Source: an uncultured Gammaproteobacteria bacterium (GTDB lineage Bacteria; Patescibacteriota; Patescibacteriia; Magasanikbacterales; GWA2-37-8). From it: a stretch of DNA of 64,000 bases. Both the position numbers and the translations under genes were made by a program. The notes beneath the pieces were generated by a model, which was given only the letters and a program-made list of their open reading frames with translations, searched no databases and was not told where the DNA came from. Where the stretch lies: positions 185,474 through 249,473 of the forward strand of contig CAZBWU010000001.1 of NCBI GenBank assembly GCA_964496095.1, in the 5' to 3' direction. Below are positions 1 through 64,000 of the stretch, in pieces (the stretch's first letter is position 1; each line of letters starts with the position of its first letter).

Positions 1-70
1 TGGATTCCCGCTGTTGCGAGAATGACAGTTGAGACAGGGATCCCTCGGGGCGAACCCCACTCGGGATGAT
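1..70. repeat. Copy of TGTCAT-TIR miniature element family (truncated by window edge)
   Basis: GAGAATGACAG + GACAGGGATCCCTCGGGGCGAACCCCACTCGGGATGA, near-identical to 54350-54394. Confidence 0.7.
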
Positions 71-80
71 ATTGAAGTGA

Positions 81-1427
81 CTATTTTAAAATCTGTTCAA
101 CCAGTTCTCTTACATTTTTTACGGGCGCAATTTTGAGGTCAGGAATTTTTGGTAAATTATTCGAGTGGGGAACAACGGCAAATTTGAATCCCATTTTTTT
201 AATTTCATTTAATCTTTTTTCTGTCTGAGATACAGGTCTGATTTCTCCACCGAGTCCGACCTCGCCAAAAGAAGCAATTTCTTTGGAGATAGTTTTGTTT
301 TTTAAAGCAGAGGCTAGAGCTAAAATTACAGCCAAATCAGCGGCTGGTTCTGAGGCTTCAATTCCACCAACTACATTTAAGAAAATATCATAGGCATCTA
401 GAGGTAGGTCAGCTCGTTTGGTCAGTACGCCAACAAGTACTTGGAGACGGTTGAGGTCAAATCCTGAAGCTCGTCGTTGCGGATATCCAAAATTTGTTTT
501 GGTCACTAGGGCTTGGATTTCTACTAGTAGTGATCGACTGCCTTCCATTAGACAAGTGACAGTAGATCCAGGCACAGCTTCACCTCGTCCAGCTAGGAAA
601 ACCGCCGAAGGATTTTTGACTTCTTCTAGACCGTGGCTTTCCATAGAAAATACGCCAATTTCATCCGTGGCGCCAAAACGATTTTTGGTAGTGCGTAAGA
701 TGCGGAAGATATGGTATTTATCACCCTCAAGGTACAAAACCGCGTCTACGAGGTGTTCTAGGGTCTTGGGGCCTGCCACAGCGCCATCCTTGGTCACTTG
801 GCCAATAAGAATAATAGTTTTACTAGTCATCTTGGCAGCTTCAAGAAGTTTGGTAGTACAAGCTCGGACTTGGTTGATATTTCCGGCTCCGCCTTCTATT
901 TCATCAGAATAGATGGTTTGGATTGAGTCTATAATAACCATTAAACATTCTTTGTTTTGTTTGATAGTTGATATGATATTATCAACGTTAGTAGCGTTGC
1001 CAATTTTGAGAGTATTTGTAGAAATTTTTAGACGTTCGGCCCTAAGCTTTATTTGTTCGGTTGATTCTTCGCCAGATATATATAGAGAGTGAGGAAGAAT
1101 AGCGGCCATTTGCAGGGCAAGGGTGGATTTACCAACACCTGGCTCGCCACCCAACAAAACAAGAGAGCCTGGCACCAGACCCCCTCCCAAAACTCTGTCT
1201 AGTTCGCTAATATTTGTCTTTATTCGTTCAAATTTTTTGTTATTTATATTTTTGAGGTCAGTCATTTCAACAGGGGCGTAGCTAGATGTATTTTGTGATT
1301 TGGATTTTTCACTTATGCCTTGTGATTCTTTAATCATGCCCCATTTTCCGCATTCTAAACATCTGCCAGTCCATTTGGAATATTGAGCGTCGCAGTTTGA
1401 GCAGGTGAAGGAGGGGGATTTGGGCAT
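81..1427 (-). CDS. radA: DNA repair protein RadA/Sms
   Basis: 448 aa; N-terminal C4 zinc finger (CSNCDAQYSKWTGRCLECGKWG), Walker A GEPGVGKST, RadA-specific KNRFG motif, Lon-like C-terminal domain. Confidence 0.93.
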   Translation of the reverse strand: MPKSPSFTCSNCDAQYSKWTGRCLECGKWGMIKESQGISEKSKSQNTSSYAPVEMTDLKNINNKKFERIKTNISELDRVLGGGLVPGSLVLLGGEPGVGKSTLALQMAAILPHSLYISGEESTEQIKLRAERLKISTNTLKIGNATNVDNIISTIKQNKECLMVIIDSIQTIYSDEIEGGAGNINQVRACTTKLLEAAKMTSKTIILIGQVTKDGAVAGPKTLEHLVDAVLYLEGDKYHIFRILRTTKNRFGATDEIGVFSMESHGLEEVKNPSAVFLAGRGEAVPGSTVTCLMEGSRSLLVEIQALVTKTNFGYPQRRASGFDLNRLQVLVGVLTKRADLPLDAYDIFLNVVGGIEASEPAADLAVILALASALKNKTISKEIASFGEVGLGGEIRPVSQTEKRLNEIKKMGFKFAVVPHSNNLPKIPDLKIAPVKNVRELVEQILK

Positions 1428-1429
1428 AT

Positions 1430-3514
1430 TTATTTTGGTCTAAAGATTCTAGATATTGGTTTGCGAGAAAATTTATCACTACACTTTTGTGTAATACAGA
1501 CAGCTCCATAGACAACTTGTCCATCGCTGTACCTCTGTTTTGGGTCATTAGTTGAAAATTGCTGAACCATTCCTTGAATAACTTGCGCTCTACCATCAGA
1601 TAGCCATTTATCAAAAATCATTGCATGATTACCTCTACACACACTGCCATTTGCGTTATATATCCAAAATGCGTCCCCTGGCCTTAATTGGTTGATTGCT
1701 TCTGTTAATTTCTCTTCAGTAAGGGCTAGAATTAAAGTATTCATAACTTTTTTAGTAGAAGCTGTTCTTGCGTCTGTACATTCTGTTCCTTTATTTTTAC
1801 ATATTTCTTCACATTCTGTTTGTTCTCTGGACATACGATTTATATTTGTTGGCCAACCGAAGATTGTTTTGGTGTTCTCTTGTGTTTTACATCCACCATT
1901 TGTATATAAGCATGTTTTTGGATATTTTTCTGTCACAACACCGGCAAGAGAATAGATCGTTCCATCAGTTCTTCCACAGGATCCAAAACGCACTCCGCAC
2001 TTAGCTGCGGCGTCAGCTACTTGTAGAATACGATCTGCCTGAGTTTGACCAGTAATCACTGGATCTATTTTTGAAAAAAATTCAAGAGTGCGAGCTTCCT
2101 GATTGGGCAGTTTGGCCTTGCTTTCAAGAGGGGATTCTAATGTTATAGGGCAACTTGTAAATTTAGGGGTATCGTTTATAATTTCAGTCGCATCTTCAGG
2201 AGCAATAGTTTCGTCTGTAGTTTGTTGTATTTCGTCAAAATTTGGCAAGTCTTGTTTCTCTGCGACTTTAACTTTTAAAGCATTAAATTCTATTAAATTA
2301 GGGTTTATATTATATAGAATTGCAAAAGATCCCCAAGCGATAAGTAGGCCTATGAGAGAGTGGGTGATTTTTTTATAGCCTTCGGCCTTATTCTCACCAC
2401 CACCTGAAATGATGATTTTTACGCCTTGAAGAATAATTATAATTACTGCTATTATACTTGTAATACCAACTCCAAATTTATAAAGTGCAGAAATAAATTG
2501 GGCAAGCCAAGGTATAAAAACATAAGTACCGGTACCATCGCTTTTAATAATAGAATTACTAAAATTTAGACCTGGAAAATTAATCTCCAGTTTTGGTTTT
2601 TTTGCATTTATCTCAGATATTATAGTGTCGAGTTGTGTATTTGCCGGGGGGGGTACTTCTGCTTTTGGGTTACAATTGTCATTTGTTATGTGGTCAAGAA
2701 AACATTTTTCAGTAATTTCGTATTGACCAAGGTTTGTTTTTAGAATTTTTGCCCCAATTTGAGAAAGAGGAATATTTCGTGTTAGATAGCGTAAACTTTC
2801 GCTGTGGTTTGTTCCATAAGTACCTCCATTTGGGTCTGTCTCAGGGTTTAGATAAAATATCTGTTTTTTTGTTGTCGGATACACATTTATCATTTCTTCG
2901 CACCAATTTTTATAACATCCATCAAATATCAGAATTGTTTCAGTGGGAAAATACTTTAAATATTCATTCATAATCCCTACACCTTTGCCCTGTCCTATGG
3001 CCACTGAGACGGCATCCGGTGAGTTAGGTATTTTTGAATGTAGTTCTGTTAAAGCTTCTCCCAGGTATCTTAAGAATTTTATTTGGGTAAAACTACCTGC
3101 AACCTCACCACTTTTTGGATCCATCTGTGGAATTAAAATGGCAATATTTTTTTTTGGAGCTACAATATCTTTTAATCCGTCGTTAACTAGCCATTGTTTT
3201 AAAGCAACTTTTTCACATATTTTAAACTCCTTACATATTGTATCTGGGTTTATAAAGTGACATTCTGTAGGTGCGTTACAAGCCGGCGGATTTAAACCAT
3301 GAAAAAAAATGTAAATCTCGTCTATTTTGTCCGCTCCAGATGGATAAATAATTCCATTTGTGTTTCTCAGGAATGATACTCCGTCTGTTACTGTGGATTG
3401 GTAGGTATAAAGAGTTGCACCATCAATATCTTCTTCTGTGGCATGAACAGAACCAGGTAACAAAAAAAATAAAGGCAAAAATAATAATAACAGTTTTTTA
3501 AAATTAAGCTTCAT
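1430..3514 (-). CDS. Large secreted/membrane protein of unknown function with VirB2/TrbC-pilin-like hydrophobic hairpin and Cys-rich C-terminal domain
   Basis: 694 aa; cleavable signal peptide (MKLNFKKLLLLFLPLFFLLPGSVHA); internal two-helix hydrophobic hairpin with Gly-rich charged turn (...SIIAVIIIILQGVKIIISGGGENKAEGYKKITHSLIGLLIAWGSFAIL...) reminiscent of T4SS pilins; many Cys in C-terminal third. Confidence 0.5.
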   Translation of the reverse strand: MKLNFKKLLLLFLPLFFLLPGSVHATEEDIDGATLYTYQSTVTDGVSFLRNTNGIIYPSGADKIDEIYIFFHGLNPPACNAPTECHFINPDTICKEFKICEKVALKQWLVNDGLKDIVAPKKNIAILIPQMDPKSGEVAGSFTQIKFLRYLGEALTELHSKIPNSPDAVSVAIGQGKGVGIMNEYLKYFPTETILIFDGCYKNWCEEMINVYPTTKKQIFYLNPETDPNGGTYGTNHSESLRYLTRNIPLSQIGAKILKTNLGQYEITEKCFLDHITNDNCNPKAEVPPPANTQLDTIISEINAKKPKLEINFPGLNFSNSIIKSDGTGTYVFIPWLAQFISALYKFGVGITSIIAVIIIILQGVKIIISGGGENKAEGYKKITHSLIGLLIAWGSFAILYNINPNLIEFNALKVKVAEKQDLPNFDEIQQTTDETIAPEDATEIINDTPKFTSCPITLESPLESKAKLPNQEARTLEFFSKIDPVITGQTQADRILQVADAAAKCGVRFGSCGRTDGTIYSLAGVVTEKYPKTCLYTNGGCKTQENTKTIFGWPTNINRMSREQTECEEICKNKGTECTDARTASTKKVMNTLILALTEEKLTEAINQLRPGDAFWIYNANGSVCRGNHAMIFDKWLSDGRAQVIQGMVQQFSTNDPKQRYSDGQVVYGAVCITQKCSDKFSRKPISRIFRPK

Positions 3515-3518
3515 GATT

Positions 3519-4175
3519 TTATTTTTTAATAAAGGTTTCTAACATATCCTTTAAATTTATATCAGCTTTAGTATTGATAAGTTTATTATTTACAAAAATA
3601 ATAGGTAGGGATTTTAGACCTAAACTTTTCATAAGCTGTGAAGATTCTTCGATTTTTTGTTTGGCCAAGTCGCTATTAGCGCACTGCCAAAATTTTTCTA
3701 CATCCAGGTTTAATCCTTGGGCAATATTTTTTAATCCGGACTCATTTAAATTAATTGTGTTTTGGCTAGCTGTATCTACAAATTGCCAGAATTTTTTTCC
3801 ATCTTGTTGAAATACGCACCAGCTAGCTCGGTGAGCCAGGGCTGAGTCCTTAGAAAATATTTTGGGTTGAGGAGCGTCTTTCCATATAAGGCGTATTTCT
3901 TGAGGGTGAGCAAGAATAAATTCTTTAGTTGTATTATAAAAAGATAAGCATTCTTTACAATTAAAATCCATGAACTGCACTACCGTAATGGGGGCTCCGG
4001 GATTGCCAAAGACTGAATCAGTATCAGAGATAGATATAGGCGTGCTTTTTTCAGAGATTAAAGCGATAGGGTTTCTGGTAACTGTAATTTGTTTTGATTC
4101 GCGAATTTGCAAAGCAAATAAAAGTCCAGCCAGAGCCACTATTGCCAAAAGTAGAAAGAAAGTTTTTTTATGCAT
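3519..4175 (-). CDS. DsbA-like thiol:disulfide oxidoreductase (thioredoxin fold)
   Basis: 218 aa; N-terminal membrane anchor, CxxC motif (FNCKEC) in thioredoxin-like context typical of the DsbA family. Confidence 0.6.
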   Translation of the reverse strand: MHKKTFFLLLAIVALAGLLFALQIRESKQITVTRNPIALISEKSTPISISDTDSVFGNPGAPITVVQFMDFNCKECLSFYNTTKEFILAHPQEIRLIWKDAPQPKIFSKDSALAHRASWCVFQQDGKKFWQFVDTASQNTINLNESGLKNIAQGLNLDVEKFWQCANSDLAKQKIEESSQLMKSLGLKSLPIIFVNNKLINTKADINLKDMLETFIKK

Positions 4176-4181
4176 ATACCT

Positions 4182-5411
4182 CTAAAGTTGTGATTCAAAG
4201 ACGCCGGTTTTATTTAGGTCGGTAAATATTACTTTATTTTTTGAAGCGTCGTAGAAAATATTGTTAATATTATAATCATCGTTTAGGGCGATTGGAGTTT
4301 TAGTATTGGTTTTTAAATCTATTTTGTATAAGCTGTCGTAGTTATACCTGGCTACTTCTCGAGAAAGTCCAGCACCAGTAGGCAGGTCATTTGGTACGGC
4401 GCAAAAGAGGGTCTCGTCATTGGAGAATGTACATTTATCTGCCCAGGTATTTAGTTGGAGTATTTTGCGGTTGTCACCGATGCTGTCTCCATAAGAATCT
4501 GTGAGCCAAAGTTCTGGTTTGAAATCACTGCGGGAACTGTAGACGCTGTAGAGCAATTTTTTACCCGTAGTAGACCATTGTGGAGTAAAGCCAGATCCGT
4601 CTACAATGGCAGATTTGAAATTTTCTCCGTTAAGACCGATGAATAAAACTTCGCGTCTTTCACCGCCCTGTGGTTCGCCAGTCTGAGAAAAAGCTACGAC
4701 TTGTTGGCTAGGTGACCAATTGACAGTTACTTTGTCTGCATTATTTCCCATCGGTTCAATGAATTTGGCGCCGGTAGCATCACTGTTGGCAGTTACAAGC
4801 CAGCGGTTAGAAGGGTCTAGGCCAAGGCTCTTGGCCGCAATTTGGTTACCGTCTCCGGAAAAAGAAAAATCTTGCCAATGTTTAGGTAGGCTAACTTGTT
4901 TATTTGTATCAAAATTATAGATTATTTTTGAGTTATCAGGATATTCAATGACAGCTTGATTTTTGCCTTTTGCCCAAGTGACTTTTTGAGCATCAAAGAA
5001 GACTTGGTCAGAAAGTTTTTTGATATCTCCGTTTGGAGTAACGCGGTAAAATTTACCATCATTAGCGCTATAATAACGAAGGTCGCCACCGATACTGAGG
5101 GATGGTTGAATGGCGGTTTCAGAGATAATTTGAGTAGTGGCCGAAGGTTTGTAGTATGAAGGATTGGTTGATTCTATAATATTAGCAGTCGGCAGAGTTT
5201 CTCCGTTTGGGCCTACCGTTGTGCCGGCAGTTGAGCTTGGTTTTGTACCAGATTCAGGAAATTGACCAGGGGTAAGGGTTGGATTATTTGTTTGGCCTTT
5301 ATCTGAGCCTATTTGTGATGTTCTGATGAAAAAATAATACAAACCATAGCCCACGAGTCCAGCTACTGCCAGCAGAAGAATGGCCAGGACAATTCTTTTG
5401 AAGATAGACAT
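4182..5411 (-). CDS. Membrane-anchored TolB-like beta-propeller (PD40/WD40-like repeats) protein
   Basis: 409 aa; N-terminal TM helix; repeated WSP(S/D)G-like motifs (VNWSPSQQVVAFS, FSGDGNQIAAKS, PQWSTTGKKLLYS). Confidence 0.4.
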   Translation of the reverse strand: MSIFKRIVLAILLLAVAGLVGYGLYYFFIRTSQIGSDKGQTNNPTLTPGQFPESGTKPSSTAGTTVGPNGETLPTANIIESTNPSYYKPSATTQIISETAIQPSLSIGGDLRYYSANDGKFYRVTPNGDIKKLSDQVFFDAQKVTWAKGKNQAVIEYPDNSKIIYNFDTNKQVSLPKHWQDFSFSGDGNQIAAKSLGLDPSNRWLVTANSDATGAKFIEPMGNNADKVTVNWSPSQQVVAFSQTGEPQGGERREVLFIGLNGENFKSAIVDGSGFTPQWSTTGKKLLYSVYSSRSDFKPELWLTDSYGDSIGDNRKILQLNTWADKCTFSNDETLFCAVPNDLPTGAGLSREVARYNYDSLYKIDLKTNTKTPIALNDDYNINNIFYDASKNKVIFTDLNKTGVFESQL

Positions 5412-5484
5412 ATAGTGAAATTACAAAAAGCAAACATCAAATTACAAACGATATTATACCACAAAAAAGCCTAGCAAGTCTTTT

Positions 5485-6372
5485 TTATTTTGTTTTCATG
5501 GCAGGCTTCGTCAGCGACGAAAACCGTCCTTGGATTTGATTTTTAGCATCGTTTAGTTGTTTAAGCTGTTTTTTTATGTCTAGTTTTTTCTTGAGTGTCT
5601 TTAGGTTTTGGCTCCAAGAATATTTTTGTCGTCGGAGTGTTTTTAGAAGTTTGGTAATTTGATCAGTTAGCGGCCCCTTTAGCAAAGGGAACTTTCCAAT
5701 CCATAATAACGGTATTAAAAATATTAGATAAATTGGGGATAGTATAATAAAAAGTATTGGTATGACAATAGTAGGTAGAGTAAAAACAATACCTCTTATT
5801 ACTGAGAATTTATAAAGTAATACAGCATCTAAAGTAGCGGTAAATATTTTAAATCCTTTTAGCGCCACCATAAGACTTCCTGCCATAGCTACTAGCGCCT
5901 CAAGTTTCTTTGCCTTTGCGTTGTCGTCTAAGTTTCTTAAAGGTTTTTTTGCTTCTTCTATAAGTCCATTTACTAGTGAGTCTATTGGCGACCGAAAAAA
6001 GCTGAGTAATTTTAAGCTTTTACCATTTTTAAAACTAGTTAAATTTCCCTCCAGTTCAGCCAGGTCTCTTTCTAAGTCTGTTTCTTGTTTGGCAATTTGA
6101 GCAAGCTGACGTTGCTTGTTATCTGACATTTGTCCGGCTATTTCAGCCTCTTCTTGTGGATTTATTCTGTCTTCAACTTGAATTTTATTGTTAGTAAGAT
6201 CTCCATTAGCCAAGCTCTGTTGCGCGGCCACTGTGTTTATCCAGTTTTGTTCGGACCTTTTAAGATTTCGCTCTTGTGCTAAATTTGAAGCGGCAGCGGC
6301 CTGCTCGCTTTCATCAAGAAGCCCTGGATTAAATTCAGGGCTTTCCAACGGTTGTGTTTGTAGGTTTGACAT
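5485..6372 (-). CDS. Hypothetical coiled-coil protein with C-terminal transmembrane segments
   Basis: 295 aa ORF directly downstream of clpC; Gln/Glu-rich coiled-coil N-half, hydrophobic C-half. Confidence 0.45.
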   Translation of the reverse strand: MSNLQTQPLESPEFNPGLLDESEQAAAASNLAQERNLKRSEQNWINTVAAQQSLANGDLTNNKIQVEDRINPQEEAEIAGQMSDNKQRQLAQIAKQETDLERDLAELEGNLTSFKNGKSLKLLSFFRSPIDSLVNGLIEEAKKPLRNLDDNAKAKKLEALVAMAGSLMVALKGFKIFTATLDAVLLYKFSVIRGIVFTLPTIVIPILFIILSPIYLIFLIPLLWIGKFPLLKGPLTDQITKLLKTLRRQKYSWSQNLKTLKKKLDIKKQLKQLNDAKNQIQGRFSSLTKPAMKTK

Positions 6373-6373
6373 A

Positions 6374-8872
6374 TTATTTTATGGCCAATTTGTTATTCTG
6401 AAGGACAAGTTGGTGGTGCGGTTTTATTTTTTCACCAATTATAAGTTCAGCCATTATTTTTTCAACATCACGACGGATTTGGCGCCTGATTTCTCGGGCG
6501 CTATTTTTTTCAGGGAGTTGGTCGACAAACCAAGTAAAAACTTTGTCGTTTGTTTTGAGATTGGTGTGGTAATTTTCTAACTGCTTATTTAGGTCAGTAA
6601 TTTCTAAAGATGCAATTTTAGCCAGATCAGATTTATCTAAACTTTTGAACAAAGAAATTTGGTCAATACGATTGATAAGTTCAGGTGAGAAGAATTCTTT
6701 TAATTTTTCAATGACAATTTTTTTGCTGTCGGCATGATTGGTATTTTTGTCAAAGCCAATTTGTGATTTTTTGATTTCGTTTGCGCCTAAAGATGTAGTC
6801 AGGATAACAATGGCGTGTTTGAGAGAAATAGTTTTACCAACCGAATCAGTGATAGTGCCATTTTCCAGAATTTGCAAAAGCAGTTTGCTGACGTCTTTGT
6901 GAGCTTTGTCTATTTCATCAAACAGAATTACACAGTATGGATTCATTTTAATACGGTCGGTAAATTGGTTAGTTTCTTTATAGCCTACATAACCGGCAGG
7001 GGAACCAAGGAGTTTGGAAACGCCAAAACTCTCGTTGAATTCACTCATATTGAGGTGAATAAGCGAATTTTGGTGAGGATAGAGAGAGTTTGCCAAGGTT
7101 TTTGCCAGTTCAGTTTTACCAACACCACTTTCACCAACAAACATAAACGAAGCTAGCGGTCGGTTCGGGCTGGATAATTCCAATTGAGTTTGGAGGATAA
7201 TCTGAGAAACTTCATGTACAACTTCGTCTTGGCCAATGATATGATTTTTTAATTCTAATTCCAAACCGGAAACATCAGTTTTGGCATCAAGAGAAATATT
7301 GTTCGCAGGGGAGTTAATCATTTTTGCTAGCTGAACAACTATGTCTTTGTCAGTAATAGTTTCAGTTTTTTGATTTTTGTTTTTGATGGCAGTGATCTTG
7401 TCTTCTAAAGTTTTAATTTCTTTAATTAGAGACATTTCTTTTTCTTTTAATTTTACCGCTTTATCAAAATCTTCTCCGCCAGCAGCTTCTTCTTTGTCTA
7501 GAATAACTTTTTTTAATTCTTGTTTTAGTTTTTGGAGATTTGATTGGGCGATGGTTGGCTTGGCTGACAAACGTTTGGCTGCGGCCGTTTCGTCCAGTAG
7601 ATCAATAGCCTTGTCCGGTAAAAGTTTGTTGGTGATATAGCGGTCGGCCAGAATTGCAGCTTTGGTAATGGCTGAATCGGTAATAGTGAGGTTGTGATAA
7701 TTTTCGTAATTTTTTTTGATGCCCATCATGATTTTAATGGTATCAGTGACCGAAGATTCTTTGACTTGAATTGGCTGGAAACGGCGTTCCAAGGCAGCGT
7801 CACTTTCAATATGTTTTTTAAATTCTGTGGGAGTGGTTGCGCCAATACAACGGATTTGTCCGCGTGCTAGGGCAGGTTTGAGGATATTGGCCGCATCCAT
7901 AGTGCCTTGGTTGGAACCGGCGCCGACAATATTATGTAATTCATCAATAAACAAAATTATATCTTCGTTTTGACTCGCTTCGTCAATCACTTGTTTAAGT
8001 CGGCCTTCAAATTCACCGCGATAGGCAGTGCCGGCAATCATCATGCCCATATCTAGGGCGTAGATTTTTTTATTTAATAAAATATCTGGCACATCACCGG
8101 CAGCAATTTTTTTGGCTAGGCCTTCGACGATGGCGGTTTTACCAACGCCAGGATCGCCGAGAAGAATCGGATTATTTTTGGTGCGACGGCAGAGGATTTG
8201 CATCATGCGTTCTATTTCGTGAGCGCGACCAATGACTGGATCTATGCTAGAGACAACGTCGGGGCTGGTGAGGTCAACACCAAAAAAATTCAAGGCTGAT
8301 TCTTTGTGGTGATTTTTTTTGTGAGCAATCATGGCCGGGTTGTTATTTGGTAACATCATATCGTCCGATAAACTTTCTTGAATGCGATCCATAACCTCGG
8401 GGATTTTGCTGGCCTGAGGAAACTGTGAGGCGTTAGTTAAAACAATATCTATTTGTTCTTCTAGTTCAGTTTTTTTGACTTTGCCGGTTTTTAAGAGCTG
8501 ATCTATTTTTTCGTCATTAGCGTCAAGTAAGCCGGCTAAAAGATGTTCGGTGCCAAGATAATTATGATTATTTTTTTGAGCGATAATAATAGCTTTTTCC
8601 AAAGCGGTTTTGGCGTTAGTAGAAAAAGGGGATAGCTTGATATATGGTTTGGCAGGCGAAGTTGATTTGAAATTGAGCAAAACAGACTCAATCTTTTTGG
8701 TATCAAGGTTATAGCGCTCCAGAATTTCATTGGCCATTGAGCCTTTTTGCAAAGATAAAGCCAACAATAAATGAGCCGGTTCAACGGAGATATTTTTGAG
8801 GTCAGTAGCCAGGCTAATGCTGTTGATAAGCACTTCGCGCAGGTTAGTAGAAAAGCGGTCAATAATGGACAT
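6374..8872 (-). CDS. clpC: ATP-dependent Clp protease ATP-binding subunit ClpC
   Basis: 832 aa; duplicated Clp_N repeats, two AAA+ modules with Walker [16 protein letters not shown] and [15 protein letters not shown], short middle (UVR-like) domain. Confidence 0.92.
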
Positions 8873-8957
8873 TTTAGAAAATATTTTTGACTTAGAATAA
8901 GGTCTAATATATACTAAATTGGCCTTTTAGTCAAAGATAATTTTATCTAAAAATTAT

Positions 8958-10328
8958 ATGGAAATAGTTCAACAAATATATAAGGCCTACGATGTTAGAG
9001 GGGTTTATCCAACAGAAATAAATGAAGAAGTAGCCTACAGAACTGGAAGGGCCTTTGCTGGGCTAATTAAAAGTGAGAATTCAGGTAAAGTGTTGACCAT
9101 TGCCGTTGGTCAGGATATGCGCACTTCTTCGCCAAGTTTATTTGCAAATGTAGTAAGAGGTATTACCGATCAAGGTGTAAACGTAGTTGATATTGGTTTG
9201 GTTTCCACTCCTACTTTTTATTTTGGAGTTAGTTTTTATGGGTATGATGCGGGTTTACAGGTTTCGGCTTCTCACAATCCTGGCAAATATAATGGTTTTA
9301 AGATGACACGCGCTGGGGCAGTGCCAGTTAGTGGTGATACCGGAATTATGACAGTTAGGGATATGGCGGTAGCCAATAATTTTCCAGAAGTAAAAGACAA
9401 AGGGTCTGTTTCAAAAAGAGAAGGGGTTCTGGAAGATCAGATAAAATTTGCTTTAGGATATGCAGAGACTAGCAAGATAAAACCTTTTAAAGTGGTAATT
9501 GACTCAGCCAATGGTATGGGCGGTCCGTTAATGGAAGAATTATTTAAATATTTACCTTGTGAGTTGGTGAAATTATATTTTGAACTTGATGGTAATTTTC
9601 CAAATCATGAAGCTGATCCTCTAAAAGACGAGAACAATAAATATTTACACGCCAAGGTATTAGAAGTGGGCGCAGACTTGGGAGTGGCGCTCGATGGTGA
9701 TGCCGATAGAATATTTTTTATAGATAATAAAGGCAAGACAGTAGAGCCGGCAATCATGCGCGGTATTTTGGCTAAGATTTTTTTGCAAGATAATCCGGGG
9801 TCAAAAATTTGTTATGATATACGTCCAGGAAAAATTACAATTGACATGATAGAACAATATGGGGGAGAGCCGGTTGTCACTAGAGTGGGTCATTCTTTGA
9901 TAAAAGAAAAAATGCGCGAAGTTGATTCGGTTTTTTCGGGTGAATCATCTGGTCATTTTTTCCTGAAAATGCCTCATGGTTCTTTTGAAGCTCCAGAAAT
10001 AATGTTGTTGAAAGTGTTGCAAGAATTATCTCAGAGTGGTCAGACAATGAGTGAATATATCGCGCCGTTACAAAAATATTTTCATTCGGGAGAAATAAAT
10101 TTTTCAGTTGAAGATAAAGAAGCGGTGTTTGCTAGATTAAAAGAAAAATATGGCGCTAATTTGCAATACGACTTTGATGGTTTGAGTTTTATGTGGCCAG
10201 ATTTTTGGTTTAATGTACGTCCGTCTAATACGGAAAATAAAGTGAGATTGAATTTGGAGTCAGTTAGCGCAGAGCTAACAAAAGAGAAAGTGGAAGAAGT
10301 AACTAATATTATTAATACTAGACAGTAA
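8958..10328 (+). CDS. Phosphomannomutase/phosphoglucomutase family protein
   Basis: 456 aa; active-site serine loop SASHNPGKYNGFK, Mg-binding DGDADR motif, GESSGH sugar-binding loop. Confidence 0.88.
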   Translation: MEIVQQIYKAYDVRGVYPTEINEEVAYRTGRAFAGLIKSENSGKVLTIAVGQDMRTSSPSLFANVVRGITDQGVNVVDIGLVSTPTFYFGVSFYGYDAGLQVSASHNPGKYNGFKMTRAGAVPVSGDTGIMTVRDMAVANNFPEVKDKGSVSKREGVLEDQIKFALGYAETSKIKPFKVVIDSANGMGGPLMEELFKYLPCELVKLYFELDGNFPNHEADPLKDENNKYLHAKVLEVGADLGVALDGDADRIFFIDNKGKTVEPAIMRGILAKIFLQDNPGSKICYDIRPGKITIDMIEQYGGEPVVTRVGHSLIKEKMREVDSVFSGESSGHFFLKMPHGSFEAPEIMLLKVLQELSQSGQTMSEYIAPLQKYFHSGEINFSVEDKEAVFARLKEKYGANLQYDFDGLSFMWPDFWFNVRPSNTENKVRLNLESVSAELTKEKVEEVTNIINTRQ

Positions 10329-10344
10329 TCAGATGCTATTTATT

Positions 10345-10773
10345 TTAGGCGTCAAAATAATTTTTTCCAGTACGCAAAGCTTCTAAATATTGAGGCATGG
10401 TGCCGTATAAAGGACTTGGTAAGTTATTAAGATCATACCAATCCCAACCTTCACATTTGTTAGGTTCAAGGTTTTGTGATTCTCCGCTTTTCCAGTCGGC
10501 TAACAAGCCGATATTAATATAATGTTTGTCGTATTTTTTTAGATTATATAAACTTAAAAATCTTACGTTTTCTATTTCTATTCCAGCCTCTTCTCTAGTT
10601 TCTCTTTTGGCACACTCTTCCAATGATTCCATATATTCTACATGTCCACCCGGATTGGCGTATTCATTTTCGCCGTCGTTATTTGTATTTTTTCTTTTTC
10701 CAAGAAGAACTTTTCCATCCTTAAAAATCATAACACCAATACCAACTTTTGGGCGTTGATTTTCAGAGTCCAT
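10345..10773 (-). CDS. NUDIX hydrolase
   Basis: 142 aa; Nudix box GGHVEYMESLEECAKRETREEAGIEI. Confidence 0.85.
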   Translation of the reverse strand: MDSENQRPKVGIGVMIFKDGKVLLGKRKNTNNDGENEYANPGGHVEYMESLEECAKRETREEAGIEIENVRFLSLYNLKKYDKHYINIGLLADWKSGESQNLEPNKCEGWDWYDLNNLPSPLYGTMPQYLEALRTGKNYFDA

Positions 10774-10781
10774 ATATAAAT

Positions 10782-11696
10782 TTAAACAACTACATTTCGT
10801 AGCTTGTTGATTCTGTCCTGAATCGGAGGATGAGTAGAAAATAAATTAGCTAATTTTTTGCCGGAGAATGGGTTGGCAAAAAAGAGATGAGCAGTTGCTT
10901 TGCTTGCATTTTGCATTGGCATATTTTGAGCGGCGATTTTTTCTAGAGCTTTAGCTAATGCTTCTGGATAGCGGGTAAGCAGAGATCCGGAGGCGTCGGC
11001 TAAGTATTCGCGACGGCGGGAAATAGCGAGCTTGATGAGTTCAGCTACGAGCGGGGATAGGACAGCTAAGATAATACCAACTAACATAAAAATTGCTAAA
11101 ACATTTCCGTTCCCACGATTGCGCCCACGAAAATGACCACTTCGCAAGAGAATATTGGATAATATAGCAATTGAACCAACTAGAATAGCCACAAGCATCA
11201 TGAATCGGATATCATAGTTTTGGATATGGGATATTTCATGGGCTAGCACACCTTCTAGTTCTTCGTTGGTTAATTGTTCTATAGCGCCGGTAGTGACGGC
11301 TACTGAGGCAGTTTCTGGGTTGCGACCAGTGGCAAAGGCGTTGATAGCTGGGTCGTTGATGATATAAATTTTTGGTACGGGCAGTCCACTGGTGATACAG
11401 AGGTTTTCGATCATTCTTGATACATAAGGATTTTCTTCTTTGGCAATGAGTTTGGCGCCATTTGTAGCCAGGGCAATCTTATCTCCCTTAAAATATGAAA
11501 CCATGGTAATGATAAAAGAAAGAATCGTGGCTAAAAATAGACCCGCAAGATCACCAATACCTGAAAGCATGCCAAATACATAGCCTAACACCAGAAGAAT
11601 AACAATAAATATGGTTATGAGGGCGACGGACTGTCTTTTGTTGGAGGTTATTTGGGAGTACATATACTTATTTTTTTGCTTCTTCGTTATACTCAC
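10782..11696 (-). CDS. htpX: Zinc metalloprotease HtpX (M48)
   Basis: 304 aa; HEISH zinc motif, multiple TM helices, HtpX-like organisation. Confidence 0.88.
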   Translation of the reverse strand: MSITKKQKNKYMYSQITSNKRQSVALITIFIVILLVLGYVFGMLSGIGDLAGLFLATILSFIITMVSYFKGDKIALATNGAKLIAKEENPYVSRMIENLCITSGLPVPKIYIINDPAINAFATGRNPETASVAVTTGAIEQLTNEELEGVLAHEISHIQNYDIRFMMLVAILVGSIAILSNILLRSGHFRGRNRGNGNVLAIFMLVGIILAVLSPLVAELIKLAISRRREYLADASGSLLTRYPEALAKALEKIAAQNMPMQNASKATAHLFFANPFSGKKLANLFSTHPPIQDRINKLRNVVV

Positions 11697-12033
11697 CTAT
11701 ATGGTAAACATAAAAACTATTATCATAAGTTATTACTTCTAACAAAAATTTTTTATTTTCATCCGTCCAACGAAGTGCACCCCCAATGCCATAGTTTATA
11801 TTTTTTGCTTGTTGAAATTTTAATATTCCAGTACTCTCAGAAAAGAAAACAATATCATCAAAAACGTATGATCCTATAGCAGCAAGATTGTTAAGCTCTT
11901 TAACTTCGTCTCCCTTTTTTAAGTTTTTTGGTAGCTCAAATCCAATTTTACCTTCTTCTGCTACTTGTTTTTTAATAGTTTCAAGAGGCATTTTTTGTTC
12001 GCCAGGCATTCTATATACTTCATCTCCTGTCAT
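11668..12033 (-). CDS. Hypothetical protein
   Basis: 121 aa ORF between lemA-like gene and htpX, same strand, 29-nt overlap with htpX start. Confidence 0.4.
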   Translation of the reverse strand: MTGDEVYRMPGEQKMPLETIKKQVAEEGKIGFELPKNLKKGDEVKELNNLAAIGSYVFDDIVFFSESTGILKFQQAKNINYGIGGALRWTDENKKFLLEVITYDNSFYVYHIGEYNEEAKK

Positions 12034-12036
12034 AAA

Positions 12037-12603
12037 TTAGAACTTCACTTGTACATTTTCTTTTTCTGTAGCATCAGCCTGGAAGAATTCATATTTCTTA
12101 AATCCTAATGAGTTGGCGATAAGGTTTGTAGGGAAGACTTGTATTTTGGTATTGAAATCGCGAGTATTGCCATTGTAGAAACGGCGGGAAGCTTGGATTT
12201 TGTTTTCTGTATCACTGATTTCATCTTGTAGTTGTAAGAAGTTTTGGCTGGCCTTTAAGTCTGGATAATTTTCAGTGACAGCAAACAAAGATTTCAAAGT
12301 TCCGGAAAGCATGTTTTCTGCTTGTTCACGTTCCTGTAATGTAGCGCCTGGTTTGCTCTGCAAAGCCATAGCGTTACTACGAGCTTCGGTAAGTTTTACC
12401 AAAGTTGCTTGTTCATGGGTCATGTAGCCTTTGACGGTTTCTACCAAATTTGGAATCAAATCATAACGGCGTTTGAGCTGGACATCAATGTCACTAAAAG
12501 CTTCTTCAACTTGGTTTTTTGAACGTACGAGACCGTTGTAAACTGCGACTAACCACAAGACGACTACGGCGACGGCGGCGAGGAGGATATATAATCCTGA
12601 CAT
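12037..12603 (-). CDS. LemA family protein
   Basis: 188 aa; N-terminal TM helix followed by LemA signature (VAVYNGLVRSKNQVEEAFSDIDVQLKRRYDLIPNLVETVKGY). Confidence 0.85.
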   Translation of the reverse strand: MSGLYILLAAVAVVVLWLVAVYNGLVRSKNQVEEAFSDIDVQLKRRYDLIPNLVETVKGYMTHEQATLVKLTEARSNAMALQSKPGATLQEREQAENMLSGTLKSLFAVTENYPDLKASQNFLQLQDEISDTENKIQASRRFYNGNTRDFNTKIQVFPTNLIANSLGFKKYEFFQADATEKENVQVKF

Positions 12604-12680
12604 ATGCGTATGAATAAATTAATAAGTTAAGCCTATTGGCTTTTTTACCTAATTATTATATACTTTAGTATATTATAGAG

Positions 12681-13895
12681 TTGCAGAAATTACAAGGATT
12701 TAAGCTTGTAATTTATTTTATCAAATTTATGGTTACTTTGTTAATTTTTATCGCTGTTTTGGCAGTACTAGTACTTTCTCATGAGTTTGGCCATTTTGTA
12801 TCGGCACGCAAAAGTGGTATGAAAGTCTATGAATTTGGCTTTGGTTTTCCACCCCGATTGTTTGGGGTTCAGGCTGTGCTAGATGAAGCGGGTAAGAGAA
12901 AATGTCGATTTATTTGGGGTAAAAAACCAGATGAAGCTAATTTTGGCACCGTTTATTCTTTTAATCTTCTGCCCTTAGGCGGATTTGTGCGTATCAAAGG
13001 TGAAGATGGTGAAGAAACCGGCGAAGATAGTTTTGCTGCTCAGAAATTCTGGAAAAAAGGAATTACCTTGCTCGCCGGGGTTGGTATGAATATTATTTTG
13101 GCCTTTGTTTTGTTGTCTGTTGGCTTCATGTGGGGCGCGCCTCAAGCGATAGATAGTCTGCCACCAGGTACAAAAATAGAAAATAGTCATTTGGAAATTA
13201 TGGAAGCCTTGGCAGGTAAGCCAGCAAACGTGGCTGGAATTGAGTCAGGCGATATTATTATCAGTCTTGATAATTTGCAAAATCCGAGCGTAAAATCATT
13301 GCGAGATTATGTAGATGCCAATAAAAACAAAGATATTAAAGTGACTGTAAAAAGAGGAAATGAAACTTTGGAAAAAAACATCCGACCATTTATTGACTCT
13401 GAAACTGGTAAAGGTGGAATAGGAGTCGCGCTCATTGAAGTCGGTACAGTGAAGTATCCTTGGTATATGGCTATCTACCAAGGGTTTATTATGACTGGGC
13501 TGTACTTAAAAGAAATTGTGGTATCTTTTTATACTTTGATTGCGGGATTGTTTAGAGGGGCACCAGTGGGAGAATCATTGTCTGGTCCGGTAGGTATTGC
13601 GGTGATGACTGGCAAAGTCGCTAAGCTTGGGTTTAGTTATTTGCTAAATTTTATGGCTTTATTGTCTCTCAATTTGGCTATTATAAATGTCTTGCCAATT
13701 CCAGCTTTGGATGGAGGTAGATTTTTATTTTTACTAATTGGTAAAATTACAGGCAAACCGCTTAATCAAAAATATGAACAGATTGCGCATGCGATTGGTT
13801 TTTTTGTTTTGATATCACTTGTTATTTTAATTACCGTAAAAGATTTAGGTAAGTTTGCAGGATTATTTTCTAGTTTGATACATAAGGTAATCTAA
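12681..13895 (+). CDS. rseP: Site-2 protease RseP (M50 zinc metalloprotease with PDZ domain)
   Basis: 404 aa; HEFGHF zinc motif in first TM, PDZ domain, C-terminal LDGG motif; alternative start at 12729. Confidence 0.88.
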   Translation: MQKLQGFKLVIYFIKFMVTLLIFIAVLAVLVLSHEFGHFVSARKSGMKVYEFGFGFPPRLFGVQAVLDEAGKRKCRFIWGKKPDEANFGTVYSFNLLPLGGFVRIKGEDGEETGEDSFAAQKFWKKGITLLAGVGMNIILAFVLLSVGFMWGAPQAIDSLPPGTKIENSHLEIMEALAGKPANVAGIESGDIIISLDNLQNPSVKSLRDYVDANKNKDIKVTVKRGNETLEKNIRPFIDSETGKGGIGVALIEVGTVKYPWYMAIYQGFIMTGLYLKEIVVSFYTLIAGLFRGAPVGESLSGPVGIAVMTGKVAKLGFSYLLNFMALLSLNLAIINVLPIPALDGGRFLFLLIGKITGKPLNQKYEQIAHAIGFFVLISLVILITVKDLGKFAGLFSSLIHKVI

Positions 13896-13901
13896 AATAC
13901 T

Positions 13902-14933
13902 ATGCAAGAAAAATTACAACAATTAAAAACGGAAGCGCTCACTGCTTTGAATTCTATCAAGGACAAGTTGCAGTTGGAAGAATTGGAAACAAAATTACTT
14001 GGTCGTAAGGGCGGGCAACTTACTGAAATGCTCAAAGGCCTAAAAGATCTCAGTGAAGATGCCAAGCGACAAGTAGGGCAACTAGCTAACGAAGTCAAAA
14101 AATCTGTAGAAGAGGCAATAGCAAACAAGAAAAAAGAATTTGTTCAGCAAGAGATGTCAGGATTGCTTGAGAAAGAATATATAGATATCACTCAGCCAGC
14201 CTTGCCAGCCAAAAATCTAGGGCATTTGCACCCAAACACTATCATTCAAAATGATTTAGAAGATTTGTTTACCTCTATGGGTTTTGCGGTGATTGATGGA
14301 CCAGAATTAGAGAGTGACTATTATAATTTTACCGCTTTAAATATCCCCGAAAATCATCCGGCGCGCGACATGCAAGATACTTTTTATATCAAAGGTCACT
14401 CGGACTGGCTGATGCGAACCCAAACTTCGCCGGTGCAAGTACGAGCTATGCAAAAACATGGTGTGCCTCTGCGGGTGATTGTGCCTGGCAAATGTTATCG
14501 TAATGAAGCAACCGATCCTCGCCATGAGCACACTTTTTATCAACTTGAAGGTTTGGTGGTAGACAAAGATATTAATTTTAGCCATCTCAAAGGTGTGTTA
14601 GAAGCGGTGGCCAAACATTTGTATGGTCCAAAAACTCAAATTCGTTTGTTGCCGAAATTTTATCCGTTTGTGGAGCCTGGTGTGCGCGGAGAAGTGACCT
14701 GTTTTTTGTGTGAAGGCAAAGGTTGCCGAGTTTGTAAACAAACTGGCTGGCTTGAGATCTTTGGTGCAGGTATGGTGCATCCAAGCGTACTTAAAGAAGG
14801 TGGAGTTGATCCTAATGTCTATCAAGGATTCGCTTTTGGTTTTGGTCTGACAAGACTAGTAATGCTTAAGTATGGAATAGAAGATATACGATTACTAGAA
14901 AGTGGAAATATGAAATTCTTGGAACAATTTTAA
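13902..14933 (+). CDS. pheS: Phenylalanine--tRNA ligase alpha subunit
   Basis: 343 aa; class II aaRS motifs (FNFTALNIPENHPARDMQDTFY, GAGMVHP), followed by pheT. Confidence 0.93.
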   Translation: MQEKLQQLKTEALTALNSIKDKLQLEELETKLLGRKGGQLTEMLKGLKDLSEDAKRQVGQLANEVKKSVEEAIANKKKEFVQQEMSGLLEKEYIDITQPALPAKNLGHLHPNTIIQNDLEDLFTSMGFAVIDGPELESDYYNFTALNIPENHPARDMQDTFYIKGHSDWLMRTQTSPVQVRAMQKHGVPLRVIVPGKCYRNEATDPRHEHTFYQLEGLVVDKDINFSHLKGVLEAVAKHLYGPKTQIRLLPKFYPFVEPGVRGEVTCFLCEGKGCRVCKQTGWLEIFGAGMVHPSVLKEGGVDPNVYQGFAFGFGLTRLVMLKYGIEDIRLLESGNMKFLEQF

Positions 14934-14942
14934 ATATTTTTT

Positions 14943-15137
14943 ATGGAATATTCATTATCTACAAAAAATTTTAGTATAAAAAGAGTAATTAAAACAGTTG
15001 CAATTATTATTGGTTTATTTTTATTAGCTTTAATTTTATTTTTGATGATTCTTTTTGTGTTAATAAGATTAGATGAAAAAGGTACACGGGAAGCGGTGTG
15101 TAAGGGAGCTATAAATGAAGAGGAGTGTTTGAATTAG
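14943..15137 (+). CDS. Small hypothetical membrane protein
   Basis: 64 aa ORF with one TM helix between pheS and pheT. Confidence 0.3.
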   Translation: MEYSLSTKNFSIKRVIKTVAIIIGLFLLALILFLMILFVLIRLDEKGTREAVCKGAINEEECLN

Positions 15138-15165
15138 TCCTTTTAAATGAAGTGATAATATATCT

Positions 15166-17601
15166 ATGTTAATATCCTATAACTGGCTCAAAAAATACGT
15201 TAATCTATCCGACTCCACTACGCCCGAAGAAGTTTCTGAAAAGCTCAAGGCTAGTACGGTGGAAGTAGAAAGAATAGAAGTCCAAGGCAAAAACTTGGAA
15301 AATATTGTGGTAGGAAAAATCCTGTCTGCGGAAAAACACCCAAATGCAGATAAATTAAAACTTTGTAAAGTAGATGTTGGTAATGAGCAATTACAAATTG
15401 TTTGTGGTGGCAGTAATGTGGCGGAAGGCATGCTAGTGGCGCTCGCCAAAGTGGGAGCAAAAGTAAAATGGCATGGAGAAGGTGAGTTGATAGAATTAAA
15501 ACCAACCAAGATTCGTGATGTAGAATCTGCGGGGATGATCTGTGCTTCTACCGAAATTGGTTTGGGAGAAATGTTCCCACTCAAAGACGAAAAAGAAATT
15601 TTAGATTTAACTTATACTAAGGCAAAGTCAGGAACTCCTATGGCTCAAGCTTTGGGCTTGCATGATGCAATTTTAGAAATAGATAATAAGTCGCTTAGTA
15701 ATCGCCCTGATTTGTGGGGGCATCATGGAATTGCGCGAGAGGTAGCCGTACTTTTTAATAAGCATTTAAAAGAATATAAAATAGAAAAGATTAAGCCTGG
15801 AAAGGAAATAAAAATTTCTGTGAATATTCAAGATAAAAAATTATGTCCGCGCTATATGGCGGTGGCCATTTCTGGAATTAAAGTTGAGGAATCTCCACAG
15901 TGGTTGAAAAAAAGTTTGTCAGCTGTAGGTCTACGAAGCATAAATAATATCGTGGATATTACCAATTTTGTCATGTTGGATTTGGGCCAGCCAATGCACG
16001 CTTTTGATGCTTCAAAAATAAAAAATTCTAAAATAGTAGTTCGTCTTGCCAAAGATGGGGAAGAGTTTATTACTTTAGATGAACAAACCAGAAAATTGGA
16101 TTCATCTATGCTTTTGATTGGGGATGAAGAAAAATCATTGGCGATTGCGGGTGTGATGGGTGGAATGGAAAGCGGTATTAGCGACCAGACAACTACAATT
16201 ATTTTTGAGTCAGCTAATTTTGAGCCAAGCTCTATTCGTACAACTTCTACAAAATTAGGATTACGTACCGATTCTTCGGCGAGATTTGAAAAAAGTTTGG
16301 ATCCAAACTTGACAATGACGGCTCTAGAAAAAGCCGTGGAACTTGTTTTGCAATGTTGCCCTGGAGCAAAAGTGGCTAGCAAAGTTATAGATGAATCAAA
16401 ATTTAGTTTGAAACAAGGTCCAATAAGTCTCAGTATTCAGCTGTTGGAGAAAAAAATTGGTATTAAACTGCATAACAAGGAAGTGGTGCATATTTTGGAA
16501 CAGTTGGGCTTTGAAGTAAAAATTAAAGGCGATGAATTATCTGTAAAAATTCCTACCTGGCGCGCAACTAAAGATATTTCTATTGCCGAAGATTTGGTGG
16601 AAGAAATTGTTCGTATCTATGGTTATGACAAGATTGTCGCGACCATGCCAAGTTTTTCTATTGCTCCGCCTGAGCAAAATAAATTACGAGTCTTAGAACG
16701 AGATATAAAAGATATTTTGGTGCAGACTTTGAATTATACCGAAGTTTATAATTATTCTTTTGTTAGTGGTGCACAGATAGAAAAGATGGGGGATGATATT
16801 TCTAAGTATATTGAACTTGATAATCCTTTATCAAAAGAAAAACCATATTTGCGTCGCTGTTTGTTATTAAATTTATTAGAAAACTTAGAAACAAACCAGG
16901 CAGGGAAAGATAGTCTGAAATTATTTGAAATTGGAAAGGTTTTCCGCAGTGAAGATCCGGGGTTGCGAGCCGAATCAAATAAGGATGAATTATTGCCAGG
17001 CCAGGACACTTGGCTTACCGCCGTTTGTTTAGAAAAAAAATCCCCAGTTCCTTTTTGGGAAGCAAAAAGTGTGGTAGAAATTTTATCGCAAACAAAATTA
17101 CCCGGTCTTTCAGTTTCAAAATCTGGCGCGGAAGGCATTGCCCGACACCCCTCTCGTTCGGCTAGTCTGATTATGGGAGAAAAAAACATCGGTTCTGTTT
17201 ATGAGCTACACCCAATTGTTGAAGATAATTTTCGTTTAGACGGTCGAGTAGGAGTAGTGAAAATAAATTTAAGCGTAGTGGTAGATTTACTAGAGGCAAA
17301 TAAAAAGTATTCACCAATTTGCGCTTTTCCTTCTATTGAAAGAGATGTGGCAATTGTGGTTAAAAAACAGGTAGCGCATCAAGATATTTTGTCGGCTGTG
17401 CTTGCGTCCGATCCATTATTAAAGACTGTTAGCTTGTTTGATGTGTTTGAAGGCGCAAATATTGGCGCGGAAAATAAAAGTATGGCGTATCGGTTTGTTT
17501 ATCAACACAACGAACGCACACTTGTGACTGAAGAAGTAGAAAAAGCACATGCAAATATTATAAAAATCTTAAAAGAGAAATTTAACGCAGAGGTACGATA
17601 A
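15166..17601 (+). CDS. pheT: Phenylalanine--tRNA ligase beta subunit
   Basis: 811 aa; N-terminal tRNA-binding domain, B3/B4 and B5 domains, C-terminal FDX-ACB domain; adjacent to pheS. Confidence 0.92.
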   Translation: MLISYNWLKKYVNLSDSTTPEEVSEKLKASTVEVERIEVQGKNLENIVVGKILSAEKHPNADKLKLCKVDVGNEQLQIVCGGSNVAEGMLVALAKVGAKVKWHGEGELIELKPTKIRDVESAGMICASTEIGLGEMFPLKDEKEILDLTYTKAKSGTPMAQALGLHDAILEIDNKSLSNRPDLWGHHGIAREVAVLFNKHLKEYKIEKIKPGKEIKISVNIQDKKLCPRYMAVAISGIKVEESPQWLKKSLSAVGLRSINNIVDITNFVMLDLGQPMHAFDASKIKNSKIVVRLAKDGEEFITLDEQTRKLDSSMLLIGDEEKSLAIAGVMGGMESGISDQTTTIIFESANFEPSSIRTTSTKLGLRTDSSARFEKSLDPNLTMTALEKAVELVLQCCPGAKVASKVIDESKFSLKQGPISLSIQLLEKKIGIKLHNKEVVHILEQLGFEVKIKGDELSVKIPTWRATKDISIAEDLVEEIVRIYGYDKIVATMPSFSIAPPEQNKLRVLERDIKDILVQTLNYTEVYNYSFVSGAQIEKMGDDISKYIELDNPLSKEKPYLRRCLLLNLLENLETNQAGKDSLKLFEIGKVFRSEDPGLRAESNKDELLPGQDTWLTAVCLEKKSPVPFWEAKSVVEILSQTKLPGLSVSKSGAEGIARHPSRSASLIMGEKNIGSVYELHPIVEDNFRLDGRVGVVKINLSVVVDLLEANKKYSPICAFPSIERDVAIVVKKQVAHQDILSAVLASDPLLKTVSLFDVFEGANIGAENKSMAYRFVYQHNERTLVTEEVEKAHANIIKILKEKFNAEVR

Positions 17602-17609
17602 TTTTTTTC

Positions 17610-17638
17610 TTGACATAAGTTTTTTTCAATGAGATAAT
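17610..17638 (+). promoter_or_regulatory. Sigma70-like promoter (TTGACA-17-GATAAT) for 17689 ORF
   Basis: TTGACA at 17610-17615, 17-nt spacer, GATAAT at 17633-17638; strong RBS AAAGGAGGGG at 17676-17685. Confidence 0.5.
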
Positions 17639-17688
17639 ATATCTATAAATTTTTCAATTCACATTTTATTTATTTAAAGGAGGGGAAT

Positions 17689-18075
17689 ATGATTGAAACA
17701 TCAAAAGATATTTTATATCTTGTCATCGCGTTCTGCGTTTTGTGGGTCACAGTTTTCTTGTGTTGGATGTTTTATTACGTCACCAGGATTTTAAAAAATG
17801 CAAACCAGATTGCGGAAGAGTTTCGTTCTCGCTTGCAGATGCTTACCGAAGGAATAAATTATCTACGAGGGAAAATAGAAAGCATTCATAGCTTGGTCAG
17901 TATGGCAAGCGGTGGAGTAGCGGGAATGGTAAAAAGCGCAGTTACCAAAAAAGCGACTGATTGGATAAATAAAGGCTCGGCTAGAGCCAACACTGCGGCT
18001 AGAGATGCGGTAGAAAAAGCAGTAGAAGCAACAGCCAAAAAAATGAAAAAAACTGCTAGAAACATCAAAAGATAA
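17689..18075 (+). CDS. Hypothetical membrane protein (N-terminal TM, Ala/Lys-rich C-terminus)
   Basis: 128 aa; own promoter, canonical SD, followed by strong terminator. Confidence 0.55.
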   Translation: MIETSKDILYLVIAFCVLWVTVFLCWMFYYVTRILKNANQIAEEFRSRLQMLTEGINYLRGKIESIHSLVSMASGGVAGMVKSAVTKKATDWINKGSARANTAARDAVEKAVEATAKKMKKTARNIKR

Positions 18076-18093
18076 TACAAATTTTAAATAAAA

Positions 18094-18119
18094 ATCCCCT
18101 AAATTTAGGGGATTTTTTA
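18094..18119 (+). terminator. Rho-independent terminator
   Basis: ATCCCCTAAATTTAGGGGAT hairpin followed by TTTTTT. Confidence 0.8.
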
Positions 18120-18177
18120 TGTTTGATTTTGTTATAGAGATAGGGTAAACTAGCGACAAGTTAATGCGCCCATGAAT

Positions 18178-18316
18178 TGTCATTCTGAGCTGAGCGAAGA
18201 ATCTCTGTCCGTGCAATTGTCATTCCCGCCAAAGCGGAAATCCAGACAATTTAAACACTGGATTCCCAATCAAGTTGGGAATGACAGAGATCCTTCGGCT
18301 ACGCTCAGGATGACAG
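18178..18316. repeat. Composite/nested copy of TGTCAT-TIR miniature element family (inner copy 18218-18286 with perfect 10-bp TIR TGTCATTCCC/GGGAATGACA)
   Basis: TGTCATTCTGAGC..GAAGAATCTCTGTCC module, then TGTCATTCCC...GGGAATGACA, then GAGATCCTTCGG...CTCAGGATGACAG; same modules recur at 11 other sites in the window. Confidence 0.8.
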
Positions 18317-18388
18317 GTAAATGTATGTCCGACCCCAGTACCAGAGCCACAAGAGTGGCTCGGTACGGGGCAAGTTTTGTTCACTATT

Positions 18389-21300
18389 ATGGATTTTGTC
18401 CATCTTCACGTTCATAGTCATTATTCTTTGCTTGATGCTCTGCCAAAAATAGACGAGCTAGTTGATCATGCCAAAAAACTTGGCTACAAATCTTTGGCTC
18501 TCACCGATCATGGTAACATGTATGGCACGATTGAGTTTTATGAGGCTTGTCAAAAAGCTGGCATCAAACCAATTATCGGGATGGAAGCATATCTAGTGGT
18601 AGGCAGTCGATTTGATAAAAATAATAGAGATGAAAAAATTTATCATCAAGTTCTTTTGGCTGAAAATAATATTGGTTATAAAAATTTGATGAAATTGGCG
18701 TCGCTGGCCAGTCTAGAGGGTTTTTCTGATAAGCCTCGTTTGGATAAAGAATTATTAAAACAATATCATGAAGGATTGGTTGCGCTTTCTGGATGTTTTG
18801 CCGGTGAAATTCCAACTATTTTACAAAGAGACGATAATTTTGATAAAGCCAAAAATGTAGCTTTGGAGTATCAAGAAATTTTTGGTAAAGATAATTTTTA
18901 TTTGGAACTAATGGATTTGCCTGCCTTGGAAGGTCAGATGGATATGAATACCAAGCTTATCCAATTATCGGCTGAGACAGGAATTCCAATGGTCGTCACT
19001 CGAGATTCTCATTATTTGGAAGAAGATGAAGCTGAGGCGCAAGATGTACTCACTTGTATTAGAGATGGTAAGACAATGGATGAGGATGGTCGAGCGACAA
19101 TGAACGGCGTAGATTATTCTCTCGCGCCTGCTAAAGAAATTATAAATCGTTTTAAGCATGTCCCAGAAGCGATTAGTAATACCGTAAAAATTGCCGACAG
19201 AGCGAATGTGACTATTGAATTAAATAAATGGCATTTTCCTCATCTAAATATTCCAGATGGCAAGACCGTTGATGAATACTTGCGAGAACAGGTTTATGAA
19301 AAATTGCCAAAGCGCATAGAGATGACCGAAGAAGTCAAAAAGCGCGCGGATTATGAGTTGGATATTATTGCTAAAAAAGGGTATTCGCCATATTTTCTCA
19401 CCGTGGCGGATTATATTAACTATGCCCGTGAGCATAGAATTATGGTGACCACTCGTGGTTCGGCAGCTGGCTCGGTAGTTTCTTTTGCGATGGGAATTGT
19501 GATGGATAATCCGCTTTATTTTAAACTTCCCTTTGAACGTTTTTTGAATCCGTTTCGTCCGAGTCCGCCTGATATTGACGGCGATTTTGCCGATGACAGA
19601 CGTGATGAGATGATTGCTTATGTGACCAAAAAGTATGGCGCAGACAAAGTGGCGCAGATTATTACGTTTGGGACAATGGCGGCTAGAGGTTCAGTGCGAG
19701 ATGTGGGTCGCGCGCTTGGTTATTCCTATTCTTTTTGTGATCAAATTTCCAAACTGATTCCTTTTGGCGCCCAAGGTTTTCAAATGACCATTGCCAAAGC
19801 ATTGACCTTGGAACCGGAATTAAAAAAACTATATGACAAGAACGCAGAGGTAAAACGTTTGCTTGATTTGGCGCAGAAGGTAGAAGGTTGCGCGCGCCAC
19901 ACTTCTATTCATGCAGCGGGAGTGGTTATCTCGCCAACGCCGCTGACAGATTTTACGCCTGTGCAACTTGAAACTGGTGGAGATAAAATCGTTACTCAGT
20001 ATGAAATGCATTCGGTAGAAACTGCCGGAGTTTTGAAGATGGACTTCTTGGGTATTCGCAACTTATCTATTTTAGGAAATGCAGTGGAGATAATCGAAAA
20101 AACTACTGACCAAAAAATAAATGTCTATAATTTGTATCCGTGGAATGACGCTAAGACATATGATATGTTGGCGCGCGGAGAGACTGTGGGTGTTTTTCAG
20201 TTAGCCAGTTCGGGTATGACAAGATATCTCAAAGAACTAAAGCCGAGCTCTATCTTTGATATCATGGCGATGGTAGCCCTTTTCCGTCCGGGTCCAATGG
20301 ATTCTATTCCTGACTATATTTTAAGAAAAAATAATCACGACCTGATAGAATACGAAGACCCAAGAATGAAAGATTATCTAGATCAATCTTTGGGGCTTAT
20401 TGTTTATCAAGATGATGTGTTGCTTACGGCTATAAATTTAGCAGGCTATAATTGGGAAGAAGCCGATAAGTTCCGCAAAGCCATGGGTAAAAAAATTCCT
20501 GAAGAAATGGCGAAACAAAAAGAGAAATTTTTTAAAGGGGCAAAAGAATTTGGAAAATTAACTAGTGAAACTATTAATAAACTTTGGGAACGCATTGAGC
20601 CTTTTGCGGCCTATGGTTTTAATAAAGCGCACGCTGCTAGTTATGCGGTCGTGGCGTATCAAACCGCTTATCTTAAGGCCAATTTTCCCGTGCAATATAT
20701 GACAGCGGTACTTATTGCCGAAAGTGGCGATATTGATAAGGTGCCAGAAATTATTCATGAATGTGAACGCATGGGCGTAAAAGTTTTGCCTCCTGATATT
20801 AATGAAAGCTTTAAGAGTTTTGCGATGACCCCAATAGCAGGGTCGCAGGAGCGACTCGCTACGGGGCAAGTTCCTTCTGCAGGTACGAGCGTAATTAGGT
20901 TCGGCTTAAATGGCATTAAAAATTTGGGTGAGAATATTGCCGAAGCAATTTACCAAGAACGTAAAGCCAATGGTAAATTCAAAGATCTGCAGGATTTTCT
21001 TACTAGAGTAAAAGATAAAGATTTAAATAAAAAATCTTTGGAAAGTTTGGCCAAGTGTGGAGCGTTGGATGGTTTTGGTTATGATAGGGGCGTACTATTG
21101 GCAAACATGGAAAACATTTTGTCATTTAGTAAACAAATAAAAGAAGGTGGCGCCAACACACAACATTCTTTGTTTTCCGGCACATCTTTAGACGCAGTTT
21201 CTGTATTAAAATTAGTAAATGCTAAGCCAGCCAACGAAGCCGATAAATTGACTTGGGAAAAAGAGTTGCTTGGTTTTTATATTACTTCACATCCTTTCAA

Positions 21301-21883
21301 GGCTTATCAAGAAATAATGAAAGACACTCTCATACCCCTCAAAGATTTGTCAGCTCAGCCTCGTAATCAGTGGGTGGTAGTAGGGGGAATGCTTGATTCA
21401 ACTAAGAAAAAAATTACGCGTAGTGGCAAGGCCATGATGTTTGCAAAATTGCTCGATACTACCAGCAGCTTGGAATTATTGGTTTTTCCAAAGACTTACG
21501 AAACCACAGCGGCTATTTGGGTGGAAGGTAGACCGGTGTGTGTGATTGGTCGCACTTCGGAAGAAGAAGGAGATGATAAATTGTTTGTAGAAAAAGCCTA
21601 TGTACTGACCAAAGAAAATGCGGCTACCTTGGCCAAGCAAATGTCTTTTGGTAAAAGTTATGAAACAAAAAAAGAGCCCGAACCAATTAGTTTTGCATTT
21701 GAAATTGCGGTTAGCCCAGAGCAATTAAAATCTCAAGCTGAAGCGATAAAAAATATTTTGAGTCAATATCCGGGGGATGAAGCTGTAATACTCAAGGTGG
21801 GAGATAAAATTATTCGAACTTCTTATAGAGTTGATGGTTCGGAAGAATTAAGAAACGAACTTGCAACCATTGTTTCCAATTAA
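18389..21883 (+). CDS. dnaE: DNA polymerase III alpha subunit
   Basis: 1165 aa from ATG 18389 (ORF track begins at an upstream TTG); N-terminal PHP domain (HLHVHSHYSLLDA), Pol III alpha core, OB-fold. Confidence 0.93.
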   Translation: MDFVHLHVHSHYSLLDALPKIDELVDHAKKLGYKSLALTDHGNMYGTIEFYEACQKAGIKPIIGMEAYLVVGSRFDKNNRDEKIYHQVLLAENNIGYKNLMKLASLASLEGFSDKPRLDKELLKQYHEGLVALSGCFAGEIPTILQRDDNFDKAKNVALEYQEIFGKDNFYLELMDLPALEGQMDMNTKLIQLSAETGIPMVVTRDSHYLEEDEAEAQDVLTCIRDGKTMDEDGRATMNGVDYSLAPAKEIINRFKHVPEAISNTVKIADRANVTIELNKWHFPHLNIPDGKTVDEYLREQVYEKLPKRIEMTEEVKKRADYELDIIAKKGYSPYFLTVADYINYAREHRIMVTTRGSAAGSVVSFAMGIVMDNPLYFKLPFERFLNPFRPSPPDIDGDFADDRRDEMIAYVTKKYGADKVAQIITFGTMAARGSVRDVGRALGYSYSFCDQISKLIPFGAQGFQMTIAKALTLEPELKKLYDKNAEVKRLLDLAQKVEGCARHTSIHAAGVVISPTPLTDFTPVQLETGGDKIVTQYEMHSVETAGVLKMDFLGIRNLSILGNAVEIIEKTTDQKINVYNLYPWNDAKTYDMLARGETVGVFQLASSGMTRYLKELKPSSIFDIMAMVALFRPGPMDSIPDYILRKNNHDLIEYEDPRMKDYLDQSLGLIVYQDDVLLTAINLAGYNWEEADKFRKAMGKKIPEEMAKQKEKFFKGAKEFGKLTSETINKLWERIEPFAAYGFNKAHAASYAVVAYQTAYLKANFPVQYMTAVLIAESGDIDKVPEIIHECERMGVKVLPPDINESFKSFAMTPIAGSQERLATGQVPSAGTSVIRFGLNGIKNLGENIAEAIYQERKANGKFKDLQDFLTRVKDKDLNKKSLESLAKCGALDGFGYDRGVLLANMENILSFSKQIKEGGANTQHSLFSGTSLDAVSVLKLVNAKPANEADKLTWEKELLGFYITSHPFKAYQEIMKDTLIPLKDLSAQPRNQWVVVGGMLDSTKKKITRSGKAMMFAKLLDTTSSLELLVFPKTYETTAAIWVEGRPVCVIGRTSEEEGDDKLFVEKAYVLTKENAATLAKQMSFGKSYETKKEPEPISFAFEIAVSPEQLKSQAEAIKNILSQYPGDEAVILKVGDKIIRTSYRVDGSEELRNELATIVSN

Positions 21884-23022
21884 TTATCAATCTTCCAATT
21901 TGGATCAGCGGTTATTTTATTCCAAGAAGTAAATTCTTTTTTTAGTGCATGGTGGTATCCAGCTGTGGCAATCATCGCGCCGTTATCCATGGCGTATTTT
22001 AATTCCGGAATTTGGAAACTAATTTCAGGGAATCTTTTGGTTATTTCTGTGGCTAAGGTTTCACGCAGTTTTTTGTTGGCGCTCACACCCCCACCTAAAA
22101 TAATAGTTTTGGGTTTATGCTCTTGCGCGGCTAGCATAGTTTTGACTACCAGTACATCAATAATTGCTTGTTCAAAACTAGCGCAAAAATCATTGATAGA
22201 AATGTTTGTGGCGACTTGTTTGTCATTCTGAGGAAGAGAAGCGATAGAAGAATCTATTCCTTTTAATTGAGATTGATTTGTTGTTTCGTTTAGGGTTGTA
22301 GGTAAAATGTGGTTATCCCTTAACCAATAAAGCGCTGAAGTTTTTAATCCTGAGAAACTAAAATTATAATCACCGCTATTTATCATCGGTCTAGGAAAGT
22401 TTATAGCATCAGTTTTGCCCTCTAAGGCAAGTTTGGAAATTTGTGGTCCGCCAGGATAGGTGAGGCCAATTAGTTTGGCCACTTTATCAAAACATTCACC
22501 AGCGGCGTCGTCTTTGGTAGAGCCAAGTATTTTGTAATCACCATGATTCTTCATGAGAATTAATTCGGTGTGTCCGCCACTAACGATTAAGGCTAGAGCC
22601 GGGAAATATATTTTTTTACTGTCATTCTGAGGGAGAGAAGCGGCTGAAGAATCTCTGTCTTGGATTTGTGTGGAGTATATGTGTCCTTCAATATGGTTGG
22701 TAGAAACAAGTGGAATATCCCAAGCATAAGAAAGAACGCGCGCGGCCTCAACGCCTACGAGCAGTCCCGTAATGAGTCCTGGCCCAGAAGTGACAGCTAT
22801 GGCGTCTGGCTTTGGTTGGTTTTCGAGCACTGCCTCAATAAGTGGGACGATTTTTTCCGCATGCATACGTCCAGCAATTTCTGGAACCACACCGCCATAT
22901 TTTTTATGCACATCAATTTGGGAAGCGGTTTTTTCTGATAAAACAAAACAGCCTTTGTCCGAACAATCGAGCAAGGCAATAGACGTGTCATCACAAGATG
23001 ATTCAATACCGAGGATTAGCAT
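21880..23022 (-). CDS. tsaD: tRNA N6-adenosine threonylcarbamoyltransferase TsaD
   Basis: 380 aa; MLILGIESSCDDTSIALL start, HxEGH metal motif (NHIEGHIY), SGGV..N motifs; contains two in-frame repeat-element insertions. Confidence 0.9.
   Translation of the reverse strand: MLILGIESSCDDTSIALLDCSDKGCFVLSEKTASQIDVHKKYGGVVPEIAGRMHAEKIVPLIEAVLENQPKPDAIAVTSGPGLITGLLVGVEAARVLSYAWDIPLVSTNHIEGHIYSTQIQDRDSSAASLPQNDSKKIYFPALALIVSGGHTELILMKNHGDYKILGSTKDDAAGECFDKVAKLIGLTYPGGPQISKLALEGKTDAINFPRPMINSGDYNFSFSGLKTSALYWLRDNHILPTTLNETTNQSQLKGIDSSIASLPQNDKQVATNISINDFCASFEQAIIDVLVVKTMLAAQEHKPKTIILGGGVSANKKLRETLATEITKRFPEISFQIPELKYAMDNGAMIATAGYHHALKKEFTSWNKITADPNWKIDN
22221..22260. repeat. TGTCAT-TIR element module, in-frame inside tsaD
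   Basis: TGTCATTCTGAGGAAGAGAAGCGATAGAAGAATCTATTCC; encodes extra peptide ...GIDSSIASLPQNDKQ... in TsaD. Confidence 0.8.
22620..22659. repeat. TGTCAT-TIR element module, in-frame inside tsaD
   Basis: TGTCATTCTGAGGGAGAGAAGCGGCTGAAGAATCTCTGTC; encodes extra peptide ...QDRDSSAASLPQNDSKK... after the HxEGH motif. Confidence 0.8.
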
Positions 23023-23027
23023 AGTTG

Positions 23028-23101
23028 TGTCAGGGGAGAGAGTTGAACTCTCGACCTCGGGGTTATGAATCCCGTGCTCTTACCAACTGAGCTACCCTGA
23101 C
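23028..23101 (-). tRNA. tRNA-Met (anticodon CAU; elongator Met or Ile2-lysidine type)
   Basis: Hand-folded cloverleaf: acceptor GTCAGGG/CCCTGAC, D-arm GCTC-AGTTGGTAA-GAGC, anticodon loop TTCATAA, T-arm GAGAG-TTCAACT-CTCTC, discriminator A; no encoded CCA. Confidence 0.8.
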
Positions 23102-23119
23102 CTGTCAAATGTAGTGATA

Positions 23120-23148
23120 ATGATACTAAAATATGGTCATAAAGTCAA
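23120..23148 (-). promoter_or_regulatory. Sigma70-like promoter for tRNA-Met (TTGACT-17-TATCAT on minus strand)
   Basis: Reverse complement of 23143-23148 = TTGACT, 17-nt spacer, reverse complement of 23120-23125 = TATCAT. Confidence 0.5.
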
Positions 23149-23181
23149 CTTTGTCTCGATGTATGCTTAATTAAAGGCTTA

Positions 23182-23209
23182 TTGACTTTTCTTTAAAATA
23201 AGATATACT
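23182..23209 (+). promoter_or_regulatory. Sigma70-like promoter for tRNA-Glu (TTGACT-16-TATACT)
   Basis: TTGACT 23182-23187, TATACT 23204-23209, about 18 nt upstream of tRNA 5' end. Confidence 0.5.
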
Positions 23210-23227
23210 ACTGGCACAAATAATGAC

Positions 23228-23299
23228 GGTCTCATCGTCTAATGGTTAGGACATTGCCCTTTCAAGGCGAAAATACGGGTTCAATTCCCGTTGGGACTA
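23228..23299 (+). tRNA. tRNA-Glu (anticodon UUC)
   Basis: Hand-folded: acceptor GGTCTCA/TGGGACT (two G-U pairs), D-arm GTC-TAATGGTTA-GGAC as in bacterial tRNA-Glu, anticodon stem TTGCC/GGCGA with loop CTTTCAA, T-arm ACGGG-TTCAATT-CCCGT, discriminator A. Confidence 0.8.
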
Positions 23300-23374
23300 C
23301 GACGATAACACTTTCCTGAAATAGGGGGGGGGTGTTTTTGTTTATGGTTACAGAAGAAACACCCTGTATACTCA

Positions 23375-23387
23375 GTTTGCCACCCTG
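23375..23387. repeat. Partial copy of cassette-boundary repeat (GTTTGCCACC-CTG)
   Basis: Matches the 5' half of the 30-nt repeat found at 25187, 25980, 27040, 29646. Confidence 0.4.
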
Positions 23388-23540
23388 TTTTTTATCTTTT
23401 TCTCACGTTTGTATCAATTCCTTCATTTCTCCTTTTGTTTACTGAATGTAAACGAGGTTTGCCAGATTTTTGTTTATTGCTTTGTAGAATGTAGACATTG
23501 GGCTTAGAAAGTCTTATAATGATTCTATCTTACAGCCCAG

Positions 23541-24386
23541 TTGTTTGTTATAAAAAGGAGTAATAATTCTAATTTTATGGACAGGGGAGAATTTCAACAA
23601 AACACAATCGAACAGTCACAAAATAACCCAGAGATTATTTGGCAATCACTTAGTGCTGAGGTTAGGGACAATTGTACTAAACTGCTTGAGCCACTTGTTA
23701 AGGAAAGTGAAGAAGTTCTTGGAGAAATTGTCAGCGATGAGAAACGTGCAGAGTGGATCTCTAAGGTAATGGAGGTAGAGAAAGTTTTCTTAACTCGGAT
23801 CATTGCAGAAACAGAACGAGCGCTTGCAGCTCGTCCTGGAGAAAAATTAATTACGCTTTTAGATATTGATGAGACAATCGGTGTTTCACCTGCTACTCCT
23901 GGTCCGCTGACAACAGTTTTACGTCCAAGCTTGGTTCCATTGTTGAGCCACCTCAAAAACCGTGGCGTACAACTAGGTTTTCTCACAAACCGAGGTGCCG
24001 CATTGAGGCAGCTTTCAGAAGAAAATCAGCTTCAACCTATTGCTGAGTGGATTGATCCGAATCTAATTTTTTCAGATAGGTCTTATGAGTATTGGGGTGA
24101 CGGCTCAATTGTGGATCTCAGTGAAAAGTTTGGTGGACCTGGTGGAATTATTGATGACTCAAAAATGACTGACAAAGGTGGCCCTATTAGATTTCGTCAG
24201 GGAGACTATAGAAAAATAATGGCTCTTGCTGATATTCGTACGAAATTTCCTACCGGAGCAATCATGGTAGTAGACGATTTTGACTATCCAAAGGTGCTTA
24301 ATAATCAAAATGGAATGTATGGAGTGTCTTTAAGATCCCCTAAAAGGAATGCGAGCCAGGGCATGTTTTTTCCTCCAGAACTTTAG
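23541..24386 (+). CDS. HAD-superfamily hydrolase-like protein (hypothetical)
   Basis: 281 aa (alternative start 23577); HAD motifs I LLDIDETIGV, II GFLTNRG, IV MVVDDFDYP. Confidence 0.45.
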   Translation: MFVIKRSNNSNFMDRGEFQQNTIEQSQNNPEIIWQSLSAEVRDNCTKLLEPLVKESEEVLGEIVSDEKRAEWISKVMEVEKVFLTRIIAETERALAARPGEKLITLLDIDETIGVSPATPGPLTTVLRPSLVPLLSHLKNRGVQLGFLTNRGAALRQLSEENQLQPIAEWIDPNLIFSDRSYEYWGDGSIVDLSEKFGGPGGIIDDSKMTDKGGPIRFRQGDYRKIMALADIRTKFPTGAIMVVDDFDYPKVLNNQNGMYGVSLRSPKRNASQGMFFPPEL

Positions 24387-24683
24387 CTCTTTCATTATAC
24401 TATTCTTAATAGTTGCTGCCTTTTATTAAATTAACAGCAAGCAGCATTCTGTAATTGGAGTGTTTTTTGTTTCTAGCCGTAATCAGCTCCTAAACTGATG
24501 TATAAAATTACTTGCCTTCTTCGCAATGAGATAAGACATCTTTTGGAGTAGGCAGGCGTTAAACTGACGATTTGAGCTTGATTACGGCTGATCTAGGAAC
24601 TGTTGTGGGTTTGATTTTCTTCAGATAGACAAAAGTAAATCAAAAAGATAGAATAGATTTATCAATTCAACTAAGCATAATTT

Positions 24684-25169
24684 ATGAAGCGTTTGTTAAG
24701 ACTTGTTGCAGTACTTTTATTATTAGGTGTTGGTTGCAGTTCAAATAAAATTAGCGCGCCTCAAACATATACTAATTCATTTCTTCAGATAACGATGGAG
24801 CTTCCAGTTGGTTGGTATGTAGGAGGTGAGGAGTACAAGCCTTATTTATATGCTAATCAGGAATGCGCTCAAGTTGAACATCTTGAATGTACAAGGATCG
24901 AAATAATCGAAGCTTTGAAGCTTGTTACTGGAGGCGTAAAAACTTTTGAGGAGGGATTGAAAAGAGACAAGACTCCGTATACAATTATTAGTCTTATTCC
25001 AAACGCGACAGTTTTTAAAACTGTTTTTGAGAAAAATACCGAAGATTATTCAAATCAATATTATATATTCTTTTCTCAAGAAGAAAGAGTATTCCTAGCT
25101 TCTGGCATTAGTGATGAAGGTGATAAGACAATCGAAGATGTGCTCGCTACCTTAAGGCTTTTAAAATAA
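24684..25169 (+). CDS. Lipoprotein of unknown function
   Basis: 161 aa; signal peptide with lipobox (LLLLGVGCSS). Confidence 0.55.
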   Translation: MKRLLRLVAVLLLLGVGCSSNKISAPQTYTNSFLQITMELPVGWYVGGEEYKPYLYANQECAQVEHLECTRIEIIEALKLVTGGVKTFEEGLKRDKTPYTIISLIPNATVFKTVFEKNTEDYSNQYYIFFSQEERVFLASGISDEGDKTIEDVLATLRLLK

Positions 25170-25186
25170 TCTCCCTAGCGAAATTT

Positions 25187-25216
25187 AAAAGTTTACCACC
25201 TGTCTCAATTAACCCC
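25187..25216. repeat. Cassette-boundary direct repeat copy A (AAAAGTTTACCACCTGTCTCAATTAACCCC)
   Basis: 18 nt after stop of 24684-25169; followed by hairpin AGTCCT...AGGACT. Confidence 0.8.
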
Positions 25217-25342
25217 ACAATCATGAAAAGCATCCAAAAGTGATGAAATTTTATTCCCTAGGTTTAATAGCAAGTCCTCTTTACTAAGGACTATATTTTA
25301 GCTATTATAAATAAAGTTTACTTATCCATTTATATTTATAAT

Positions 25343-25936
25343 ATGCCAAATTCAGGTGATCGGGAGGGTGGTTTAGAAAGGCAGAGGCAGGAGTTAATTG
25401 AGCGGTTAACTATGGAGCTTCATGAGGCAATGCAAACTATTTTTGGCGATCGATTAAACCGAGATGAGTCTAAAGAATTTGAAGTACTACCTGGAATTCC
25501 TAATCAAGATTTGACACTTGAGTTATGCGGTAAGATCCGTCAGTTGTTAGCGGCTCTGCATGAAGATAGTAAGTGGGAAGATTTTAATTCCCAACAGCGA
25601 CTCGCCACTGATGCTATGGAAGAACGAAGTTCAATAAAAATTGGTAAGAACATTACTCCAGAAAAATATAAGGAAGAGTGGGTTGAGTTCTCTGGTAATG
25701 ACAAATATGGTTTAGTGTATGGCCCTGGAATGAGTTCTGACGCTATACCCCAAATACAAAAAGATCGTGAATTAGAGCGCTTATATCTGGGGTGGTATAT
25801 CACTTTGTATAATGTTTATTTGCAAAGTTATCCAGATAGAATGAATAAAATAGTCGAAGCTCTTAAAAAGGCTGGCCTTCCCTTATTGCCAAATATTCAA
25901 AAACGTCTTTATGATCGTGTGAAGCCCAAATCGTAA
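25343..25936 (+). CDS. Hypothetical protein
   Basis: 197 aa ORF, no recognisable motifs; sits between two boundary repeats. Confidence 0.5.
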   Translation: MPNSGDREGGLERQRQELIERLTMELHEAMQTIFGDRLNRDESKEFEVLPGIPNQDLTLELCGKIRQLLAALHEDSKWEDFNSQQRLATDAMEERSSIKIGKNITPEKYKEEWVEFSGNDKYGLVYGPGMSSDAIPQIQKDRELERLYLGWYITLYNVYLQSYPDRMNKIVEALKKAGLPLLPNIQKRLYDRVKPKS

Positions 25937-25979
25937 CTTGATTTTTTATATATTAGGTAAGAGATTTGATCATTTACAG

Positions 25980-26009
25980 AAAAGTTTGCCACCTGTCTCG
26001 ATTAACCCT
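25980..26009. repeat. Cassette-boundary direct repeat copy B (AAAAGTTTGCCACCTGTCTCGATTAACCCT)
   Basis: 44 nt after stop of 25343-25936. Confidence 0.8.
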
Positions 26010-26026
26010 ACATAAACAGAAACCAC

Positions 26027-26050
26027 CCATTCACTGGATGGTTTTTTGTT
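26027..26050 (+). terminator. Rho-independent terminator
   Basis: CCATTCACTGGATGG hairpin followed by TTTTTTGTTT. Confidence 0.6.
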
Positions 26051-26158
26051 TAACGTTAGAGAAGGAAATGAGTTTACTATAAAATATAGATTAACGCCAT
26101 TGATAGTTTAGGAGTTAAGTAGTAATATTTCTGTATCTACTATTAACCTCAATTATTT

Positions 26159-27037
26159 ATGCCAACAGATAGAGAGTTGCCATTTGAATATGAAGATTTA
26201 ACTACACAAGGTGGGTTCGAGAGGGAGGCTCGTGCTGAAGCGGTTTTGTTTAAGATGGGGAATATTGATGTTTTAAAATTGAGTATGGCGGCCAGTAAAA
26301 CTGTCATCACTGTTGATTTAGAAGGTCGCCTTGCATCAGGAGGGGAAGAACCGGGCAGTTTAACAGTTGATGAGCTGTGGAACTACGGTTTGCAAAGTTT
26401 GCTTGAAAAAGAAGGTTGGATAGATAAGGATGATACCGCGTTAGCAGGTTGGACAGTTAACATTGAAACCAAACGGAAAGACCTGGGTTCAAAAGAATGG
26501 TTTGTTAGTTTTGTTTTAAAAAAGAATCAGAGGTCAGATTTGAAGGATATTGCCAGTATCCCACCATGGCCAGATATTCAGAGCAATCCATATTGGGATT
26601 CGACAGATAAAGTAGTTAGAGATATTTATAATAGAATTAATAAGATTATTAATCAGAGAGAAAGGCCTACGATTGATAGTGTAGTTTCGGATGTAAAAGA
26701 TTTTTGTGCTAGGGTAAAAATCGATTTAAAAAAAGAATTGGTAAATTTAGGAATTGCTCAAGATCATGTTGAGCAATTATTGAATAATCCGGACAAATTA
26801 TTGGAAAAAGTCCCTATTTATGATAGAACAAAAAAAGATTCCATGGGACATAAAATATTTCCTCGTAGTATTTTTGAACTTAGAACTTTAATGCTTTTAT
26901 TTTTGCCGTTGCAAAAGAAAATAGAAGGGGAAATTTCAAGTGATGATAAGGAGATTGTCAGTCAATTTAACTTGTTGGCTGACGATAATTTAGATTGGCT
27001 GAATGGTTTTGAGCGCAATCGATTTGATTATCCTTAA
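26159..27037 (+). CDS. Hypothetical protein
   Basis: 292 aa ORF, no recognisable motifs; followed directly by boundary repeat. Confidence 0.5.
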   Translation: MPTDRELPFEYEDLTTQGGFEREARAEAVLFKMGNIDVLKLSMAASKTVITVDLEGRLASGGEEPGSLTVDELWNYGLQSLLEKEGWIDKDDTALAGWTVNIETKRKDLGSKEWFVSFVLKKNQRSDLKDIASIPPWPDIQSNPYWDSTDKVVRDIYNRINKIINQRERPTIDSVVSDVKDFCARVKIDLKKELVNLGIAQDHVEQLLNNPDKLLEKVPIYDRTKKDSMGHKIFPRSIFELRTLMLLFLPLQKKIEGEISSDDKEIVSQFNLLADDNLDWLNGFERNRFDYP

Positions 27038-27039
27038 AT

Positions 27040-27069
27040 AAAAGTTTTCCACCTGTCTTGATTAACCCT
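27040..27069. repeat. Cassette-boundary direct repeat copy C (AAAAGTTTTCCACCTGTCTTGATTAACCCT)
   Basis: 3 nt after stop of 26159-27037. Confidence 0.8.
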
Positions 27070-27110
27070 GTAAAATAAAAAACACCCCGGTTAATCCAAG
27101 ATGTTTTTTG
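27058..27110. terminator. Bidirectional terminator-like hairpin between convergent genes
   Basis: CTTGATTAACC ... GGTTAATCCAAG inverted repeat (the 3' end of repeat C forms the left arm) followed by TTTTTT at 27104-27109. Confidence 0.45.
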
Positions 27111-27124
27111 TGTCAACAATTCTA

Positions 27125-29548
27125 TTAAAAAGGCAGATTTGAAGTATTAAAAACTATAATTCGACGACCAAAACTAGGGTCAGATATGTAAAGTTTTTTA
27201 TTGGCCTGGTCAAAAGTAAGCGAGTGAGGCATATTAATTGCCGATGTGTCATGTTGGAACCAGTTGTTGGCGGTAAAATCAGTTTGACCCAACACGCCTA
27301 TGGCTGGTTCGCCATTATTTATGGTATTTACATCAAATACTAACACTCGATTGCGGTAATCTGATACATATAAAATATTACTTTCCGAATCAAGTGCAAC
27401 GCCATCAGGAATCGCCATGTTGTTGTCGGAAGTAACTAGGCTATAAACGTTGCTATTAAAATCAGTTTGACCCAATACACCGATAGCTGGTTCGCCATTA
27501 TTTATGGTATTTACATCGAAAGCAAGTACTCGATTATTCACAAAATCTGCTGTGTAAAGAATGTTTCTATTTTTATCAAGAGTAAGCGCAGTTGGGCTCC
27601 ATAGAGTGGTCGCGTTGGGAGTAGCCATGCCTTGGTTTGGTAATCCGTTGTTAAAATCATTTTGTCCTAAGACTGCAATCGCTGGCTCGCCATTAGTTAC
27701 TTGGTGTATGTCAAAAATCATAACCCGACTATTTCCCCATTCAGATATATAAAGTAGTTGGCGTTTAATATCAATTGTTGCAGCTACAGGACCGTTAAAT
27801 GTGTTATTGCGTATACCTGGTTTATTAGTACCGGTAAAACTATCGTTTCCTAACACGGCAATTGCCGCCTCGCCATCGGTGATTGTGCTTACATCATAGA
27901 TTAGCACCCGGTTATTATAACCATCAACGACAATTAGTTGATTATTTTTGCCGTTATAAGCTACCCCCATTGGTTGAGACAGTGTTTTAGCAGTCATAAC
28001 TCCGCCTTGGTTGAATCCACTGGAATAGAAATTATTTTGTCCTAAAACGTTGTCGGCATGATAATCAATCAAGTTGTTATTAATGTCAAGATTAAAAACT
28101 AAGACACGATTGTCAAATGTATCAACCACAAATAGTCTATGATTTTTAATATCAATGGCGGTTCCGTATACAGAATCAAATCCGTAATCGTTTACTATTT
28201 CACTATTGGTCCCAGCTTGTTGGAATGATAATTGGCCAGTATGGTCAATTTGACCAAGGAGACCTATAGCCGGTTCATCATTATTTATAGTACTAACATC
28301 AAAAATCATTACTCGACTGTAGCTGGCATCGGCAACATATAATCTATTATGTCCATCAAGCGCAAGTCCTTTTGGTGATGCCATGGTATGGTTGCTTAAG
28401 GGTCGAGGTAAACTACTATTTAAATCAGGCTGGCCTAGTACGGCTATAGCACTGTCGCCATTATGAATATTACTTGCGTCAAAAATCATTACGCGGTCTG
28501 TTGGTGGATTTGCATCTGAAATGTATAACAGGTGGTTGGTATTGTCATAGACAATCCCAAGAGGTTCGCCAATGGTTGTTTTTGAGGTCGGTTGAAGATT
28601 GCCAGAAACAAAATCCTGTTGTCCCAAAACATATGTTGCTTCTTCGCCATTGGCTATATTGCTCGTGTCATATCCTAATGCACGGTGGTTGCCAAAGTCT
28701 ACAACAAAGAGAATATCGCGATCGAAATCATACGTGATATTGATAGGCATATATAAAGTTCGTGCAGATACAGGGCCACCTTGATTTTCTAGATGGGCAA
28801 GCAAATTATTTTGACCAAGCACCGCTATCGCAGGTTCGCCGTTATCGATAGTAGACACATCAAAAACCGCTACGCGATTTTTGCCTGTGTCTGCAACATA
28901 GAGAATACTACCTTTTGTATTTAGAGTGACTCCTTGAGGCAAAATGAGATGAGTAGTTTGTTCGGAGGTGTCATAGACAAAAGATGCGTCTGTGAATTCT
29001 TTTGGTCCGAGCACTGCCACGGCCTGTTCGCCATTATCTATAATAGCTGTGTCATATATCAATACGCGATTATTTCCTGAATCAGCGACATAGAGGAGAT
29101 TTCTATCTTGGTCAAACGCTAATTGGCGAGGGTAATCCAATGTATCTGCATTGGTCTGACCTCCTCGGTTTGCAAGATGCCCTTCGAAATCAGCTTGTCC
29201 TAACACGTAGCTTGCCGTATGGCTCAGTGGTTTGTAACTTTGTGGGTCAAGCAGGAAAACCATTACTCTACTATTTTGTGTATCGGATATAAACAATCTT
29301 GCATTATTTTTATCAATGATCATATTTTGTGCTTCATCAAAAGCAAAGTCACTGATAGGTGTGCCATGGTCTTGCCACTGGTTGAAATTTGGTTGTCCAG
29401 CCTGTGTTAGTTGGCCTATTACCTGTACAGCCGGCAAAAGTAGGGCATTAGCAGGGGATTGGAACCCAAACAATCCACTTGTGGCTAAAAGAGAAAAAAG
29501 ACTTAGATTAGCCAACATTTTAAAGGTCAAATTGTGTTTGTTTACCAT
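27125..29548 (-). CDS. Secreted NHL-repeat beta-propeller protein
   Basis: 807 aa; signal peptide; at least 15 tandem NHL-type repeats (YVADSGNNRVLIYD, YVADTGKNRVAVFD, FVVDFGNHRALGYD, YVADASYSRVMIFD, IVVDGYNNRVLIYD, YISEWGNSRVMIFD ...). Confidence 0.75.
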   Translation of the reverse strand: MVNKHNLTFKMLANLSLFSLLATSGLFGFQSPANALLLPAVQVIGQLTQAGQPNFNQWQDHGTPISDFAFDEAQNMIIDKNNARLFISDTQNSRVMVFLLDPQSYKPLSHTASYVLGQADFEGHLANRGGQTNADTLDYPRQLAFDQDRNLLYVADSGNNRVLIYDTAIIDNGEQAVAVLGPKEFTDASFVYDTSEQTTHLILPQGVTLNTKGSILYVADTGKNRVAVFDVSTIDNGEPAIAVLGQNNLLAHLENQGGPVSARTLYMPINITYDFDRDILFVVDFGNHRALGYDTSNIANGEEATYVLGQQDFVSGNLQPTSKTTIGEPLGIVYDNTNHLLYISDANPPTDRVMIFDASNIHNGDSAIAVLGQPDLNSSLPRPLSNHTMASPKGLALDGHNRLYVADASYSRVMIFDVSTINNDEPAIGLLGQIDHTGQLSFQQAGTNSEIVNDYGFDSVYGTAIDIKNHRLFVVDTFDNRVLVFNLDINNNLIDYHADNVLGQNNFYSSGFNQGGVMTAKTLSQPMGVAYNGKNNQLIVVDGYNNRVLIYDVSTITDGEAAIAVLGNDSFTGTNKPGIRNNTFNGPVAATIDIKRQLLYISEWGNSRVMIFDIHQVTNGEPAIAVLGQNDFNNGLPNQGMATPNATTLWSPTALTLDKNRNILYTADFVNNRVLAFDVNTINNGEPAIGVLGQTDFNSNVYSLVTSDNNMAIPDGVALDSESNILYVSDYRNRVLVFDVNTINNGEPAIGVLGQTDFTANNWFQHDTSAINMPHSLTFDQANKKLYISDPSFGRRIIVFNTSNLPF

Positions 29549-29645
29549 ATGGTAAAAATTAAGAAAAAGATTAATATTTTGAATATTAACATCGAATTGT
29601 ATATTAAAATAGGGTTATTGTCAACCTTAACTATGTCCCCCCGAT

Positions 29646-29675
29646 AAAAGTTTGCCACCTGTCTTGATTAACCCT
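29646..29675. repeat. Cassette-boundary direct repeat copy D (AAAAGTTTGCCACCTGTCTTGATTAACCCT)
   Basis: 98 nt beyond the start codon of the minus-strand NHL gene, same orientation as copies A-C. Confidence 0.8.
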
Positions 29676-29795
29676 ATAACAGCAAAAAATTGAACTCTTT
29701 TATTTTTCTTATAATCTGTTAAACTTACTGAGTACGCGCTTACTTATTTGGGAATACTAAACTGCATTTTAGTATTATCATTTTTTATTTCATAT

Positions 29796-30176
29796 ATGGC
29801 AAAAAATAAAGTCGGTTATGTCGATGGATTTGTATTGGTTGTGCCAAAAAACAAGCTGGCTCAGTATCGCAAAATGGCAAAAGGCGGATCTAAAGTTTGG
29901 TTAAAATATGGCGCGCTTGGTTATAAAGAATGTATGATTGATGATGCTAAGCCAGAACATGTTATGTTTACCTTTTTAAAAATGGTAAAAGCTAAGCCAA
30001 ATGAAACAGTATGGTTCTCGTATATAGAATATAAAAATAAAAAACATCGTAATCAAGTAAATGCGCGCGTGATGAAGGATCCATTTATGAAATCCGATAA
30101 TTCTGATATGACAAATATGCCATTTGATTTGAAACGCATGGCGTACGGTGGGTTTTCAGTTGTGGTAAGCGACTAA
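29796..30176 (+). CDS. DUF1428 (YbaA-like) family protein
   Basis: 126 aa from ATG 29796; conserved pattern YVDGFVLVVP...GALGYKEC..DD...MPFDLKRMAYGGF as in E. coli YbaA-type proteins. Confidence 0.6.
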   Translation: MAKNKVGYVDGFVLVVPKNKLAQYRKMAKGGSKVWLKYGALGYKECMIDDAKPEHVMFTFLKMVKAKPNETVWFSYIEYKNKKHRNQVNARVMKDPFMKSDNSDMTNMPFDLKRMAYGGFSVVVSD

Positions 30177-30234
30177 ATAGCCTAATTTAAATTCAAAAAT
30201 ATAAGCTACGAAAAAATTTACCAATAAAGAGGCG

Positions 30235-30774
30235 ATGGATGTTCATAAAGTTTACTTTAAAGTTTTTTATTATAATTATATGAAGGAAAATTTTAATCTT
30301 AAAACATGGGGAGAAAACCATAAAGTCATAGTCATAATATTAATTTTGGCTATTGTTGTCATCGGATCGAAGGTTATAAATAAAGATTACCGACAGTCTG
30401 TTTCTATTGTTTCAACTGAAGAAAAAAATAGCACTTCCACTCCTAAGACCGAACTATTACCTACGCAAGATTGGGTTAAAATTATTAGTTTAGATGCAGA
30501 AGCAAATAAGCAAAGTGAAATTTTCCATTTAGCGGGCGGCGAACAAAAGCTTGTTTATAAAGCAAGCGGGGGAAAATATTTATTGTGTTACATATATATT
30601 GTACCCAAAAATCAATCAATAGATTTAAATGGCGGTTTCCCTGAAGTCAAAATTGATGTGACAAGCGCTTCGGAGGTTTTTATAAAAAAGAACTCGGGAG
30701 ATTATTATTTGGATATTAAAGTTGTTAACGGAACTTGCGGGGCTGAATTACAAGAAATTAGACATGATAAGTAG
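30235..30774 (+). CDS. Hypothetical membrane-anchored protein
   Basis: 179 aa; N-terminal TM helix (VIVIILILAIVVIGS), no recognisable domain. Confidence 0.45.
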   Translation: MDVHKVYFKVFYYNYMKENFNLKTWGENHKVIVIILILAIVVIGSKVINKDYRQSVSIVSTEEKNSTSTPKTELLPTQDWVKIISLDAEANKQSEIFHLAGGEQKLVYKASGGKYLLCYIYIVPKNQSIDLNGGFPEVKIDVTSASEVFIKKNSGDYYLDIKVVNGTCGAELQEIRHDK

Positions 30775-30803
30775 GCAGTTAATACAAGCTAAAATATAAA
30801 TAT

Positions 30804-31667
30804 ATGAAACCGGCTGATTTAAAAACCAGGATTTTTCTTGATGGAGGGGATCCTCAGGAAACAAAGGATATAGTAGCTAAGCTTGGCTGGCTTGATGGCC
30901 AGACTACCAACCCGACGCTTATTTCAAAAAACCCGGAAGCTCAAAAAAAACTTGCCTCTGGTCTGAAATTTTCAACTAATGAAATATTAAATTTTTATCA
31001 TCAAGTTGTAGAGAGTATTTCGGCTGTGGTGCCTAAAGGTTCAGTTTCGGTTGAGGTCTATGCAGACAAAAATACCACAGCTAGAGAAATGCTAGAACAG
31101 GGTAAAAAAATGTATACTTGGATTCCTAACGCGCATATCAAGTTGCCAATTACTGGGGCAGGTCTAGAAACGGCCGAAGAAATGATTAAAGAAGGAATGA
31201 GAGTTAATATGACATTATGTTTTTCTCAAGAGCAGGCCGGCGCAGTCTATACCGCCACACAAGGGGCATTGCCTGGTCAAGTATTTTTATCGCCATTTGT
31301 GGGCAGGCTTGATGATACCAGTGAAAACGGTATGTCTTTGATAGAAAATATTTTGCGATTGTATAAAGATAGCGACCATCATGTGGATGTGCTTACTGCC
31401 AGTGTACGAAGCAAAGAACATTTTTTGCACGCCTTGCAAGTTGGTTCGGATATTATCACAGCGCCATACAAATTATTATCAGACTGGGCAGAAGGCGGAC
31501 AGGTTTTTCCGGCAGATGATTTTGTCTATCAACCAAACGGCCTCAAGCCAATTGATTATAAAGAACTAGATTTGAGTAAACCGTGGCAGTCTTTTGATAT
31601 TAGTCACCCCTTGACCACCAAAGGTCTGGAGAGGTTTGCGTCTGACTGGAATTCATTAATAGCTTAA
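30804..31667 (+). CDS. Transaldolase / fructose-6-phosphate aldolase family protein
   Basis: 287 aa; IFLDGGDPQETK...GQTTNPTLI and catalytic-Lys region KLPITGAGLETAEEM. Confidence 0.75.
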   Translation: MKPADLKTRIFLDGGDPQETKDIVAKLGWLDGQTTNPTLISKNPEAQKKLASGLKFSTNEILNFYHQVVESISAVVPKGSVSVEVYADKNTTAREMLEQGKKMYTWIPNAHIKLPITGAGLETAEEMIKEGMRVNMTLCFSQEQAGAVYTATQGALPGQVFLSPFVGRLDDTSENGMSLIENILRLYKDSDHHVDVLTASVRSKEHFLHALQVGSDIITAPYKLLSDWAEGGQVFPADDFVYQPNGLKPIDYKELDLSKPWQSFDISHPLTTKGLERFASDWNSLIA

Positions 31668-31686
31668 TTTATTTATATTTAAAAAT

Positions 31687-32295
31687 ATGAATACAGATTT
31701 TTCTTTTGTCTCCAAACATTACGCCGCTAGAGATCATGCCAAAATGCAGGAAGTGTTAATGAACCCAGAGGGAGTCGGACCTTCTATCCATTATTATATG
31801 ATCCGCGGAGGAAGCGATCAGCGCAATATTACTGTCTGGGAGCCGGGGACCATTAGCGACGAATATATAAAGACTTACGGACATTATCATATTGGCCAAC
31901 TTGATGAGACCTATTGGATATTATTTGGCGAAGGCATTGCCTTAAAACAAAAAATGGCAGTAGGGGAAGATGGAAAATCTTTGCCTGATGTGATTGAAGA
32001 GTTTTTGGCTATTCCGGTTAAGGCTGGAGACAGTGTCTATATGCCACCGGGTTATGGGCATTTGGTAGTTAATGTTGGTAGTACTTATTTTGTGACTGCG
32101 GATAACAGTCCAGTAAATTTTGATGAAGCTAATCCTGTGAGTATGCCCGGACATGCTGATTATGAAATTGTGAAAAAAATGCGCGGGTTCGCATATTATG
32201 TGGTGGAACACAATGGCAAACCAGCCTTAAAAAAGAATCCCTTGTATACCAAGATTCTCAAAGAAGAGTTAGCTGGGCTACCTGTAATTTCTTAA
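31687..32295 (+). CDS. Cupin-fold protein, putative cupin-type glucose-6-phosphate isomerase
   Basis: 202 aa; metal-binding cupin motifs TYGHYH ... GE ... YMPPGYGH; adjacent to transaldolase. Confidence 0.45.
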   Translation: MNTDFSFVSKHYAARDHAKMQEVLMNPEGVGPSIHYYMIRGGSDQRNITVWEPGTISDEYIKTYGHYHIGQLDETYWILFGEGIALKQKMAVGEDGKSLPDVIEEFLAIPVKAGDSVYMPPGYGHLVVNVGSTYFVTADNSPVNFDEANPVSMPGHADYEIVKKMRGFAYYVVEHNGKPALKKNPLYTKILKEELAGLPVIS

Positions 32296-32297
32296 AA

Positions 32298-34118
32298 TTA
32301 AACGCTAAGACCAAGTCTGCTAGCGCGCAAAGCATTAAAAATTACTAGCACGTCAATCACTTCTTGCAGGAGCGCGCCTAGTAGCGGTGGCACATAGCCA
32401 AAGGCAGCGCCAATCATCAGGATAATACTTAAGCCAATACCAAACCAAATACTTTCCAAAGCAATGCGGATAGTTTTTTTGGCTAGAGAAATTATAAAGG
32501 TGACTGAAGAAATGTCTCCGCCTAAGAAGACGATGTCAGCGGCTTCTGAGGCAGCGGTGTGTTCTTCGTTGCTAAATACTAGACCCACATCGGCAATGGC
32601 TAGCGCCGGCGCGTCGTTGATACCATCGCCGACCATTGCTACTACACTGCCTGATTTTTTTAAGTTCTCTACACCGATTTTTTTATCTTCTGGGGACAAG
32701 CCTGCTTGCACCGTTATCATACCGCCAGCCTCGCCAAGTTGAGCAACTATTTTTTCTGCATTTTCCTGACGGTCGCCGGTGAAAATAAATAAAGACAGTT
32801 TTAATTTTTTTAGAGCGCTGATAATGCCGGCAGAATCGTCTTTTAATTTATCTTCAAATTCAAATCGAGCAATTAGTCTATTTTGGTCGTGAAGTTCAAT
32901 GGCGTTGGTATGATGATTTTTGGACATTTTGGCCAACGAGTATTGGTGTCCTTCGATCACGGCTGAAATTCCAGAGCCAATTTTTTCATCTACTTTTTCG
33001 GCAATCATGTGAGGCGCGCCGATTTCTTTGGCGCCAGCGACAATAGCTTTGGCCAGAGGATGTAGAGAATTGCGCTCGATAGCTTCGGCAATGCTATATA
33101 TTTTTTTAAGATCAAAACTTTTATCAAATATTTCTACATTGCTCACAAGCGGTCGGCCAAGAGTAATAGTACCGGTTTTGTCTAGGACTACAGCCGTCAC
33201 TCTAGATAATATTTCTAAACTGGATAATTTTTTGGTCAAGATTCGGTTTTTGGCAGCGGAGTTCATGCCACCAAATAAGGCGATAGGTGTAGCTAGGATT
33301 AGCGGGCAAGGTGTAGCAACCACAAGCACTGCCAAAACTCGTTCGAGGCTGTGGCTCATCATAAATCCCCCCAGGGCTATGACAGCGGTGATAATAGTAA
33401 ATATTGTACTGTACCGGTCGGCCAAGCGAATGAGGGGCGCTTTTTCAGTCTGCGCTTTAGTGACCATGTCGATAATTTTTCTATAGGTTGAATCCCGGTC
33501 TGATTTTGTGACACGAAGCGCCAAAATATTTCCCATGTTAATAGTGCCACTACGAATCGGGTCGCCGGTCATTTTTTCTACGGTGTATGGTTCACCAGTC
33601 AGGGATGATTCATCAAGTATGGCTTCTTCAGAAATCAAGACGCCATCAAGCGGCACCACTTCTCCTTTTCTTACGACAATTTCTTCGCCAACATCTACTG
33701 TCTCAATGGCGCGACGACTGTCAATTTTTCCTTTGTTCCACAAAGTCACTTCGTTGGGTATGCGTTCGGTCAGAGCGGTGAGTGATTGTTTGGCTTTGGC
33801 CATGCCGTATTTTTCTAGGGTTTGTCCGCCGGAAAGCATGAAGACAATTATCAAAGAAACCAAAAATTGGCCGCTAATCAAACTAACGATAATGGCCAAG
33901 ATGGCGATATAGTCTAGGGCGAAATGTTTGTTTTTCAGAGCTAGGGCTGTTTCTTTTAATAAATCAAAACTGCCAATGGCGACAATAAGTCCTGCCCACC
34001 AGGCGCTGATAGTGGGTAGGTGGAAAAAATATAACAAAAAATTATAGACCACAATTCCTAGTAATACCAAGGCGGGGATTTGGAAAAAACCGACTAGTTT
34101 GGCAATTGATTTGAGCAT
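32298..34118 (-). CDS. P1B-type heavy-metal translocating P-type ATPase (6-TM, no N-terminal metal-binding domain)
   Basis: 606 aa; TGEP, phosphorylation motif DKTGTIT, hinge GDGINDAPAL, TPC in TM (P1B-4-like Co/Zn subgroup architecture). Confidence 0.8.
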   Translation of the reverse strand: MLKSIAKLVGFFQIPALVLLGIVVYNFLLYFFHLPTISAWWAGLIVAIGSFDLLKETALALKNKHFALDYIAILAIIVSLISGQFLVSLIIVFMLSGGQTLEKYGMAKAKQSLTALTERIPNEVTLWNKGKIDSRRAIETVDVGEEIVVRKGEVVPLDGVLISEEAILDESSLTGEPYTVEKMTGDPIRSGTINMGNILALRVTKSDRDSTYRKIIDMVTKAQTEKAPLIRLADRYSTIFTIITAVIALGGFMMSHSLERVLAVLVVATPCPLILATPIALFGGMNSAAKNRILTKKLSSLEILSRVTAVVLDKTGTITLGRPLVSNVEIFDKSFDLKKIYSIAEAIERNSLHPLAKAIVAGAKEIGAPHMIAEKVDEKIGSGISAVIEGHQYSLAKMSKNHHTNAIELHDQNRLIARFEFEDKLKDDSAGIISALKKLKLSLFIFTGDRQENAEKIVAQLGEAGGMITVQAGLSPEDKKIGVENLKKSGSVVAMVGDGINDAPALAIADVGLVFSNEEHTAASEAADIVFLGGDISSVTFIISLAKKTIRIALESIWFGIGLSIILMIGAAFGYVPPLLGALLQEVIDVLVIFNALRASRLGLSV

Positions 34119-34344
34119 AGGGCGTCTTTTTTGATTAACATATTATCAGCTTATTTTACTCGCATGCTTGTTTGTTGTCTAATTGAGGGTTGTTTTAAAC
34201 TTTAATTTGTTATATAACTAAAATTATATAAACAAGATCGAGGGGTTGTTTTAAGGTATTTTATGATTAATTTTAGTCTATGTATTGATAAAGAATCTGT
34301 TGATTTTTTTGAAGTTTATTTTTTGTATTAAAATCAAAAGTGGT

Positions 34345-35724
34345 ATGAAGAAACTTATAATATATCTTGATCAAAATTTTATTAGTAATATAGCAAAATT
34401 GAAAACATCTACTCAGAATACAGTTCTTAACCAAAAGCTTCAAGGAGTTTTTGAGATGATAAAAAACGGGGTGAATGAAGAGAAATTTGTAGTTCCAGAT
34501 AGCTTTATTCAGCATATGGAGACTGCAAAAATAGAAAACAATTTGGAGTTGATTGATTTGATATACGATCATTTAAAGTATCTTGGTCAAATTACTTTCT
34601 TACAGCCCTGGGAGATTGAAGATAGGCAGTTTTACGATGCTTTACTATCCTATTGTGGAAAACAAAAGCAAGGTGAAGAATCCTGGAAAGCTGCATTTAA
34701 CGAGAATCCAGATAAAAGAATGGAAAATTTTGACATTACTGTAAAGATGCCGAATATAGATTTTGATTTTAATACGAAACAGAAACTTCAAGAAATAAGA
34801 GATACTGAGCAGGAGTATGAAGTCCAATATCTAAGAGAGCTTGAAGTGGCGCGCACTAGCTATAAAGAAAATCTTCGTACTGAACACTCCTATACGTTAA
34901 GATATTACGGTGTTACTATTGAAGAAGCTGAAAAATTTATTGATTCTGACGAATTTGCAAAAATACCTTATTTAAATATCTATTCTCGTTTATGGGCCAA
35001 AAATATTTCTAAAGAGGGTAAAAAAGAAATGGGTGAAGGCGATTTTAACGATATACAAATGCTTTCGGCTTACTTACCATATTGTGATGTCTTGGCAACA
35101 GACAAGTATATGAAATCGCTAGTTGAAACATTGGGATTGGATAAGAAATATAATTGCAGTATCTTTTCAATGAAAACTGAGCAGTTGGATGATCTGATTT
35201 CTTTTCTAAAGAAAGAAATAGAAGGTAGAAAGCCAGCAAATCATAATCTATTTTCAGTTGTATGTTACTCAGAAGACGGGGAAAATGTTTATTCTTTTGA
35301 CGTATTAAAAAGACTGGTTACAGCAAAAAATAAGTTTGAGAATACTGGTAAATACTGTGATAAAGAAATAAACACGACAGTTTATTTGGTTAGAGATAAA
35401 GATGAGATTAAGATGCCAGACACGAATGTCATTTTACAGCACGGCCCATCAGTTCTAAATCTAGAACAAAGGAAAGAAATGTTTATCTTTTTATCTAATG
35501 GGATTAAAAATTTATTTAACCCAAATAATGAGGTGGTTGAATCTTTGATAAGGAAAATTCCTAAACATCTAATTGGCGAAGGGGTTGCTTTATTGGAAAA
35601 GAACACTCCATTTGATAAGGAGTTAATTGAATATGATAGTGACTTATTTTATGATATTGAAGCAGCTATAGAAAAGCACGCTGAGCTAACTGAGAAATAT
35701 AAGATAAAGATAATTTATTCTTAG
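34345..35724 (+). CDS. Hypothetical protein in AT-rich islet
   Basis: 460 aa from ATG 34345 (ORF track starts 34285); very AT-rich codon usage unlike neighbours; no recognisable motif. Confidence 0.5.
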   Translation: MKKLIIYLDQNFISNIAKLKTSTQNTVLNQKLQGVFEMIKNGVNEEKFVVPDSFIQHMETAKIENNLELIDLIYDHLKYLGQITFLQPWEIEDRQFYDALLSYCGKQKQGEESWKAAFNENPDKRMENFDITVKMPNIDFDFNTKQKLQEIRDTEQEYEVQYLRELEVARTSYKENLRTEHSYTLRYYGVTIEEAEKFIDSDEFAKIPYLNIYSRLWAKNISKEGKKEMGEGDFNDIQMLSAYLPYCDVLATDKYMKSLVETLGLDKKYNCSIFSMKTEQLDDLISFLKKEIEGRKPANHNLFSVVCYSEDGENVYSFDVLKRLVTAKNKFENTGKYCDKEINTTVYLVRDKDEIKMPDTNVILQHGPSVLNLEQRKEMFIFLSNGIKNLFNPNNEVVESLIRKIPKHLIGEGVALLEKNTPFDKELIEYDSDLFYDIEAAIEKHAELTEKYKIKIIYS

Positions 35725-35828
35725 GTACTGTCTGTGTACTTTAATTTTAAAAAATGTCTATTTGTGATTGATTTGAATTATCCAGATCAAAATAGCAAAC
35801 CAACAATATTTTTGCTATACTGAAAGCT

Positions 35829-36572
35829 ATGAAATACCTAATAATTATATTCACAGTCATAGCCATCGGCCTATATTCCAATTGGGCGTATGGTCGTATC
35901 TATGCCACTATTGGCGAAAAACATTTGCCCAATCCTACTATGCATCAGAAGATAATTTTGCCAGCCCCATCCAAAACTCATGTCAAAAAAATAGTCTATG
36001 TGGCTTTGGGAGATAGTTTGACTGCCGGAGTGGGGGCAAGCGGAGAAGATAAAACGTATCCATATTTATTGGCCAAAATGTTGGCTGAAAAACAAAATGC
36101 ACAAGTGACTTTGATAAATCTTGGTGTGCCTGGAGCAGTGGCAAGTGATGTATTAAAAAACCAAGTGCCACAGGTGGCACAGTTTCATCCAGATATTGTT
36201 TCGGTTGCTATCGGGGTCAACGATATGCACAATCAAGTGTCTGGCAAAATATTTTCTCAGACCATGTCAGAGATTGTTGATAAGCTAAACAGCACCACCA
36301 AACATTTAAATATTATTAACATTCCGTTTATCGGCGGTAGTAATGTATTTTTACCGCCATATAGATTGTATTTTGATTTGCAAACCAAACGTTATAATTC
36401 TTTGTTAAATAAAGCGTTGGTTGGTCGGCAAGCAAATATTATAGACCTGTATTCACTTACTCGTGAAAAAGCCTTTTATAATCAGTTGTATTATTCGGCT
36501 GATGGTTTTCATCCTGGGGATGCTGGGTACGATTTTTGGAGTAAAGCTTTGTATGATTATTTCGATTATTAA
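35829..36572 (+). CDS. SGNH/GDSL hydrolase family protein
   Basis: 247 aa; N-terminal TM/signal, catalytic block VALGDSLTAGVG, GVND, DGFHP. Confidence 0.8.
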   Translation: MKYLIIIFTVIAIGLYSNWAYGRIYATIGEKHLPNPTMHQKIILPAPSKTHVKKIVYVALGDSLTAGVGASGEDKTYPYLLAKMLAEKQNAQVTLINLGVPGAVASDVLKNQVPQVAQFHPDIVSVAIGVNDMHNQVSGKIFSQTMSEIVDKLNSTTKHLNIINIPFIGGSNVFLPPYRLYFDLQTKRYNSLLNKALVGRQANIIDLYSLTREKAFYNQLYYSADGFHPGDAGYDFWSKALYDYFDY

Positions 36573-37677
36573 TGCGATTGCAGAAACTCATATTGTGGAG
36601 GTGGTATTTTTAGTTGCCTTGATATTGTTTATCCGTCCTACCAAAGAATTTACTTTTTTTTCAATCGAAACCACGACCGAACTAAAAGGCTTGGCGATAC
36701 TAATGGTAGTTCTGTCTCACATTGGTTATTTTTTGGTCAGTGATAATCGATTCCTAGTACCTCTATCAAATTATGCGGGTGTGGGTGTGGATTTGTTTTT
36801 GATTTTGTCCGGATATGGACTAGTAGCTACAGCTTTGCGTCGACCATTATCAATTGGCAAGTTTTATCTCAAACGTTTGGCGCGCGTGTATGTGCCGGTA
36901 CTAATTACCGTAGTATTTTTCTTAGCCCTAGATTTTTTTGTATTACACAAAATCTATCCGACCAAAAATATAATACAAAGTCTGTTGGGATTTTTTCCAA
37001 ATGCAGATATCTATGGCGATCTCAATTCACCGCTTTGGTATATTACACCTTTGCTTATTTATTATCTTTTATTTCCAATTATCTTTTGGCGCAGATTTCC
37101 GCTACTGTCGGCTCTGGCGATGGTGATTATCGGTTGGTGGGGTGTGAAGTATGTGGGTGGGTCAAGCAGGTTTTTTGAAGTGGTGTTTAAGTTATATCGC
37201 TATCACTTTGTGGCCTTTCCAGTAGGTATGACTCTGGGCGCGCTGGTTAATAAACCACCAGTATTTATTACGCAGTTGATTGATTGGCTAAAGCCTTATT
37301 TTCAAAAAAAATATGTGGCTTCTATTTGTCGCTGGGCTTTGATTGCGGTAGCTAGCTATATTTTTATGTACATGTATTACCATCCAACGTATGGACAGAG
37401 TTGGAAGAGGGAAGTCGTGGCGAGCCTCATTACCGCTGGAGCAATTATGGTTATATTTTTGTTTAAGAAAATTAATTTTAAAATATTATACTGGTTCGGA
37501 TTATTTTCTTTTGAAATATATTTATTGCATTGGCCATTATTATATAGGTACAATTTTTTGTATGGCAAAATCCCGGCTGGGATAGCCACGATTATTTATC
37601 TAGGATTATTTTTGGGGGTAGGGTATCTGTATAATAGGGGAGTTGGAAGGTTGTTTGGCAAGAAACAGAAAGTTTAA
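36553..37677 (+). CDS. Acyltransferase family 3 (OafA-like) integral membrane protein
   Basis: About 375 aa from ATG 36553 (ORF track start 36463 overlaps the upstream gene by 110 nt); 10+ TM helices. Confidence 0.65.
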   Translation: MIISIINAIAETHIVEVVFLVALILFIRPTKEFTFFSIETTTELKGLAILMVVLSHIGYFLVSDNRFLVPLSNYAGVGVDLFLILSGYGLVATALRRPLSIGKFYLKRLARVYVPVLITVVFFLALDFFVLHKIYPTKNIIQSLLGFFPNADIYGDLNSPLWYITPLLIYYLLFPIIFWRRFPLLSALAMVIIGWWGVKYVGGSSRFFEVVFKLYRYHFVAFPVGMTLGALVNKPPVFITQLIDWLKPYFQKKYVASICRWALIAVASYIFMYMYYHPTYGQSWKREVVASLITAGAIMVIFLFKKINFKILYWFGLFSFEIYLLHWPLLYRYNFLYGKIPAGIATIIYLGLFLGVGYLYNRGVGRLFGKKQKV

Positions 37678-37680
37678 ATA

Positions 37681-37714
37681 AAAACCCCGCCCTTCGTGAA
37701 GAGCGGGGTTTTTA
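37681..37714. terminator. Bidirectional rho-independent terminator
   Basis: AAAACCCCGCCCTTCGTGAAGAGCGGGGTTTTT between convergent genes. Confidence 0.85.
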
Positions 37715-37726
37715 TTTGTATAATTT

Positions 37727-38464
37727 TTATTTTCTCATCATCCGTCCCATTCCTTTAAAAAATCCTTCTGGTTTGTCTTTTAAAGTCATGATATTTATTT
37801 TTGTAGCGCCGACAGTTTTGGCAGTGCTGTCTACTTTACCTGTGGCAATTATAATCTGACCAACAGTGAGATCTCCTAGTGAAGCAGTAGCGCCGTCTTT
37901 GGTGACAGTCGTATTACTGGTACTGTCTACCGTATAAGTTAAAGTTTCAGTTGAGGCTGGGGCATTCATCATGCGACCGCCAAATGGTTTTACTTCCAAT
38001 GTGAGAGAGAATGGGCTAACTGTGAGGATTTTGCCCACGACGTGAGTTTTTTCTTGGCCGTCTGCTTTTTTGTCGCGTAGCATACCCACGCCATCAATTA
38101 TAGTTTTGGCAGTAATGTTAGTGCCGGAGATTGTGCCCATAACACCGATTTTATCGCCTACCTTGATATCTGCTAGGGTCAGAGCTTCGGTATTTGGTCC
38201 AAAACCGCGTGTGATCTTGGCTTTGGTCGTATCTACTGTGTAAGTAGTGCCATCATGGCCTGTAATGGAGAGTGTTGTGCCGTTTATAGCTGCTACTGCC
38301 CCTCCCATTCCCGGTCTGCCGCCTTTAGGGCCATTCTTTGAATTAAAAGAAAATCCAGTATGATTTTTGCCACCCATTGCATGAGCAATAGCGCTACCAG
38401 AGGTAGTAAGCAAGGTGATAACTACAACGGCCGTTAAAATGATATATTTCTTCTTCTTTTGCAT
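37727..38464 (-). CDS. Secreted protein of unknown function with internal tandem repeat
   Basis: 245 aa; signal peptide; two similar segments (TYTVDTTKAKITRG...VGDKIGVMG / LTYTVDSTSNTTVTKDG...VGQIIIATG). Confidence 0.5.
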   Translation of the reverse strand: MQKKKKYIILTAVVVITLLTTSGSAIAHAMGGKNHTGFSFNSKNGPKGGRPGMGGAVAAINGTTLSITGHDGTTYTVDTTKAKITRGFGPNTEALTLADIKVGDKIGVMGTISGTNITAKTIIDGVGMLRDKKADGQEKTHVVGKILTVSPFSLTLEVKPFGGRMMNAPASTETLTYTVDSTSNTTVTKDGATASLGDLTVGQIIIATGKVDSTAKTVGATKINIMTLKDKPEGFFKGMGRMMRK

Positions 38465-38585
38465 AAAATTATGAAGTTAATTTCTGGGCTGGTGGCAGCC
38501 CATAAGTTAATACGTACAAAAAGTCGATAAGGGTGCAAACAAAAAAAGCCTATATTTTAAGGCTTATTAATTGGTAAAGTATTTG

Positions 38586-39203
38586 TTATTTTCTCGGATA
38601 GAAAAACAAGACTAGACTAATAATGGCAGCGAAAAAGCACCAGACAGAAGTAAAATTAACAGCGTAGAAATACCAGGTGATAAGAGAAAAGACTAAGATG
38701 AGTAGAGAGTATAATTTTACTATTGGTTTGCTAGAGGCAGCTCCAGCGCCGATGGTGGCGAGGATATATAAGTATCCAAGTAGGTGAGGGTATGGAGCCA
38801 GGTCGGGATAGTACAAACAGCGATTAACAATTTCCGCAGATTCGGGATTGCGTAAAAAGCTGGCGTAGAAAATAGCTCCTACTACTGTACCTGCAATGCT
38901 GAAAAAAGTGATAATAGTTCGTCTAGCTTTGTGGGTTTCTAGTGACAAGGCTGCTAGTGGTAAATATGTGGGCCAAAAGAATAAGGCAAAGAAAAGAAAT
39001 ACATGAGTGAGCGGGAGGACATATTGCGGATAGCTTTTGAGAGATATCCAGAGCAGGCCTTCAACAAATTGTTGTAAGGCAAAAAATAAAGGCATGGCCA
39101 TCAACGGCCAAGCTTTTTTGTTTTGAGTTTTGATTAATCCGGCAGTACCGACAAGACCGAGAACTGTGCTAGCGGTAAAACTGGCAGTAGCAGAAAAACA
39201 CAT
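38586..39203 (-). CDS. Hypothetical integral membrane protein
   Basis: 205 aa, about 6 predicted TM helices. Confidence 0.5.
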   Translation of the reverse strand: MCFSATASFTASTVLGLVGTAGLIKTQNKKAWPLMAMPLFFALQQFVEGLLWISLKSYPQYVLPLTHVFLFFALFFWPTYLPLAALSLETHKARRTIITFFSIAGTVVGAIFYASFLRNPESAEIVNRCLYYPDLAPYPHLLGYLYILATIGAGAASSKPIVKLYSLLILVFSLITWYFYAVNFTSVWCFFAAIISLVLFFYPRK

Positions 39204-39267
39204 GAGACTGTAATTAGGTGGGTATATTGTAGCTTGTTTGAGGTCTGTTGTCTACGTTAAAAACAAA

Positions 39268-39301
39268 AAATCCCCTGAGTCGAAACTCAAGGGATTTTTT
39301 T
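39268..39301. terminator. Bidirectional rho-independent terminator
   Basis: AAAAAATCCCCTGAGTCGAAACTCAAGGGATTTTTTT. Confidence 0.8.
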
Positions 39302-39314
39302 AATTTGTTTTAGA

Positions 39315-39596
39315 TTATACAACTGCTTCTTTGGCAGCTTTTGCAACGCGGAATTTAACTACAGTCTTAGCTGGGATTGAGATGGTAGCTCCGGTAGCTG
39401 GGTTGCGTCCCTGGCGAGCTTTGCGGTTTACTTTAACTAATTTTCCGAGTCCTGGTAAGATGAACACACCGTTCTTCTTAACTTCCTTGTACGCCATTTC
39501 TGTCATAGCGTCCAAGAATCCACCTACGTCTTTTTTGCTCATGCCCGTTTTATCCGCCATAGCGGCGAGCAAGGCTGATTTTGTTAAACCTGCCAT
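39315..39596 (-). CDS. hup: DNA-binding protein HU
   Basis: 93 aa; canonical HU/IHF fold sequence (GFGKF-like arm, RNPxTG motif: RKARQGRNPATGATISIPA). Confidence 0.9.
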   Translation of the reverse strand: MAGLTKSALLAAMADKTGMSKKDVGGFLDAMTEMAYKEVKKNGVFILPGLGKLVKVNRKARQGRNPATGATISIPAKTVVKFRVAKAAKEAVV

Positions 39597-39758
39597 ATGT
39601 TTATGGTTATGAATTAAACGTTAACCACTGTATATAATATACGATTTATCAAATAATGCAAGTCTTTTCAAAAGATGGTGTGTATATCTCATGTTTTGAC
39701 CTATCTTTTATTTTCAAAAAAGTATATAATATTCTCACTAAATTTAAGCAATTTTTCT

Positions 39759-40109
39759 ATGATAGACATTCAAGAAATATTCAATCGTATCCAAGAAACC
39801 AAGAAAAAACAAAAAGATATTCGTAGTTCTTATAAAGAAGCTTTGTCTGCCTCAGAAGAATATAAGGAAATCAAAGATAAACTAGAAACCTTGAAAGCCC
39901 GCAAAAAACAAATAGAAACTGCAATCAAAGAGAATTTCTCTAGCGAACTTACCAAACTTGATGACCTAAAGATTGACCTTGAGTCAGATGCGGTAATGCT
40001 TAGCGATATGGCGCTTTCCAAGCTGATGAAAGGGGAGACAGTGCAGGTGACTGATCAGTATAATAACAACTACGAACCATTGTTTACTGTACGATTCAAG
40101 AAGGCCTAA
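39759..40109 (+). CDS. Hypothetical coiled-coil protein
   Basis: About 116 aa from ATG 39759 (ORF track start 39675); Lys/Glu-rich heptad pattern; followed by terminator. Confidence 0.4.
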   Translation: MIDIQEIFNRIQETKKKQKDIRSSYKEALSASEEYKEIKDKLETLKARKKQIETAIKENFSSELTKLDDLKIDLESDAVMLSDMALSKLMKGETVQVTDQYNNNYEPLFTVRFKKA

Positions 40110-40130
40110 ATTTGAGAAATAACTTTATCT

Positions 40131-40166
40131 TTAAAACCCCGTCCCGCAATTGCGGGACGGGGTTTT
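40131..40166 (+). terminator. Rho-independent terminator
   Basis: AAAACCCCGTCCCGCAATTGCGGGACGGGGTTTTTG. Confidence 0.85.
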
Positions 40167-40235
40167 TGTTTATAATTATAGCCAGTTTAGCGTATATGAA
40201 AAACTAATATTTTCTGTTATAATATATTTGGCTTA

Positions 40236-41903
40236 TTGTGGCCACTTTGTTTTTATATTATGTCCGATCTGAACAAAGGCATTCTTAGAAAAATCTGCCA
40301 AATTTTTGCTAGATTATTTTTTGTGTTGGGTATTGGTATTGCTCAATTATTTTTTGTAAATATTGTATCTGCGGCCACTCTTTCTATCTCTCCAGCCACT
40401 GGAAATTTTACAACTCCAAATACAATTACCGTCAGTATTGAAGTTAATACCAATCAAGCCATCAATGGTGTGGAAGGTGTCTTGGAATTTCCAACCAATA
40501 AATTAGAGCTCGTTAGTTTTAGTAAGAGTAGATCTATAATGTCGTTGTGGGTGCAAGAACCGTCTTTTTCCAACAGTGGTCAAACAGGTGTTTTGCAATT
40601 TTCAGCTATCAAACTTAATCCTGGTTTTGTTGGTTCTAGAGGTAAAGTGCTCGATGTAGTTTTTCGAGTCAAAGACGCTGGTGTAGCTAACCTTACTTTT
40701 TCATCAGGTTCGGTGTTAGCCAACGATGGCAAGGGAAGTAATTTGCTTAGTTCTTTTGGTTCGGCAGTTTATACTTTAGGCAGAGGAAATACCACCCAAA
40801 CAATTTTGCCATCTAACCCAGGCGGTTCTATAAGTATTCCAAATTTACCTCACAATCAATTTTTGCCAACTCCACAAATAAAATATTGGGTGCAGGATAT
40901 GGCAGGCAAAGATGTTTTGTTTAATACCAGTGACGCAGATCCAAAATGGAGCAATAGTCCGTATGCCAAGATGACTTGGAATCTGCCAGGCGAGGCAACC
41001 GGAGTTGCGACAGTACTTGATGATAGTCCCGATACTGATCCGCCAGCAAAAAATAATAATATAACTACTAATAATTCTCAAGTCTTACCGTTTTTGAATG
41101 AAGGCAAACATTATTTCCATATTCGTTTTTATAACGCCGCTGGCGCTGGACCAACTCTACACTTTCCACTTTTTATAGATCTCAACGAACCAAAACATTT
41201 TACGATTGATTTTGCAGATGCGCAGACCAATAGTCGTGGTTTCCATTCTACTTCTAATCCTCGACCGCGAGCTATATTTTTTACCGAAGATAACATGTCG
41301 GGCGTTGATCGGTACGCTTACAGTTTGAATGGTTCTGATTATTTGGATATTCCTCTAGAAAGAGACAATACATTTATTTTGCCAAAACTTCCGTCTGAGA
41401 CCAGGCAAGATTTGGTAATTCGCGCTTTTGATTTGGCAGGTAATTCTGTAGATGCTAGTGTGTCTCTAACCGTAGAGCCGATTGTCTCGCCGGTTATTTC
41501 TTATTATCCGCATAATGCCGATACTCTCGGCACAGGGCTGGTGATTGATGGTAGGGCTGCGCCAGGCTCTCAGGTAGAGGTGGTGCTAGAGCGCAAAGAA
41601 CCCCTGGTTGTATCTGTAAAGACAGATGATAATGGTATTTGGCGTATGGTCTATGCCAAGGAAATGCAAGCTGGTGTTTATTCGGTGCGGGCTCGCCAAA
41701 TACTAGACAATGGCGCTGAGAGTTCGTTTACCGAACCGGTCACGATTCGTATTAATATGTGGTCAGGTAAATTATTTTCGTGGTTCTATCGTTTTTATGT
41801 TTATATAATCTTGTTTGTTTTGTTTGCTATTGCAGAACTTGTGACTTTGTATTATTATCGTCGGGCAGTACAGCAGATGCGCGCGCAGATGGATAAAAAG
41901 TAA
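40236..41903 (+). CDS. Secreted surface protein with C-terminal membrane anchor
   Basis: 555 aa (alternative start 40260); signal peptide, beta-rich middle, C-terminal TM helix (YIILFVLFAIAELVTLYYY) plus RRxxQQ tail. Confidence 0.5.
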   Translation: MWPLCFYIMSDLNKGILRKICQIFARLFFVLGIGIAQLFFVNIVSAATLSISPATGNFTTPNTITVSIEVNTNQAINGVEGVLEFPTNKLELVSFSKSRSIMSLWVQEPSFSNSGQTGVLQFSAIKLNPGFVGSRGKVLDVVFRVKDAGVANLTFSSGSVLANDGKGSNLLSSFGSAVYTLGRGNTTQTILPSNPGGSISIPNLPHNQFLPTPQIKYWVQDMAGKDVLFNTSDADPKWSNSPYAKMTWNLPGEATGVATVLDDSPDTDPPAKNNNITTNNSQVLPFLNEGKHYFHIRFYNAAGAGPTLHFPLFIDLNEPKHFTIDFADAQTNSRGFHSTSNPRPRAIFFTEDNMSGVDRYAYSLNGSDYLDIPLERDNTFILPKLPSETRQDLVIRAFDLAGNSVDASVSLTVEPIVSPVISYYPHNADTLGTGLVIDGRAAPGSQVEVVLERKEPLVVSVKTDDNGIWRMVYAKEMQAGVYSVRARQILDNGAESSFTEPVTIRINMWSGKLFSWFYRFYVYIILFVLFAIAELVTLYYYRRAVQQMRAQMDKK

Positions 41904-41917
41904 AATAGGATTAAAAT

Positions 41918-42721
41918 ATGCAGCTCTTCCGAAGAATAGCCGAGCGCCTGGTGGTAGCTATATTTAGCTTCGGTTTGTTGTGGTTGGCGGTAATACAGAT
42001 TTTTGAACGACTTGATGATCGAATGCCTGTTTTTTTGGCTGGAGTTCTTACTTACATTTTGGCCGCCTATATTATTTTCCCTCGTATTATTCAGTTTCTG
42101 CTCATGGTTATTCGTCGTGGCCGGATTCCTCGATTTACTAGAACGGCGGATGGGTTAGTGGCTGATCCGATTAATATTATTTTAGTTGGGTCAGAAGAGT
42201 CTTTGAAAAAAGCTTTTGTCTCCGCTGGCTGGTACGAGGCTGATAAACTTACCTGGACAACTAGTTTCAAAATGAGCTTGGCTTTTATTCGGAATACAAA
42301 TTATTTTACAGCGCCATTTAGTCATCAGTATCTTTTTGGTCGCCAACAAGATTTTGGTTTTCAACAACCTATTGGTAAAAGTCCTCGTCATCGTCATCAT
42401 ATCCGTTTGTGGGCAGCCAATCTTGATCCGGAAGTAGATTTATCAGACCTTAAGTATTGGTTGCGCAAACATGAAATTGATCCTAGTCAGGCGACGATGT
42501 GGGTAGGCAGTGGGAGCAAAGATATTGGTTTTGGGTTGACCAGGATGACATATCAGATTAGTCATAAGGTTGATAAGAATGTTGATGATGAACGAGATTA
42601 TATTATTTCATCTTTGCGTAATAGTGGACAAATATTAAAAGAAGAATATTTTGATTCTGGTAAATTTATTGTCAGAAAATATAAGTCCGATGGGCGGATT
42701 TTGGTGGCTTATTTAAAATAA
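41918..42721 (+). CDS. Hypothetical membrane protein, LssY-C-terminal-like
   Basis: 267 aa; two N-terminal TM helices then soluble domain; weak recollection of LssY_C-type family. Confidence 0.35.
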   Translation: MQLFRRIAERLVVAIFSFGLLWLAVIQIFERLDDRMPVFLAGVLTYILAAYIIFPRIIQFLLMVIRRGRIPRFTRTADGLVADPINIILVGSEESLKKAFVSAGWYEADKLTWTTSFKMSLAFIRNTNYFTAPFSHQYLFGRQQDFGFQQPIGKSPRHRHHIRLWAANLDPEVDLSDLKYWLRKHEIDPSQATMWVGSGSKDIGFGLTRMTYQISHKVDKNVDDERDYIISSLRNSGQILKEEYFDSGKFIVRKYKSDGRILVAYLK

Positions 42722-42772
42722 GTTTGTGAAATTAGGCTTTGTGTAATATTAAATATATTTATTCGTTTACCT

Positions 42773-44374
42773 ATGTCTCATAGAGAAGCTGCTTATAACT
42801 CAACGAGAACGAACGAAGTACAAGAAATAAAACCTTTAGAAATATCTAAACGAGTAGGTTTTTTTATTGATAGTATTGTTTCAGTTGCTCAAACTGCTGA
42901 AGTGGGTATTATGTCAGGTGATGAGATTGTATCTGTTGGTGGAAAAGAAGTAAAATCCGCTGAAGTTATAGATGAATTAATTGTTGGCAGTAATGGTGTC
43001 GCTATAGAGGTTGGGGTGCGCCGAGCTGATAATTTTTTTAATTATACTATAACTCCGGTTTTTAATGAGGCTTTAAGAAAATATGATGCTGGTTTTTCTA
43101 TAAAAGCAAAAGAATTAATTGCAAAAAAACGAGGAGATAAGGAGTATGAGTGTGAAAGAGGATATAAAGAGTGTAAAGACGTAAACGGCACATTAATATG
43201 TACGATGGTGCTTGATTTAGATCGGCAGAAAGTTATGATGCCGTCTTGTAGCAAAGATCTTGGGTCATATCCAGTAGACAGAGTTGACAGTTTAGTTCTT
43301 GTCGGCAAAGACGGCAAAGAGTTCGATGTGTTAGAAAGATTTAATAAGCACGAAGTTTTAGTTTTAGTAGACAAAGTTGCTGCCGACGCTAAATACGCAC
43401 ATTTTGTTTTAAAAGATGGCTCTGATGCAGAAGTTGTGTCTATAAGAAGTGAGGCGGTTCAATCTATGGTTTCAACCCTTCTTCATGAGTTTACTCATGT
43501 AGAGCAAGATCATTCAGATAATGAAAAAACTCAGAATTTATTAATTTTGTATGGTTCGGAGAAACAGGTTAAACATTATAATGAGTCTGGATATACTGCT
43601 ATAAGGTGGTATATTGACAGGATTCTTTTTGACGTACCAGAGGCAGAAAGTGGTACTGTGGGTATACTAGATGAGCTTAGAAAAGGCGAAGAAGAAAAAA
43701 AGGTAATAAAATTAAAGGTGGATAAATTTTTTGATTGTCATCATGATCCTGAGCATGCTTTGAAATCTCGTATTACGGCGTTTGATTGGGCAGAAGTAGC
43801 TTTAGATTTTATCTTAAAAAATAATTTATATAATAATCTCAATGCTGAATCATTAGAAAATGAATTTATAGAGGCCTTAAATAAAGTAGAAGCCTTTGAT
43901 TTATCTAATAGATCAGTTTTTGATGATTATATAAGTAGGGTACTTGCTTATAAATTAGAATATCAAGCCATAGAATTAAGACAGAAAGAATTAATAAAAA
44001 AAGGCAAGGTGCTTTCTATTTTATCCTTGCCAACCCAGATAATTGAGCGCGATGCTGAGAGAGGAAGTCTTGAAGGTTTGCGCGCCATTCGTCAAGAAAC
44101 TGGTTTTGATCTTTTGTCAGAATTTGAAAAAGAAGATTACTCCTTTGTCGAAGGCCCCATTTTTGAAGCCTATATGCATTGGAAAAGGGAAAGACAAGAA
44201 GATATTTTTGAAACAGGAGTTGAATTATCGAATACTGGAATAAAAGCAAGCACTGCGGGATGTTTAGTAAAAAGATATATGCAAAGCATAGGTGCTACTC
44301 TTGGTAATATGCGTCGCCCTGCTAAAGATGGTCAAATTGGAGAAATGCCAAAGATTAAAAAAGAAAAAAAGTAG
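42773..44374 (+). CDS. Hypothetical protein with HExxH metalloprotease-like motif and N-terminal PDZ-like segment
   Basis: 533 aa; GIMSGDEIVSVGGKEV (PDZ-like), LLHEFTHVEQDH (HExxH...D). Confidence 0.4.
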   Translation: MSHREAAYNSTRTNEVQEIKPLEISKRVGFFIDSIVSVAQTAEVGIMSGDEIVSVGGKEVKSAEVIDELIVGSNGVAIEVGVRRADNFFNYTITPVFNEALRKYDAGFSIKAKELIAKKRGDKEYECERGYKECKDVNGTLICTMVLDLDRQKVMMPSCSKDLGSYPVDRVDSLVLVGKDGKEFDVLERFNKHEVLVLVDKVAADAKYAHFVLKDGSDAEVVSIRSEAVQSMVSTLLHEFTHVEQDHSDNEKTQNLLILYGSEKQVKHYNESGYTAIRWYIDRILFDVPEAESGTVGILDELRKGEEEKKVIKLKVDKFFDCHHDPEHALKSRITAFDWAEVALDFILKNNLYNNLNAESLENEFIEALNKVEAFDLSNRSVFDDYISRVLAYKLEYQAIELRQKELIKKGKVLSILSLPTQIIERDAERGSLEGLRAIRQETGFDLLSEFEKEDYSFVEGPIFEAYMHWKRERQEDIFETGVELSNTGIKASTAGCLVKRYMQSIGATLGNMRRPAKDGQIGEMPKIKKEKK

Positions 44375-44405
44375 GATGATTTAGTTGTTATAACTTAAAC
44401 ATAAT

Positions 44406-44437
44406 AAAAAATCCTCAGATTGCTCCGAGGATTTTTT
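44406..44437. terminator. Bidirectional rho-independent terminator
   Basis: AAAAAATCCTCAGATTGCTCCGAGGATTTTTTG between convergent genes. Confidence 0.8.
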
Positions 44438-44452
44438 GTTTTGTTTAAGTTA

Positions 44453-44728
44453 TTATTTCAAAGCGTCTTTGAGAGCTTTGCCAGCTTTAAACTTCGGTAC
44501 GGTGACAGCTGCGATTTGGATTTTTTGAGTAGGGTTCTGTGGGTTAACGCCCTGTCTAGCAGCGCGTTGTTTGGCGGAGAAAGCGCCAAAACCTGTCAAA
44601 ACGACTTCTTCACCCTTTTTCAATTGGGCTACGATAGTGTCAAGGATACCGTTTAAAGTGTCTTCAACTTGGCGTTTTGGCAAATTTAAGCTTTCTGCTA
44701 CTGCTTGTGATAAATCTGCTTTATTCAT
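44453..44728 (-). CDS. hup: DNA-binding protein HU (second paralog)
   Basis: 91 aa; HU/IHF family (VLTGFGAFSAKQRAARQGVNPQNPTQKIQI). Confidence 0.88.
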   Translation of the reverse strand: MNKADLSQAVAESLNLPKRQVEDTLNGILDTIVAQLKKGEEVVLTGFGAFSAKQRAARQGVNPQNPTQKIQIAAVTVPKFKAGKALKDALK

Positions 44729-44784
44729 AGTTTCACCCCCTTTCTATATTATAGATATAAAATTATTATAATTAGTCCTATTTT

Positions 44785-46311
44785 TTATTTTGCATATTCT
44801 ACCACGCGTGTTTCGCGGATGATAGTGACGCGGATTTCACCAGGGTATTGCAATTCTTGTTCAATCTTGCGGGAAATGTCTTTGGCCAATTGGAAAGCAG
44901 AATAATCATCAACTTCATTTGGTTTGACAAAGACACGGATTTCACGGCCTGCTTGGATAGCGTAGACCTTATCAATACCAGGGAAAGTTTTGGCTGTGTT
45001 TTCTAATTCTTCTAAACGAGCGACAAACTGTTCGTAGCTGTCCTTGCGAGCACCGACGCGAGCACCAGAGATAGCGTCAGCAGCTTTGGCAATAGAAGAA
45101 TAGATGTTGTATGGTTTGTCTTGGTGGTGAGTAAGAGCAGCTTGGCAGATATCTTCATCCATGTTGAATTTCTTGAGGATGAGATGGCCAATTTCAGGAT
45201 GGGATCCTTGAGTTTCTTGGTCAACCGCTTTACCGATATCGTGGAAGAAGCCACATTTTTTGGCTTTAGCAGCATCGAGTCCGAGTTCGCTAGCAATCAT
45301 CCCAGCCAAGTAACCAGTTTCCATGGAGTGGTTGATAATATTTTGACCATAACTAGTGCGGTATTTGAGACGACCAACGATGCTCACAAGTTTTGGATCA
45401 ATACCGGTAATGCCCATTTTGTAGAGCGCTTCTTCACCGGCTTTTTTGATATCAAGCGCCAAATCTTGTTTGGCTTTTTCGACAAACTCTTCGATGCGCG
45501 CTGGTTGGATACGGCCATCAGCCATAAGTTTTTCAAGAGCTAGTTTGGCAATTTGACGGCGGATAGGGGAGAAGCCAGAAACTAAGATTGCATCTGGGGT
45601 GTCATCAATGATAAGTTCACAGCCTGTAAGTTTTTCAATAGTTTTGATGTTGCGTCCTTCTTTACCGATAATACGTCCTTTCATATCTTCACTAGTAAGT
45701 TGGACGGTAGTAGAAGTAATTTCCGCAGCATGAGAAGAAGCGCAACGCTGGACAGCGTCGGCGATAAGGTTTCGAGCTTTTTCTTCGTAGACTTCGTTTG
45801 ATTCTTTGTCCAATTTCAAAACTCGGGACATTAAATCAGTCTTACTATCTTCTTCAACGCGTTTGAGTAATTCTTCTTTAGCCTCGTCTTTGGTGAGGTT
45901 AGAAATGGTTTGTAGTTTTAAGACGCCTTGTTCGTGAAGTTTTTCGATGTTTACTTTTATCTGTTGGATCTGATCGGCTTTCTCTTGGAGCTTTTTCTTG
46001 TCGTTGTCGATTTCCACTATTTTTTGGTCAAACAAAGTTTCGCGACGCTCCAGTCTTTCTTGCGCACTATGTAGGTCTTGGCGAATTTGTTTTTCTTCCT
46101 TTTTGACCTCCTCAAGGACTTGAGCGGCCTTTTCTTTGCCTTGGAGGATTAGTTCCTGTTGCTGGGTCTTGGCGTCTGCTAAGATTTTTTCTGCCTTAGC
46201 CTCTATAGAATTTGCCTGAGCTTGAGCTAGTTTTTTTCTTAAAACATAACCCGCTCCAACTCCGGCGCCTGTACCGGCAATTACCAGTATTGCCCAAATT
46301 ACACTGTTCAT
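44785..46311 (-). CDS. rny: Ribonuclease Y
   Basis: 508 aa; N-terminal TM, coiled coil, KH domain, HD domain (HH...D motifs). Confidence 0.9.
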   Translation of the reverse strand: MNSVIWAILVIAGTGAGVGAGYVLRKKLAQAQANSIEAKAEKILADAKTQQQELILQGKEKAAQVLEEVKKEEKQIRQDLHSAQERLERRETLFDQKIVEIDNDKKKLQEKADQIQQIKVNIEKLHEQGVLKLQTISNLTKDEAKEELLKRVEEDSKTDLMSRVLKLDKESNEVYEEKARNLIADAVQRCASSHAAEITSTTVQLTSEDMKGRIIGKEGRNIKTIEKLTGCELIIDDTPDAILVSGFSPIRRQIAKLALEKLMADGRIQPARIEEFVEKAKQDLALDIKKAGEEALYKMGITGIDPKLVSIVGRLKYRTSYGQNIINHSMETGYLAGMIASELGLDAAKAKKCGFFHDIGKAVDQETQGSHPEIGHLILKKFNMDEDICQAALTHHQDKPYNIYSSIAKAADAISGARVGARKDSYEQFVARLEELENTAKTFPGIDKVYAIQAGREIRVFVKPNEVDDYSAFQLAKDISRKIEQELQYPGEIRVTIIRETRVVEYAK

Positions 46312-46723
46312 ATATGCATATATAATCTCGTTCGCTCAGAAATACCCAGCTCAATATTTATAATCTGTAAACGATTATAAATATTTCACCGACTATTTCA
46401 TTCACTCACTTCGATTATACAAAAAATTTCTCAAAATCTTGAGTCATTACTGCTTATACTTAAAGAAGATTTGCTAGCCTTAGGCTTTTTTTACCGATAA
46501 AACACAAAAGATTTCAGACAAATTTGTCTGAATTAGGAAGTTTTGGAAGTTTTTTTGTAGTTTTGTTGGCATAAAACCGGCTTGGCGTTGATCTTTTCCA
46601 GATTCTTCTTGTAAAGATAAGGTAATTACCCTAAGATCATTAATTATTTAATCTGGGAATATGGTACCATCGCTGGCCTGTTTTGTCAAACTAATGTATT
46701 GTGAGAAAAAATTAAATTAAGGA

Positions 46724-46930
46724 TTAGTTTACTTCCGGTGGTATTATGGGCTGCTTGTCATCGTCTTTTTTGGGATTAGGATTATCTACTACAGGTACTA
46801 TCCCAATTTCAAGTGGCACTTGTGCAGGATTTTCTATCTCTCTTTGCCTTCTGTTTCTATCGGCTTTCTCACCATCGGGAATTTCTGGCATAATCTTAGG
46901 CATCCACCATTCTGGTTTTGGAATAGACAT
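46724..46930 (-). CDS. Small Pro-rich hypothetical protein
   Basis: 68 aa ORF immediately downstream of truB on same strand; weak. Confidence 0.25.
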   Translation of the reverse strand: MSIPKPEWWMPKIMPEIPDGEKADRNRRQREIENPAQVPLEIGIVPVVDNPNPKKDDDKQPIIPPEVN

Positions 46931-46934
46931 ATAT

Positions 46935-47675
46935 TTATTTTAAAGTATCTAAGTTAATAGCATTAGTTAGTAAGTAGTCACCAATCTGAGTACGAACCAA
47001 TTCTTGGCAAAAGGCGCCGGTGCCAAGCTTTTGGCCAAGGTCGTGAGCAAGGGTCCGGATATATGTTCCTGCCGAACATTGTACCTCTATTTTTAAAACA
47101 GGCCAAGTGTAATCCAAAAGTTTAATTTCATAAATTTCTATCTCGTTTGGTTGGCGTTCTACTTCTATGCCTTTGCGGGCGAGGGTGTATAATCTTTGGC
47201 CGTTTATTTTTTTAGCAGAAAACATCGGCGGGATTTGGAGTTGTTTGCCTGTAAAAGATTTTATTGCCTCTAGGATTTGCTCTTCGGTTATTGTTTTTGG
47301 GTTATTCGTTTTTTCTATTTTTCCAGTTTTGTCGTAAGTATCGCTAGTTTCTCCGAATTTGATGGTGGCAATATAAATTTTTTTCATTCTTTTAAATTCG
47401 TCTAAGTTTCTGGTAGATTCTCGTCCAACGCCGATAATTAATAATCCAGTGGCAAAAGGATCAAGTGTTCCTGCATGACCGACTCGGAGTTTTTTTGGGC
47501 TGTTATTCTGAGGCTCTGCCGAAGAATCCCTTTCGTTTGGTTTTAAGGGATCCTTTACGGAGTTTATCCCCTTTGGGGGGTTCAGGATGACACCGTTCCT
47601 AACTTTATTACGTACAAAAGCTACAGCATCAAAGCTGGTCCAACCTTCGGGTTTGTTGATGAGTAGGAATGACAT
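46935..47675 (-). CDS. truB: tRNA pseudouridine(55) synthase TruB
   Basis: 246 aa; catalytic motif GHAGTLDPFATG; contains an in-frame repeat-element insertion upstream of the catalytic Asp region. Confidence 0.88.
   Translation of the reverse strand: MSFLLINKPEGWTSFDAVAFVRNKVRNGVILNPPKGINSVKDPLKPNERDSSAEPQNNSPKKLRVGHAGTLDPFATGLLIIGVGRESTRNLDEFKRMKKIYIATIKFGETSDTYDKTGKIEKTNNPKTITEEQILEAIKSFTGKQLQIPPMFSAKKINGQRLYTLARKGIEVERQPNEIEIYEIKLLDYTWPVLKIEVQCSAGTYIRTLAHDLGQKLGTGAFCQELVRTQIGDYLLTNAINLDTLK
47501..47592. repeat. TGTCAT-TIR element copy, in-frame inside truB
   Basis: TGTTATTCTGAGGCTCTGCCGAAGAATCCC...GGGATCCTTTACGG...TTCAGGATGACA; encodes extra loop ...ILNPPKGINSVKDPLKPNERDSSAEPQNNSPKK... 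in TruB. Confidence 0.8.
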
Positions 47676-47782
47676 ATGTTTATAACCATATTATGGATGA
47701 ATTTTGGAGAAAGGGCAATGGGGTAAAATTGACTTTTCATCCTTTATTCTATATACTTAGATTTATTCTAATCTAAAATCCT

Positions 47783-49804
47783 GTGAACGTCTCCGAACTA
47801 GCCAGACAACTCCGCATCCACCCGCAAAAGCTTTTGCAAATATTGCCTGAGTTTGGTTTTGATATTGGCGCCCGCGCGGTGAAAATCGATGATCGTGTGG
47901 CTCAGCAAATCCAACGTCAATGGAAGCGCATTAAGTTTGTCATGGAAGAAAGAGAGCAGAAAGAAAAGGAAAAGCAAAAAGAATTAGAAAAAGAAGCTCG
48001 CCAGAGTAGTGGGGTGACGGTTTCTATTGGCGACAAGATGACAGTGAGAGAATTGGCTGATTTGTTGCAAGTGCCAGTGACCAAGCTGATTATGGAATTC
48101 ATGAAAAACGGCATCTTGGCTACGCAAAATGAAAATGTAGATCATGATACTGCAGCACTAGTGGCGCAAGAAATGGGCTTTACTGTGGCCGAGGCTCATG
48201 CTGAAACCAAAGTTGAAGAATTTGATACTGCTCATGTAGAAAATCTCGAAAGTATTCTTACTAAAGATGCGACTACGGCTCGTCCGCCAGTGATTGTCGT
48301 AATGGGCCACGTTGATCATGGTAAAACAAAATTGTTGGACTCTATCCGTAATGCCAATGTGATGGGCGGAGAAGCTGGTGGTATCACTCAGCATATCGGT
48401 GCGTATCAAGTAATCTGGACAAATCCAAAAACCAAAGAAAAATCTCCTTTAACTTTTATTGATACTCCTGGTCACGAAGCTTTTTCAGTAATGCGTGGTC
48501 GTGGCGCCAAAGTAGCCGATATTGCGGTGCTTGTCGTTGCAGCTGATGATAGTGTGAAACCGCAAACAGTAGAAGCAATCAAGATTATTAAAGCCGTGAA
48601 GTTGCCGATTGTGGTCGCCATAAACAAAATTGATAAAGAAGGTGCTGATCCAAAAAAAGTTCGCGCTGATTTGTCTCAACATGATGTGCTGGTAGAAGAA
48701 TGGGGCGGGGATACGCCAGTGGTTGAAATTTCCGCTAAACAAAATCTTAATATTGATAAACTTTTGGATGTCTTGTTGCTTGTTGCTGATGTGCATGCGG
48801 GTGAAATTATGGCCAATCCAGACAGAGCGGCGGCTGGTACTGTGATCGAAGCCCACGTTGACAAAGGGGAAGGACCAGTGGCAACTGTCTTGGTACAAAC
48901 TGGTACACTCAAACTCAATGATCCGCTCGTGGTCAATGGTGAAATTTACGGCAAAGTGCGCGCCATGAAAAATTATAAGGGAGAAAATTTGTTAGTTGCG
49001 CCTCCAAGTTGTCCGGTGAGAATTCTTGGTTTTAAAGTCGCTCCGCAAGTCGGAGATATTTTGGATGTGGGTAGCGCGGCGGGGGCCAGTCTTATTAGTA
49101 TAAAAGAAAAGAAAAATATTCAATCTGGCGCGGAAAGAAAAGTTGTCTCTATGACGGCTGACCCAGAAGATGAAGAGCAGAAAAAAGTTTTGAATTTGGT
49201 TATTAAGGCTGATACTCTTGGGTCACTAGAAGCGATTATCGGGTCTTTGGAAAAAATAAAAAATGAAGAAGTGGGAGTGCGTATTATCGGCAAAGGTTTG
49301 GGTAATGTGATGGCTGATGATGTGGCCAAAGCTGAGACAGCTCACGCCATTGTTTGTGGGTTTAATGTGGTACCAGTACCGCTTGCCAAAAATATGATTC
49401 AAGATAAGAATATCCAATTTTTGCAGTTTAACGTAATTTATGATTTAATGGATTTTGTAAAAGTAGAACTTAAAAAACTTCTTAATCCGGAAAAAGTGGT
49501 TACTGAACTCGGTAGTATCCGTGTGGCCGCCATTTTCCGCACGGCCAAAGGTAGTATGATTATTGGTGGTCGCGTAGAATCAGGCAAGCTCAAAAAAGAC
49601 GCGCGCGTGCGAGTAAAAAGAGACAGAGAAGTAATTGGTCTGGGGAAAATCGGCCAATTGCAATCTGGCAAACAAATGGTTAATGAATTGCCTCAAGGTA
49701 ATGAAGGCGGTTTGCAGTTTGATGGAAAAATAAAACTGGAAGTTGGGGATGTTTTGGAAGCTTATACGGAAGAAGAGAAAGAGAAGAAGCTGATTTTGGA
49801 GTAA
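47783..49804 (+). CDS. infB: Translation initiation factor IF-2
   Basis: 673 aa from GTG start; GTPase motifs GHVDHGKT, DTPGH, NKID; IF-2 domain order. Confidence 0.92.
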   Translation: MNVSELARQLRIHPQKLLQILPEFGFDIGARAVKIDDRVAQQIQRQWKRIKFVMEEREQKEKEKQKELEKEARQSSGVTVSIGDKMTVRELADLLQVPVTKLIMEFMKNGILATQNENVDHDTAALVAQEMGFTVAEAHAETKVEEFDTAHVENLESILTKDATTARPPVIVVMGHVDHGKTKLLDSIRNANVMGGEAGGITQHIGAYQVIWTNPKTKEKSPLTFIDTPGHEAFSVMRGRGAKVADIAVLVVAADDSVKPQTVEAIKIIKAVKLPIVVAINKIDKEGADPKKVRADLSQHDVLVEEWGGDTPVVEISAKQNLNIDKLLDVLLLVADVHAGEIMANPDRAAAGTVIEAHVDKGEGPVATVLVQTGTLKLNDPLVVNGEIYGKVRAMKNYKGENLLVAPPSCPVRILGFKVAPQVGDILDVGSAAGASLISIKEKKNIQSGAERKVVSMTADPEDEEQKKVLNLVIKADTLGSLEAIIGSLEKIKNEEVGVRIIGKGLGNVMADDVAKAETAHAIVCGFNVVPVPLAKNMIQDKNIQFLQFNVIYDLMDFVKVELKKLLNPEKVVTELGSIRVAAIFRTAKGSMIIGGRVESGKLKKDARVRVKRDREVIGLGKIGQLQSGKQMVNELPQGNEGGLQFDGKIKLEVGDVLEAYTEEEKEKKLILE

Positions 49805-49814
49805 TTTTTTCGTC

Positions 49815-49922
49815 TGTCATTCCGAACCCTTATTTTTATGGGGTGAGGAATCTATTCCTATTAAATTATAAAATAATTCAGTATAGATCCCTCGTCGGCT
49901 ACGGCCTCGCTCGGGATGACAA
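49815..49922. repeat. TGTCAT-TIR element copy (intergenic infB-trxA)
   Basis: TGTCATTCCGAACCC...GAGGAATCTATTCC...GATCCCTCGTCGGCTACGGCCTCGCTCGGGATGACAA. Confidence 0.8.
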
Positions 49923-49959
49923 TTTTAATTATAAATTTTAATTCTTAACTCTATTTTGT

Positions 49960-50286
49960 ATGGAACACACATTTACCGACGCAAATTTTAATGAAGAAGT
50001 TTTGAAATCAAGCACCCCAGTGTTTGTCGATTTTTGGGCTCCTTGGTGTGGTCCTTGTCAGATTATGGGTCCGATTGTAGAAGAAATGGCCAAGACTTAT
50101 GAAGGCAAAAATATTAAAATCGGCAAATGTAATGTAGATGAGAATCCTGAGATTGCCGGCAAGTATAATATAATGAGCATTCCTTCGTTTTTGGTGTTCA
50201 AAAACGGCGAAGCGGTTGATCAGGTTGTTGGCGGTGTGCAAAAAGAAAAACTTACTGCTATGGTTGATAAACAGATTGCAGGATAA
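49960..50286 (+). CDS. trxA: Thioredoxin
   Basis: 108 aa; WAPWCGPCQ active site. Confidence 0.93.
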   Translation: MEHTFTDANFNEEVLKSSTPVFVDFWAPWCGPCQIMGPIVEEMAKTYEGKNIKIGKCNVDENPEIAGKYNIMSIPSFLVFKNGEAVDQVVGGVQKEKLTAMVDKQIAG

Positions 50287-50324
50287 AGGTGAGTGGTATA
50301 AGTTTAAAGTATATATTAAAGAAG

Positions 50325-50347
50325 ACAGGCGAAAGCCTGTTTTTTCT
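50325..50347 (+). terminator. Rho-independent terminator after trxA
   Basis: ACAGGCGAAAGCCTGT hairpin + TTTTTT. Confidence 0.7.
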
Positions 50348-50411
50348 TGATTATTTATGGAAAAGTAATTATACTAACATAACTACTCAATTTATTTAAG
50401 GCTTAGTTAGG

Positions 50412-50460
50412 TGTCATTCTGAACAGAGTGAAGAATCCCTCCACTACGGTCGGGATGACA
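50412..50460. repeat. Minimal (49-nt) TGTCAT-TIR element copy immediately 5' of leuS
   Basis: TGTCATTCTGAACAGAGTGAAGAATCCCTCCACTACGGTCGGGATGACA - both termini present. Confidence 0.8.
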
Positions 50461-50469
50461 AAAAAATCT

Positions 50470-53400
50470 ATGAAGAAATACGACCCAAAAAAAATAGAAG
50501 CAAAATGGCAAAAGTATTGGGAGAAAAATAAAACTTTTGAAGTTACGGAAGATCCAAAGCGTGAGAAGTTTTATGGTTTGATTGAGTTTCCTTATCCAAG
50601 TGGGGAAGGTTTGCACGTCGGGCATCCGCGTTCAAACACAGCGATGGATGTTATTTCCCGTAAGAAAAGAATGGAAGGAAAAAATGTTTTGTTCCCGATC
50701 GGGTTTGATGCGTTTGGATTACCAACTGAAAATTTTGCAATCAAAACAGGTAAGCCACCAGCCGAAGTGACCAAAAAAAATATTGCCAATTTTACTCGTC
50801 AGCTCAAAATGCTTGGTTTTAGTTTTGACTGGTCCAGGCAAGTTGACACTACCGATCCGCAATACTACAAATGGACTCAGTGGTTATTTTTGCAATTTTT
50901 CAAACACGGACTAGCTTATAAAAAAAATCAACCGATTAACTGGTGTCCGAAAGATAAAATTGGTTTGGCTAATGAAGAAGTTGTGGGCGGTTGTTGTGAG
51001 CGGTGTGGTACGCCGGTAGAAACAAAAAATAAAGAACAGTGGATGCTCGCTATTACCAAGTATGCTGACAAGCTTTTGGCAGGCCTAAAAGATGTAGATT
51101 ATATTGAGCGCGCTCGATTGCAACAAGAAAATTGGATTGGTAAAAGTGAAGGCGCCGAAGTTGTTTTTCCTTTGCGTGTGTCTGGACAAGTTGACGGCAA
51201 ATACACCGTAAAAGTTTTTACTACTCGTCCTGATACTATTTTTGGCGCAACTTTTATTGCTATCTCCGCCGACTTGGCCAAGGAGTGGGTTGGAGCTGGT
51301 TGGAGTCCAAGCGAAGAAATAAAAAATTATATTACTGAAGTTTTAAAAGTCCGCACTACGACCAACACTCGTGAAGAGCAAGAAAAAACTGGAGTCAGTG
51401 CTGGGGTAATGGCTATCAATCCAGTTTCAAAAGAAGAAATTCCAGTTTGGATTACCAATTATGTAATGGGTGGAGTAGGCACGGGTGCGATTATGGGAGT
51501 ACCAGCGCACGATGAACGCGATTTTGATTTTGCGAAGAAGTTTGGCTTGTCTGTTAAGCAAGTAGTAAAAAATCTAAATGAAAAACCAAAGTATTTAGTT
51601 TTTGATTTTGATGGGGTGATTGGGGATACGATTGAAGAGGGCGTTAAGGTAAATATGGCTCTTGATACAATTTCTGAAGAACAAGCAAGAAAAAATATAC
51701 ATGAGTATTTTAGCAGGAAGCCAAGCCATGCAAAGGGCCATACTTTGACTGATGATGAGTTAGAGAAGAGAGCTGATTGGATAAAAAGGTATGGTGAAAT
51801 AATGTTTAAATTAAACCCACCTCTGTTTGATGATTTTATTAAGGCTATAAAAAATATATCAAACATAAAGATTGCGGTAATTTCCGCCGGTTCAGGTTTG
51901 TATATCAAAAATCGTATGCCTGAGACTGATTTAAACCCGACTCATGTTTTGACATACGAAGACCACCATTCAAAGGAACAAAAAATCGAGCAGGTATGTA
52001 AGGATTGGGGAGTGTCTATGCAAGATGTATATTATTTTACTGATACCAAAGCGGATGTCTATGAACTAGAAAATTGCTTAGATAGAAAAAAAATTATTGG
52101 TTGTGCTTGGGGTTATTCCGGTTATGATGGTTTGCGTGAACTTTTGCCGGAAAATCAAGTGTTGAAAAATTTTACTGATATAAATAATCTGTTTACAGAT
52201 GGACCGTATACCGAAGATGGTGTAGCGGTTAATTCCGATTTTCTCAATGGTCTAAAAACAGATGAAGCTAAAATAAAAATGATAAGTTGGTTGGAAGAAA
52301 ATAAAATTGGTAAGAAACAAATAAATTATAAACTACGTGATTGGGTATTTTCTCGCCAGCGTTATTGGGGTGAGCCGATTCCACTTGTATATTGTGAAAA
52401 ATGTGCTGGCTGGATTCCGCTACCTGAGAGCGAACTACCTCTTAAACTTCCTAAAGTAGAAAAATATCAACCAACAGACAATGGCGAATCACCGCTCGCC
52501 GCCATGGAAAAATGGGTAAAGACAAAATGTCCGCAGTGTGGCGGTCCGGCCAGAAGAGAAACAGATACGATGCCAAATTGGGCAGGCTCTTCTTGGTATT
52601 TCTTGGCCTATGCTTTGGGTGGGGAAAAAGGTTTGAAAGAGAGAGGTGATAAGTTTTGGGATAAAGAATTATTAAAACAGTGGATGCCGATAGATTGGTA
52701 TAATGGGGGAATGGAACATACGGTTTTACACCTACTTTATTCTCGTTTTTGGAATATATTTTTGCATGATATTGGACTGGTGCCTACAAGTGAGCCGTAT
52801 AAAAAACGCACTTCCCACGGCATGATCTTGGCCAAAGGCGGAGAGAAGATGAGCAAGTCAAAAGGCAATGTGGTGAATCCCGATGAGATGGTAGAGCAGT
52901 TTGGCGCGGATGCCCTGCGTACCTATATTATGTTTATGGGTCCGTTTGATCAGGCAGTGGAGTGGGATACGAATGGGTTAATAGGAGTGAAACGATTTTT
53001 GGATAAGGTGTGGAATTATGCTATCGATAGATTACCTTCGGTTCCCAAGGAACGGAGGGATACAAGTGCCTTGACTAAGCTTCATCAAACAATTAAGAAA
53101 GTTAGTGAAGGTATTGATTCTATGAAATTCAATACCGCAATTGCATCGATGATGGAGTTTATGAATACTATTTATAAACCACTTGAAGATGGTAAGGTTG
53201 TTAGCGAGCCAGCGCCACTTATCGGTGAGCAAGATTTTATTAAGTTTTTAAAATTACTTTCTCCTTTTGCTCCACATATGTGTGAAGAAATTTGGAGTCA
53301 GCTTGGAAACAAAAACACTTTGGTCTTTGAACCTTGGCCAGAATACGATGAGGCCTTGACCAAAGAAAGTGAAATTACACTAGCTGTACAAGTAAATGGG

Positions 53401-53556
53401 AAATTGCGCGATACGATAACGGTACAGGCTGATATCTCGGAGGAAGAAGCAAAGAAAATAGTTTTGGCTAGTGAGAAAATTCAGAAGTGGTTGGAAGGCA
53501 AAGAACCCAAGAAAATTATTTACGTAAAAGGGAAGTTGGTGAGTATGGTTGTTTAA
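50470..53556 (+). CDS. leuS: Leucine--tRNA ligase with inserted HAD-like domain
   Basis: 1028 aa from ATG 50470 (MKKYDPKKIEAKWQKYW; ORF track start 50428 lies inside the repeat element); HIGH-region (PYPSGEGLHVGH), editing domain (TTRPDT), KMSKS; extra about 200-aa HAD-like segment between VPAHDERDFDFA and the NYKLRDW region. Confidence 0.9.
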   Translation: MKKYDPKKIEAKWQKYWEKNKTFEVTEDPKREKFYGLIEFPYPSGEGLHVGHPRSNTAMDVISRKKRMEGKNVLFPIGFDAFGLPTENFAIKTGKPPAEVTKKNIANFTRQLKMLGFSFDWSRQVDTTDPQYYKWTQWLFLQFFKHGLAYKKNQPINWCPKDKIGLANEEVVGGCCERCGTPVETKNKEQWMLAITKYADKLLAGLKDVDYIERARLQQENWIGKSEGAEVVFPLRVSGQVDGKYTVKVFTTRPDTIFGATFIAISADLAKEWVGAGWSPSEEIKNYITEVLKVRTTTNTREEQEKTGVSAGVMAINPVSKEEIPVWITNYVMGGVGTGAIMGVPAHDERDFDFAKKFGLSVKQVVKNLNEKPKYLVFDFDGVIGDTIEEGVKVNMALDTISEEQARKNIHEYFSRKPSHAKGHTLTDDELEKRADWIKRYGEIMFKLNPPLFDDFIKAIKNISNIKIAVISAGSGLYIKNRMPETDLNPTHVLTYEDHHSKEQKIEQVCKDWGVSMQDVYYFTDTKADVYELENCLDRKKIIGCAWGYSGYDGLRELLPENQVLKNFTDINNLFTDGPYTEDGVAVNSDFLNGLKTDEAKIKMISWLEENKIGKKQINYKLRDWVFSRQRYWGEPIPLVYCEKCAGWIPLPESELPLKLPKVEKYQPTDNGESPLAAMEKWVKTKCPQCGGPARRETDTMPNWAGSSWYFLAYALGGEKGLKERGDKFWDKELLKQWMPIDWYNGGMEHTVLHLLYSRFWNIFLHDIGLVPTSEPYKKRTSHGMILAKGGEKMSKSKGNVVNPDEMVEQFGADALRTYIMFMGPFDQAVEWDTNGLIGVKRFLDKVWNYAIDRLPSVPKERRDTSALTKLHQTIKKVSEGIDSMKFNTAIASMMEFMNTIYKPLEDGKVVSEPAPLIGEQDFIKFLKLLSPFAPHMCEEIWSQLGNKNTLVFEPWPEYDEALTKESEITLAVQVNGKLRDTITVQADISEEEAKKIVLASEKIQKWLEGKEPKKIIYVKGKLVSMVV

Positions 53557-53914
53557 ATTTATGAATTCTCTTAAGCAAATTTTAAAGCTTATATTAGTTG
53601 CTCTTGCTACTATTATATCAACCGTAGTCATTATGGTAGGCGGTATGTTTGGAATTACAAAATTTATGGCCTACCGTAATACCATGTATGCGGAACATTT
53701 TAATCAAGGGACTTTTGATTCTATCTTTGTAGGAATTTCTATGGATGATGTCCAAAAAATATTAGGACAACCTCTATCTATCTCCAAAAATGATGCTGGT
53801 TTTGAGTATCATTGGTATTCAAAACCTAAAAAAAGCAGTGATTATTATATAAAATTAATAATCTATCAAAATAATAGAGTGATTGACATGCAGGAGAAAT
53901 ATTATGTAGATTAG
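53549..53914 (+). CDS. Small hypothetical membrane protein
   Basis: 121 aa; N-terminal TM helix; 8-nt overlap with leuS end. Confidence 0.4.
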   Translation: MFKFMNSLKQILKLILVALATIISTVVIMVGGMFGITKFMAYRNTMYAEHFNQGTFDSIFVGISMDDVQKILGQPLSISKNDAGFEYHWYSKPKKSSDYYIKLIIYQNNRVIDMQEKYYVD

Positions 53915-53916
53915 TT

Positions 53917-55545
53917 ATGCTCAAGGAGGGGCTAGAACAAATCATCAAGAGCAAAAGTAAAACATTTCTCGCGTTTTGTTTTTGTTTTATTTTAGGCGCA
54001 GGTATTTTTTCTTTGTTTGAAGGCAAAGAATTTTTGTTTTATCTCCATATTTTATTATTTGCAATTTTGTTTTTTGTTATTATCTTCTGGTCAAAAAAAG
54101 AGTATCGGTTTTATTGTCTATGTCTGTTAGTTTTTGTGTTAGGTGGAATTAGATTTTTCCTGACAATTCCTGGGAAAGATGCAGATAGGATAGATTTTTA
54201 TAATGGTAGTAAAAAGATTATTAAAGGGTTTGTGGTGCGTGAACCGGATATTGGAGTAAGTGATGCGAGGTATGTGGTGCGGGTAGAAGCAATCGCTAAT
54301 CAGCCTGTCATTACGATGACGAAGGAGGAATCTCTGTCCAAATCAAAAATTAGACAGAGATCCCTCCGGGGCGTAAACCCCACTCAGGATGACAATCAGA
54401 GAGAGCGAGCCTCGGGAAATATTATGATTAAGACGTTAATTTATCCCGAATATAAATATGGCGATCAATTGGAAGTTAGTTGCCTTCTTCAAGAACCAAC
54501 AAATTTTGCAGATAGTGATTTCAATTATAAAAAATATCTAGCCAAACAAGATGTGTGGTCAACTTGTGCCAATCCGCAAATAAAAAAGGTGGGTGCAGGT
54601 AAAGGCAATTTTTTTATCAGTGCAATGTTGAAAATGAAAAGTAGAATAACTTTGCAGATGGCCAAACTTTGGCCTGAGCCAAGCAATAGTCTGATGGCCG
54701 GGATTTTATATGGCGCTCGCAGCGGTTTGCCCGATGATTTAACAACTAATTTTAGTCGTACGGGTGTGACTCATATTGTCGCTGTTTCCGGATATAATGT
54801 GAGTATCATAGTTGTAGTTTTAAATTCAATTTTAATTTATCTTGGATTATTTCGTAAACAATCTTTTTGGTCCTTAGTATTTTTGATTTTAGCCTTTGTC
54901 TTTTTCACTGGCGCTACCGCTTCGGTCGTGCGAGCGGGAATAATGGCGGTGATTGTTTTATTGTCTCAATATTTGGGTCGGCTATCGGCGGTGGGTAGGG
55001 TACTTGTCTATGCGGTTGTGGTGATGCTTATTTTTAATCCCTATCTGTTGATGTGGGATGCGGGCTTTCAGTTATCATTCCTGTCTACTTTGGGGTTGGT
55101 TTATTTGGTGCCTATTTTTGAGCCATTGACTGAAAAGATAAAAGTGACTGGTACTAGCGTGATGTTACTTGAAGTTTTTACGACCACGATGGCTGCGATT
55201 ATGGCTACTATGCCGTTAATTATGCATCAGTTTGGGAGGTTTTCGGTGGTGGCGCCTTTAGTAAATATTTTGGTTTTGTGGATTATTCCTTGGCTGATGT
55301 TGTTTGGGTTTTTGTCTTTGATTTTAAGCCTTGTATTTTTTCCGTTGGGTCAGCTGGTTGCCTGGGTGGCGGGTTTGGGAGTACGATATGTTATAATTGT
55401 TGTAGATTGGTTTGGAAATAAAAGTTGGAGTGCGGTTGATATGAAGATTTCTTTATTAACGATGATATTTATTTATCTCGTACTTATACTTTTTGTCACC
55501 AAAAAGTATCAAAAAGTGTTGGGGCGGCAGAACTCGCCTCATTAA
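53917..55545 (+). CDS. comEC: ComEC/Rec2 competence channel protein (membrane part; DUF4131 + competence domain)
   Basis: 542 aa; many TM helices; competence-domain signature region GILYGARSGLPDDL...TGVTHIVAVSGYNVSII; carries in-frame repeat-element insertion. Confidence 0.8.
   Translation: MLKEGLEQIIKSKSKTFLAFCFCFILGAGIFSLFEGKEFLFYLHILLFAILFFVIIFWSKKEYRFYCLCLLVFVLGGIRFFLTIPGKDADRIDFYNGSKKIIKGFVVREPDIGVSDARYVVRVEAIANQPVITMTKEESLSKSKIRQRSLRGVNPTQDDNQRERASGNIMIKTLIYPEYKYGDQLEVSCLLQEPTNFADSDFNYKKYLAKQDVWSTCANPQIKKVGAGKGNFFISAMLKMKSRITLQMAKLWPEPSNSLMAGILYGARSGLPDDLTTNFSRTGVTHIVAVSGYNVSIIVVVLNSILIYLGLFRKQSFWSLVFLILAFVFFTGATASVVRAGIMAVIVLLSQYLGRLSAVGRVLVYAVVVMLIFNPYLLMWDAGFQLSFLSTLGLVYLVPIFEPLTEKIKVTGTSVMLLEVFTTTMAAIMATMPLIMHQFGRFSVVAPLVNILVLWIIPWLMLFGFLSLILSLVFFPLGQLVAWVAGLGVRYVIIVVDWFGNKSWSAVDMKISLLTMIFIYLVLILFVTKKYQKVLGRQNSPH
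54306..54394. repeat. TGTCAT-TIR element copy, in-frame inside comEC
   Basis: TGTCATTACGATGACGAAGGAGGAATCTCTGTCC...GACAGAGATCCCTCCGGGGCGTAAACCCCACTCAGGATGACAA; encodes ...EESLSKSKIRQRSLRGVNPTQDDNQ... Confidence 0.8.
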
Positions 55546-55626
55546 AATGCTTGTTTTGCAAATGTGTGAGCTCAGACAGCTGCCACCCCAAACCCCATGT
55601 ACAAGTAGTAATGTTTTTACATTTAT

Positions 55627-56235
55627 ATGTCAAAAAAAATAAAAGTATTTTCTTCAGACCAGGGCTATGATTTGGCTGCGGAGTTTTATGATCAAAAAGA
55701 AAAGTACCTCAATAGTTTTGAGCAGAATAAAATTTTGCCACTGTTGGGAGATGTTAAGAATAAAAAAGTTTTGGATATTGGAGCGGGGACTGGTCGTCTG
55801 TCTTTGCAACTGGCAAAAGGCGGAGCGCAAGTAATGGCTTTGGATGTGTCGGAAAAAATGCTAGAGCTGGTTAAAAGAAAAAATCACAAGGTTCAAACAA
55901 CGGTAGCTGATGCCGAGAATTTACCTTTTGAAAATAATAGTTTTGATGTAGTGACCGCGGCTTTTTTGATTGTCCATCTCAAAGATCCAGCCAGATTTTT
56001 TGATGAAGTCTATAGAATTCTTAAAGACGGGGGAAAATTTGTAGTAACAAATATTAATCAAAAAGATCCTCCAGAAGTAAAAACCAAAGAGGGGAATATT
56101 ATTATTGAATCTTTTTATCATCGGCCAGAAAAAATAAAAGAGATCCTGGAGTCACTGGCTTTTCAAGTTGAACAAGAAATTTTTGTAAAAGAAAATGAGA
56201 TTTGGGTTAATCAAATTTTATTGGTAAGAAAGTAA
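55627..56235 (+). CDS. Class I SAM-dependent methyltransferase
   Basis: 202 aa; motif I VLDIGAGTGRLS, motif post-I LDVSEKM, acidic D at ADAENLPF. Confidence 0.8.
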   Translation: MSKKIKVFSSDQGYDLAAEFYDQKEKYLNSFEQNKILPLLGDVKNKKVLDIGAGTGRLSLQLAKGGAQVMALDVSEKMLELVKRKNHKVQTTVADAENLPFENNSFDVVTAAFLIVHLKDPARFFDEVYRILKDGGKFVVTNINQKDPPEVKTKEGNIIIESFYHRPEKIKEILESLAFQVEQEIFVKENEIWVNQILLVRK

Positions 56236-56240
56236 ATATT

Positions 56241-56828
56241 ATGAAGTTGCTCAAACACAGTACAAAAAATAAAGTTATTTTTATATGGCTATTAGTTTTA
56301 GCCACGGTTCTTTATTTATATTTTTTTAAAAGTGATTTTATAATGGCGCAAATTACTAACATTCGCCACTTGCCACTGTTTTGGCTGTGCACGGTCTATC
56401 TTGTTATCAATTGTTTAAGGGGTTTCACATTTATACCAGTTACCTATACTATGATTCTCGGGTTGGTATTTTTACCAGCGCCAGCCGTGTATATTTTGAC
56501 CATTATCGGAGTCGGAACTTCCGCAACCTCTATTTACTATTTTTCTGAGTATTTGAGCCTAGGAAATTATTTCAAACAGAATTATCCGACAGTCATTGCC
56601 AAGTTAACCAATATTTTAAAAAAATACGAACTTCCGATTATCACCGTTTGGAGCTTCTTACCATTTTTAGCAACCGATGCTATGTGTTATGTATGTGGCA
56701 CACTGCGGATTAATTTTAAGAAATTTATTATTGGGGTTTTGTTGGGTGAAGGAGTTTTTTGCGCCCTTTTTATTTTTTTAGGCAAAGATTTTGCAGTTTT
56801 TATTACTCGTAAAATTTTTGGTTTATAA
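56241..56828 (+). CDS. DedA/TVP38 (VTT-domain) family membrane protein
   Basis: 195 aa; multiple TM, conserved FLPFLATDAMCYVCG-type segment. Confidence 0.6.
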   Translation: MKLLKHSTKNKVIFIWLLVLATVLYLYFFKSDFIMAQITNIRHLPLFWLCTVYLVINCLRGFTFIPVTYTMILGLVFLPAPAVYILTIIGVGTSATSIYYFSEYLSLGNYFKQNYPTVIAKLTNILKKYELPIITVWSFLPFLATDAMCYVCGTLRINFKKFIIGVLLGEGVFCALFIFLGKDFAVFITRKIFGL

Positions 56829-56831
56829 ACC

Positions 56832-57695
56832 ATGTCCAAAGACAAAAAAATACTTCTAATCCCGTTTATATTTCTCATCTTGCTTTTAGGGTGTGTTTTT
56901 TATTATCACTATAATAATCTTCGCCCATCTGAGTTCAAAGTCAATTTTTTGGATATTGGTCAGGGTGACGCAACTCTTATTCTATTTAACAATGGCCAAA
57001 AAATGTTGGTAGATTGTGGTAAAGACAAAAAGATTTTATCCAGACTTGGTGAGGCTATGCCTTTTTATGATCGCACGATAGATTTTTTGATAGCTACTCA
57101 TCCTGATTTGGATCATTATGGTGGCTGTATTGATGTGCTCAAAAATTACAAAGTCAAAGAAATTATTCTTAATGGCGGTCAGAAACAATATGACCCATAT
57201 TGGCGGACGTGGGATCAAGCCGTGCAAAATGAAGGCGCAATCATAAAAATTATAAATAAGGCGGAAGTTTGGACAATCGGTAGTTCCACTTTGGAATTTT
57301 TATCGCCTGATAAGTCTTTGGTTTTAAATGTTCCGGCAGACGACAGTAATAATTATTCAATTGTTTTTAGATTAAAAAATAATGGTGAGAATTTCTTGTT
57401 TACAGCTGATATGGAAGTGCCGCTAGAAAATGCATTATTAAATAAGTATTGCATTGTCACTTCTACCGAACCCTGTCCCGCCCTCCAAGCATATATTCTC
57501 AAAGTCGGCCATCACGGTAGTGACAGTTCTTCGGGTGAAGATTTTTTGCGAGCAGTGGGAGCTAAGATCGGTATTATTTCTGTGGGTGTAAATAACAAGT
57601 ACGGTCATCCGTCTCGACGCGTGATGAAGAAATTAGAAAGAGCGGGAATGGAGATTTTGCGGACGGATCAGTTAGGGAGTATTTTTGAATATTAA
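56832..57695 (+). CDS. ComEC-type metallo-beta-lactamase domain protein (stand-alone C-terminal ComEC nuclease-like domain)
   Basis: 287 aa; N-terminal TM; MBL motif DFLIATHPDLDHYGG, later KVGHHGSDSS; resembles the C-terminal lactamase_B domain of ComEC/Rec2. Confidence 0.7.
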   Translation: MSKDKKILLIPFIFLILLLGCVFYYHYNNLRPSEFKVNFLDIGQGDATLILFNNGQKMLVDCGKDKKILSRLGEAMPFYDRTIDFLIATHPDLDHYGGCIDVLKNYKVKEIILNGGQKQYDPYWRTWDQAVQNEGAIIKIINKAEVWTIGSSTLEFLSPDKSLVLNVPADDSNNYSIVFRLKNNGENFLFTADMEVPLENALLNKYCIVTSTEPCPALQAYILKVGHHGSDSSSGEDFLRAVGAKIGIISVGVNNKYGHPSRRVMKKLERAGMEILRTDQLGSIFEY

Positions 57696-58602
57696 TTTTA
57701 TGTTAGAAAAATGTTCAGTTATACTTTGTACCTTCAACCGGATTGATTATTTAAAAAAATCTATTCCAGCCCTATTAAGTTTGGATTATTTAGATTATGA
57801 AATAATTATAGTAAATGACGGATCAAGTGATGGCACAAAAATTTATTTAGATAGTTTGATAAATAATCCTAAAATTAAAGTTATCCATAATGAAAAAAAT
57901 TTAGGACTGAGCCTTTCCAGAAATATTGGTATACGTAAGGCTAGTTATGAAGTGGTGGCTTTTACTGACGATGATTGTGTGGTTGATAAAAATTGGTTAA
58001 AGTTTTTATTAAAAGGGTTTGAAGATAAAAGTGTTGGATTTGTGATTGGTCAAACTTTTTATGTGGCGCAAAATTATAAGGGTTATTTCCCCGAGAGGTT
58101 AGTGCAAAATATTGGAGCTAAGTGGCCAATGGGTTGCAATATCGCTTATAGAAAAAATGTTTTTGAAAAGTTTGGTTATTTTGAAGACAGATTTTTTAGA
58201 TTTGGTAACGAAGATTCAGAGATGGCTATTCGGGTTGTGGCGAGTGGATTAACTTTTACTAGGGAAGTAGAGGCTGTTATTTTTCACCAGGCGATGAATT
58301 GGCAAGTGCCACAACTATTGCGGTCGGCGCATAATTTTTCTGTATGGCCTTTATTAAAAAAAATGTATCCCAATCATTATTTATGCTTTGGGCCAAAAAT
58401 TAAATTTGGTTTTATTGTTGATGCCCGCGATTATCTGTATTTTTTGTTTTTGCCTATTTTTCTGCCTGTCTTATTTGCCCGTTATTTGTTACACGGCAAA
58501 AGGGATTTGAAAATATTTTTTACCAAATGGCCGGTTTATCTATTGTTAAAAAGGTACTATATTTACCGGGAGGCTGTTCGTCAAAGAACCTTTATGATTT
58601 AA
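57685..58602 (+). CDS. Family 2 glycosyltransferase
   Basis: 305 aa; CSVILCTFNR...EIIIVNDGSSDGT, DDD region FTDDDC. Confidence 0.8.
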   Translation: MNINFMLEKCSVILCTFNRIDYLKKSIPALLSLDYLDYEIIIVNDGSSDGTKIYLDSLINNPKIKVIHNEKNLGLSLSRNIGIRKASYEVVAFTDDDCVVDKNWLKFLLKGFEDKSVGFVIGQTFYVAQNYKGYFPERLVQNIGAKWPMGCNIAYRKNVFEKFGYFEDRFFRFGNEDSEMAIRVVASGLTFTREVEAVIFHQAMNWQVPQLLRSAHNFSVWPLLKKMYPNHYLCFGPKIKFGFIVDARDYLYFLFLPIFLPVLFARYLLHGKRDLKIFFTKWPVYLLLKRYYIYREAVRQRTFMI

Positions 58603-58645
58603 CGCTTGACTTTCTGGTCTGAGTATGTTATTCTTTAAGTATCAA

Positions 58646-58677
58646 AAAGAGCTTTCATAAAGAAATGCTCTTTTTTG
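58646..58677 (+). terminator. Rho-independent terminator
   Basis: AAAGAGCTTTCATAAAGAAATGCTCTTTTTTG. Confidence 0.55.
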
Positions 58678-58727
58678 TTAGCCATTTTTATGGTATCATT
58701 TATTAACTTAAGTAATAAAGTAAAAAT

Positions 58728-59948
58728 ATGTCAGAGATAACAAAAGCAATTCAGATGTTATGCGAGGAAAAAGGTCTTTCTACCGAATCGGTCATGGAGG
58801 CAATTGAGTTTGCTTTAGCTGCTGCTTATCGCAAAGATTTTGGTAATAAACAGCAAAATATCAAAGTGCAATTCAATCCAGAAAACGGCGATATGAAAGC
58901 TTGGGATGTCAAAACGGTAGTAGAGGATATTTCTGAAGAAGATCTAGAAGCAGCTCAGACCGAGCTTGCAGCGCGACGTGAAAAAGCCAAGGAAGAAAAA
59001 AGAGAGTTGACTGAAGAAGAAACTGCGGATTTGGTTCACTTTAATCCAAAAACAGAATTGATGATTACCTCTGCCAAAGAGATTGATAAGAAAGTAAAAT
59101 TGGGAGAGGTGATGGAAATTCCTTTGGAGATTACCCATGAGTTTGGTCGTATGGCTGCTCAGACTGCCAAGCAGGTAATTATCCAAAAAATCCGTGAAGC
59201 GGAAAGAGGTATCATGTTTAATGACTTCAAAGGCCAAGAAGGCCAATTGGTTATGGGTACAATTCAGCGCGCTGAAGCTCGCAAAGTTTTGGTTGATTTT
59301 GGTAAAGTGACCGGTGTATTGTTAGCTGATCAACAAAATAGCCGTGATAGATATAAACCAGGCGCTCGCATGAAGTTTTATTTATTATCTGTACAGATGA
59401 GTCCTCGCGGACTTGAGGTTCTATTGTCTCGCAGTGATGTGGGTATGGTTCGTGAAATTTTCAAACAAGAAATTCCTGAAATTAATGATGGTCTAATAGA
59501 AATAAAAGGTGTGGCTCGTGAAGCCGGTTTCCGTTCCAAAGTATCTGTCTCAACCAATGACAAATCTATTGATCCAATCGGATCTTGTATCGGTCAAAGA
59601 GGTAGTAGAATAAACACTATTATTGAAGAGTTGGGCGGAGAAAAGATTGATATTATTCAGTATAGTGAAAATACGGCTGAATATATTGCTCACGCTTTGG
59701 CGCCAGCAAAAATCTTGAATGTAAAATTAGATGAAGCTAATAAAGTGGCGGAAGTGAGTGTGGCTGCCGATCAATTTTCTTTAGCCATTGGTCGTAGCGG
59801 ACAAAATGTACGTCTCGCTGCTGATATGACTGGTTGGAGAATAGATGTGGTTGAAGATGGAGGTAAGCAGGAACTATCCAGTGATGAAGTGAAAGCGGAA
59901 GAAGTCGCTCCTGAAGTTGTTGAGGTAGAAGAAAAAAAGGAGGAGTAA
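58728..59948 (+). CDS. nusA: Transcription termination/antitermination protein NusA
   Basis: 406 aa; N-terminal RNAP-binding domain, S1 domain, two KH domains (GxxG: IGQRGSRI, IGRSGQNV), acidic tail. Confidence 0.92.
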   Translation: MSEITKAIQMLCEEKGLSTESVMEAIEFALAAAYRKDFGNKQQNIKVQFNPENGDMKAWDVKTVVEDISEEDLEAAQTELAARREKAKEEKRELTEEETADLVHFNPKTELMITSAKEIDKKVKLGEVMEIPLEITHEFGRMAAQTAKQVIIQKIREAERGIMFNDFKGQEGQLVMGTIQRAEARKVLVDFGKVTGVLLADQQNSRDRYKPGARMKFYLLSVQMSPRGLEVLLSRSDVGMVREIFKQEIPEINDGLIEIKGVAREAGFRSKVSVSTNDKSIDPIGSCIGQRGSRINTIIEELGGEKIDIIQYSENTAEYIAHALAPAKILNVKLDEANKVAEVSVAADQFSLAIGRSGQNVRLAADMTGWRIDVVEDGGKQELSSDEVKAEEVAPEVVEVEEKKEE

Positions 59949-59968
59949 ATTTAAATAATTAAAGCGTT

Positions 59969-60062
59969 TGTCATCCCGAGCGAGCCCTCAAGGGCGACGA
60001 GGGATCTTTCCGAGAAAGAGTTCTACTAACGGAAAGATTCTTCACTCCGTTCAGAATGACAG
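59969..60062. repeat. Full-length (94-nt) TGTCAT-TIR element copy (intergenic nusA-yidC)
   Basis: TGTCATCCCGAGCGAGCCCTCAAGGGCGACGAGGGATCTTTCCGAG...CGGAAAGATTCTTCACTCCGTTCAGAATGACAG; about 94 percent identical to 62676-62768. Confidence 0.85.
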
Positions 60063-60080
60063 TTAACCATTAACTTCTCT

Positions 60081-60833
60081 ATGTTTGCTCTCTTTCATAC
60101 TGTTCTCTATTTGCCAATTTTTAATCTTTTTGTTTGGTTGTACAATGTTATTCCCGGACATGATGTTGGTTTGGTAATTTTGGCGATTACTATTTTAGTT
60201 CGCTTAGCTTTATATCCGCTCACTAGCGCCTCTATCAAATCACAGCGTGCGTTACAAGATTTACAACCAAAAATGGCGGCTATCAAATTGCAATATGCGG
60301 ATGATAAGCAAAAGCAGACTCAGGCTATAATGGAAATGTATAAAAATAACAAAGTTAATCCGATGGCTTCCTGTTTACCGATGCTTATTCAGTTGCCAAT
60401 TTTGATTGCTCTTTATCAGGTTTTACAAGACGGATTACATTCCAAAAATTTGGTTGATTCTCTCTATCCGTTTATCCACAACCCAGGCACTATCAGTCAA
60501 ATCTCTCTTGGGTTTTTGAATATGGCTTCTCCTAATACGGTTTTGGCAATTTTAGCTGGTGCCGCCCAATTTTTCCAAGCTAAAACCATGATGAGAAAAT
60601 CTCCGCCAGCGCAAGCAGGCGAAGGCGCTAAAGATGAAGCGATGATGGCAATGATGAATAAACAAATGCTTTATCTTATGCCGGTAATGACTGTAATAAT
60701 CGGGTTTAAATTACCGGGTGGTTTGACTCTGTATTGGTTCTTCGGCACATTGTTGATGGTGTTGCAGCAAATACTTCTTACTAAAAAAAATACGCCTAAA
60801 GATGGAGTGATTGAGGGCGAACTCGTTAAATAA
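60081..60833 (+). CDS. yidC: Membrane protein insertase YidC/Oxa1 family (short form)
   Basis: 250 aa; 5 TM core with conserved region KMAAIKLQY...MEMYKNNKVNPMASCLPMLIQLPILIALY. Confidence 0.88.
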   Translation: MFALFHTVLYLPIFNLFVWLYNVIPGHDVGLVILAITILVRLALYPLTSASIKSQRALQDLQPKMAAIKLQYADDKQKQTQAIMEMYKNNKVNPMASCLPMLIQLPILIALYQVLQDGLHSKNLVDSLYPFIHNPGTISQISLGFLNMASPNTVLAILAGAAQFFQAKTMMRKSPPAQAGEGAKDEAMMAMMNKQMLYLMPVMTVIIGFKLPGGLTLYWFFGTLLMVLQQILLTKKNTPKDGVIEGELVK

Positions 60834-60862
60834 TTAGTAGTCGGCATTAGGCAAATACGCGT

Positions 60863-61126
60863 ATGATAATTAATCTTCAAAAATTTTTACGCTTGCCGGT
60901 GTATACGGAATCAGGTATTAAGCTTGGTAAAATTGTTGATTTTGAAATGGATGTTGATAGTCAGACAGTGGTGCGATATTATGTTCGGCCAATTTTGTTT
61001 AGTGTAAAATCTTTTCTGATTCAGAATAGCCAAATCAAAGAAATTAAGGATGATAAGATAGTAGTCTATGATAGTGTTGTTTCCGACTATCAAGGCAAAA
61101 CTTCGGGTATGGCTTTAGAAGAGTAA
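60863..61126 (+). CDS. PRC-barrel domain protein (YlmC/YmxH-like)
   Basis: 87 aa; LPVYTESGIKLGKIVDFEMD pattern typical of small PRC-barrel proteins. Confidence 0.5.
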   Translation: MIINLQKFLRLPVYTESGIKLGKIVDFEMDVDSQTVVRYYVRPILFSVKSFLIQNSQIKEIKDDKIVVYDSVVSDYQGKTSGMALEE

Positions 61127-61131
61127 AATCT

Positions 61132-62187
61132 ATGAATACTTCCGACTCTTTGCAATTATCGCTAAAAAAAACTTTGGCCTATTTTGATTTAGCTAATTTC
61201 CCATTGACCAAAGAAGAGTTGTATAATTTTTTGTGGGAACCGCCACAGGTTAGTTACGCTGAATTCCTGTTGTCATTGCGAGACTACACCTTTGGTGAAG
61301 GCGAAGCAATCCCACTGTTTGGTAGTGCTAACAATGGGATTGCCGCGTCGTCTCAAAAAATTGGGACTCCTCGCAATGACACAGTGAAGTCGTTCATGAT
61401 GACAGAGCAAAATGGTTATTATTTTTTATCTGGCAGAGAAGAATTGGTTGAGACCAGGCGTTGTCGGTTGCTTATTTCTGAAAATAAATTAAAGATTGCG
61501 CGTCGAGCGGCTAGGATAGTACGGTCCGTGCCATTTTTAAAAGCGATTTTTGTCTGCAATACTGTAGGTGCGGAGCAGGCAACAGAGGATAGTGATATTG
61601 ATTTTTTTATTGTAACTGAAAAAAACAGGATTTGGATTGCCCGATTGTGGGTGACTTTTTTGTTAGGACTTTTTAGATTAAGGCGAGTAAATAATCGCAT
61701 TAAGAATAAAATTTGTTTGAGTTTTTATGTGACGGCCGATAGTCTGAATCTGGCGAATTTAAGAGTGGTTGATGACGATATTCACTTTGCTTATTGGATT
61801 AATCAGATGTTACCACTATATGACCCAGAAAATTATTATGCCAAATTTTTACAAGCCAATAGTTGGACAAAAAAATATTTGCCTAATATAAAATCTGAGA
61901 AAATGAGTTCGTATATTTTTAAGATTAGCGAATCAAAGTTAGGCAGAGTTTGGAAAAGAGCTTGGGAAAAAATGTGGACTGGCGCTTATGGTGATTTGAT
62001 TAATGGTGAAGCTAAAAAAATTCAGATTTCAAAGATGAAGTTTTCCGGCAAGAAAATAGTTAGGGGAGAAGATAAGGGTGTAGTTATTTCTGATCAGATT
62101 TTGAAGTTTCACGAAAAGGATACAAGGTTGGAATATAGAGAGGCTTGGTTAAATAAAGTTAATGTTATTCCGAACGAAGGAGCTTGA
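61132..62187 (+). CDS. Hypothetical protein with Pol-beta-type nucleotidyltransferase motif
   Basis: 351 aa; G[AS]x9-13 DxD pattern (VGAEQATEDSDIDFFIV). Confidence 0.4.
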   Translation: MNTSDSLQLSLKKTLAYFDLANFPLTKEELYNFLWEPPQVSYAEFLLSLRDYTFGEGEAIPLFGSANNGIAASSQKIGTPRNDTVKSFMMTEQNGYYFLSGREELVETRRCRLLISENKLKIARRAARIVRSVPFLKAIFVCNTVGAEQATEDSDIDFFIVTEKNRIWIARLWVTFLLGLFRLRRVNNRIKNKICLSFYVTADSLNLANLRVVDDDIHFAYWINQMLPLYDPENYYAKFLQANSWTKKYLPNIKSEKMSSYIFKISESKLGRVWKRAWEKMWTGAYGDLINGEAKKIQISKMKFSGKKIVRGEDKGVVISDQILKFHEKDTRLEYREAWLNKVNVIPNEGA

Positions 62188-62200
62188 GCGATTGAGTTGA

Positions 62201-62300
62201 GCCTGCCTGCGGTAGGCAGGGAATCCCTTAAACACGGTATTTGCAATTACTATGCATAAGGGATCTTTCGACTCAGCTAAAGCCTCGCTCAAGATGACAA
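62201..62300. repeat. Hairpin (CCTGCC..GGCAGG) plus TGTCAT-TIR element module (intergenic)
   Basis: GGGAATCCCTTAAACA...ATAAGGGATCTTTCGACTCAGCTAAAGCCTCGCTCAAGATGACAA; same module as 63218-63304. Confidence 0.75.
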
Positions 62301-62307
62301 CAAACGT

Positions 62308-63801
62308 ATGATTCTTAAAAAAATAGAAAATTTATTATTGTTAGCCTTTTTGTTTTTATTGCCTTGGCAAACTAGATATATCTGGCAGGAAGGGCAATTG
62401 AGCGGCGGGCATTGGGAGTATGGCACGTTTAGTATTTATGGGACCGAGATTTTGCTTTGGATAATTATTTTATTATTTTTTTTTCGTCATTTGTTTAATA
62501 AAGAAATGCGGCAGGGCTTTTTAACTAAAAAGAAGTTTTTTATTTTTCCAGTTATTTTTTTAGGGTTAATATGGTTGTCGCTTGGTTTCAGTGAAAATTT
62601 TTGGGTGTCATATCAGTATGTATTTAGATGGTTGGGGGCGATAGCCATGGCGATTGTGTTAACCAACCACACAAATGTCATCCCGAGCGAGCCCTCAAGG
62701 GCGACGAGGGATCTTTCCGAGAAAGAGCCTGTTAACGGAAAGATTCTTCACTCTGTTCAGAATGACAGTAAATTGTTTGCCTTATGGCTTAGCGCTGTAG
62801 TCCAAGGCCTGCTGGCAGTTTATCAATTTTTAACTCAGCATGTCTTTGCGAGTAAGTGGTTGGGAATGTCGGCGCAAGATGCGATGCAGGGCGGAGCGAG
62901 TGTGGTGGAGTTTGCAGATCAAAGATGGCTGCGCGCTTATGGTAGTTTTGGTTCGCCAAATTCTTTGGGGATATATTTGGCAGTGTTGTTAGTCTTGGGT
63001 TTTATTTTATATGTTAAAACCGAACGACCGTTTTATAAAATTTTAATTAGTGTCGGGCAATTAATTATTTTATCTGGCTTGCTGTTTTCTTTTTCTCGAG
63101 GAGCCTGGCTATCGGCTATAGTGGGCATAATTTGTTTGGCTGTCATTGTTTTTGTTGCCGGCTGTCATTCTGAGCAAGGCGAAGAATCTCTGTCCAACCA
63201 CTTGTCATTCCGACCGAAGTGGAGGAATCCCTTAAACAAAATACTTGCAAAGACGATGGATAAGGGATCCCTCGGCTTCGCTACGGTTCCGCTCGAGATG
63301 ACAATGCGAAAAGATTTTATTAAACAAGTTATTTTTATTTTAGTCTTAACTGGTTTTTGGGTAGGAATATTTTTTCCTATATTTAGCGCGCGATTTAATA
63401 TTCATAATCGGTTAGAAGTTTATTCTATCGCTGAAAGACAAAGCCAATATAAAGAATCTTTATCATTTATAAAGAACAAACCATTTTTTGGAGTAGGGCC
63501 AGCTCTCTATACATATACAGTCTCAAAAAAATATCCTAAATTAGCCTCATGGCAATTCCAGCCGGTTCATAATATTTATGTGTTGGCTGCGGTGGATTTC
63601 GGTGTTGTTTTTGTATTATTTTTGGGTTTAATTTTCTTAAGTTTAATTAAAAAAGTTTTTAAAAATAATCTTATTTTTCTTCCAGTTTTATTTACCTTGC
63701 TTATGGCCGGGCTCTTCGACCACTGGCTTTTTAGCATGTTTACAGGCCTTGTTTTTTACTGGGCTATTATTGGTTTAGGACAGGATAAGGTGAACTCTTG
63801 A
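62308..63801 (+). CDS. O-antigen ligase/polymerase (Wzy_C)-like integral membrane protein
   Basis: 497 aa; about 10 TM helices; periplasmic loop with FSRGAWLS-type Wzy_C signature; two in-frame repeat-element insertions. Confidence 0.6.
   Translation: MILKKIENLLLLAFLFLLPWQTRYIWQEGQLSGGHWEYGTFSIYGTEILLWIIILLFFFRHLFNKEMRQGFLTKKKFFIFPVIFLGLIWLSLGFSENFWVSYQYVFRWLGAIAMAIVLTNHTNVIPSEPSRATRDLSEKEPVNGKILHSVQNDSKLFALWLSAVVQGLLAVYQFLTQHVFASKWLGMSAQDAMQGGASVVEFADQRWLRAYGSFGSPNSLGIYLAVLLVLGFILYVKTERPFYKILISVGQLIILSGLLFSFSRGAWLSAIVGIICLAVIVFVAGCHSEQGEESLSNHLSFRPKWRNPLNKILAKTMDKGSLGFATVPLEMTMRKDFIKQVIFILVLTGFWVGIFFPIFSARFNIHNRLEVYSIAERQSQYKESLSFIKNKPFFGVGPALYTYTVSKKYPKLASWQFQPVHNIYVLAAVDFGVVFVLFLGLIFLSLIKKVFKNNLIFLPVLFTLLMAGLFDHWLFSMFTGLVFYWAIIGLGQDKVNS
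62676..62768. repeat. TGTCAT-TIR element copy (93 nt = 31 codons), in-frame inside Wzy-like gene
   Basis: Near-identical to intergenic copy 59969-60062; encodes ...VIPSEPSRATRDLSEKEPVNGKILHSVQNDSK... Confidence 0.85.
63163..63304. repeat. Composite TGTCAT-TIR element copy (142 nt), in-frame inside Wzy-like gene
   Basis: TGTCATTCTGAGCAAGGCGAAGAATCTCTGTCC + TGTCATTCCGACC...GGAATCCCTTAAACA...GGGATCCCTCGGCTTCGCTACGGTTCCGCTCGAGATGACAA; encodes ...CHSEQGEESLSNHLSFRPKWRNPLNKILAKTMDKGSLGFATVPLEMTMRKD... Confidence 0.85.
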
Positions 63802-63912
63802 CAGTTTTTTTCTTTGTAGTAAAATGGCTCTACAATTATCACTCGTATTTATTGAGTGATAAAAATTTATTAATTATTCGCCCCGCTGAGTAGGGCCTAA
63901 TTCATTTCGAAT

Positions 63913-64000
63913 ATGAACATTAAACCATTAGGAGACAACGTATTGGTCAAACAAATTAAGGCAGATGAAGTCACATCTTTCGGTTTGGTTTTACCGGAAA
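63913..64000 (+). CDS. groES: Co-chaperonin GroES (5' partial, runs off window)
   Basis: MNIKPLGDNVLVKQIKADEVTSFGLVLPE - canonical GroES N-terminus. Confidence 0.85.
   Translation, partial: MNIKPLGDNVLVKQIKADEVTSFGLVLPE

What the first reader, a model, noticed from the sequence alone, without database searches (positions are those of the whole stretch)
18178..63304. Previously unnamed family of miniature TGTCAT...ATGACA inverted-repeat elements, at least 12 copies in 64 kb, half of them in-frame inside conserved genes
Self-comparison of the window shows a recurring short element of about 40-140 nt. Its ends form an imperfect 11-bp terminal inverted repeat (TGTCATYCYGA ... TCRGRATGACA). Its interior is built from a few GC-rich, self-complementary modules: GAAGAATCTCTGTCC, RGGGATCCCTCGG, GAGCCCTCAAGGGC, GGGGCGAACCCC and GATCTTTCCG...CGGAAAGATC. 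Copies or composites, in both orientations, lie at 1-70, 18178-18316 (nested, with a perfect 10-bp TIR inner copy at 18218-18286), 22221-22260, 22620-22659, 47501-47592, 49815-49922, 50412-50460 (minimal 49-nt copy carrying both termini), 54306-54394, 59969-60062, 62201-62300, 62676-62768 and 63163-63304. Together they make up about 1.2 kb, roughly 2 percent of the window, which is a very high density. Six copies sit inside long ORFs (tsaD twice, truB, comEC, the Wzy-like gene twice) without introducing a stop or frameshift, and they translate into hydrophilic S/P/N/D/K/E-rich peptides. In behaviour this resembles Rickettsia palindromic elements (RPEs) or Correia-like MITEs, which also spread into coding sequence in-frame. 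I do not recognise the sequence as any named family. They could be selfish MITEs, RNA-level regulatory hairpins, or recombination sites.
Basis: partly seen in the sequence, partly recalled or inferred. Interest (0 to 1): 0.88.

Follow-up and report, generated by a model that had tools for sequence, protein, structure and literature searches.

The report
TGTC-tagged REP hairpin repeats in Parcubacteria
The repeats are real, but they belong to an already described superfamily of small palindromic DNA repeats (the CGTC/TGTC-tagged REPs, which include Neisseria dRS3 and Rickettsia RPE-4/-6), here found at high density in a tiny candidate-phyla-radiation genome, with seven insertion sites lying in-frame in protein loops.

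Summary
The window holds 27 hairpin units at 13 sites, about 1.2 kb or 1.9% of the sequence. Each unit has an unpaired TGTC tag, a stem opening A-T/T-A, usually a GA/GA internal loop and a variable apical mini-hairpin, and a C(Y)C tail. Most sites are inverted doublets with the tags outward. Seven sites lie in-frame in tsaD (two), truB, comEC, ORF 61132-62187 and a Wzy-like gene (two).

The "previously unnamed MITE family" reading is not supported. The anatomy matches the CGTC-tagged REP superfamily of Di Nocera et al. 2013. Its named members include Neisseria dRS3 (the REPIN master sequence) and Rickettsia RPE-4 and RPE-6. There are no target-site duplications.

A 26-nt unit pattern recurs in at least 120 species genomes from about 20 phyla and in 113 viral-contig stretches.

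Relatives about 90% identical in flanking DNA have empty sites, short decayed remnants, or different variants at the same sites. Two copies in the window are 95% identical. The elements therefore turn over quickly.

No transposase lies in the window, and one Y1 transposase family tested is not flanked by units. How the elements move remains unknown.

Verdict: a new member of a known kind, in a new host lineage (Parcubacteria). Moderate interest.

The parts
1..71 (-). Partial composite cut by the window edge. It holds two tandem units: 39-71 (tag TATC, stem ATCCC/GGGAT, apical GTGGGG-TTCG-CCCC) and 3-27 (dRS3-like, ATTCTCGC-AACA-GCGGGAAT). It lies just 3' of the RadA-like ORF 81-1427(-).
   Evidence: Pfam for the neighbouring ORF
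18178..18315 (.). Nested composite between ORF 17689-18075 and dnaE. Outer inverted pair: 18178-18203 (+) and 18289-18315 (-). Inner dRS3-like inverted pair: 18218-18242 (+) and 18261-18286 (-).
   Evidence: ssDNA fold -36.4 kcal/mol, z = -7.9; left part 82% identical to 63163-63223 (D6)
22221..22260 (+). Single unit inside tsaD (gene on the - strand), encoding TsaD aa 255-268 (GIDSSIASLPQNDK). The adjacent sequence up to about 22310 looks like the decayed partner unit.
   Evidence: pLDDT <50 for aa 241-270
22620..22659 (+). Single unit inside tsaD, encoding TsaD aa 122-135 (DRDSSAASLPQNDS).
   Evidence: 13-residue gap in E. coli TsaD at this point; absent in orthologs P0002, P0003 and P0005-P0011; pLDDT <50 for aa 122-133
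47501..47592 (.). Inverted doublet inside truB (- strand), encoding TruB aa 28-59. It sits between the N-terminal DKP...TS motif and the GHxGTLDP motif.
49815..49921 (.). Inverted doublet in the infB-thioredoxin intergenic spacer. It starts 11 nt after the infB stop codon.
50412..50460 (.). Minimal 49-nt doublet whose two units overlap at their tails, immediately upstream of leuS. The mechanical GTG ORF start lies inside it; the real start is probably downstream.
54306..54394 (.). Inverted doublet inside comEC, encoding ComEC aa 130-160. It has a palindromic spacer CTCTGTCC...GACAGAG.
   Evidence: fold z = -4.7; absent from relative L239, whose ComEC is 514 aa against 542
59969..60061 (.). Inverted doublet in the nusA-yidC spacer. 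It is 94.6% identical to 62676-62767, and all but one of the differences lie in the central spacer.
   Evidence: (D8, D15); site empty in L239 (21-nt spacer) and occupied by a different variant in L240
61271..61381 (.). Inverted doublet of the TGTCATTGCGAG variant inside ORF 61132-62187 (aa 47-84).
   Evidence: fold -31.2 kcal/mol, z = -7.8; L239 and L240 carry only a 26-nt remnant, T(G/A)TCATTG...AATG(A/C)C, at this site
62163..62299 (.). Inverted doublet that spans the stop codon of ORF 61132-62187 and fills the spacer before the Wzy-like gene. Its right half and spacer are 77% identical to 63224-63304.
   Evidence: (D5); absent in L239 and present in L240
62676..62767 (.). Inverted doublet inside the Wzy-like gene (aa 123-154). 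It is a near-copy of 59969-60061.
   Evidence: L239 has a 48-nt decayed remnant here and L240 a different variant
63163..63303 (.). Three-unit composite inside the Wzy-like gene (aa 286-332): 63163-63188 (+), 63203-63229 (+) and 63266-63303 (-).
   Evidence: (D5, D6); absent in L239; L240 has only the two inner units

Best explanation
These are REP-type palindromic repeat units of the CGTC/TGTC-tagged superfamily. That superfamily includes Neisseria dRS3/NIME/REPIN units and Rickettsia RPE-4 and RPE-6. The host is a Parcubacteria genome whose nearest named relatives are Candidatus Magasanikbacteria.

Anatomy. Each unit has an unpaired 5' tag TGTC, a basal stem that always opens A-T, T-A and covaries after that, usually a symmetric GA/GA internal loop, a variable apical mini-hairpin (often GCGNAGC or GCGAAAGC), and a short C(Y)C or CCA tail. 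Most units sit as inverted doublets with the tags outward, and these can fold into one long hairpin (REPIN-like). Some are nested or composite.

Behaviour. They act as non-autonomous, fast-turnover selfish DNA. They fill short spacers between co-directional genes. They also survive inside genes where the insert is a multiple of three, is free of stop codons, and falls in a tolerant surface loop.

Shown here: family identity, copy structure, the in-frame loop insertions, and gain, loss and replacement between genomes about 90% identical.

Inferred, not shown: the copying step. The most likely route is action on the folded single-stranded DNA hairpin by a trans-acting enzyme. An HUH/Y1 RAYT-like transposase has been proposed for the Neisseria member. 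Recombination or conversion between copies would add to this and would explain repeated re-occupation of the same sites.

Confidence is about 0.85 for what the elements are and about 0.3 for a RAYT-like enzyme as the mobiliser.
For: Structure and statistics. Stem covariation is seen in the window and in 680 units from other genomes, with pairs ATTCT/AGAAT, ATCCT/AGGAT, ATCCC/GGGAT, ATTGC/GCAAT and ATTCCCAA/TTGGGAAT. Doublets fold far better than shuffles, with z down to -7.9.

Match to the published definition (PMC3733652): tag CGTC often changed to TGTC; stems 'almost invariably' starting with complementary A-T residues; 3-nt tails; inverted dimers predominant; intragenic in-frame copies; dRS3 = CGTC-1; RPE-6 and RPE-4 = CGTC-1 and CGTC-4.

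The Neisseria REPIN master sequence ATTCCCGCGCAGGCGGGAATC is linked to a Group 2 RAYT (bioRxiv 10.1101/2021.07.10.451892).

Distribution: the 26-nt pattern is found in 113 viral-contig stretches and at least 120 species genomes from about 20 phyla, against about 0.07 expected by chance. The same three subtypes co-occur in those genomes.

Insertion status.

Turnover: BLAST alignments with relatives break exactly at the elements. Sites are empty, reduced to remnants, or hold a different variant. The L239 relative has 0 intact units in 21 kb of syntenic DNA, where the window has about 12. Two copies in the window are 94.6% identical.

No target-site duplications, which fits single-strand Y1-type chemistry (own knowledge of IS200/IS605).

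GCGAAGC and GCGAAAGC are known, exceptionally stable DNA mini-hairpin sequences (own knowledge, work of Hirao and colleagues).
Against: No Y1/HUH or any other transposase lies in the 64-kb window or in about 66 kb of DNA from close relatives.

Di Nocera et al. found no transposase gene flanked by CGTC repeats.

An Acidobacteria-type Y1 transposase family found on unit-bearing contigs is not flanked by units. In 80 metagenome loci only 1 dubious hit lies within 400 bp.

Most window units depart from the stem 8-9 bp / loop 4-5 nt geometry of the four published CGTC families. They have a 5-bp basal stem, a GA/GA loop and a variable apical hairpin.

The two single units in tsaD do not fold better than shuffles. 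They are probably decayed.
Confidence: 0.75

Rival explanations
1. They spread without a dedicated transposase. Copies would propagate and be 'refreshed' by homologous recombination or gene conversion between elements through their conserved arms. Fold-back or template-switch replication at the stable DNA hairpins would contribute, using only host replication and repair enzymes.
For: The same loops or spacers are occupied by different variants in close relatives, while other relatives keep short remnants that still begin TGTCAT and end ATGAC. In the 94.6%-identical pair the arms are almost identical and the central spacer differs. Composite left halves are shared between 18178-18238 and 63163-63223 (D6). 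No transposase is associated with the units here or in the literature. The doublets are near-perfect long palindromes including their spacers.
Against: Conversion alone cannot create insertions at naive sites. Truly empty sites exist in L239 at nusA-yidC, ORF-wzy, wzy site 2 and comEC. The near-identical unit sequence across about 20 phyla is easier to explain if a conserved protein recognises it. In Neisseria, REPIN decay follows RAYT inactivation.
Confidence: 0.2
2. They are primarily functional RNA or DNA hairpins kept by selection, such as transcription attenuators or terminators, mRNA stabilisers or processing sites, or binding sites for a nucleoid protein. On this view they are not selfish mobile DNA.
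For: The intergenic copies sit in short spacers between co-directional genes, typically just after a stop codon. Stems covary so that pairing is kept. REPs in E. coli are reported to affect mRNA stability and termination (PMC6006769 and PMC12306157).
Against: Presence, absence and variant differ between genomes about 90% identical. About half of the sites are in coding sequence in unrelated proteins. Both orientations occur. No T-run follows the hairpins. There is no Rfam match. Di Nocera et al. argue that the uneven family sizes rule out a general function.
Confidence: 0.1
3. They are classical MITEs: deletion derivatives of a DDE-transposase insertion sequence, moved through their terminal inverted repeats.
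For: The elements are 40-140 nt long with 11-nt inverted ends, in many copies.
Against: None of the 10 doublets has a consistent target-site duplication. Single units exist. The 'TIR' is the tag plus stem of a hairpin unit, and its inner positions covary with a partner within the same arm. No insertion sequence or transposase is in the window. The unit matches a published REP superfamily.
Confidence: 0.04
4. The peptide segments are ancestral protein sequence, and the DNA similarity among them is coincidental.
For: None beyond the intact reading frames.
Against: E. coli TsaD and T. maritima TruB lack the segments. Orthologs 74-88% identical lack them or carry other variants. The same DNA also occurs in intergenic sites.
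Confidence: 0.01

Closest known systems
CGTC-tagged REP superfamily, families CGTC-1 to CGTC-4 (Di Nocera, De Gregorio, Rocco 2013, BMC Genomics 14:522; PMC3733652)
   Same: Unpaired 5' tetranucleotide tag (CGTC, often TGTC). Stem opening with A-T, T-A. Short 3' tail (CCA-like). Mostly inverted dimers with spacers of 20-100 bp, some of them structured. In-frame intragenic copies. No flanking transposase gene. Several subtypes coexist in one genome.
   Different: Most units here have a 5-bp basal stem, a GA/GA internal loop and a variable apical hairpin (total loop region 11-53 nt), rather than 8-9 bp stems with 4-5 nt loops. The tail is mostly CTC or CCC. The host phylum (Patescibacteria) is not among the five phyla reported. 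Density is very high for a small genome.
Neisseria dRS3 repeats, NIMEs and Neisseria REPINs
   Same: Units at 18218-18242, 18261-18286 and 3-27 fit ATTCCC-N8/9-GGGAAT with a (C/T)GTC tag and CCA tail, as does the Neisseria master sequence ATTCCCGCGCAGGCGGGAATC. Both show mosaic or nested arrangement with repeated spacers.
   Different: In Neisseria the elements are intergenic arrays and are linked to a Group 2 RAYT, NMAA_0235. Here no RAYT is seen in the available DNA, and the dRS3-like subtype is the minority.
Rickettsia palindromic elements (RPE-4 and RPE-6, which are CGTC-4 and CGTC-1)
   Same: Palindromic repeats inserted in-frame in housekeeping genes of a reduced genome, adding short hydrophilic loops. 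Related peptide signatures occur: VIPxxAGI, SFPxxxES and ...RFRGND in Rickettsia; VIPSE..., SFRPK..., ...QND and ...GMT here and in relatives.
   Different: The host lineage differs, and so does the dominant subtype (TGTCATTCTGAGC-N3-GCGAAGAATC). RPE-1, the classic 100-150-nt RPE, is a different sequence.
E. coli and Pseudomonas REP/BIME/REPIN-RAYT systems (GTAG-tagged)
   Same: A hairpin with a 5' tetranucleotide tag. Inverted doublets as the likely replicating unit. No target-site duplication. Fast divergence between relatives.
   Different: The tag is TGTC rather than GT[AG]G. No cognate RAYT flanked by units (REPtron) has been found. The sequence is shared across many phyla instead of being species-specific.
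Correia/NEMIS, RUP, ERIC and other bacterial MITEs
   Same: Small, abundant and non-coding, with inverted ends; sometimes co-transcribed or inserted in genes.
   Different: Those elements have true TIRs bound by DDE transposases and create target-site duplications (TA for Correia; own knowledge). Neither feature is seen here.

Membership tests
CGTC-tagged REP superfamily (PMC3733652) | Unpaired tetranucleotide tag CGTC (variants TGTC, CCTC) at the 5' foot of the hairpin | tested here: met
   24 of 27 units start TGTC; the others start TGTT (2) or TATC (1). In 680 units from other genomes the base before GTC is T in 85% and C in 7%, although the seed pattern required T.
CGTC-tagged REP superfamily (PMC3733652) | Stem whose first two pairs are A-T and T-A | tested here: met
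   All credible units read TGTC-AT...AT-C.
CGTC-tagged REP superfamily (PMC3733652) | Short unpaired 3' tail (consensus CCA) | tested here: met
   The dRS3-like units end CCA. The others end CTC, CCC or CTT. Across 680 units: position +1 is C in 100% (required by the search), +2 is T 67% / C 25%, +3 is C 49%.
CGTC-tagged REP superfamily (PMC3733652) | Units mostly paired in inverted orientation with a spacer of 20-100 bp, able to fold as one hairpin | tested here: met
   10 of 13 sites are inverted doublets or composites with the tags outward. Fold z-scores range from -1.4 to -7.9.
Families CGTC-1 to CGTC-4 specifically | Stem 8-9 bp and loop 4-5 nt | tested here: inconclusive
   Met by three units (18218-18242, 18261-18286, 3-27), which look like CGTC-1. 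Not met by the other 24 units, which have a 5-bp basal stem, a GA/GA loop and a variable apical part. The paper's Figure 2 consensus sequences are not held, so assignment to families 2-4 could not be checked. The authors state that further classes with bulges probably escaped them.
REPIN-RAYT system | Two inverted REPs forming a hairpin, present as a population of similar copies | tested here: met
REPIN-RAYT system | A cognate RAYT (Y1/HUH) gene in the same genome, flanked by the REPs | not testable with these tools
   Only 64 kb of a contig of at least 457 kb is available. No Y1 homolog is in the window or in L235-L240 and Pfam finds no transposase. A Y1 family from unit-bearing contigs is not flanked by units in 80 loci.
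REPIN-RAYT system (canonical) | GT[AG]G guide tetranucleotide | tested here: not met
   The tag is TGTC.
MITE (DDE-transposase derived) | Target-site duplication flanking the element | tested here: not met
   The flanks of the 10 doublets show no consistent direct repeat.
MITE (DDE-transposase derived) | A parent insertion sequence with the same terminal inverted repeats | not testable with these tools
   None in the window. The rest of the genome is not available.
Neisseria dRS3 | 20-nt ATTCCC-N8-GGGAAT inverted repeat | tested here: inconclusive
   18265-18285 reads ATTCCCAATCAAGTTGGGAAT on the + strand, which is N9. 18222-18241 is ATTCCCGCCAAAGCGGAAAT, with one mismatch. These are near-matches only. 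Exact ATTCCCGCGAAAGCGGGAAT occurs in other fetched genomes.
Rickettsia palindromic elements | Palindromic repeat inserted in-frame in functional ORFs | tested here: met
   Seven in-frame sites. The inserts are absent from orthologs and from solved homologs.
Any Rfam RNA family | Covariance-model match | tested here: not met
   Only two tRNAs reach the gathering score. Nothing relevant appears at E <= 10 in 47-64 kb.

The most novel reading that the evidence does not exclude
TGTC-tagged hairpin units could be a single, near-universal prokaryotic replicator with no transposase of its own. The same 26-nt unit occurs in about 20 bacterial phyla, in a DPANN archaeal bin and on phage contigs. On this reading the units are copied by conserved host single-strand DNA machinery acting on GCGNAGC-type mini-hairpins, and they home into remnants of earlier copies. 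Phages would carry them between phyla. A Parcubacteria genome of a few hundred genes, in which the elements are clearly active, would be the smallest background in which to identify that machinery. It would also show routine remodelling of the loops of essential proteins by selfish DNA.
Probability: 0.15. Interest if true: 0.75.

Novelty: new member of a known kind. Interest (0 to 1): 0.45.

Why it matters
The finding extends a little-studied repeat superfamily. CGTC-tagged REPs were reported from five phyla in 2013. Here they appear in the candidate phyla radiation and, through the pattern scan, in about 20 phyla and on phage contigs.

How CGTC-tagged REPs move is an open question, because no transposase has ever been found next to them. 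A very small genome in which the elements are demonstrably turning over would narrow the list of candidate enzymes.

The data also give clean natural examples of selfish DNA adding disordered loops to essential proteins (TsaD, TruB, ComEC). The same loops are hit repeatedly in different lineages.

In practice, these repeats explain part of the length variation and the 'low-complexity inserts' of CPR proteins, and probably some assembly breaks in such genomes.

Tried and rejected
- Rfam, at gathering threshold and at E <= 10: only two tRNAs and chance-level hits.
- Full-text search for 12-nt ends of the element: only unrelated primer sequences. Longer unit strings led to the Neisseria REPIN paper.
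- Hammerhead-like reading of GTC|A...CUGA...GAA. Rejected by inspection, since the CUGANGA core is absent, and by the lack of any Rfam hit.
- Guilt by association. All ORFs of at least 80 aa from 233 unit-bearing loci (1.85 Mb) were clustered. No recurrent transposase-like family was found; the only large clusters are structural genes of one phage group.
- E. coli RayT searched by phmmer against six-frame translations of the window and all loci. Two weak hits appeared on viral contigs and none next to units. The same search on the close relatives found nothing.
- REPtron test. 80 metagenome loci encoding the Y1 transposase family seen on L020 were fetched. Units are not enriched near the gene: 1 dubious hit within 400 bp.
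- Target-site duplication and target-motif search in the flanks: nothing consistent beyond a pyrimidine-rich 5' flank.
- Attempts to name the source organism by exact protein look-up gave only Logan and NCBI record hints. Taxonomy rests on the names of homologs.
- The nearest-neighbour DNA fold of the single tsaD units is not better than shuffles. The energy model handles tandem G-A pairs poorly, and these copies look decayed.

Full report
**Observation**

- The end motif TGTCATYCYGA (at most 1 mismatch) occurs 31 times, against 3.0 +/- 1.8 in dinucleotide shuffles.
- Reading every copy shows that the '11-bp terminal inverted repeat' is not the basic feature. The basic feature is a hairpin unit of 25-63 nt.
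- The unit has an unpaired tag TGTC, then a stem that always opens A-T, T-A followed by three covarying pairs. The pairs seen are ATTCT/AGAAT, ATCCT/AGGAT, ATCCC/GGGAT, ATTCC/GGAAT and ATTGC/GCAAT.
- After the stem there is usually a symmetric GA...GA internal loop, then a variable apical part, then the tail C(Y)C.
- A search for just this skeleton (GTCAT + xyz ... z'y'x'AT + C) gives 19 hits, 18 of them real, against 1.2 in shuffles.
- A relaxed scan plus inspection gives 27 units at 13 sites, about 1200 nt or 1.9% of the window.
- Two sites are single units (both in tsaD). One is a half-composite cut by the window edge. Ten are inverted doublets or nested/composite forms with the tags outward.
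- As single-stranded DNA the doublets fold into one long hairpin, much better than shuffles for the intact ones. Examples: 18178-18315 at -36.4 kcal/mol, z = -7.9; 61271-61381 at z = -7.8; 54306-54394 at z = -4.7.

Corrections to the list:
- There is an additional doublet at 61271-61381.
- The '62201' copy starts at 62163.
- Seven sites are intragenic, not six.

**Host and context**

- The window is 38% G+C. It encodes compact housekeeping genes: radA-like, clpB-like, pheS/pheT, dnaE, tsaD, RNase Y, truB, infB, trx, leuS, comEC, nusA, yidC and a Wzy-like protein.
- The best homologs of TsaD and Wzy that carry a name come from Parcubacteria/Patescibacteria, several from Candidatus Magasanikbacteria.
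- Pfam finds no transposase, integrase or HUH protein in the window. E. coli RayT finds nothing in a six-frame search.

**The coding copies are insertions**

- Translation shows that all seven intragenic sites are in-frame and stop-free.
- Against E. coli TsaD, the first tsaD unit falls in a 13-residue gap. The second lies in a roughly 40-residue stretch that matches only 8 residues of the solved protein.
- In TruB the 32-residue insert sits between the N-terminal motif and GHxGTLDP, where T. maritima TruB has nothing.
- Among 25 TsaD orthologs (65-88% identical), the closest ones (P0002, P0003, P0005-P0011) lack the site-1 unit.
- Other orthologs carry independent single or double units of other subtypes at exactly the same two loops. 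Examples are VILNNVKDP...RDSSAKPQND in P0012, which its near relative P0015 lacks, and VIASHSEAIP...IAASLKAPRND in P0021.
- The Wzy-like protein behaves the same way at both of its sites.
- An AlphaFold2 model of TsaD (mean pLDDT 73.9) has pLDDT below 50 at residues 122-133 and 241-270. These are the inserts, which lie between well-predicted secondary-structure elements.

**Turnover between close relatives**

Contigs from two relatives were recovered: L237/L239 from ERZ27249659, and L240 from GCA_964363685.1. Their flanking genes are about 79-92% identical to the window at DNA level.
- BLAST alignments break exactly at the elements.
- In L239 the nusA-yidC spacer is 21 nt, against 132 nt in the window.
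- The ORF-wzy spacer, wzy site 2 and the comEC site are empty in L239.
- At wzy site 1 and in ORF 61132, L239 keeps 26-48-nt remnants that still begin T(G/A)TCAT and end ...ATGAC or ...GAATA.
- L240 has elements at most of these sites, but of different variants.
- In tsaD, which is 91% identical overall, the two insert regions are essentially unalignable. L237 carries a complete doublet where the window has one intact and one decayed unit.
- In 21 kb of syntenic DNA, L239 has no intact unit, while the window and L240 have about 12 each.
- Within the window, the intergenic copy 59969-60061 and the coding copy 62676-62767 are 94.6% identical, and all but one of the differences lie in the central spacer.
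- The composite left half 18178-18238 recurs at 63163-63223 with 82% identity.

The elements are therefore gained, lost, degraded and replaced much faster than the surrounding genes diverge. The same sites are re-used.

**What they are**

Rfam has no match, and short end-sequence searches of the literature gave nothing. Longer unit strings hit a paper giving ATTCCCGCGCAGGCGGGAATC as the master REP of Neisseria REPINs, tied to a Group 2 RAYT. That lead pointed to Di Nocera et al. 2013 (PMC3733652). They define a CGTC-tagged REP superfamily with these features:
[quoted passage not shown] - Tails are 3 nt long and close to CCA.
- Inverted dimers predominate, with spacers of 20-100 bp that are often structured.
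- In-frame intragenic copies exist.
- No transposase gene is associated.

Neisseria dRS3 is CGTC-1. R. conorii RPE-6 and RPE-4 are CGTC-1 and CGTC-4, with encoded peptides such as SFPRKRES, VIPAKAGI and DSRFRGND.

The window units meet the tag, AT-stem, tail and dimer criteria. Three units (18218-18242, 18261-18286, 3-27) are dRS3/CGTC-1-like. The majority have a shorter basal stem, a GA/GA loop and a variable apical hairpin. This does not fit the 8-9 bp / 4-5 nt geometry of the four published families. The authors themselves expected further, bulged classes. I therefore file the elements in the superfamily, with most units in unassigned sub-families.

In the held library, no listed paper combines REP or REPIN terms with Patescibacteria.

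**Distribution**

- The pattern TGTCATTCYGAGCNNNGCGARGAATC (21 fixed and 2 two-fold positions) is expected about 0.07 times by chance in 596 Gb on both strands (my arithmetic).
- The hosts span about 20 phyla. They include cultured Bacteroidota (Pedobacter, Mucilaginibacter, Lacinutrix), Acidobacteriota, Chloroflexota, Nitrospirota, Firmicutes, Proteobacteria, Planctomycetota, Verrucomicrobiota and three CPR lineages.
- One Nanoarchaeota bin also has it. That is a short contig, so binning error cannot be excluded.
- In those loci the same three subtypes co-occur as in the window, again mostly as inverted pairs.
- The commonest apical sequences are GCGAAGC, GCGCAGC, GCGTAGC and GCGGAGC (that is, GCGNAGC), and GCGAAAGC.
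- From my own knowledge, these are the classic 'extraordinarily stable' DNA mini-hairpin sequences described by Hirao and colleagues. That points to a role for the folded single-stranded DNA form.

**Mechanism**

What is shown is the identity, the structure, the insertion status and the rapid turnover. What is inferred is how copies are made.
- The anatomy is a guide tetranucleotide at the foot of a hairpin, with inverted doublets and no target-site duplication. This is the anatomy of substrates of HUH/Y1 enzymes (IS200/IS605 TnpA, RAYTs; PMC6006769).
- In Neisseria, REPIN decay follows RAYT frameshifts.
- Against this, no Y1 gene is in the DNA available here.
- The 2013 survey found no transposase flanked by CGTC repeats.
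- My own test of one Y1 family found on unit-bearing contigs was negative in 80 loci.
- Repeated occupation of the same sites by different variants, remnants that retain the element ends, and arm-specific identity suggest that recombination or conversion between copies contributes.

I rate 'a trans-acting HUH/Y1-like enzyme on single-stranded hairpins' at about 0.3. I rate 'host machinery plus conversion only' at about 0.2. The remainder is undecided.

A primary RNA function is unlikely, given the presence/absence variation, the coding copies, both orientations, and the lack of terminator-like T-runs. A DDE-type MITE is disfavoured by the absence of target-site duplications and by the unit structure.

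**Verdict**

The finding is a correct and careful observation whose novelty claim does not hold. The elements are members of a described superfamily, and the RPE analogy is in fact a family relationship. Four things are new here:
- the host lineage, a small Parcubacteria genome with about 2% of a 64-kb stretch made of units;
- the dominance of sub-families with a GA/GA loop and long apical hairpins;
- clear evidence of recent activity and of site re-use;
- a much wider phylogenetic and phage distribution than the five phyla reported in 2013.

The unresolved mobilisation mechanism gives the finding moderate interest. A genome this small would be a good place to look for the enzyme.

Noticed in passing
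window 50428-53556 (LeuRS aa 391-544): The leucyl-tRNA synthetase carries a HAD-like hydrolase domain (PF13419, E = 2.4e-9) inserted directly after the editing domain. The protein is 1042 aa long.
   Followed up: no
window 18331-18376 and 20827-20872: A second, unrelated palindromic repeat (GACCCC...hairpin...GGGGC, 46 nt, 80% identical) with compensatory stem changes between the two copies. One copy lies just upstream of the dnaE start. The other is inside dnaE, in the HHH_6 region, which is about 18 residues longer than the Pfam model (D13, 9, 66).
   Followed up: partly
window 25185-25254, 25978-26047, 27038-27107, 29644-29688: A conserved 45-74-nt motif (AAAAGTTTGCCACCTGTCTYGATTAACCC...) lies just after the stops of three consecutive hypothetical ORFs with no Pfam hit, and again between the NHL-repeat gene and ORF 29748. 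No Rfam match (D2/D3, 43, 67).
   Followed up: partly
IMG/VR loci L002-L114: 113 viral-contig stretches carry the 26-nt unit, often several per contig. 35 of these loci share the same phage structural genes (for example a 590-aa sheath-like protein). One phage group is therefore rich in these units and could carry them between hosts.
   Followed up: partly
L237 3648-7033: In the close relative, the region upstream of tsaD holds an AAA_25 ATPase and two large serine recombinases that are absent from the window. This is probably an integrated element.
   Followed up: no
alignment A1 (TsaD orthologs), columns 70-115 and 300-370: The same TsaD loops host other recurrent insert classes that are not TGTC units. 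Examples are KLSAMHVNPFNLPAGVFGQ in seven orthologs, and SPLGRGG/KGGRKG-type segments after residue about 70. These may be further repeat families.
   Followed up: no
window 58728-59948 (NusA aa 3-160): The NusA N-terminal domain spans 158 residues against a 119-position Pfam model. This implies an insert of about 40 residues that is not encoded by a TGTC unit.
   Followed up: no
window 50450-50470 and 62163-62190: Element ends may supply gene signals. The terminal ATGACA of the 50412-50460 doublet offers an in-frame ATG just upstream of leuS. The stop codon of ORF 61132-62187 lies inside the 62163-62299 doublet.
   Followed up: no
L149 (Nanoarchaeota MAG contig, 3.8 kb): Six hits to the unit skeleton, of several subtypes, occur on a contig binned as DPANN archaeon. 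This is either genuine archaeal carriage or a mis-binned bacterial contig.
   Followed up: no
window 27125-29548: An 807-aa NHL-repeat beta-propeller protein is built from nine DNA repeats of about 183-195 nt, 61-87% identical to the reference copy (D1, 43).
   Followed up: no

Follow-up and report, generated by a model that had tools for sequence, protein, structure and literature searches.

Gene modules next to tRNA-Glu

We analysed a 64 kb stretch of DNA (the window) in which a divergent tRNA-Met/tRNA-Glu pair is followed by four copies of a 30-nt repeat, here called R (Table 1). The segment from tRNA-Glu to the last repeat is best explained as four captured gene modules arrayed on the chromosome. 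A first-pass annotation of the sequence had already described the tRNA pair and the gene units between the repeats, and both were confirmed, except that its label 'HAD-like' for the first gene of cassette 1 has no Pfam match behind it and rests on a DxDxT-like motif, LLDIDET, picked out by eye. The two orphan genes had also been described as GC-richer than their surroundings, which is not the case, as their GC contents are 0.356 (197 aa) and 0.348 (292 aa) and those of the flanks roughly 0.37–0.40. A ComEC gene is also present within the window.

Cassette 1 opens with the D module, a conserved ~75-nt unit that is separate from R and lies 3′ of tRNA-Glu or R in six places. What had been read as a partial fifth repeat at 23375 is part of this module, the resemblance being limited to a 9-nt motif (14/15 with one gap) that falls below the 12-bit reporting threshold of the R matrix. 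The three hairpins named earlier are present, and most cassette starts, X-type starts excepted, carry a GC hairpin 10–15 nt from the junction; the hairpins after R look like intrinsic terminators that open the next unit. Promoter-like sites lie ahead of some cassette genes and are no commoner than in shuffled sequence.

Table 1. Features of the array and the adjoining tRNA genes in the window
Feature	Position	Strand	Remarks
tRNA-Met	23027–23101	−	Confirmed
tRNA-Glu(UUC)	23228–23300	+	Confirmed; 3′ end ...GTTGGGACTA, next base C at 23301
CTAC core	23298–23301		Common to tRNA-Glu end and R edge
Cassette 1	23301–25218	+	D module, two ORFs, structured element, R1 then AC
D module	23301–23383	+	One of several recurrent cassette 5′ ends
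D module hairpin	23307–23336		Terminator, GGTTACAG
D module motif	23375–23383		GTTTGCCAC
ORF, 269/281 aa	23541/23577–24386		Pfam: no match at E ≤ 0.01
Structured element, 125 nt	24472–24596
Lipoprotein ORF, 161 aa	24684–25169
R1	25187–25216	+	AAAAGTTTACCACCTGTCTCAATTAACCCC; PWM 46.8 bits
Cassette 2	25219–26011	+	X-type 5′ module, orphan ORF, R2
X-type 5′ module	from 25217		CAATCATGAAAAGCATCC...
Orphan ORF, 197 aa	25343–25936
R2	25980–26009	+	AAAAGTTTGCCACCTGTCTCGATTAACCCT; PWM 57.4 bits
Cassette 3	26012–27071	+	Terminator hairpin, orphan ORF, R3
Terminator hairpin	26027–26041		Followed by T run
Orphan ORF, 292 aa	26159–27037
R3	27040–27069	+	AAAAGTTTTCCACCTGTCTTGATTAACCCT; PWM 44.9 bits
Cassette 4	27072–29677	+	A-tract/hairpin/T-tract, NHL-repeat ORF, R4
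A-tract/hairpin/T-tract	about 27080–27112
NHL-repeat ORF, 807 aa	27125–29548	−	R4 beyond ORF still +
R4	29646–29675	+	AAAAGTTTGCCACCTGTCTTGATTAACCCT; PWM 50.4 bits

The repeat R

The consensus of R is AAAGTTTGCCA(CC/AG)TGTCTCGATTAACCCT. The four co-oriented copies reported earlier stood up to scrutiny: they differ by 0–2 mismatches from the degenerate pattern first proposed and by at most 3 from a 26-site consensus, and the pattern had no match in 100 dinucleotide shuffles. A PWM built from 26 distinct sites (window and related loci) found only these four sites in the 64 kb, at 45–57 bits, and its maximum in mononucleotide shuffles never exceeded 8 bits. Across the 26 sites the edges are sharp, with ~30 nt of high information, conservation falling on either side, and two semi-conserved bases, A or G and then C, in the 3′ flank; the dinucleotide after R is GC in 5/26 sites and GT, AT or CT in 3/26, in place of AC. 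In ~243 kb (the window and 11 related loci) R is confined to arrays, plus one solitary site, and within this scope it is not a generic intergenic element. Among genomes R shows 0–3 mismatches while the flanks are only 70–85% identical, and because it is nearly invariant amid such divergence we infer selection on R, although decayed copies are present as well (e.g. in L003, L012, L016 and L017). The repeat does not fold in the manner of attC: it is a non-palindromic 30-mer that forms neither a hairpin nor a bulged hairpin and has no consistent R″/R′ pairing or other pairing partner on either strand, and pairing between it and the hairpins that follow is not consistent.

A regulatory or RNA-level signal, such as a 3′-UTR element, an operator or a promoter −35 ahead of the terminators, with turnover via homologous recombination after DNA uptake, is a very unlikely reading of R. 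It would suit the position of R between stop codon and terminator for three window genes, the sequence TTGCCA-N17-TACAAT that spans R and the X-type starts, and the ComEC gene. However, R is not bound to gene 3′ ends, since R4 lies beyond the start of a gene on the minus strand; the −10-like hexamer occurs only at X-type junctions, where the transcript would meet a terminator at once; and R is limited to one locus per genome. Moreover, homologous recombination cannot make the R-less junctions, described below, that join tRNA to the starts of five module types at the same base.

Cassette turnover and exact junctions in relatives

The DnaE-TsaD-tRNA-Met/tRNA-Glu backbone is common to the window genome and its relatives, which are Magasanikbacteria-like genomes with a TsaD identity of 72–85%. 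Arrays of R lie 3′ of tRNA-Glu in 8/10 loci (the window, L002, L003, L011, L012, L014, L016 and L018), and all R sites of at least 25 bits in them, the window's four included, are co-oriented with their own array (24/24); their orientation is also that of tRNA-Glu in every array but that of L011, which has its tRNA pair in inverted orientation. The gene content of the locus differs in every relative, the cassette genes being almost wholly distinct while the flanks are 70–90% identical. Modules measure 0.56–4.2 kb, and in L002 some cassettes have as many as four genes, lying on both strands. Orphans, toxin-antitoxin genes and defence-like genes abound in the cargo, and some modules resemble the remains of prophages or integrative elements (amidase, XRE plus M78 peptidase, Fic/RhuM). 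The locus is a fast-changing stack of self-contained gene modules beside tRNA-Glu in a small-genome groundwater CPR bacterium and its relatives.

The tRNA-Glu genes of 9/9 relatives end in ...GGGRCTAC, and divergence begins directly after. Each of five cassette 5′ ends is found behind the tRNA-Glu end (...GGGRCT|AC) in one genome and joined to R (...AACCCT|AC) in a different one. The X start adjoins the tRNA in L003 and R in the window, L003 and L018; the D start adjoins the tRNA in L002 and L014 as in the window, and R in L014, while the R before it is divergent in L016 and, in L017, decayed and doubtful. The remaining three adjoin the tRNA and R, respectively, in L016 and L002 (AAATAAAAATACTCC), in L012 and L014 (ACGG.TTTAGAACATG), and in L017 and L016 (ACCAAAAGGGATTTCA). 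The loci L002 and L016, with identities of 98.2% and 97.2% for the two sides, differ by one extra 3,958-bp module in L002, which has CTAC at each end and fits precisely into the joint between tRNA-Glu and the module that follows. Given existing junctions, strain differences could also spread via transformation and homologous recombination.

The exact junctions and the one-cassette difference between strains show a site-specific cassette array, built by site-specific recombination beside tRNA-Glu, which is not an integron. By analogy, the tRNA-Glu 3′ end would play the part of attI or attB, as the fixed left partner, and R that of attC. In the loci compared, the two outcomes that the first-pass annotation had named as refuting its reading, R behind many ordinary genes and unvarying gene content among relatives, were both absent. 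The initial suggestion of an integron or another site-specific cassette array holds in its second half, through the exact CT|AC junctions, and is not supported in its first, there being no IntI in the ORFs scanned and no folding of R. A true integron, or a CALIN (an attC cluster without integrase), would have co-oriented repeats parting mostly single, unrelated genes, one of them reversed, and a content that differs among relatives, all of which are seen. But intI was not found in the window ORFs scanned, R is no imperfect palindrome, terminators open the cassettes, some of which are multi-gene, and the anchor is a tRNA 3′ end instead of an attI beside intI, and we regard this origin as exceedingly improbable.

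Outside CTAC, R and the tRNA-Glu end match at 10/28 positions (P = 0.15). That the partner sites have only CTAC in common agrees with the 2-bp crossover of a serine recombinase and disagrees with a tyrosine integrase, for which the identical overlap must be longer. Apart from A or G followed by C and an A-tract, the right-hand arms show no conservation, and each right arm occurs with either left arm.

A candidate recombinase

As the first-pass annotation had noted, the window carries no integrase: no Pfam recombinase domain was found in the 49 ORFs scanned, no Pfam domain of IntI or another tyrosine recombinase occurs in these ORFs or in the locus genes of the relatives, and no large serine recombinase (LSR) or LSR remnant was detected in the window or any R array, tblastn included. 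A search for a nearby recombinase was fruitful only in relatives, where LSRs, and no other recombinases, are found at the tRNA-Glu junction, in three independent contexts. In L019 the 3′ end of tRNA-Glu directly adjoins a 566-aa LSR ORF that is read towards and into it (tRNA...GGGGCTAC|AACAGCC); an L002-like host has an identical LSR at the same junction with lysis genes upstream (a prophage); and another lineage, richer in GC, has an LSR of 58% identity at tRNA-Glu ...GGGGCTAC|. The C-termini of this family close with MVxPRGIEP, the translated reverse complement of a tRNA acceptor/T arm, and its identity to annotated phage LSRs is about 26%. A relative with 81% TsaD identity has two LSR genes at the tRNA-Glu position, and the M78 peptidase of this relative shares 89% identity with the one in L001, where R closes the island. 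The best candidate for the array enzyme would be this CPR-wide LSR family. No complete LSR element, with both its ends, was recovered, and none showed R as its far end; a by-eye comparison of R with the LSR-side arm of the L019 prophage gave no dyad symmetry, and an R-like end of the L027 element was not above chance in an unbiased scan.

We consider it reasonably likely that the array is moved by such an LSR supplied in trans, which would cut at CT|AC and act on circular modules. Each module would consist of a short A-rich start, mostly with an intrinsic-terminator hairpin, then one to four genes in either orientation, and R last. The recombinase would cut at or beside the 4-bp core that the tRNA-Glu 3′ end shares with the 3′ edge of R, and in the attachment site R would serve as the left half-site, on the element side. 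A circular module with its ends joined as R|start would recombine with tRNA|x to give tRNA|start...R|x, so that the newcomer would adjoin the tRNA and older modules shift outward; excision would be the reverse reaction. In relatives, prophages and small islands of this LSR family occupy the same tRNA-Glu junction. Canonical LSRs recombine attP with attB only and need two recognisable half-sites in each, so a conventional LSR should not permit right arms that are free to pair with either left arm. If an LSR does drive the array, free right arms and products that are again substrates would be a new mode for this enzyme class.

The same site-specific array could alternatively be served by another enzyme, whose gene would lie elsewhere in the genome. 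This could be a tyrosine recombinase of the integron or Xer kind, or a transposase of the HUH or another single-strand type, that recognises R and cuts at its 3′ edge, the LSR prophages being merely co-users of a tRNA-Glu hotspot. The site is one-armed, its left arm being conserved over 30 nt and its right arms free, a layout commoner with attC/IntI or with end-recognising transposases than among LSR att sites; the GC hairpin at most starts could be a structured end, and the window is without an LSR. Nevertheless we hold this to be unlikely: no such enzyme is among the scanned window ORFs or the genes called at the fetched loci, R has no hairpin, and the exact junction is occupied by LSRs alone. 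It is quite improbable, too, that R is an inert scar, the leftover attR arm of largely deleted LSR prophages or islands at tRNA-Glu, and the cassettes immobile, decayed remnants. LSR elements do integrate at this tRNA, and prophage-like modules and decayed R copies would be expected from such a history. Yet the near-invariance of R amid diverged flanks implies selection, the LSR gene fragments expected beside the tRNA were not found, and base-exact swapping of starts between tRNA and R, with the clean one-module difference between strains, fits precise movement better than random deletion.

Comparison with known systems

Gene capture at this locus is integron-like in function and built differently. 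As in integrons, co-oriented cassettes, each closed by a recombination site, line up behind one fixed entry point on the chromosome; crossing over at the 3′ edge of the recombination site leaves few conserved bases at the next cassette start, genes are occasionally reversed, turnover between close relatives is quick, and orphans, toxin-antitoxin and defence-like genes make up the cargo. Unlike in integrons, there is no tyrosine integrase with the array, the entry site is a tRNA 3′ end, and the cassettes bring their own terminators and maybe promoters, some with up to four genes. Moreover, attC sites are folded and 57–141 nt long, whereas R is a 30-nt non-palindromic site conserved in sequence.

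Phage large serine integrases of the phiC31, Bxb1 and A118 type integrate by attP × attB recombination. The array resembles these systems in the very short core common to the partner sites, in the integrase gene at the element end by the junction (L019, L027) and in insertion at the very gene end, which keeps the tRNA intact; it departs from them in its free right arms, where the canonical reaction joins attP to attB with two half-sites each. The staphylococcal SCC and psi-SCC elements form composite islands at rlmH (orfX), and the enzymes that move them, CcrAB and CcrC, are large serine recombinases. These elements too are tandem modules that adjoin a conserved housekeeping gene on its 3′ side, with short direct repeats as bounds; many lack a recombinase and rely on one from another element, and the enzyme is a large serine recombinase, which here is only the candidate. 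But SCC repeats copy the rlmH end, while R is unrelated to the tRNA-Glu end save for CTAC, and the present modules are much smaller.

In the tycheposons of Prochlorococcus, tRNA-anchored islands, new arrivals displace older elements inward into the island, and a minority of the elements carry large serine recombinases (bioRxiv 10.1101/2020.12.28.424599). Both are tRNA-adjoining islands built by successive integrations and holding degenerate remnants, although tycheposons are bounded by partial tRNA copies and have their own integrases and replication genes, whereas our repeat is not tRNA-derived and our modules have no integrase. The array is a variant of tRNA-anchored, integron-like islands already known.

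Distribution and sequence of the repeat

The four co-oriented copies of a 30-nt repeat (R) reported in the first-pass annotation were borne out in position and strand, and so was the divergent tRNA pair beside them (coordinates are collected in the table below). The copies carry 0–2 mismatches against the degenerate pattern of that annotation and up to 3 against the consensus of 26 distinct sites, and R had no match in 100 dinucleotide-preserving shuffles of the window. A position weight matrix built from the 26 distinct copies recovered just these four in the 64-kb window, at 45–57 bits, and mononucleotide shuffles stayed at or below 8 bits. Across the 26 sites conservation forms a single sharply bounded 30-nt block, (A)AAGTTTGCCA(CC/AG)TGTCTCGATTAACCCT, after which come a purine and a C; the left flank is not conserved and the right flank is only A-rich. 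A longer 3′ module probably accompanies R in a subset of cassettes, because ∼110 nt upstream of R, ending in ...ACTCATCAGAGTGTTTTTTAATAT, are shared between them at 79–88% identity.

The window belongs to a low-GC genome of the candidate phyla radiation (CPR). With one genome scanned per species, R was found in one Magasanikbacteria MAG and two MAGs labelled Gammaproteobacteria (three genome loci); the latter two share with the window the backbone DnaE-TsaD-tRNA-Met/tRNA-Glu, at 71% and 84% nucleotide identity. A metagenome scan gave only five short contigs, every one from Hainich groundwater, and a collection of viral contigs gave no match to R. Further syntenic loci were fetched through TsaD homologues of 72–81% identity. 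The window and seven relatives (L002, L003, L011, L012, L014, L016 and L018) have arrays of one to five R copies 3′ of tRNA-Glu. Each copy points the same way as its array, and also as tRNA-Glu except in L011, whose tRNA pair is inverted. The breakpoints of that flip, which sets L011 apart from all other loci, coincide with the 3′ ends of the two tRNAs or nearly so, and therefore the array adjoins tRNA-Met and tRNA-Glu faces TsaD. In ∼243 kb scanned (the window and 11 related loci), R occurs outside arrays at one solitary site, in L001, another contig of the Magasanikbacteria MAG. Within this scope R does not behave as a generic genome-wide element, which the first-pass annotation had named as what would overturn its reading; a REP-like or terminator element scattered behind unrelated genes was rejected for this reason, as was a DNA uptake sequence, for which dispersed copies would be expected. 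A separate REP-like palindromic family, TGTCATTC(T/C)GAGC...GAAGAATC, is present in the window in either orientation; some copies are paired as inverted repeats, and several fall in, or next to, the coding sequences of DnaE and TsaD. A de novo search for an alternative repeat family in L017 and L020 found none.

Coordinates of features in the window and in related loci and contigs (L numbers)
Feature	Locus	Position	Strand
R1	window	25187	+
R2	window	25980	+
R3	window	27040	+
R4	window	29646	+
tRNA-Met	window	23027–23101	−
tRNA-Glu	window	23228–23300	+
Module D	window	23301–23383	
Module X, start	window	25217	
125-nt structured element	window	24472–24596	+
125-nt element, counterpart	L002	1943–2060	
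Variable stretch after R4	window	29676–41900	
REP-like repeats	window	18178, 22221, 22620, 50412, 59969, 60027, 62676, 62733, 63163	either
Shared ∼110-nt stretch upstream of R (downstream of tRNA-Glu as oriented)	L012	650–810	
Shared ∼110-nt stretch upstream of R (downstream of tRNA-Glu as oriented)	L014	2415–2563, 3725–3875	
Flipped tRNA-Met/tRNA-Glu pair	L011	9710–9954	
GC-rich stretch upstream of recombinase gene	L019	100–260	
168-nt insert 3′ of tRNA-Glu	L020	6343–6530	−
Recombinase beside tRNA-Gly(gcc)	L032 (IMG/VR)	6001–7662	
Recombinase beside tRNA-Gly(gcc)	L033 (IMG/VR)	6001–7719	

Base-exact junctions at tRNA-Glu and R

All nine tRNA-Glu genes (9/9) end in ...GGGRCTAC and the sequences diverge past that point. 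Five downstream sequences are found directly 3′ of tRNA-Glu in one genome and directly 3′ of R in another, with homology beginning at the identical base, as listed below; D and X are recurrent 5′ modules of cassettes, that is, of units that run from a junction between CT and AC through their terminal R.

Sequences joined both to the tRNA-Glu end and to R
Sequence	After tRNA-Glu	After R
X module	L003	window (R1), L003, L018
D module	window, L002, L014	L014; divergent R in L016; possibly decayed R in L017
AAATAAAAATACTCCGG start	L016	L002
ACGG.TTTAGAACATG start	L012	L014
ACCAAAAGGGATTTCA start	L017	L016

The clearest pair is L002 and L016. Their identity is 98.2% through the final base of tRNA-Glu and 97.2% once the next module begins; exactly between these two points L002 has 3,958 extra bases with CTAC at both ends, which comprise D at the start, four genes on both strands and R at the end. 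Repeated joining, exact to the base, of two unrelated left partners (the tRNA end and R) to interchangeable right partners is the hallmark of site-specific recombination. Homologous recombination could disseminate these arrangements but has no means of creating them. We thus consider it very probable that site-specific recombination has built a cassette array at tRNA-Glu here.

Cassette content agrees with this entry site being fixed while the cargo varies, an outcome of the comparison of relatives that the first-pass annotation had proposed. From one genome to another, almost none of the genes between R copies are the same; they include Schlafen/AlbA_2, an amidase, an XRE and M78 peptidase pair, an AbiJ-like protein, a ParE toxin, GNAT acetyltransferases, a Fic/RhuM-like protein and many orphans. 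Apart from one near-identical strain pair, what the arrays have in common is limited to R, a small number of short 5′ modules and two ∼0.5-kb cassette segments. The gene units described earlier between the window repeats match our own, and the hairpins reported behind the repeats look like terminators that open the next module. Other details did not hold: the two orphans are not GC-richer (their 1-kb bins have GC of 0.356 and 0.348 versus roughly 0.37–0.40 in the flanks), Pfam gives no match for the ‘HAD-like’ protein, and the ‘partial copy’ at 23375 is merely GTTTGCCAC inside the different conserved module D. PHROGs and PADLOC gave nothing useful on the window cassette proteins, and INPHARED phages searched with the cassette DNA gave no match. 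After R4, the window carries genes for DUF1428, transaldolase, a cupin-type glucose-6-phosphate isomerase, a P-type ATPase and an acyltransferase, where relatives have other genes, and backbone synteny (LssY_C, RNase Y) returns only at ∼41.9 kb; possibly this stretch is an older portion of the variable region whose R copies are gone.

Known element classes

The first-pass annotation had likened the array to an integron or another site-specific cassette array. The site-specific array at tRNA-Glu stands, and the integron identity does not: as had been noted, the window holds no integrase (no integrase or recombinase Pfam domain in 49 ORFs scanned) and thus no intI, no such domain lies beside the arrays of the seven relatives, and the bulged hairpin that attC sites form as imperfect palindromes was not found. 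When 26 R sites with flanks were folded on both strands, no common hairpin appeared, and R bases paired inconsistently with upstream, downstream or internal partners. The array is therefore not an integron. An element that brings its own integrase is likewise not what we see, as none is encoded in the window or in R-bounded modules, and large serine recombinases (LSRs) were found only in separate elements (loci L019 and L023 and the P0004 locus).

R is also not a partial tRNA of the kind that bounds tycheposon-like tRNA-anchored islands: it has no T-arm hairpin, and its match to the tRNA-Glu 3′ end, 14/32 positions with CTAC, falls to 10/28 outside CTAC, which is not significant (p = 0.15). 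A direct duplication of the tRNA end was found in L020 only (11 nt, GTTGGGACTAC), where it flanks a 168-nt insert directly 3′ of tRNA-Glu; the insert is structured-looking (GGGGCACC...GAGGAAAGCCC...) and has neither an Rfam match nor R. A CRISPR array does not fit the distance of 563–4192 nt, with genes inside, between neighbouring R copies versus the 25–70-nt spacers of CRISPR, and the sole Rfam CRISPR match was below threshold, on a terminator and off R. Rfam matched only the two tRNAs (gathering thresholds on the whole window; E ≤ 5 on 23–30 kb), with no family for R or for the 125-nt element. As a promoter, TTGCCA-N17-TACAAT would fit X-type junctions only, where alone the −10-like hexamer exists, and would read straight into a terminator, so that it was rejected as the general role of R. 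ATTAACCCT resembles the start of the T3 promoter, but the −7 to +1 core is not conserved and the resemblance was treated as coincidence. A coding role was rejected as well, for frame 3 reads KFATCLD and a stop, and upstream ORFs are out of frame without a start codon. A dif/Xer site would have inverted arms around a 6–8-bp centre, and R shows none by eye against consensus sequences; this reading was set aside.

The 125-nt element, which separates the 269-aa gene from the lipoprotein gene, forms a long stable hairpin with internal arms (minimum free energy −41.6 kcal/mol, z = −4.9 versus shuffles). In L002 it is 75% conserved and lies right after the D module, and no other locus has it. Restricted to these two loci, it cannot be a general part of the arrays, and the idea of an array-linked guide RNA was rejected.

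A phage-borne serine recombinase as candidate enzyme

In L019 (77% TsaD identity), a 566-aa LSR ORF reads into the 3′ end of tRNA-Glu, the tRNA ending in ...GGGGCTAC being joined to AACAGCCGAATC; the contig ends 360 nt upstream of the gene, and this end holds a GC-rich, apparently structured non-coding stretch without Rfam match. The identical LSR sits at the same tRNA-Glu junction in a host 95–97% identical to L002 in TsaD, and belongs there to a prophage, because endolysin-type genes lie upstream; R arrays are present in this L002-like type of host. In a different, GC-richer lineage, a 58%-identical LSR adjoins tRNA-Glu at the same ...GGGGCTAC. The relative with 81% TsaD identity has two serine recombinase genes at this place, and behind them small genes and an HTH and M78 pair, the M78 peptidase being 89% identical to that of L001, whose island ends in R. 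Family members in relatives carry Pfam PF00239, PF07508 and PF13408, the LSR architecture of an N-terminal resolvase domain with its catalytic serine, a recombinase domain and a zinc ribbon, and no such protein is in the window. In a 22-sequence alignment, the catalytic Y..R.S (R42, S44) is invariant, and the C-termini end in MVxPRGIEP, the in-frame translation of a tRNA acceptor/T arm read as its reverse complement; therefore, most database members were called from integrated copies, and the true free-element C-termini differ. In viral contigs, only 30%-identical relatives were found, which adjoin the 3′ end of tRNA-Gly with the same geometry. This suggests that the wider family targets tRNA 3′ ends.

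The core common to the tRNA end and R is the 4-bp CTAC only. A tyrosine integrase needs a longer identical overlap, and so the short core fits serine-recombinase chemistry and not a tyrosine integrase. Conventional serine integrases recombine attP with attB only and require two half-sites that can be recognised. In the array the right arms are free and each product again looks like a substrate: the dyad symmetry of LSR att sites was not found, as the right arms lack conservation beyond the purine-C and the A-tract, and by eye R forms no dyad with the module starts or with the LSR-side arm. No LSR or LSR remnant lies in any R array. An R-like far end of the LSR element in L027 was persuasive by eye and did not exceed chance in an unbiased locus-wide local-alignment scan. 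With its elements known from their tRNA-side end, we judge the chances to be evenly balanced that this LSR family is the array enzyme.

Proposed mechanism and comparison with known systems

A circular module, in which R is joined to the module start, would recombine between CT and AC with a chromosome in which the tRNA end is joined to any sequence x, and would give tRNA joined to start...R joined to x. The same reaction in cis would remove one or more modules adjoining the tRNA. Older modules would be pushed outward and then decay, which is suggested by weak R copies in L003, L012, L016 and L017. Each module looks like an insulated unit, because it starts with its own terminator and in some cases has promoter-like hexamers ahead of the gene. 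A bolder and rather unlikely reading, which we put forward tentatively, is that of a CPR functional analogue of the integron driven by a phage-borne LSR acting on ‘one-armed’ sites, with the left half-site alone specified (the chromosomal tRNA-Glu 3′ end and the cassette R). In this one-armed model all recombination products would be substrates again, and hence cassettes could be stacked open-endedly, excised and exchanged at the tRNA gene in genomes without a resident integrase.

CPR (Patescibacteria) genomes are tiny and their gain and loss of accessory genes is poorly understood; our literature searches returned no description of such arrays in CPR. The locus provides a defined, base-exact capture site with a compact 30-nt cassette tag, which is kept across a clade of groundwater Magasanikbacteria-like organisms with cargo turnover between 98%-identical strains. 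The array also identifies the uncharacterised window proteins of 269, 161, 197 and 292 aa, together with the NHL surface protein, as accessory cargo open to exchange. Should the enzyme be the phage serine recombinase, this would be a second, mechanistically independent route to integron-like cassette arrays and an unusual, relaxed use of serine-integrase chemistry, and the short defined sites (tRNA-Glu end and R) may be of interest for genome engineering.

Staphylococcal SCC/psi-SCC composite islands at rlmH combine stacking, the serine recombinase class and repeats that copy the target gene; stacking and (here as candidate) enzyme class are in common with the present array, whereas the copying of the target gene is particular to SCC repeats. 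Tycheposons are tRNA-anchored islands with partial-tRNA boundaries that encode their own integrases (bioRxiv 10.1101/2020.12.28.424599). The array shares their tRNA anchoring, but the R boundary is not a tRNA copy and R-bounded modules lack an integrase. Integrons follow the same logic with a different enzyme and site type, and their cassettes are promoterless, whereas the modules here are led by a terminator and some carry promoter-like hexamers.

Follow-up and report, generated by a model that had tools for sequence, protein, structure and literature searches.

The CGTC-tagged REPs are a superfamily of palindromic repeats, with families CGTC-1 to CGTC-4 (Di Nocera, De Gregorio & Rocco 2013 BMC Genomics 14:522; PMC3733652). 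In their standard format, complementary A/T bases occupy stem positions one and two, the stem has 8-9 bp, the loop has 4-5 nt and the tail reads CCA; atypical loops are allowed in some species, the tag is 'changed to TGTC ... in many repeats', and CCTC is also an accepted variant (PMC3733652). These repeats are found mostly as inverted dimers with structured spacers, they have no dedicated transposase, and they are known from five phyla, the CPR not being among those (PMC3733652). When the dimers are intragenic, they encode 20-30 aa, and the published REP peptides include VIPAKAGI, CHSRESGNP, SFPRKRES, DSRFRGND and IPAFAGMT (PMC3733652). The gene truB is a recorded host, as REPs are present in truB of S. 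maltophilia, S. alaskensis (aa 169-177) and E. litoralis (aa 164-190), and R. conorii truB carries RPE-1 (PMC3733652).

The RPEs (Ogata et al. 2000 Science 290:347; Ogata 2002) are palindromic repeats located in frame in unrelated housekeeping genes of a small genome, where the inserts are read as extra peptide segments. R. conorii RPE-6 belongs to CGTC-1 and RPE-4 to CGTC-4 (PMC3733652). A 2024 review describes a high frequency of RPE in-frame fusions (PMC10969869), and an RPE-bearing guanylate kinase (gmk) is translated and active, according to the summary of Abergel 2006 in PMC2229807.

Two further systems are comparable in architecture. In the REPIN/RAYT system, the apparent unit is an inverted-hairpin doublet that can form one long hairpin, singlets are remnants, the tag is GTAG and there is no target-site duplication; REPINs are almost entirely extragenic and are mobilised by IS200/IS605-like tyrosine transposases. 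MITEs with intragenic copies (ERIC, Correia/NEMIS, Coxiella QMITE, Anabaena MITEs) are small, non-autonomous elements with inverted ends that can fuse in frame, and they possess true TIRs from a parent IS and usually a TA or other target-site duplication.

Here we analyse a repeat element inside the truB gene of a 64-kb window (the whole stretch of DNA that was analysed, 64,000 nt). The element is a member of the CGTC-tagged palindromic REP superfamily, which includes Rickettsia RPE-4 and RPE-6. Like the CGTC REPs, modules in the window carry an unpaired TGTC tag, a stem that starts A-T/T-A and a short C-rich tail; they are mostly inverted dimers with structured spacers, arranged as in VIPAKAGI...IPAFAGMT, no dedicated transposase accompanies them in the window, their copies also lie inside genes, and their peptides match published REP-encoded peptides. 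Unlike the CGTC REPs, they are found in a Patescibacteria/CPR host, most of them combine a 5-bp stem with a GA/GA-type mismatch and further pairs around loops of 3 to about 25 nt, and most end in CCC or CTC rather than CCA. The share of intragenic loci (7/12) is far higher than is usual for REPs, and the insertion site, the alpha1-beta2 linker, differs from those in the other truB genes.

The likeness to RPEs is one of class, drawn through the published equivalence of RPE-4 and RPE-6 with CGTC-4 and CGTC-1: in both cases palindromic repeats lie in frame in unrelated housekeeping genes of a small genome and are read as extra peptide segments of conserved proteins, and in the TruB model the core is predicted confidently and the insert forms a loop external to it. 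A specialist would recognise the truB element at once as RPE-like. RPE-1, in contrast, is longer (105-146 bp) and Rickettsia-specific, and the RPE host is an alphaproteobacterial intracellular parasite, whereas the host here belongs to a free-living or episymbiotic CPR lineage. The doublet unit, singlet remnants, possible long hairpin and lack of target-site duplication are shared with REPINs, but the tag is TGTC, the family is not almost entirely extragenic and the window contains no RAYT. Small size, inverted ends and in-frame fusion are shared with the MITEs, although the window yielded no target-site duplication and no parent IS.

Precedent exists for the phenomenon, for the element class and for truB as the host gene. 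What is new is the phylum, the alpha1-beta2 insertion site, the module format, the very high intragenic share and the replacement of one subfamily by another at the same junction. A search for literature on CPR/Patescibacteria with REP or palindromic insertions returned nothing relevant, and a full-text literature search for the element's terminal 11-12-mers returned unrelated primers only.

The truB element and its host protein

The gene, the element and the parts of the element have the following coordinates in the window.

46935-47675, minus strand: truB, 246 aa, tRNA pseudouridine-55 synthase catalytic domain without a PUA domain
47501-47592, minus strand: truB element, a 92-nt inverted dimer of TGTC-tagged hairpin modules with tags outward, in frame, aa 28-59
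47547-47592, minus strand: module B, first in the coding direction, TGTC-ATCCT-GAACCCCCCAAAGGGGATAAACTCCGTAA-AGGAT-CCC
47531-47546, minus strand: spacer between the two modules, 16 nt
47501-47530, plus strand: module A, TGTT-ATTCTGAGGC-TCT-GCCGAAGAAT-CCC

The translation of the truB ORF in an earlier note on this DNA was reproduced exactly, and the assignment to TruB is confirmed by Pfam (PF01509, TruB_N, 1.9e-52 over aa 63-206, plus TruB_C_2) and by phmmer, where the TruB of T. maritima is the top solved-structure match (3e-42). The motifs KPEGWTS (aa 8), GHAGTLD72P (aa 66) and GTYIR (aa 203) are intact. The nearest named homologs belong to Candidatus Magasanikbacteria (Patescibacteria/CPR), the CPR orthologs likewise have no PUA domain, and an identical protein was found on three contigs from NCBI and Logan sources. 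The phmmer alignment itself misplaced the insert, aligning it to the true N-terminus of T. maritima TruB.

Read on the plus strand, the element starts with TGTTATTCTGA and ends with TCAGGATGACA, which are inverted copies of one 11-mer terminal motif. It encodes aa 28-59 of TruB (GVILNPPKGINSVKDPLKPNERDSSAEPQNNS) through 30 whole codons and two split codons, in agreement with the about 30 extra residues that the earlier note had ascribed to it. The length of 92 nt is not divisible by 3, and exactly TGT...ACA can therefore not be what the gene gained on balance. Module B encodes (G)VILNPPKGINSVKDP and has a loop of about 25 nt that contains a small internal CCCC/GGGG hairpin; module A, read on the coding strand, encodes RDSSAEPQNN and has a 3-nt loop. 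Each stem has 5 bp of perfect pairing, then a GA mismatch pair and another 3 bp. According to RNA folding calculations, both module tails and the adjoining stem bases pair across the spacer to form an 11-bp central helix, and the whole element folds into a single long imperfect hairpin (-30.1 kcal/mol, z = -2.66). At its gathering threshold, Rfam reported only two tRNAs in the window and no family matching the element. The tryptic peptides predicted for the insert-bearing TruB are NGVILNPPK, DPLKPNER and DSSAEPQNNSPK.

We modelled the protein with AlphaFold2, using the ortholog alignment. The core is predicted with confidence (mean pLDDT 83.4), while residues 27-60 are modelled as coil, with pLDDT <50 at 38-57. 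Foldseek aligned the model to 1K8W, the E. coli TruB with T-arm RNA, at a TM of 0.74 (E = 1.4e-22), and on this mapping the insert is a coil loop outside the TruB core. The model predicts a disordered surface loop and an intact catalytic core, and the topology of pseudouridine synthases suggests that the loop is directed away from the substrate.

In the model the insert lies between helix alpha-1 (aa 14-26) and strand 65-68, which leads to the catalytic Asp72. The earlier note had placed the insert between the N-terminus and the catalytic motif, and this reading is supported: the insert is in frame between the N-terminal strand-helix unit and the GHAGTLD motif. The note's description needs one correction, as the insert follows helix alpha-1 and not the strand directly, and a short linker is present at this point even in TruB proteins that have no insert.

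The element family across the window

An exact 30-mer of the truB element, searched with up to three mismatches, matched the truB copy alone in the window. The truB element is thus a diverged family member and not an identical copy, and the family was found through its degenerate termini. The motif TGTYATYCYGA has 20 matches in the window, compared to 0.22 expected from shuffles, and about 25 modules of 25-46 nt each are located at 12 loci in the 64 kb. Together the 12 loci amount to 1,092 nt, or 1.7% of the window; the density is 0.30/kb, compared to about 0 in other phyla. These counts uphold the reading of 47501-47592 as an in-frame copy of a repeat element. The loci other than truB are as follows.

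18178-18315, plus strand: dnaE-leader copy, intergenic, an outer dimer enclosing an inner dimer (18218-18286)
22221-22253, plus strand: tsaD copy 1, single module, in frame, aa 252-268, ...GIDSSIASLPQNDK
22620-22652, plus strand: tsaD copy 2, single module, in frame, aa 119-135, ...DRDSSAASLPQNDS
49815-49921, plus strand: infB-trx spacer copy, intergenic dimer
50412-50460, plus strand: leuS-leader copy, compact 49-nt dimer, intergenic
54330-54394, plus strand: copy in a comEC-like gene, partial element, in frame, ...RSLRGVNPTQDD
59969-60061, plus strand: nusA-yidC spacer copy, intergenic 93-nt dimer
61271-61381, plus strand: internal copy in ORF 61132-62187 (uncharacterised), TGTCATTGCGAG subtype dimer, in frame
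62163-62299, plus strand: copy at the 3' end of ORF 61132-62187, dimer, gives the last residues NVIPNEGA and the stop codon
62676-62767, plus strand: Wzy_C gene copy 1 (O-antigen-ligase-like gene), 92-nt dimer, in frame, aa 123-154
63163-63304, plus strand: Wzy_C gene copy 2, 142-nt composite, in frame, aa 286-333, CHSEQGEESLS...LEMT

The general unit opens with TGTC and a stem of AT plus three variable bases; next come, in most cases, a GA, then a loop that varies, the complement of the stem and finally a tail rich in C. The tag directly precedes the stem and is TGTC throughout the modules, with TGTT at two decayed ends, including that of truB module A. For 17 of the 20 tag-only matches, the exact complement of the match's own 5-nt stem lies within 57 nt downstream; in the control, the complement of a mismatched stem type was present in 9/60 cases. 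The covarying stems span four types (ATTCT, ATCCC, ATTCC and ATCCT), and all 17 paired modules have stems that begin AT... and end ...AT. Of the three unpaired tag matches, those at 6391 and 6809 are chance occurrences in a Clp ATPase gene, and the one at 54394 belongs to a truncated copy.

Dimers with outward tags are found at 9/12 loci. Both truB modules end in CCC, the 18218 and 18262 copies have the tail CCA, and others have CTC or CTT. The modules at 18218-18243 and 18262-18286 have 8-bp stems with loops CAAA and CTTGA, and the inner dimer that they form matches the CGTC-1 format exactly (TGTC-ATTCCCGC-CAAA-GCGGAAAT-CCA), including a peptide, VIPAKAEI, that is close to the published VIPAKAGI.

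Seven of the 12 loci are wholly within ORFs, and all of these are in frame (truB, tsaD twice, the comEC-like gene, ORF 61132-62187 and the Wzy_C gene twice). The remaining five are intergenic or overlap a gene end (18178-18315, 49815-49921, 50412-50460, 59969-60061 and 62163-62299). Compared to the 92% coding density of the window, this genic share is a significant depletion (P = 0.0018). In the preferred reading frames, the tagged 5' end encodes V-I-L/P... and the 3' end encodes ...RDSS-x-QND, and a TGA is always present in one of the six frames of an element. Open frames are mildly enriched (15/54, compared to 9.8 +/- 2.4), and we therefore do not claim that the family is strongly 'pre-adapted' for coding.

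One pair of copies allows a direct comparison. The genic Wzy_C copy at 62676-62767, which looks recent, and the intergenic copy at 59969-60061 are nearly identical; they share 52 nt with 100% identity (59969-60020 in the intergenic copy) and differ in the central loop, where the intergenic copy contains a TAA in the frame that the gene uses and the genic copy does not. This difference is what recent activity and a subsequent filter for translatability would leave behind. The flanks of the nine dimers inspected contain no consistent target-site duplication, and no RAYT/Y1_Tnp/IS200-like, DDE or other transposase domain was found in any ORF of the 64-kb window.

The truB linker in orthologs

We measured the linker from the Arg that ends helix 1 to VGHxGTLDP, and a protein alignment of 36 homologs identifies it as a hotspot of variable length. 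The TruB of the window has a linker of 42 aa, and the range for sequences that contain element termini is 40-46 aa. Most Magasanikbacteria have 13-19 aa at this point, and the linker is 7 aa long in the MAGs from outside the Magasanikbacteria, among them Calditrichota and Neomarinimicrobiota. TruB has other length hotspots as well, a second after TYDKTGxI and a third in one ortholog. Unrelated lineages were not found to share the insertion, and the reading in the earlier note thus withstands this check: the TruB proteins of Calditrichota, Neomarinimicrobiota, other MAGs from outside the Magasanikbacteria and T. maritima have the 7-aa linker and no insert. Some relatives within the Magasanikbacteria have the site without sharing the peptide, because the interiors of their inserts belong to different element subfamilies.

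Orthologs that retain an insert at this one site are 63-86% identical in amino acids to the TruB of the window, and we compared the DNA of six insert- or relic-bearing orthologs. In five of the six, the element starts at the identical left junction (...G followed by TGTC or TGTT, frame V-I/V); the sixth, L001, contains a motif-less relic at the identical site. All six keep the reading frame, and the element subfamilies at the junction differ. Five of the element lengths leave a remainder of 2 on division by 3; that of L085 leaves 1, for which its flank compensates.

The inserts differ in how closely they resemble that of the window. L003/L004 carry the same type, with a module A that is 31/33 identical, compared to 76% for the gene core (P = 0.004), and with a two-sided stem change in module B (ATCCT/AGGAT in the window, GTCCT/AGGAC in L003). 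The insert of L084 is a copy of the window type that is decaying toward AT-rich sequence. In L001, the core is 92% identical to that of the window, and the segment at the site is AT-rich, 14 codons shorter and 49% identical. Other orthologs hold inserts that resemble elements elsewhere in the window: L086, another species, has a truB insert that is 63/69 identical to the intergenic 18218-18286; the insert of L087 is 54/65 identical to the comEC-like copy at 54330-54394; and the insert of L085 is 34/38 and 41/44 identical to copies near 62163-63240, with a different exit frame (KMT).

Outside truB, intergenic copies turn over between the window and L003, a syntenic relative with 85-89% identity in infB and rny: L003 lacks the leuS-leader copy, and its infB-trx spacer contains other palindromes, with no copy of 49815-49921 detected there. 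Most other Magasanikbacteria loci contain no strict modules, and other phyla have essentially none.

To escape protein-database bias, we scanned metagenome DNA for the back-translated KPEGWTSFD. GHxGTLDP is reached in phase and without a stop in 114 of 119 loci, 89 of these 114 at canonical spacing; the other five loci are contig ends or in-frame motif variants, and no broken truB was present among the 119. The scan added two clear element carriers, L132 and L088, as well as L170, whose long insert is of uncertain origin. Orthologous inserts are present in independent assemblies from ENA, JGI, NCBI and Logan. We also sought an empty site. The closest relative, L001, already holds the relic, an exact 26-mer scan of metagenomes gave no match, and a degenerate scan recovered mostly other phyla.

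Origin, persistence and competing explanations

We consider it likely that a TGTC REP dimer with outward tags lodged in truB, is read through to give a probably disordered loop of about 31 residues, and persists by tolerance and frame selection. The element would have entered the linker between alpha1 and the Asp72 strand in the ancestor of a Candidatus Magasanikbacteria subclade, and it would be transcribed and translated as about 31 hydrophilic, probably disordered residues of an enzyme that would still work. By analogy to the RPE-bearing gmk of Rickettsia, the insert is presumably translated. Its neutrality or near-neutrality is something that we infer, as is the mode by which the element spreads. 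The truB copy would persist because the linker tolerates insertions and because only open, phase-preserving copies survive selection. Selection would purge insertions that are out of phase, contain stops or fall in structured regions, which would explain why genes are depleted of copies and why the same few TruB loops are used repeatedly.

The turnover of the insert would depend on the activity of the family. Where the family is active, the copy would keep its canonical hairpins or be swapped for another subfamily at the same junction, most likely through gene conversion or through re-insertion at the hairpin already present, with the conserved tags and stems supplying homology. Where it is inactive, the hairpins would be lost, probably by slippage deletion of the palindromic arms, and the remnant would drift AT-rich in frame. 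The best account of the diversity of subfamilies at the same junction is that a single old insertion later underwent gene conversion from paralogous copies or re-insertion next to them; nested elements at 18178-18315 and in L132 show elements inserting into one another. Independent insertions at exactly the same nucleotide are less parsimonious, because the flanks of other copies have no target consensus.

The hairpin itself may matter more than mere tolerance implies. The identity of module A (31/33, compared to 76% for the gene), together with the two-sided stem change, could reflect a constraint on the hairpin. It is possible, though we think it unlikely, that one codon junction of truB has been re-occupied by at least four REP subfamilies with hairpin geometry and frame kept, the insert being then more than a tolerated scar. 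If true, such re-occupation would imply a hairpin-directed exchange of cassettes, in which an existing REP is the target of re-insertion or undergoes gene conversion, and the structure might then have a selected role in the truB mRNA or DNA.

A nucleic-acid role would account for several of the same observations. The hairpin, an mRNA structure about 80-170 nt into the coding region, would then be kept because it tunes translation or RNase processing, for example, and the translated loop would be a side effect. The stability of the RNA fold (-30.1 kcal/mol, z = -2.66), the two-sided stem change between the window and L003, the 31/33 identity of module A and the subfamily swaps that always restore a hairpin dimer at the same junction are all consistent with such a role, and REPs are thought to act as RNA elements (PMC3733652). 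However, the identical kind of module is dispersed over unrelated genes and spacers, L001, which is the closest relative (core identity 92%), has lost its hairpins to erosion completely, the element is lacking in most Magasanikbacteria and in all other phyla, and recent gene conversion from paralogous copies explains the high identity equally well. We regard this role as improbable.

There is little chance that exaptation has made the insert a functional segment of the protein, such as an extra RNA- or partner-binding loop of TruB in reduced-genome bacteria. It is kept at one site in orthologs of 63-86% identity and lies 13 residues upstream of the catalytic Asp, as an exapted loop might. The peptide, however, is not conserved: different subfamilies supply it, in L085 even with a different exit frame (KMT), and it has decayed to unrelated AT-rich sequence in L001 and L084. 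The insert is also predicted to be disordered, and the same peptides are present in TsaD, ComEC and Wzy proteins.

That the 92 nt are an intervening sequence, removed by intron-like excision or skipped by ribosomal bypass to leave a mature TruB without the insert, is very improbable. A strong hairpin is formed, and, with the element taken as TGT...ACA, its 92 nt are not divisible by 3. The frame, however, stays open and in phase both here and across all orthologs, even in relics with a loss of 14 codons, and the 114/114 truB matches at the DNA level are in phase without stops. We rejected the intron or bypass reading. Rfam gave no match, and the genic 62676 copy lacks the stop of its intergenic twin, a difference that is relevant only if the copy is translated. 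We know of no self-splicing intron of about 92 nt.

Chance resemblance or an assembly artefact, for which the uniqueness of the exact 30-mer in the window might speak, has next to no probability and is already refuted by the motif enrichment (20, compared to 0.22 expected), the covarying stems, the identical protein on three contigs and the orthologous inserts in independent ENA, JGI, NCBI and Logan assemblies.

In small genomes with a coding density of 92%, as in the window, repeats have few landing places except permissive protein loops. The elements enlarge and diversify CPR protein sequences, mislead local alignments and create spurious 'hypothetical protein' peptides. TruB is a host of palindromic repeats in at least five unrelated lineages and is thus a convenient natural system for studying which loops of an enzyme tolerate insertions, and the replacement of subfamilies at the same junction offers a route to studying the movement of tagged REPs that have no known transposase. 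If the re-occupation of the truB junction is true, coding REPs, about 58% of the copies being intragenic, could be a general source, not described before, of the many lineage-specific insertions in CPR proteins.

Element copies in coding sequences of the window

We found that the TGTC-tagged palindromic module, or its inverted dimer, also lies within the following genes of the window.

Copies of the element in genes other than truB (window positions)
22221-22253, in tsaD (ORF 21880-23022, minus strand): single TGTC-tagged module, in frame, aa 252-268
22620-22652, in tsaD (same ORF, minus strand): single TGTC-tagged module, in frame, aa 119-135
54330-54394, in a comEC-like gene (53917-55545, membrane protein): in-frame copy
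61271-61381 and 62163-62299, in ORF 61132-62187: two in-frame copies
62676-62767, in the Wzy_C gene (62308-63801, membrane protein): in-frame copy
63163-63304, in the same Wzy_C gene: in-frame copy

Both tsaD modules are read in the frame ...DSS..SLPQND, which they have in common with the TruB element. ORF 61132-62187 is without a Pfam match, and its C-terminal residues and stop codon come from one of its element copies. Within the Wzy_C gene, 52 nt of the copy at 62676 are identical to 59969-60020, and by its sequence this copy looks very recent.

In LeuRS (50470-53556), a HAD_2 hydrolase domain is inserted directly after the editing domain (window about 51598-52059, aa 377-530); LeuRS homologs on related contigs carry the HAD domain at the same place, joined in one of them by NUDIX and Ser_hydrolase domains. 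The NusA N-terminal domain match (nusA, 58728-59948) covers 158 residues versus a profile of 119 positions, which suggests about 40 extra residues in this domain. In the gene of an 807-aa protein (ORF 27125-29548, minus strand), a unit of about 183-195 nt is repeated nine times in tandem (27274-29071). These units correspond to NHL/beta-propeller repeats; the protein is a repeat protein of the ordinary kind and has no relation to the TGTC element.

truB and its surroundings in related genomes

A second TruB hotspot, after TYDKTGxI, is occupied by elements of the CHPEF...MLKQVQHD type in other Magasanikbacteria (P0038, the TruB ortholog on contig L011, and loci L087 and L132). The P0038 gene (L011 6001-6972) bears inserts at three sites; the palindrome in the linker between helix alpha-1 and the catalytic-Asp strand is a different, GC-rich one without the TGTC tag. 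Between the window (46916-47723) and its syntenic relative L003 (3734-4539), truB is 74% identical in nucleotides, markedly more diverged than the syntenic neighbours infB, rny and HU (85-89%). Directly downstream of truB lies a 68-aa ORF (46724-46930, minus strand) with no Pfam match, and the gene tables returned for other truB loci likewise list a small ORF, of 64-78 aa, at this place.

Several MAGs (L004, L005, L008-L011 and others) bear the record title 'uncultured Gammaproteobacteria bacterium' and encode a Magasanikbacteria-type TruB within Magasanikbacteria synteny. The title is probably a labelling artefact of TPA assemblies.

Other palindromes at dnaE and in spacers

A second palindrome family, GACCCC...GGGGCAAGTT, is unrelated to the TGTC element and has two copies at dnaE, which form an 80% identical pair.

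Copies of the second palindrome family
18331-18376: dnaE leader, just 5′ of the dnaE start
20827-20872: inside dnaE, in frame, aa 817-832, HHH region

For R. conorii dnaE, too, a REP has been reported (Di Nocera et al., 2013, PMC3733652).

In L003, the closest named relative, the infB-trx and trx-leuS spacers hold other small palindromes (about 955-1130 and 440-660), such as ATCCCGAGAACTCGGGAT and GCGACC...GGTCGC. Palindromes in spacers are replaced fast from one genome to another at 85-89% identity in coding DNA.
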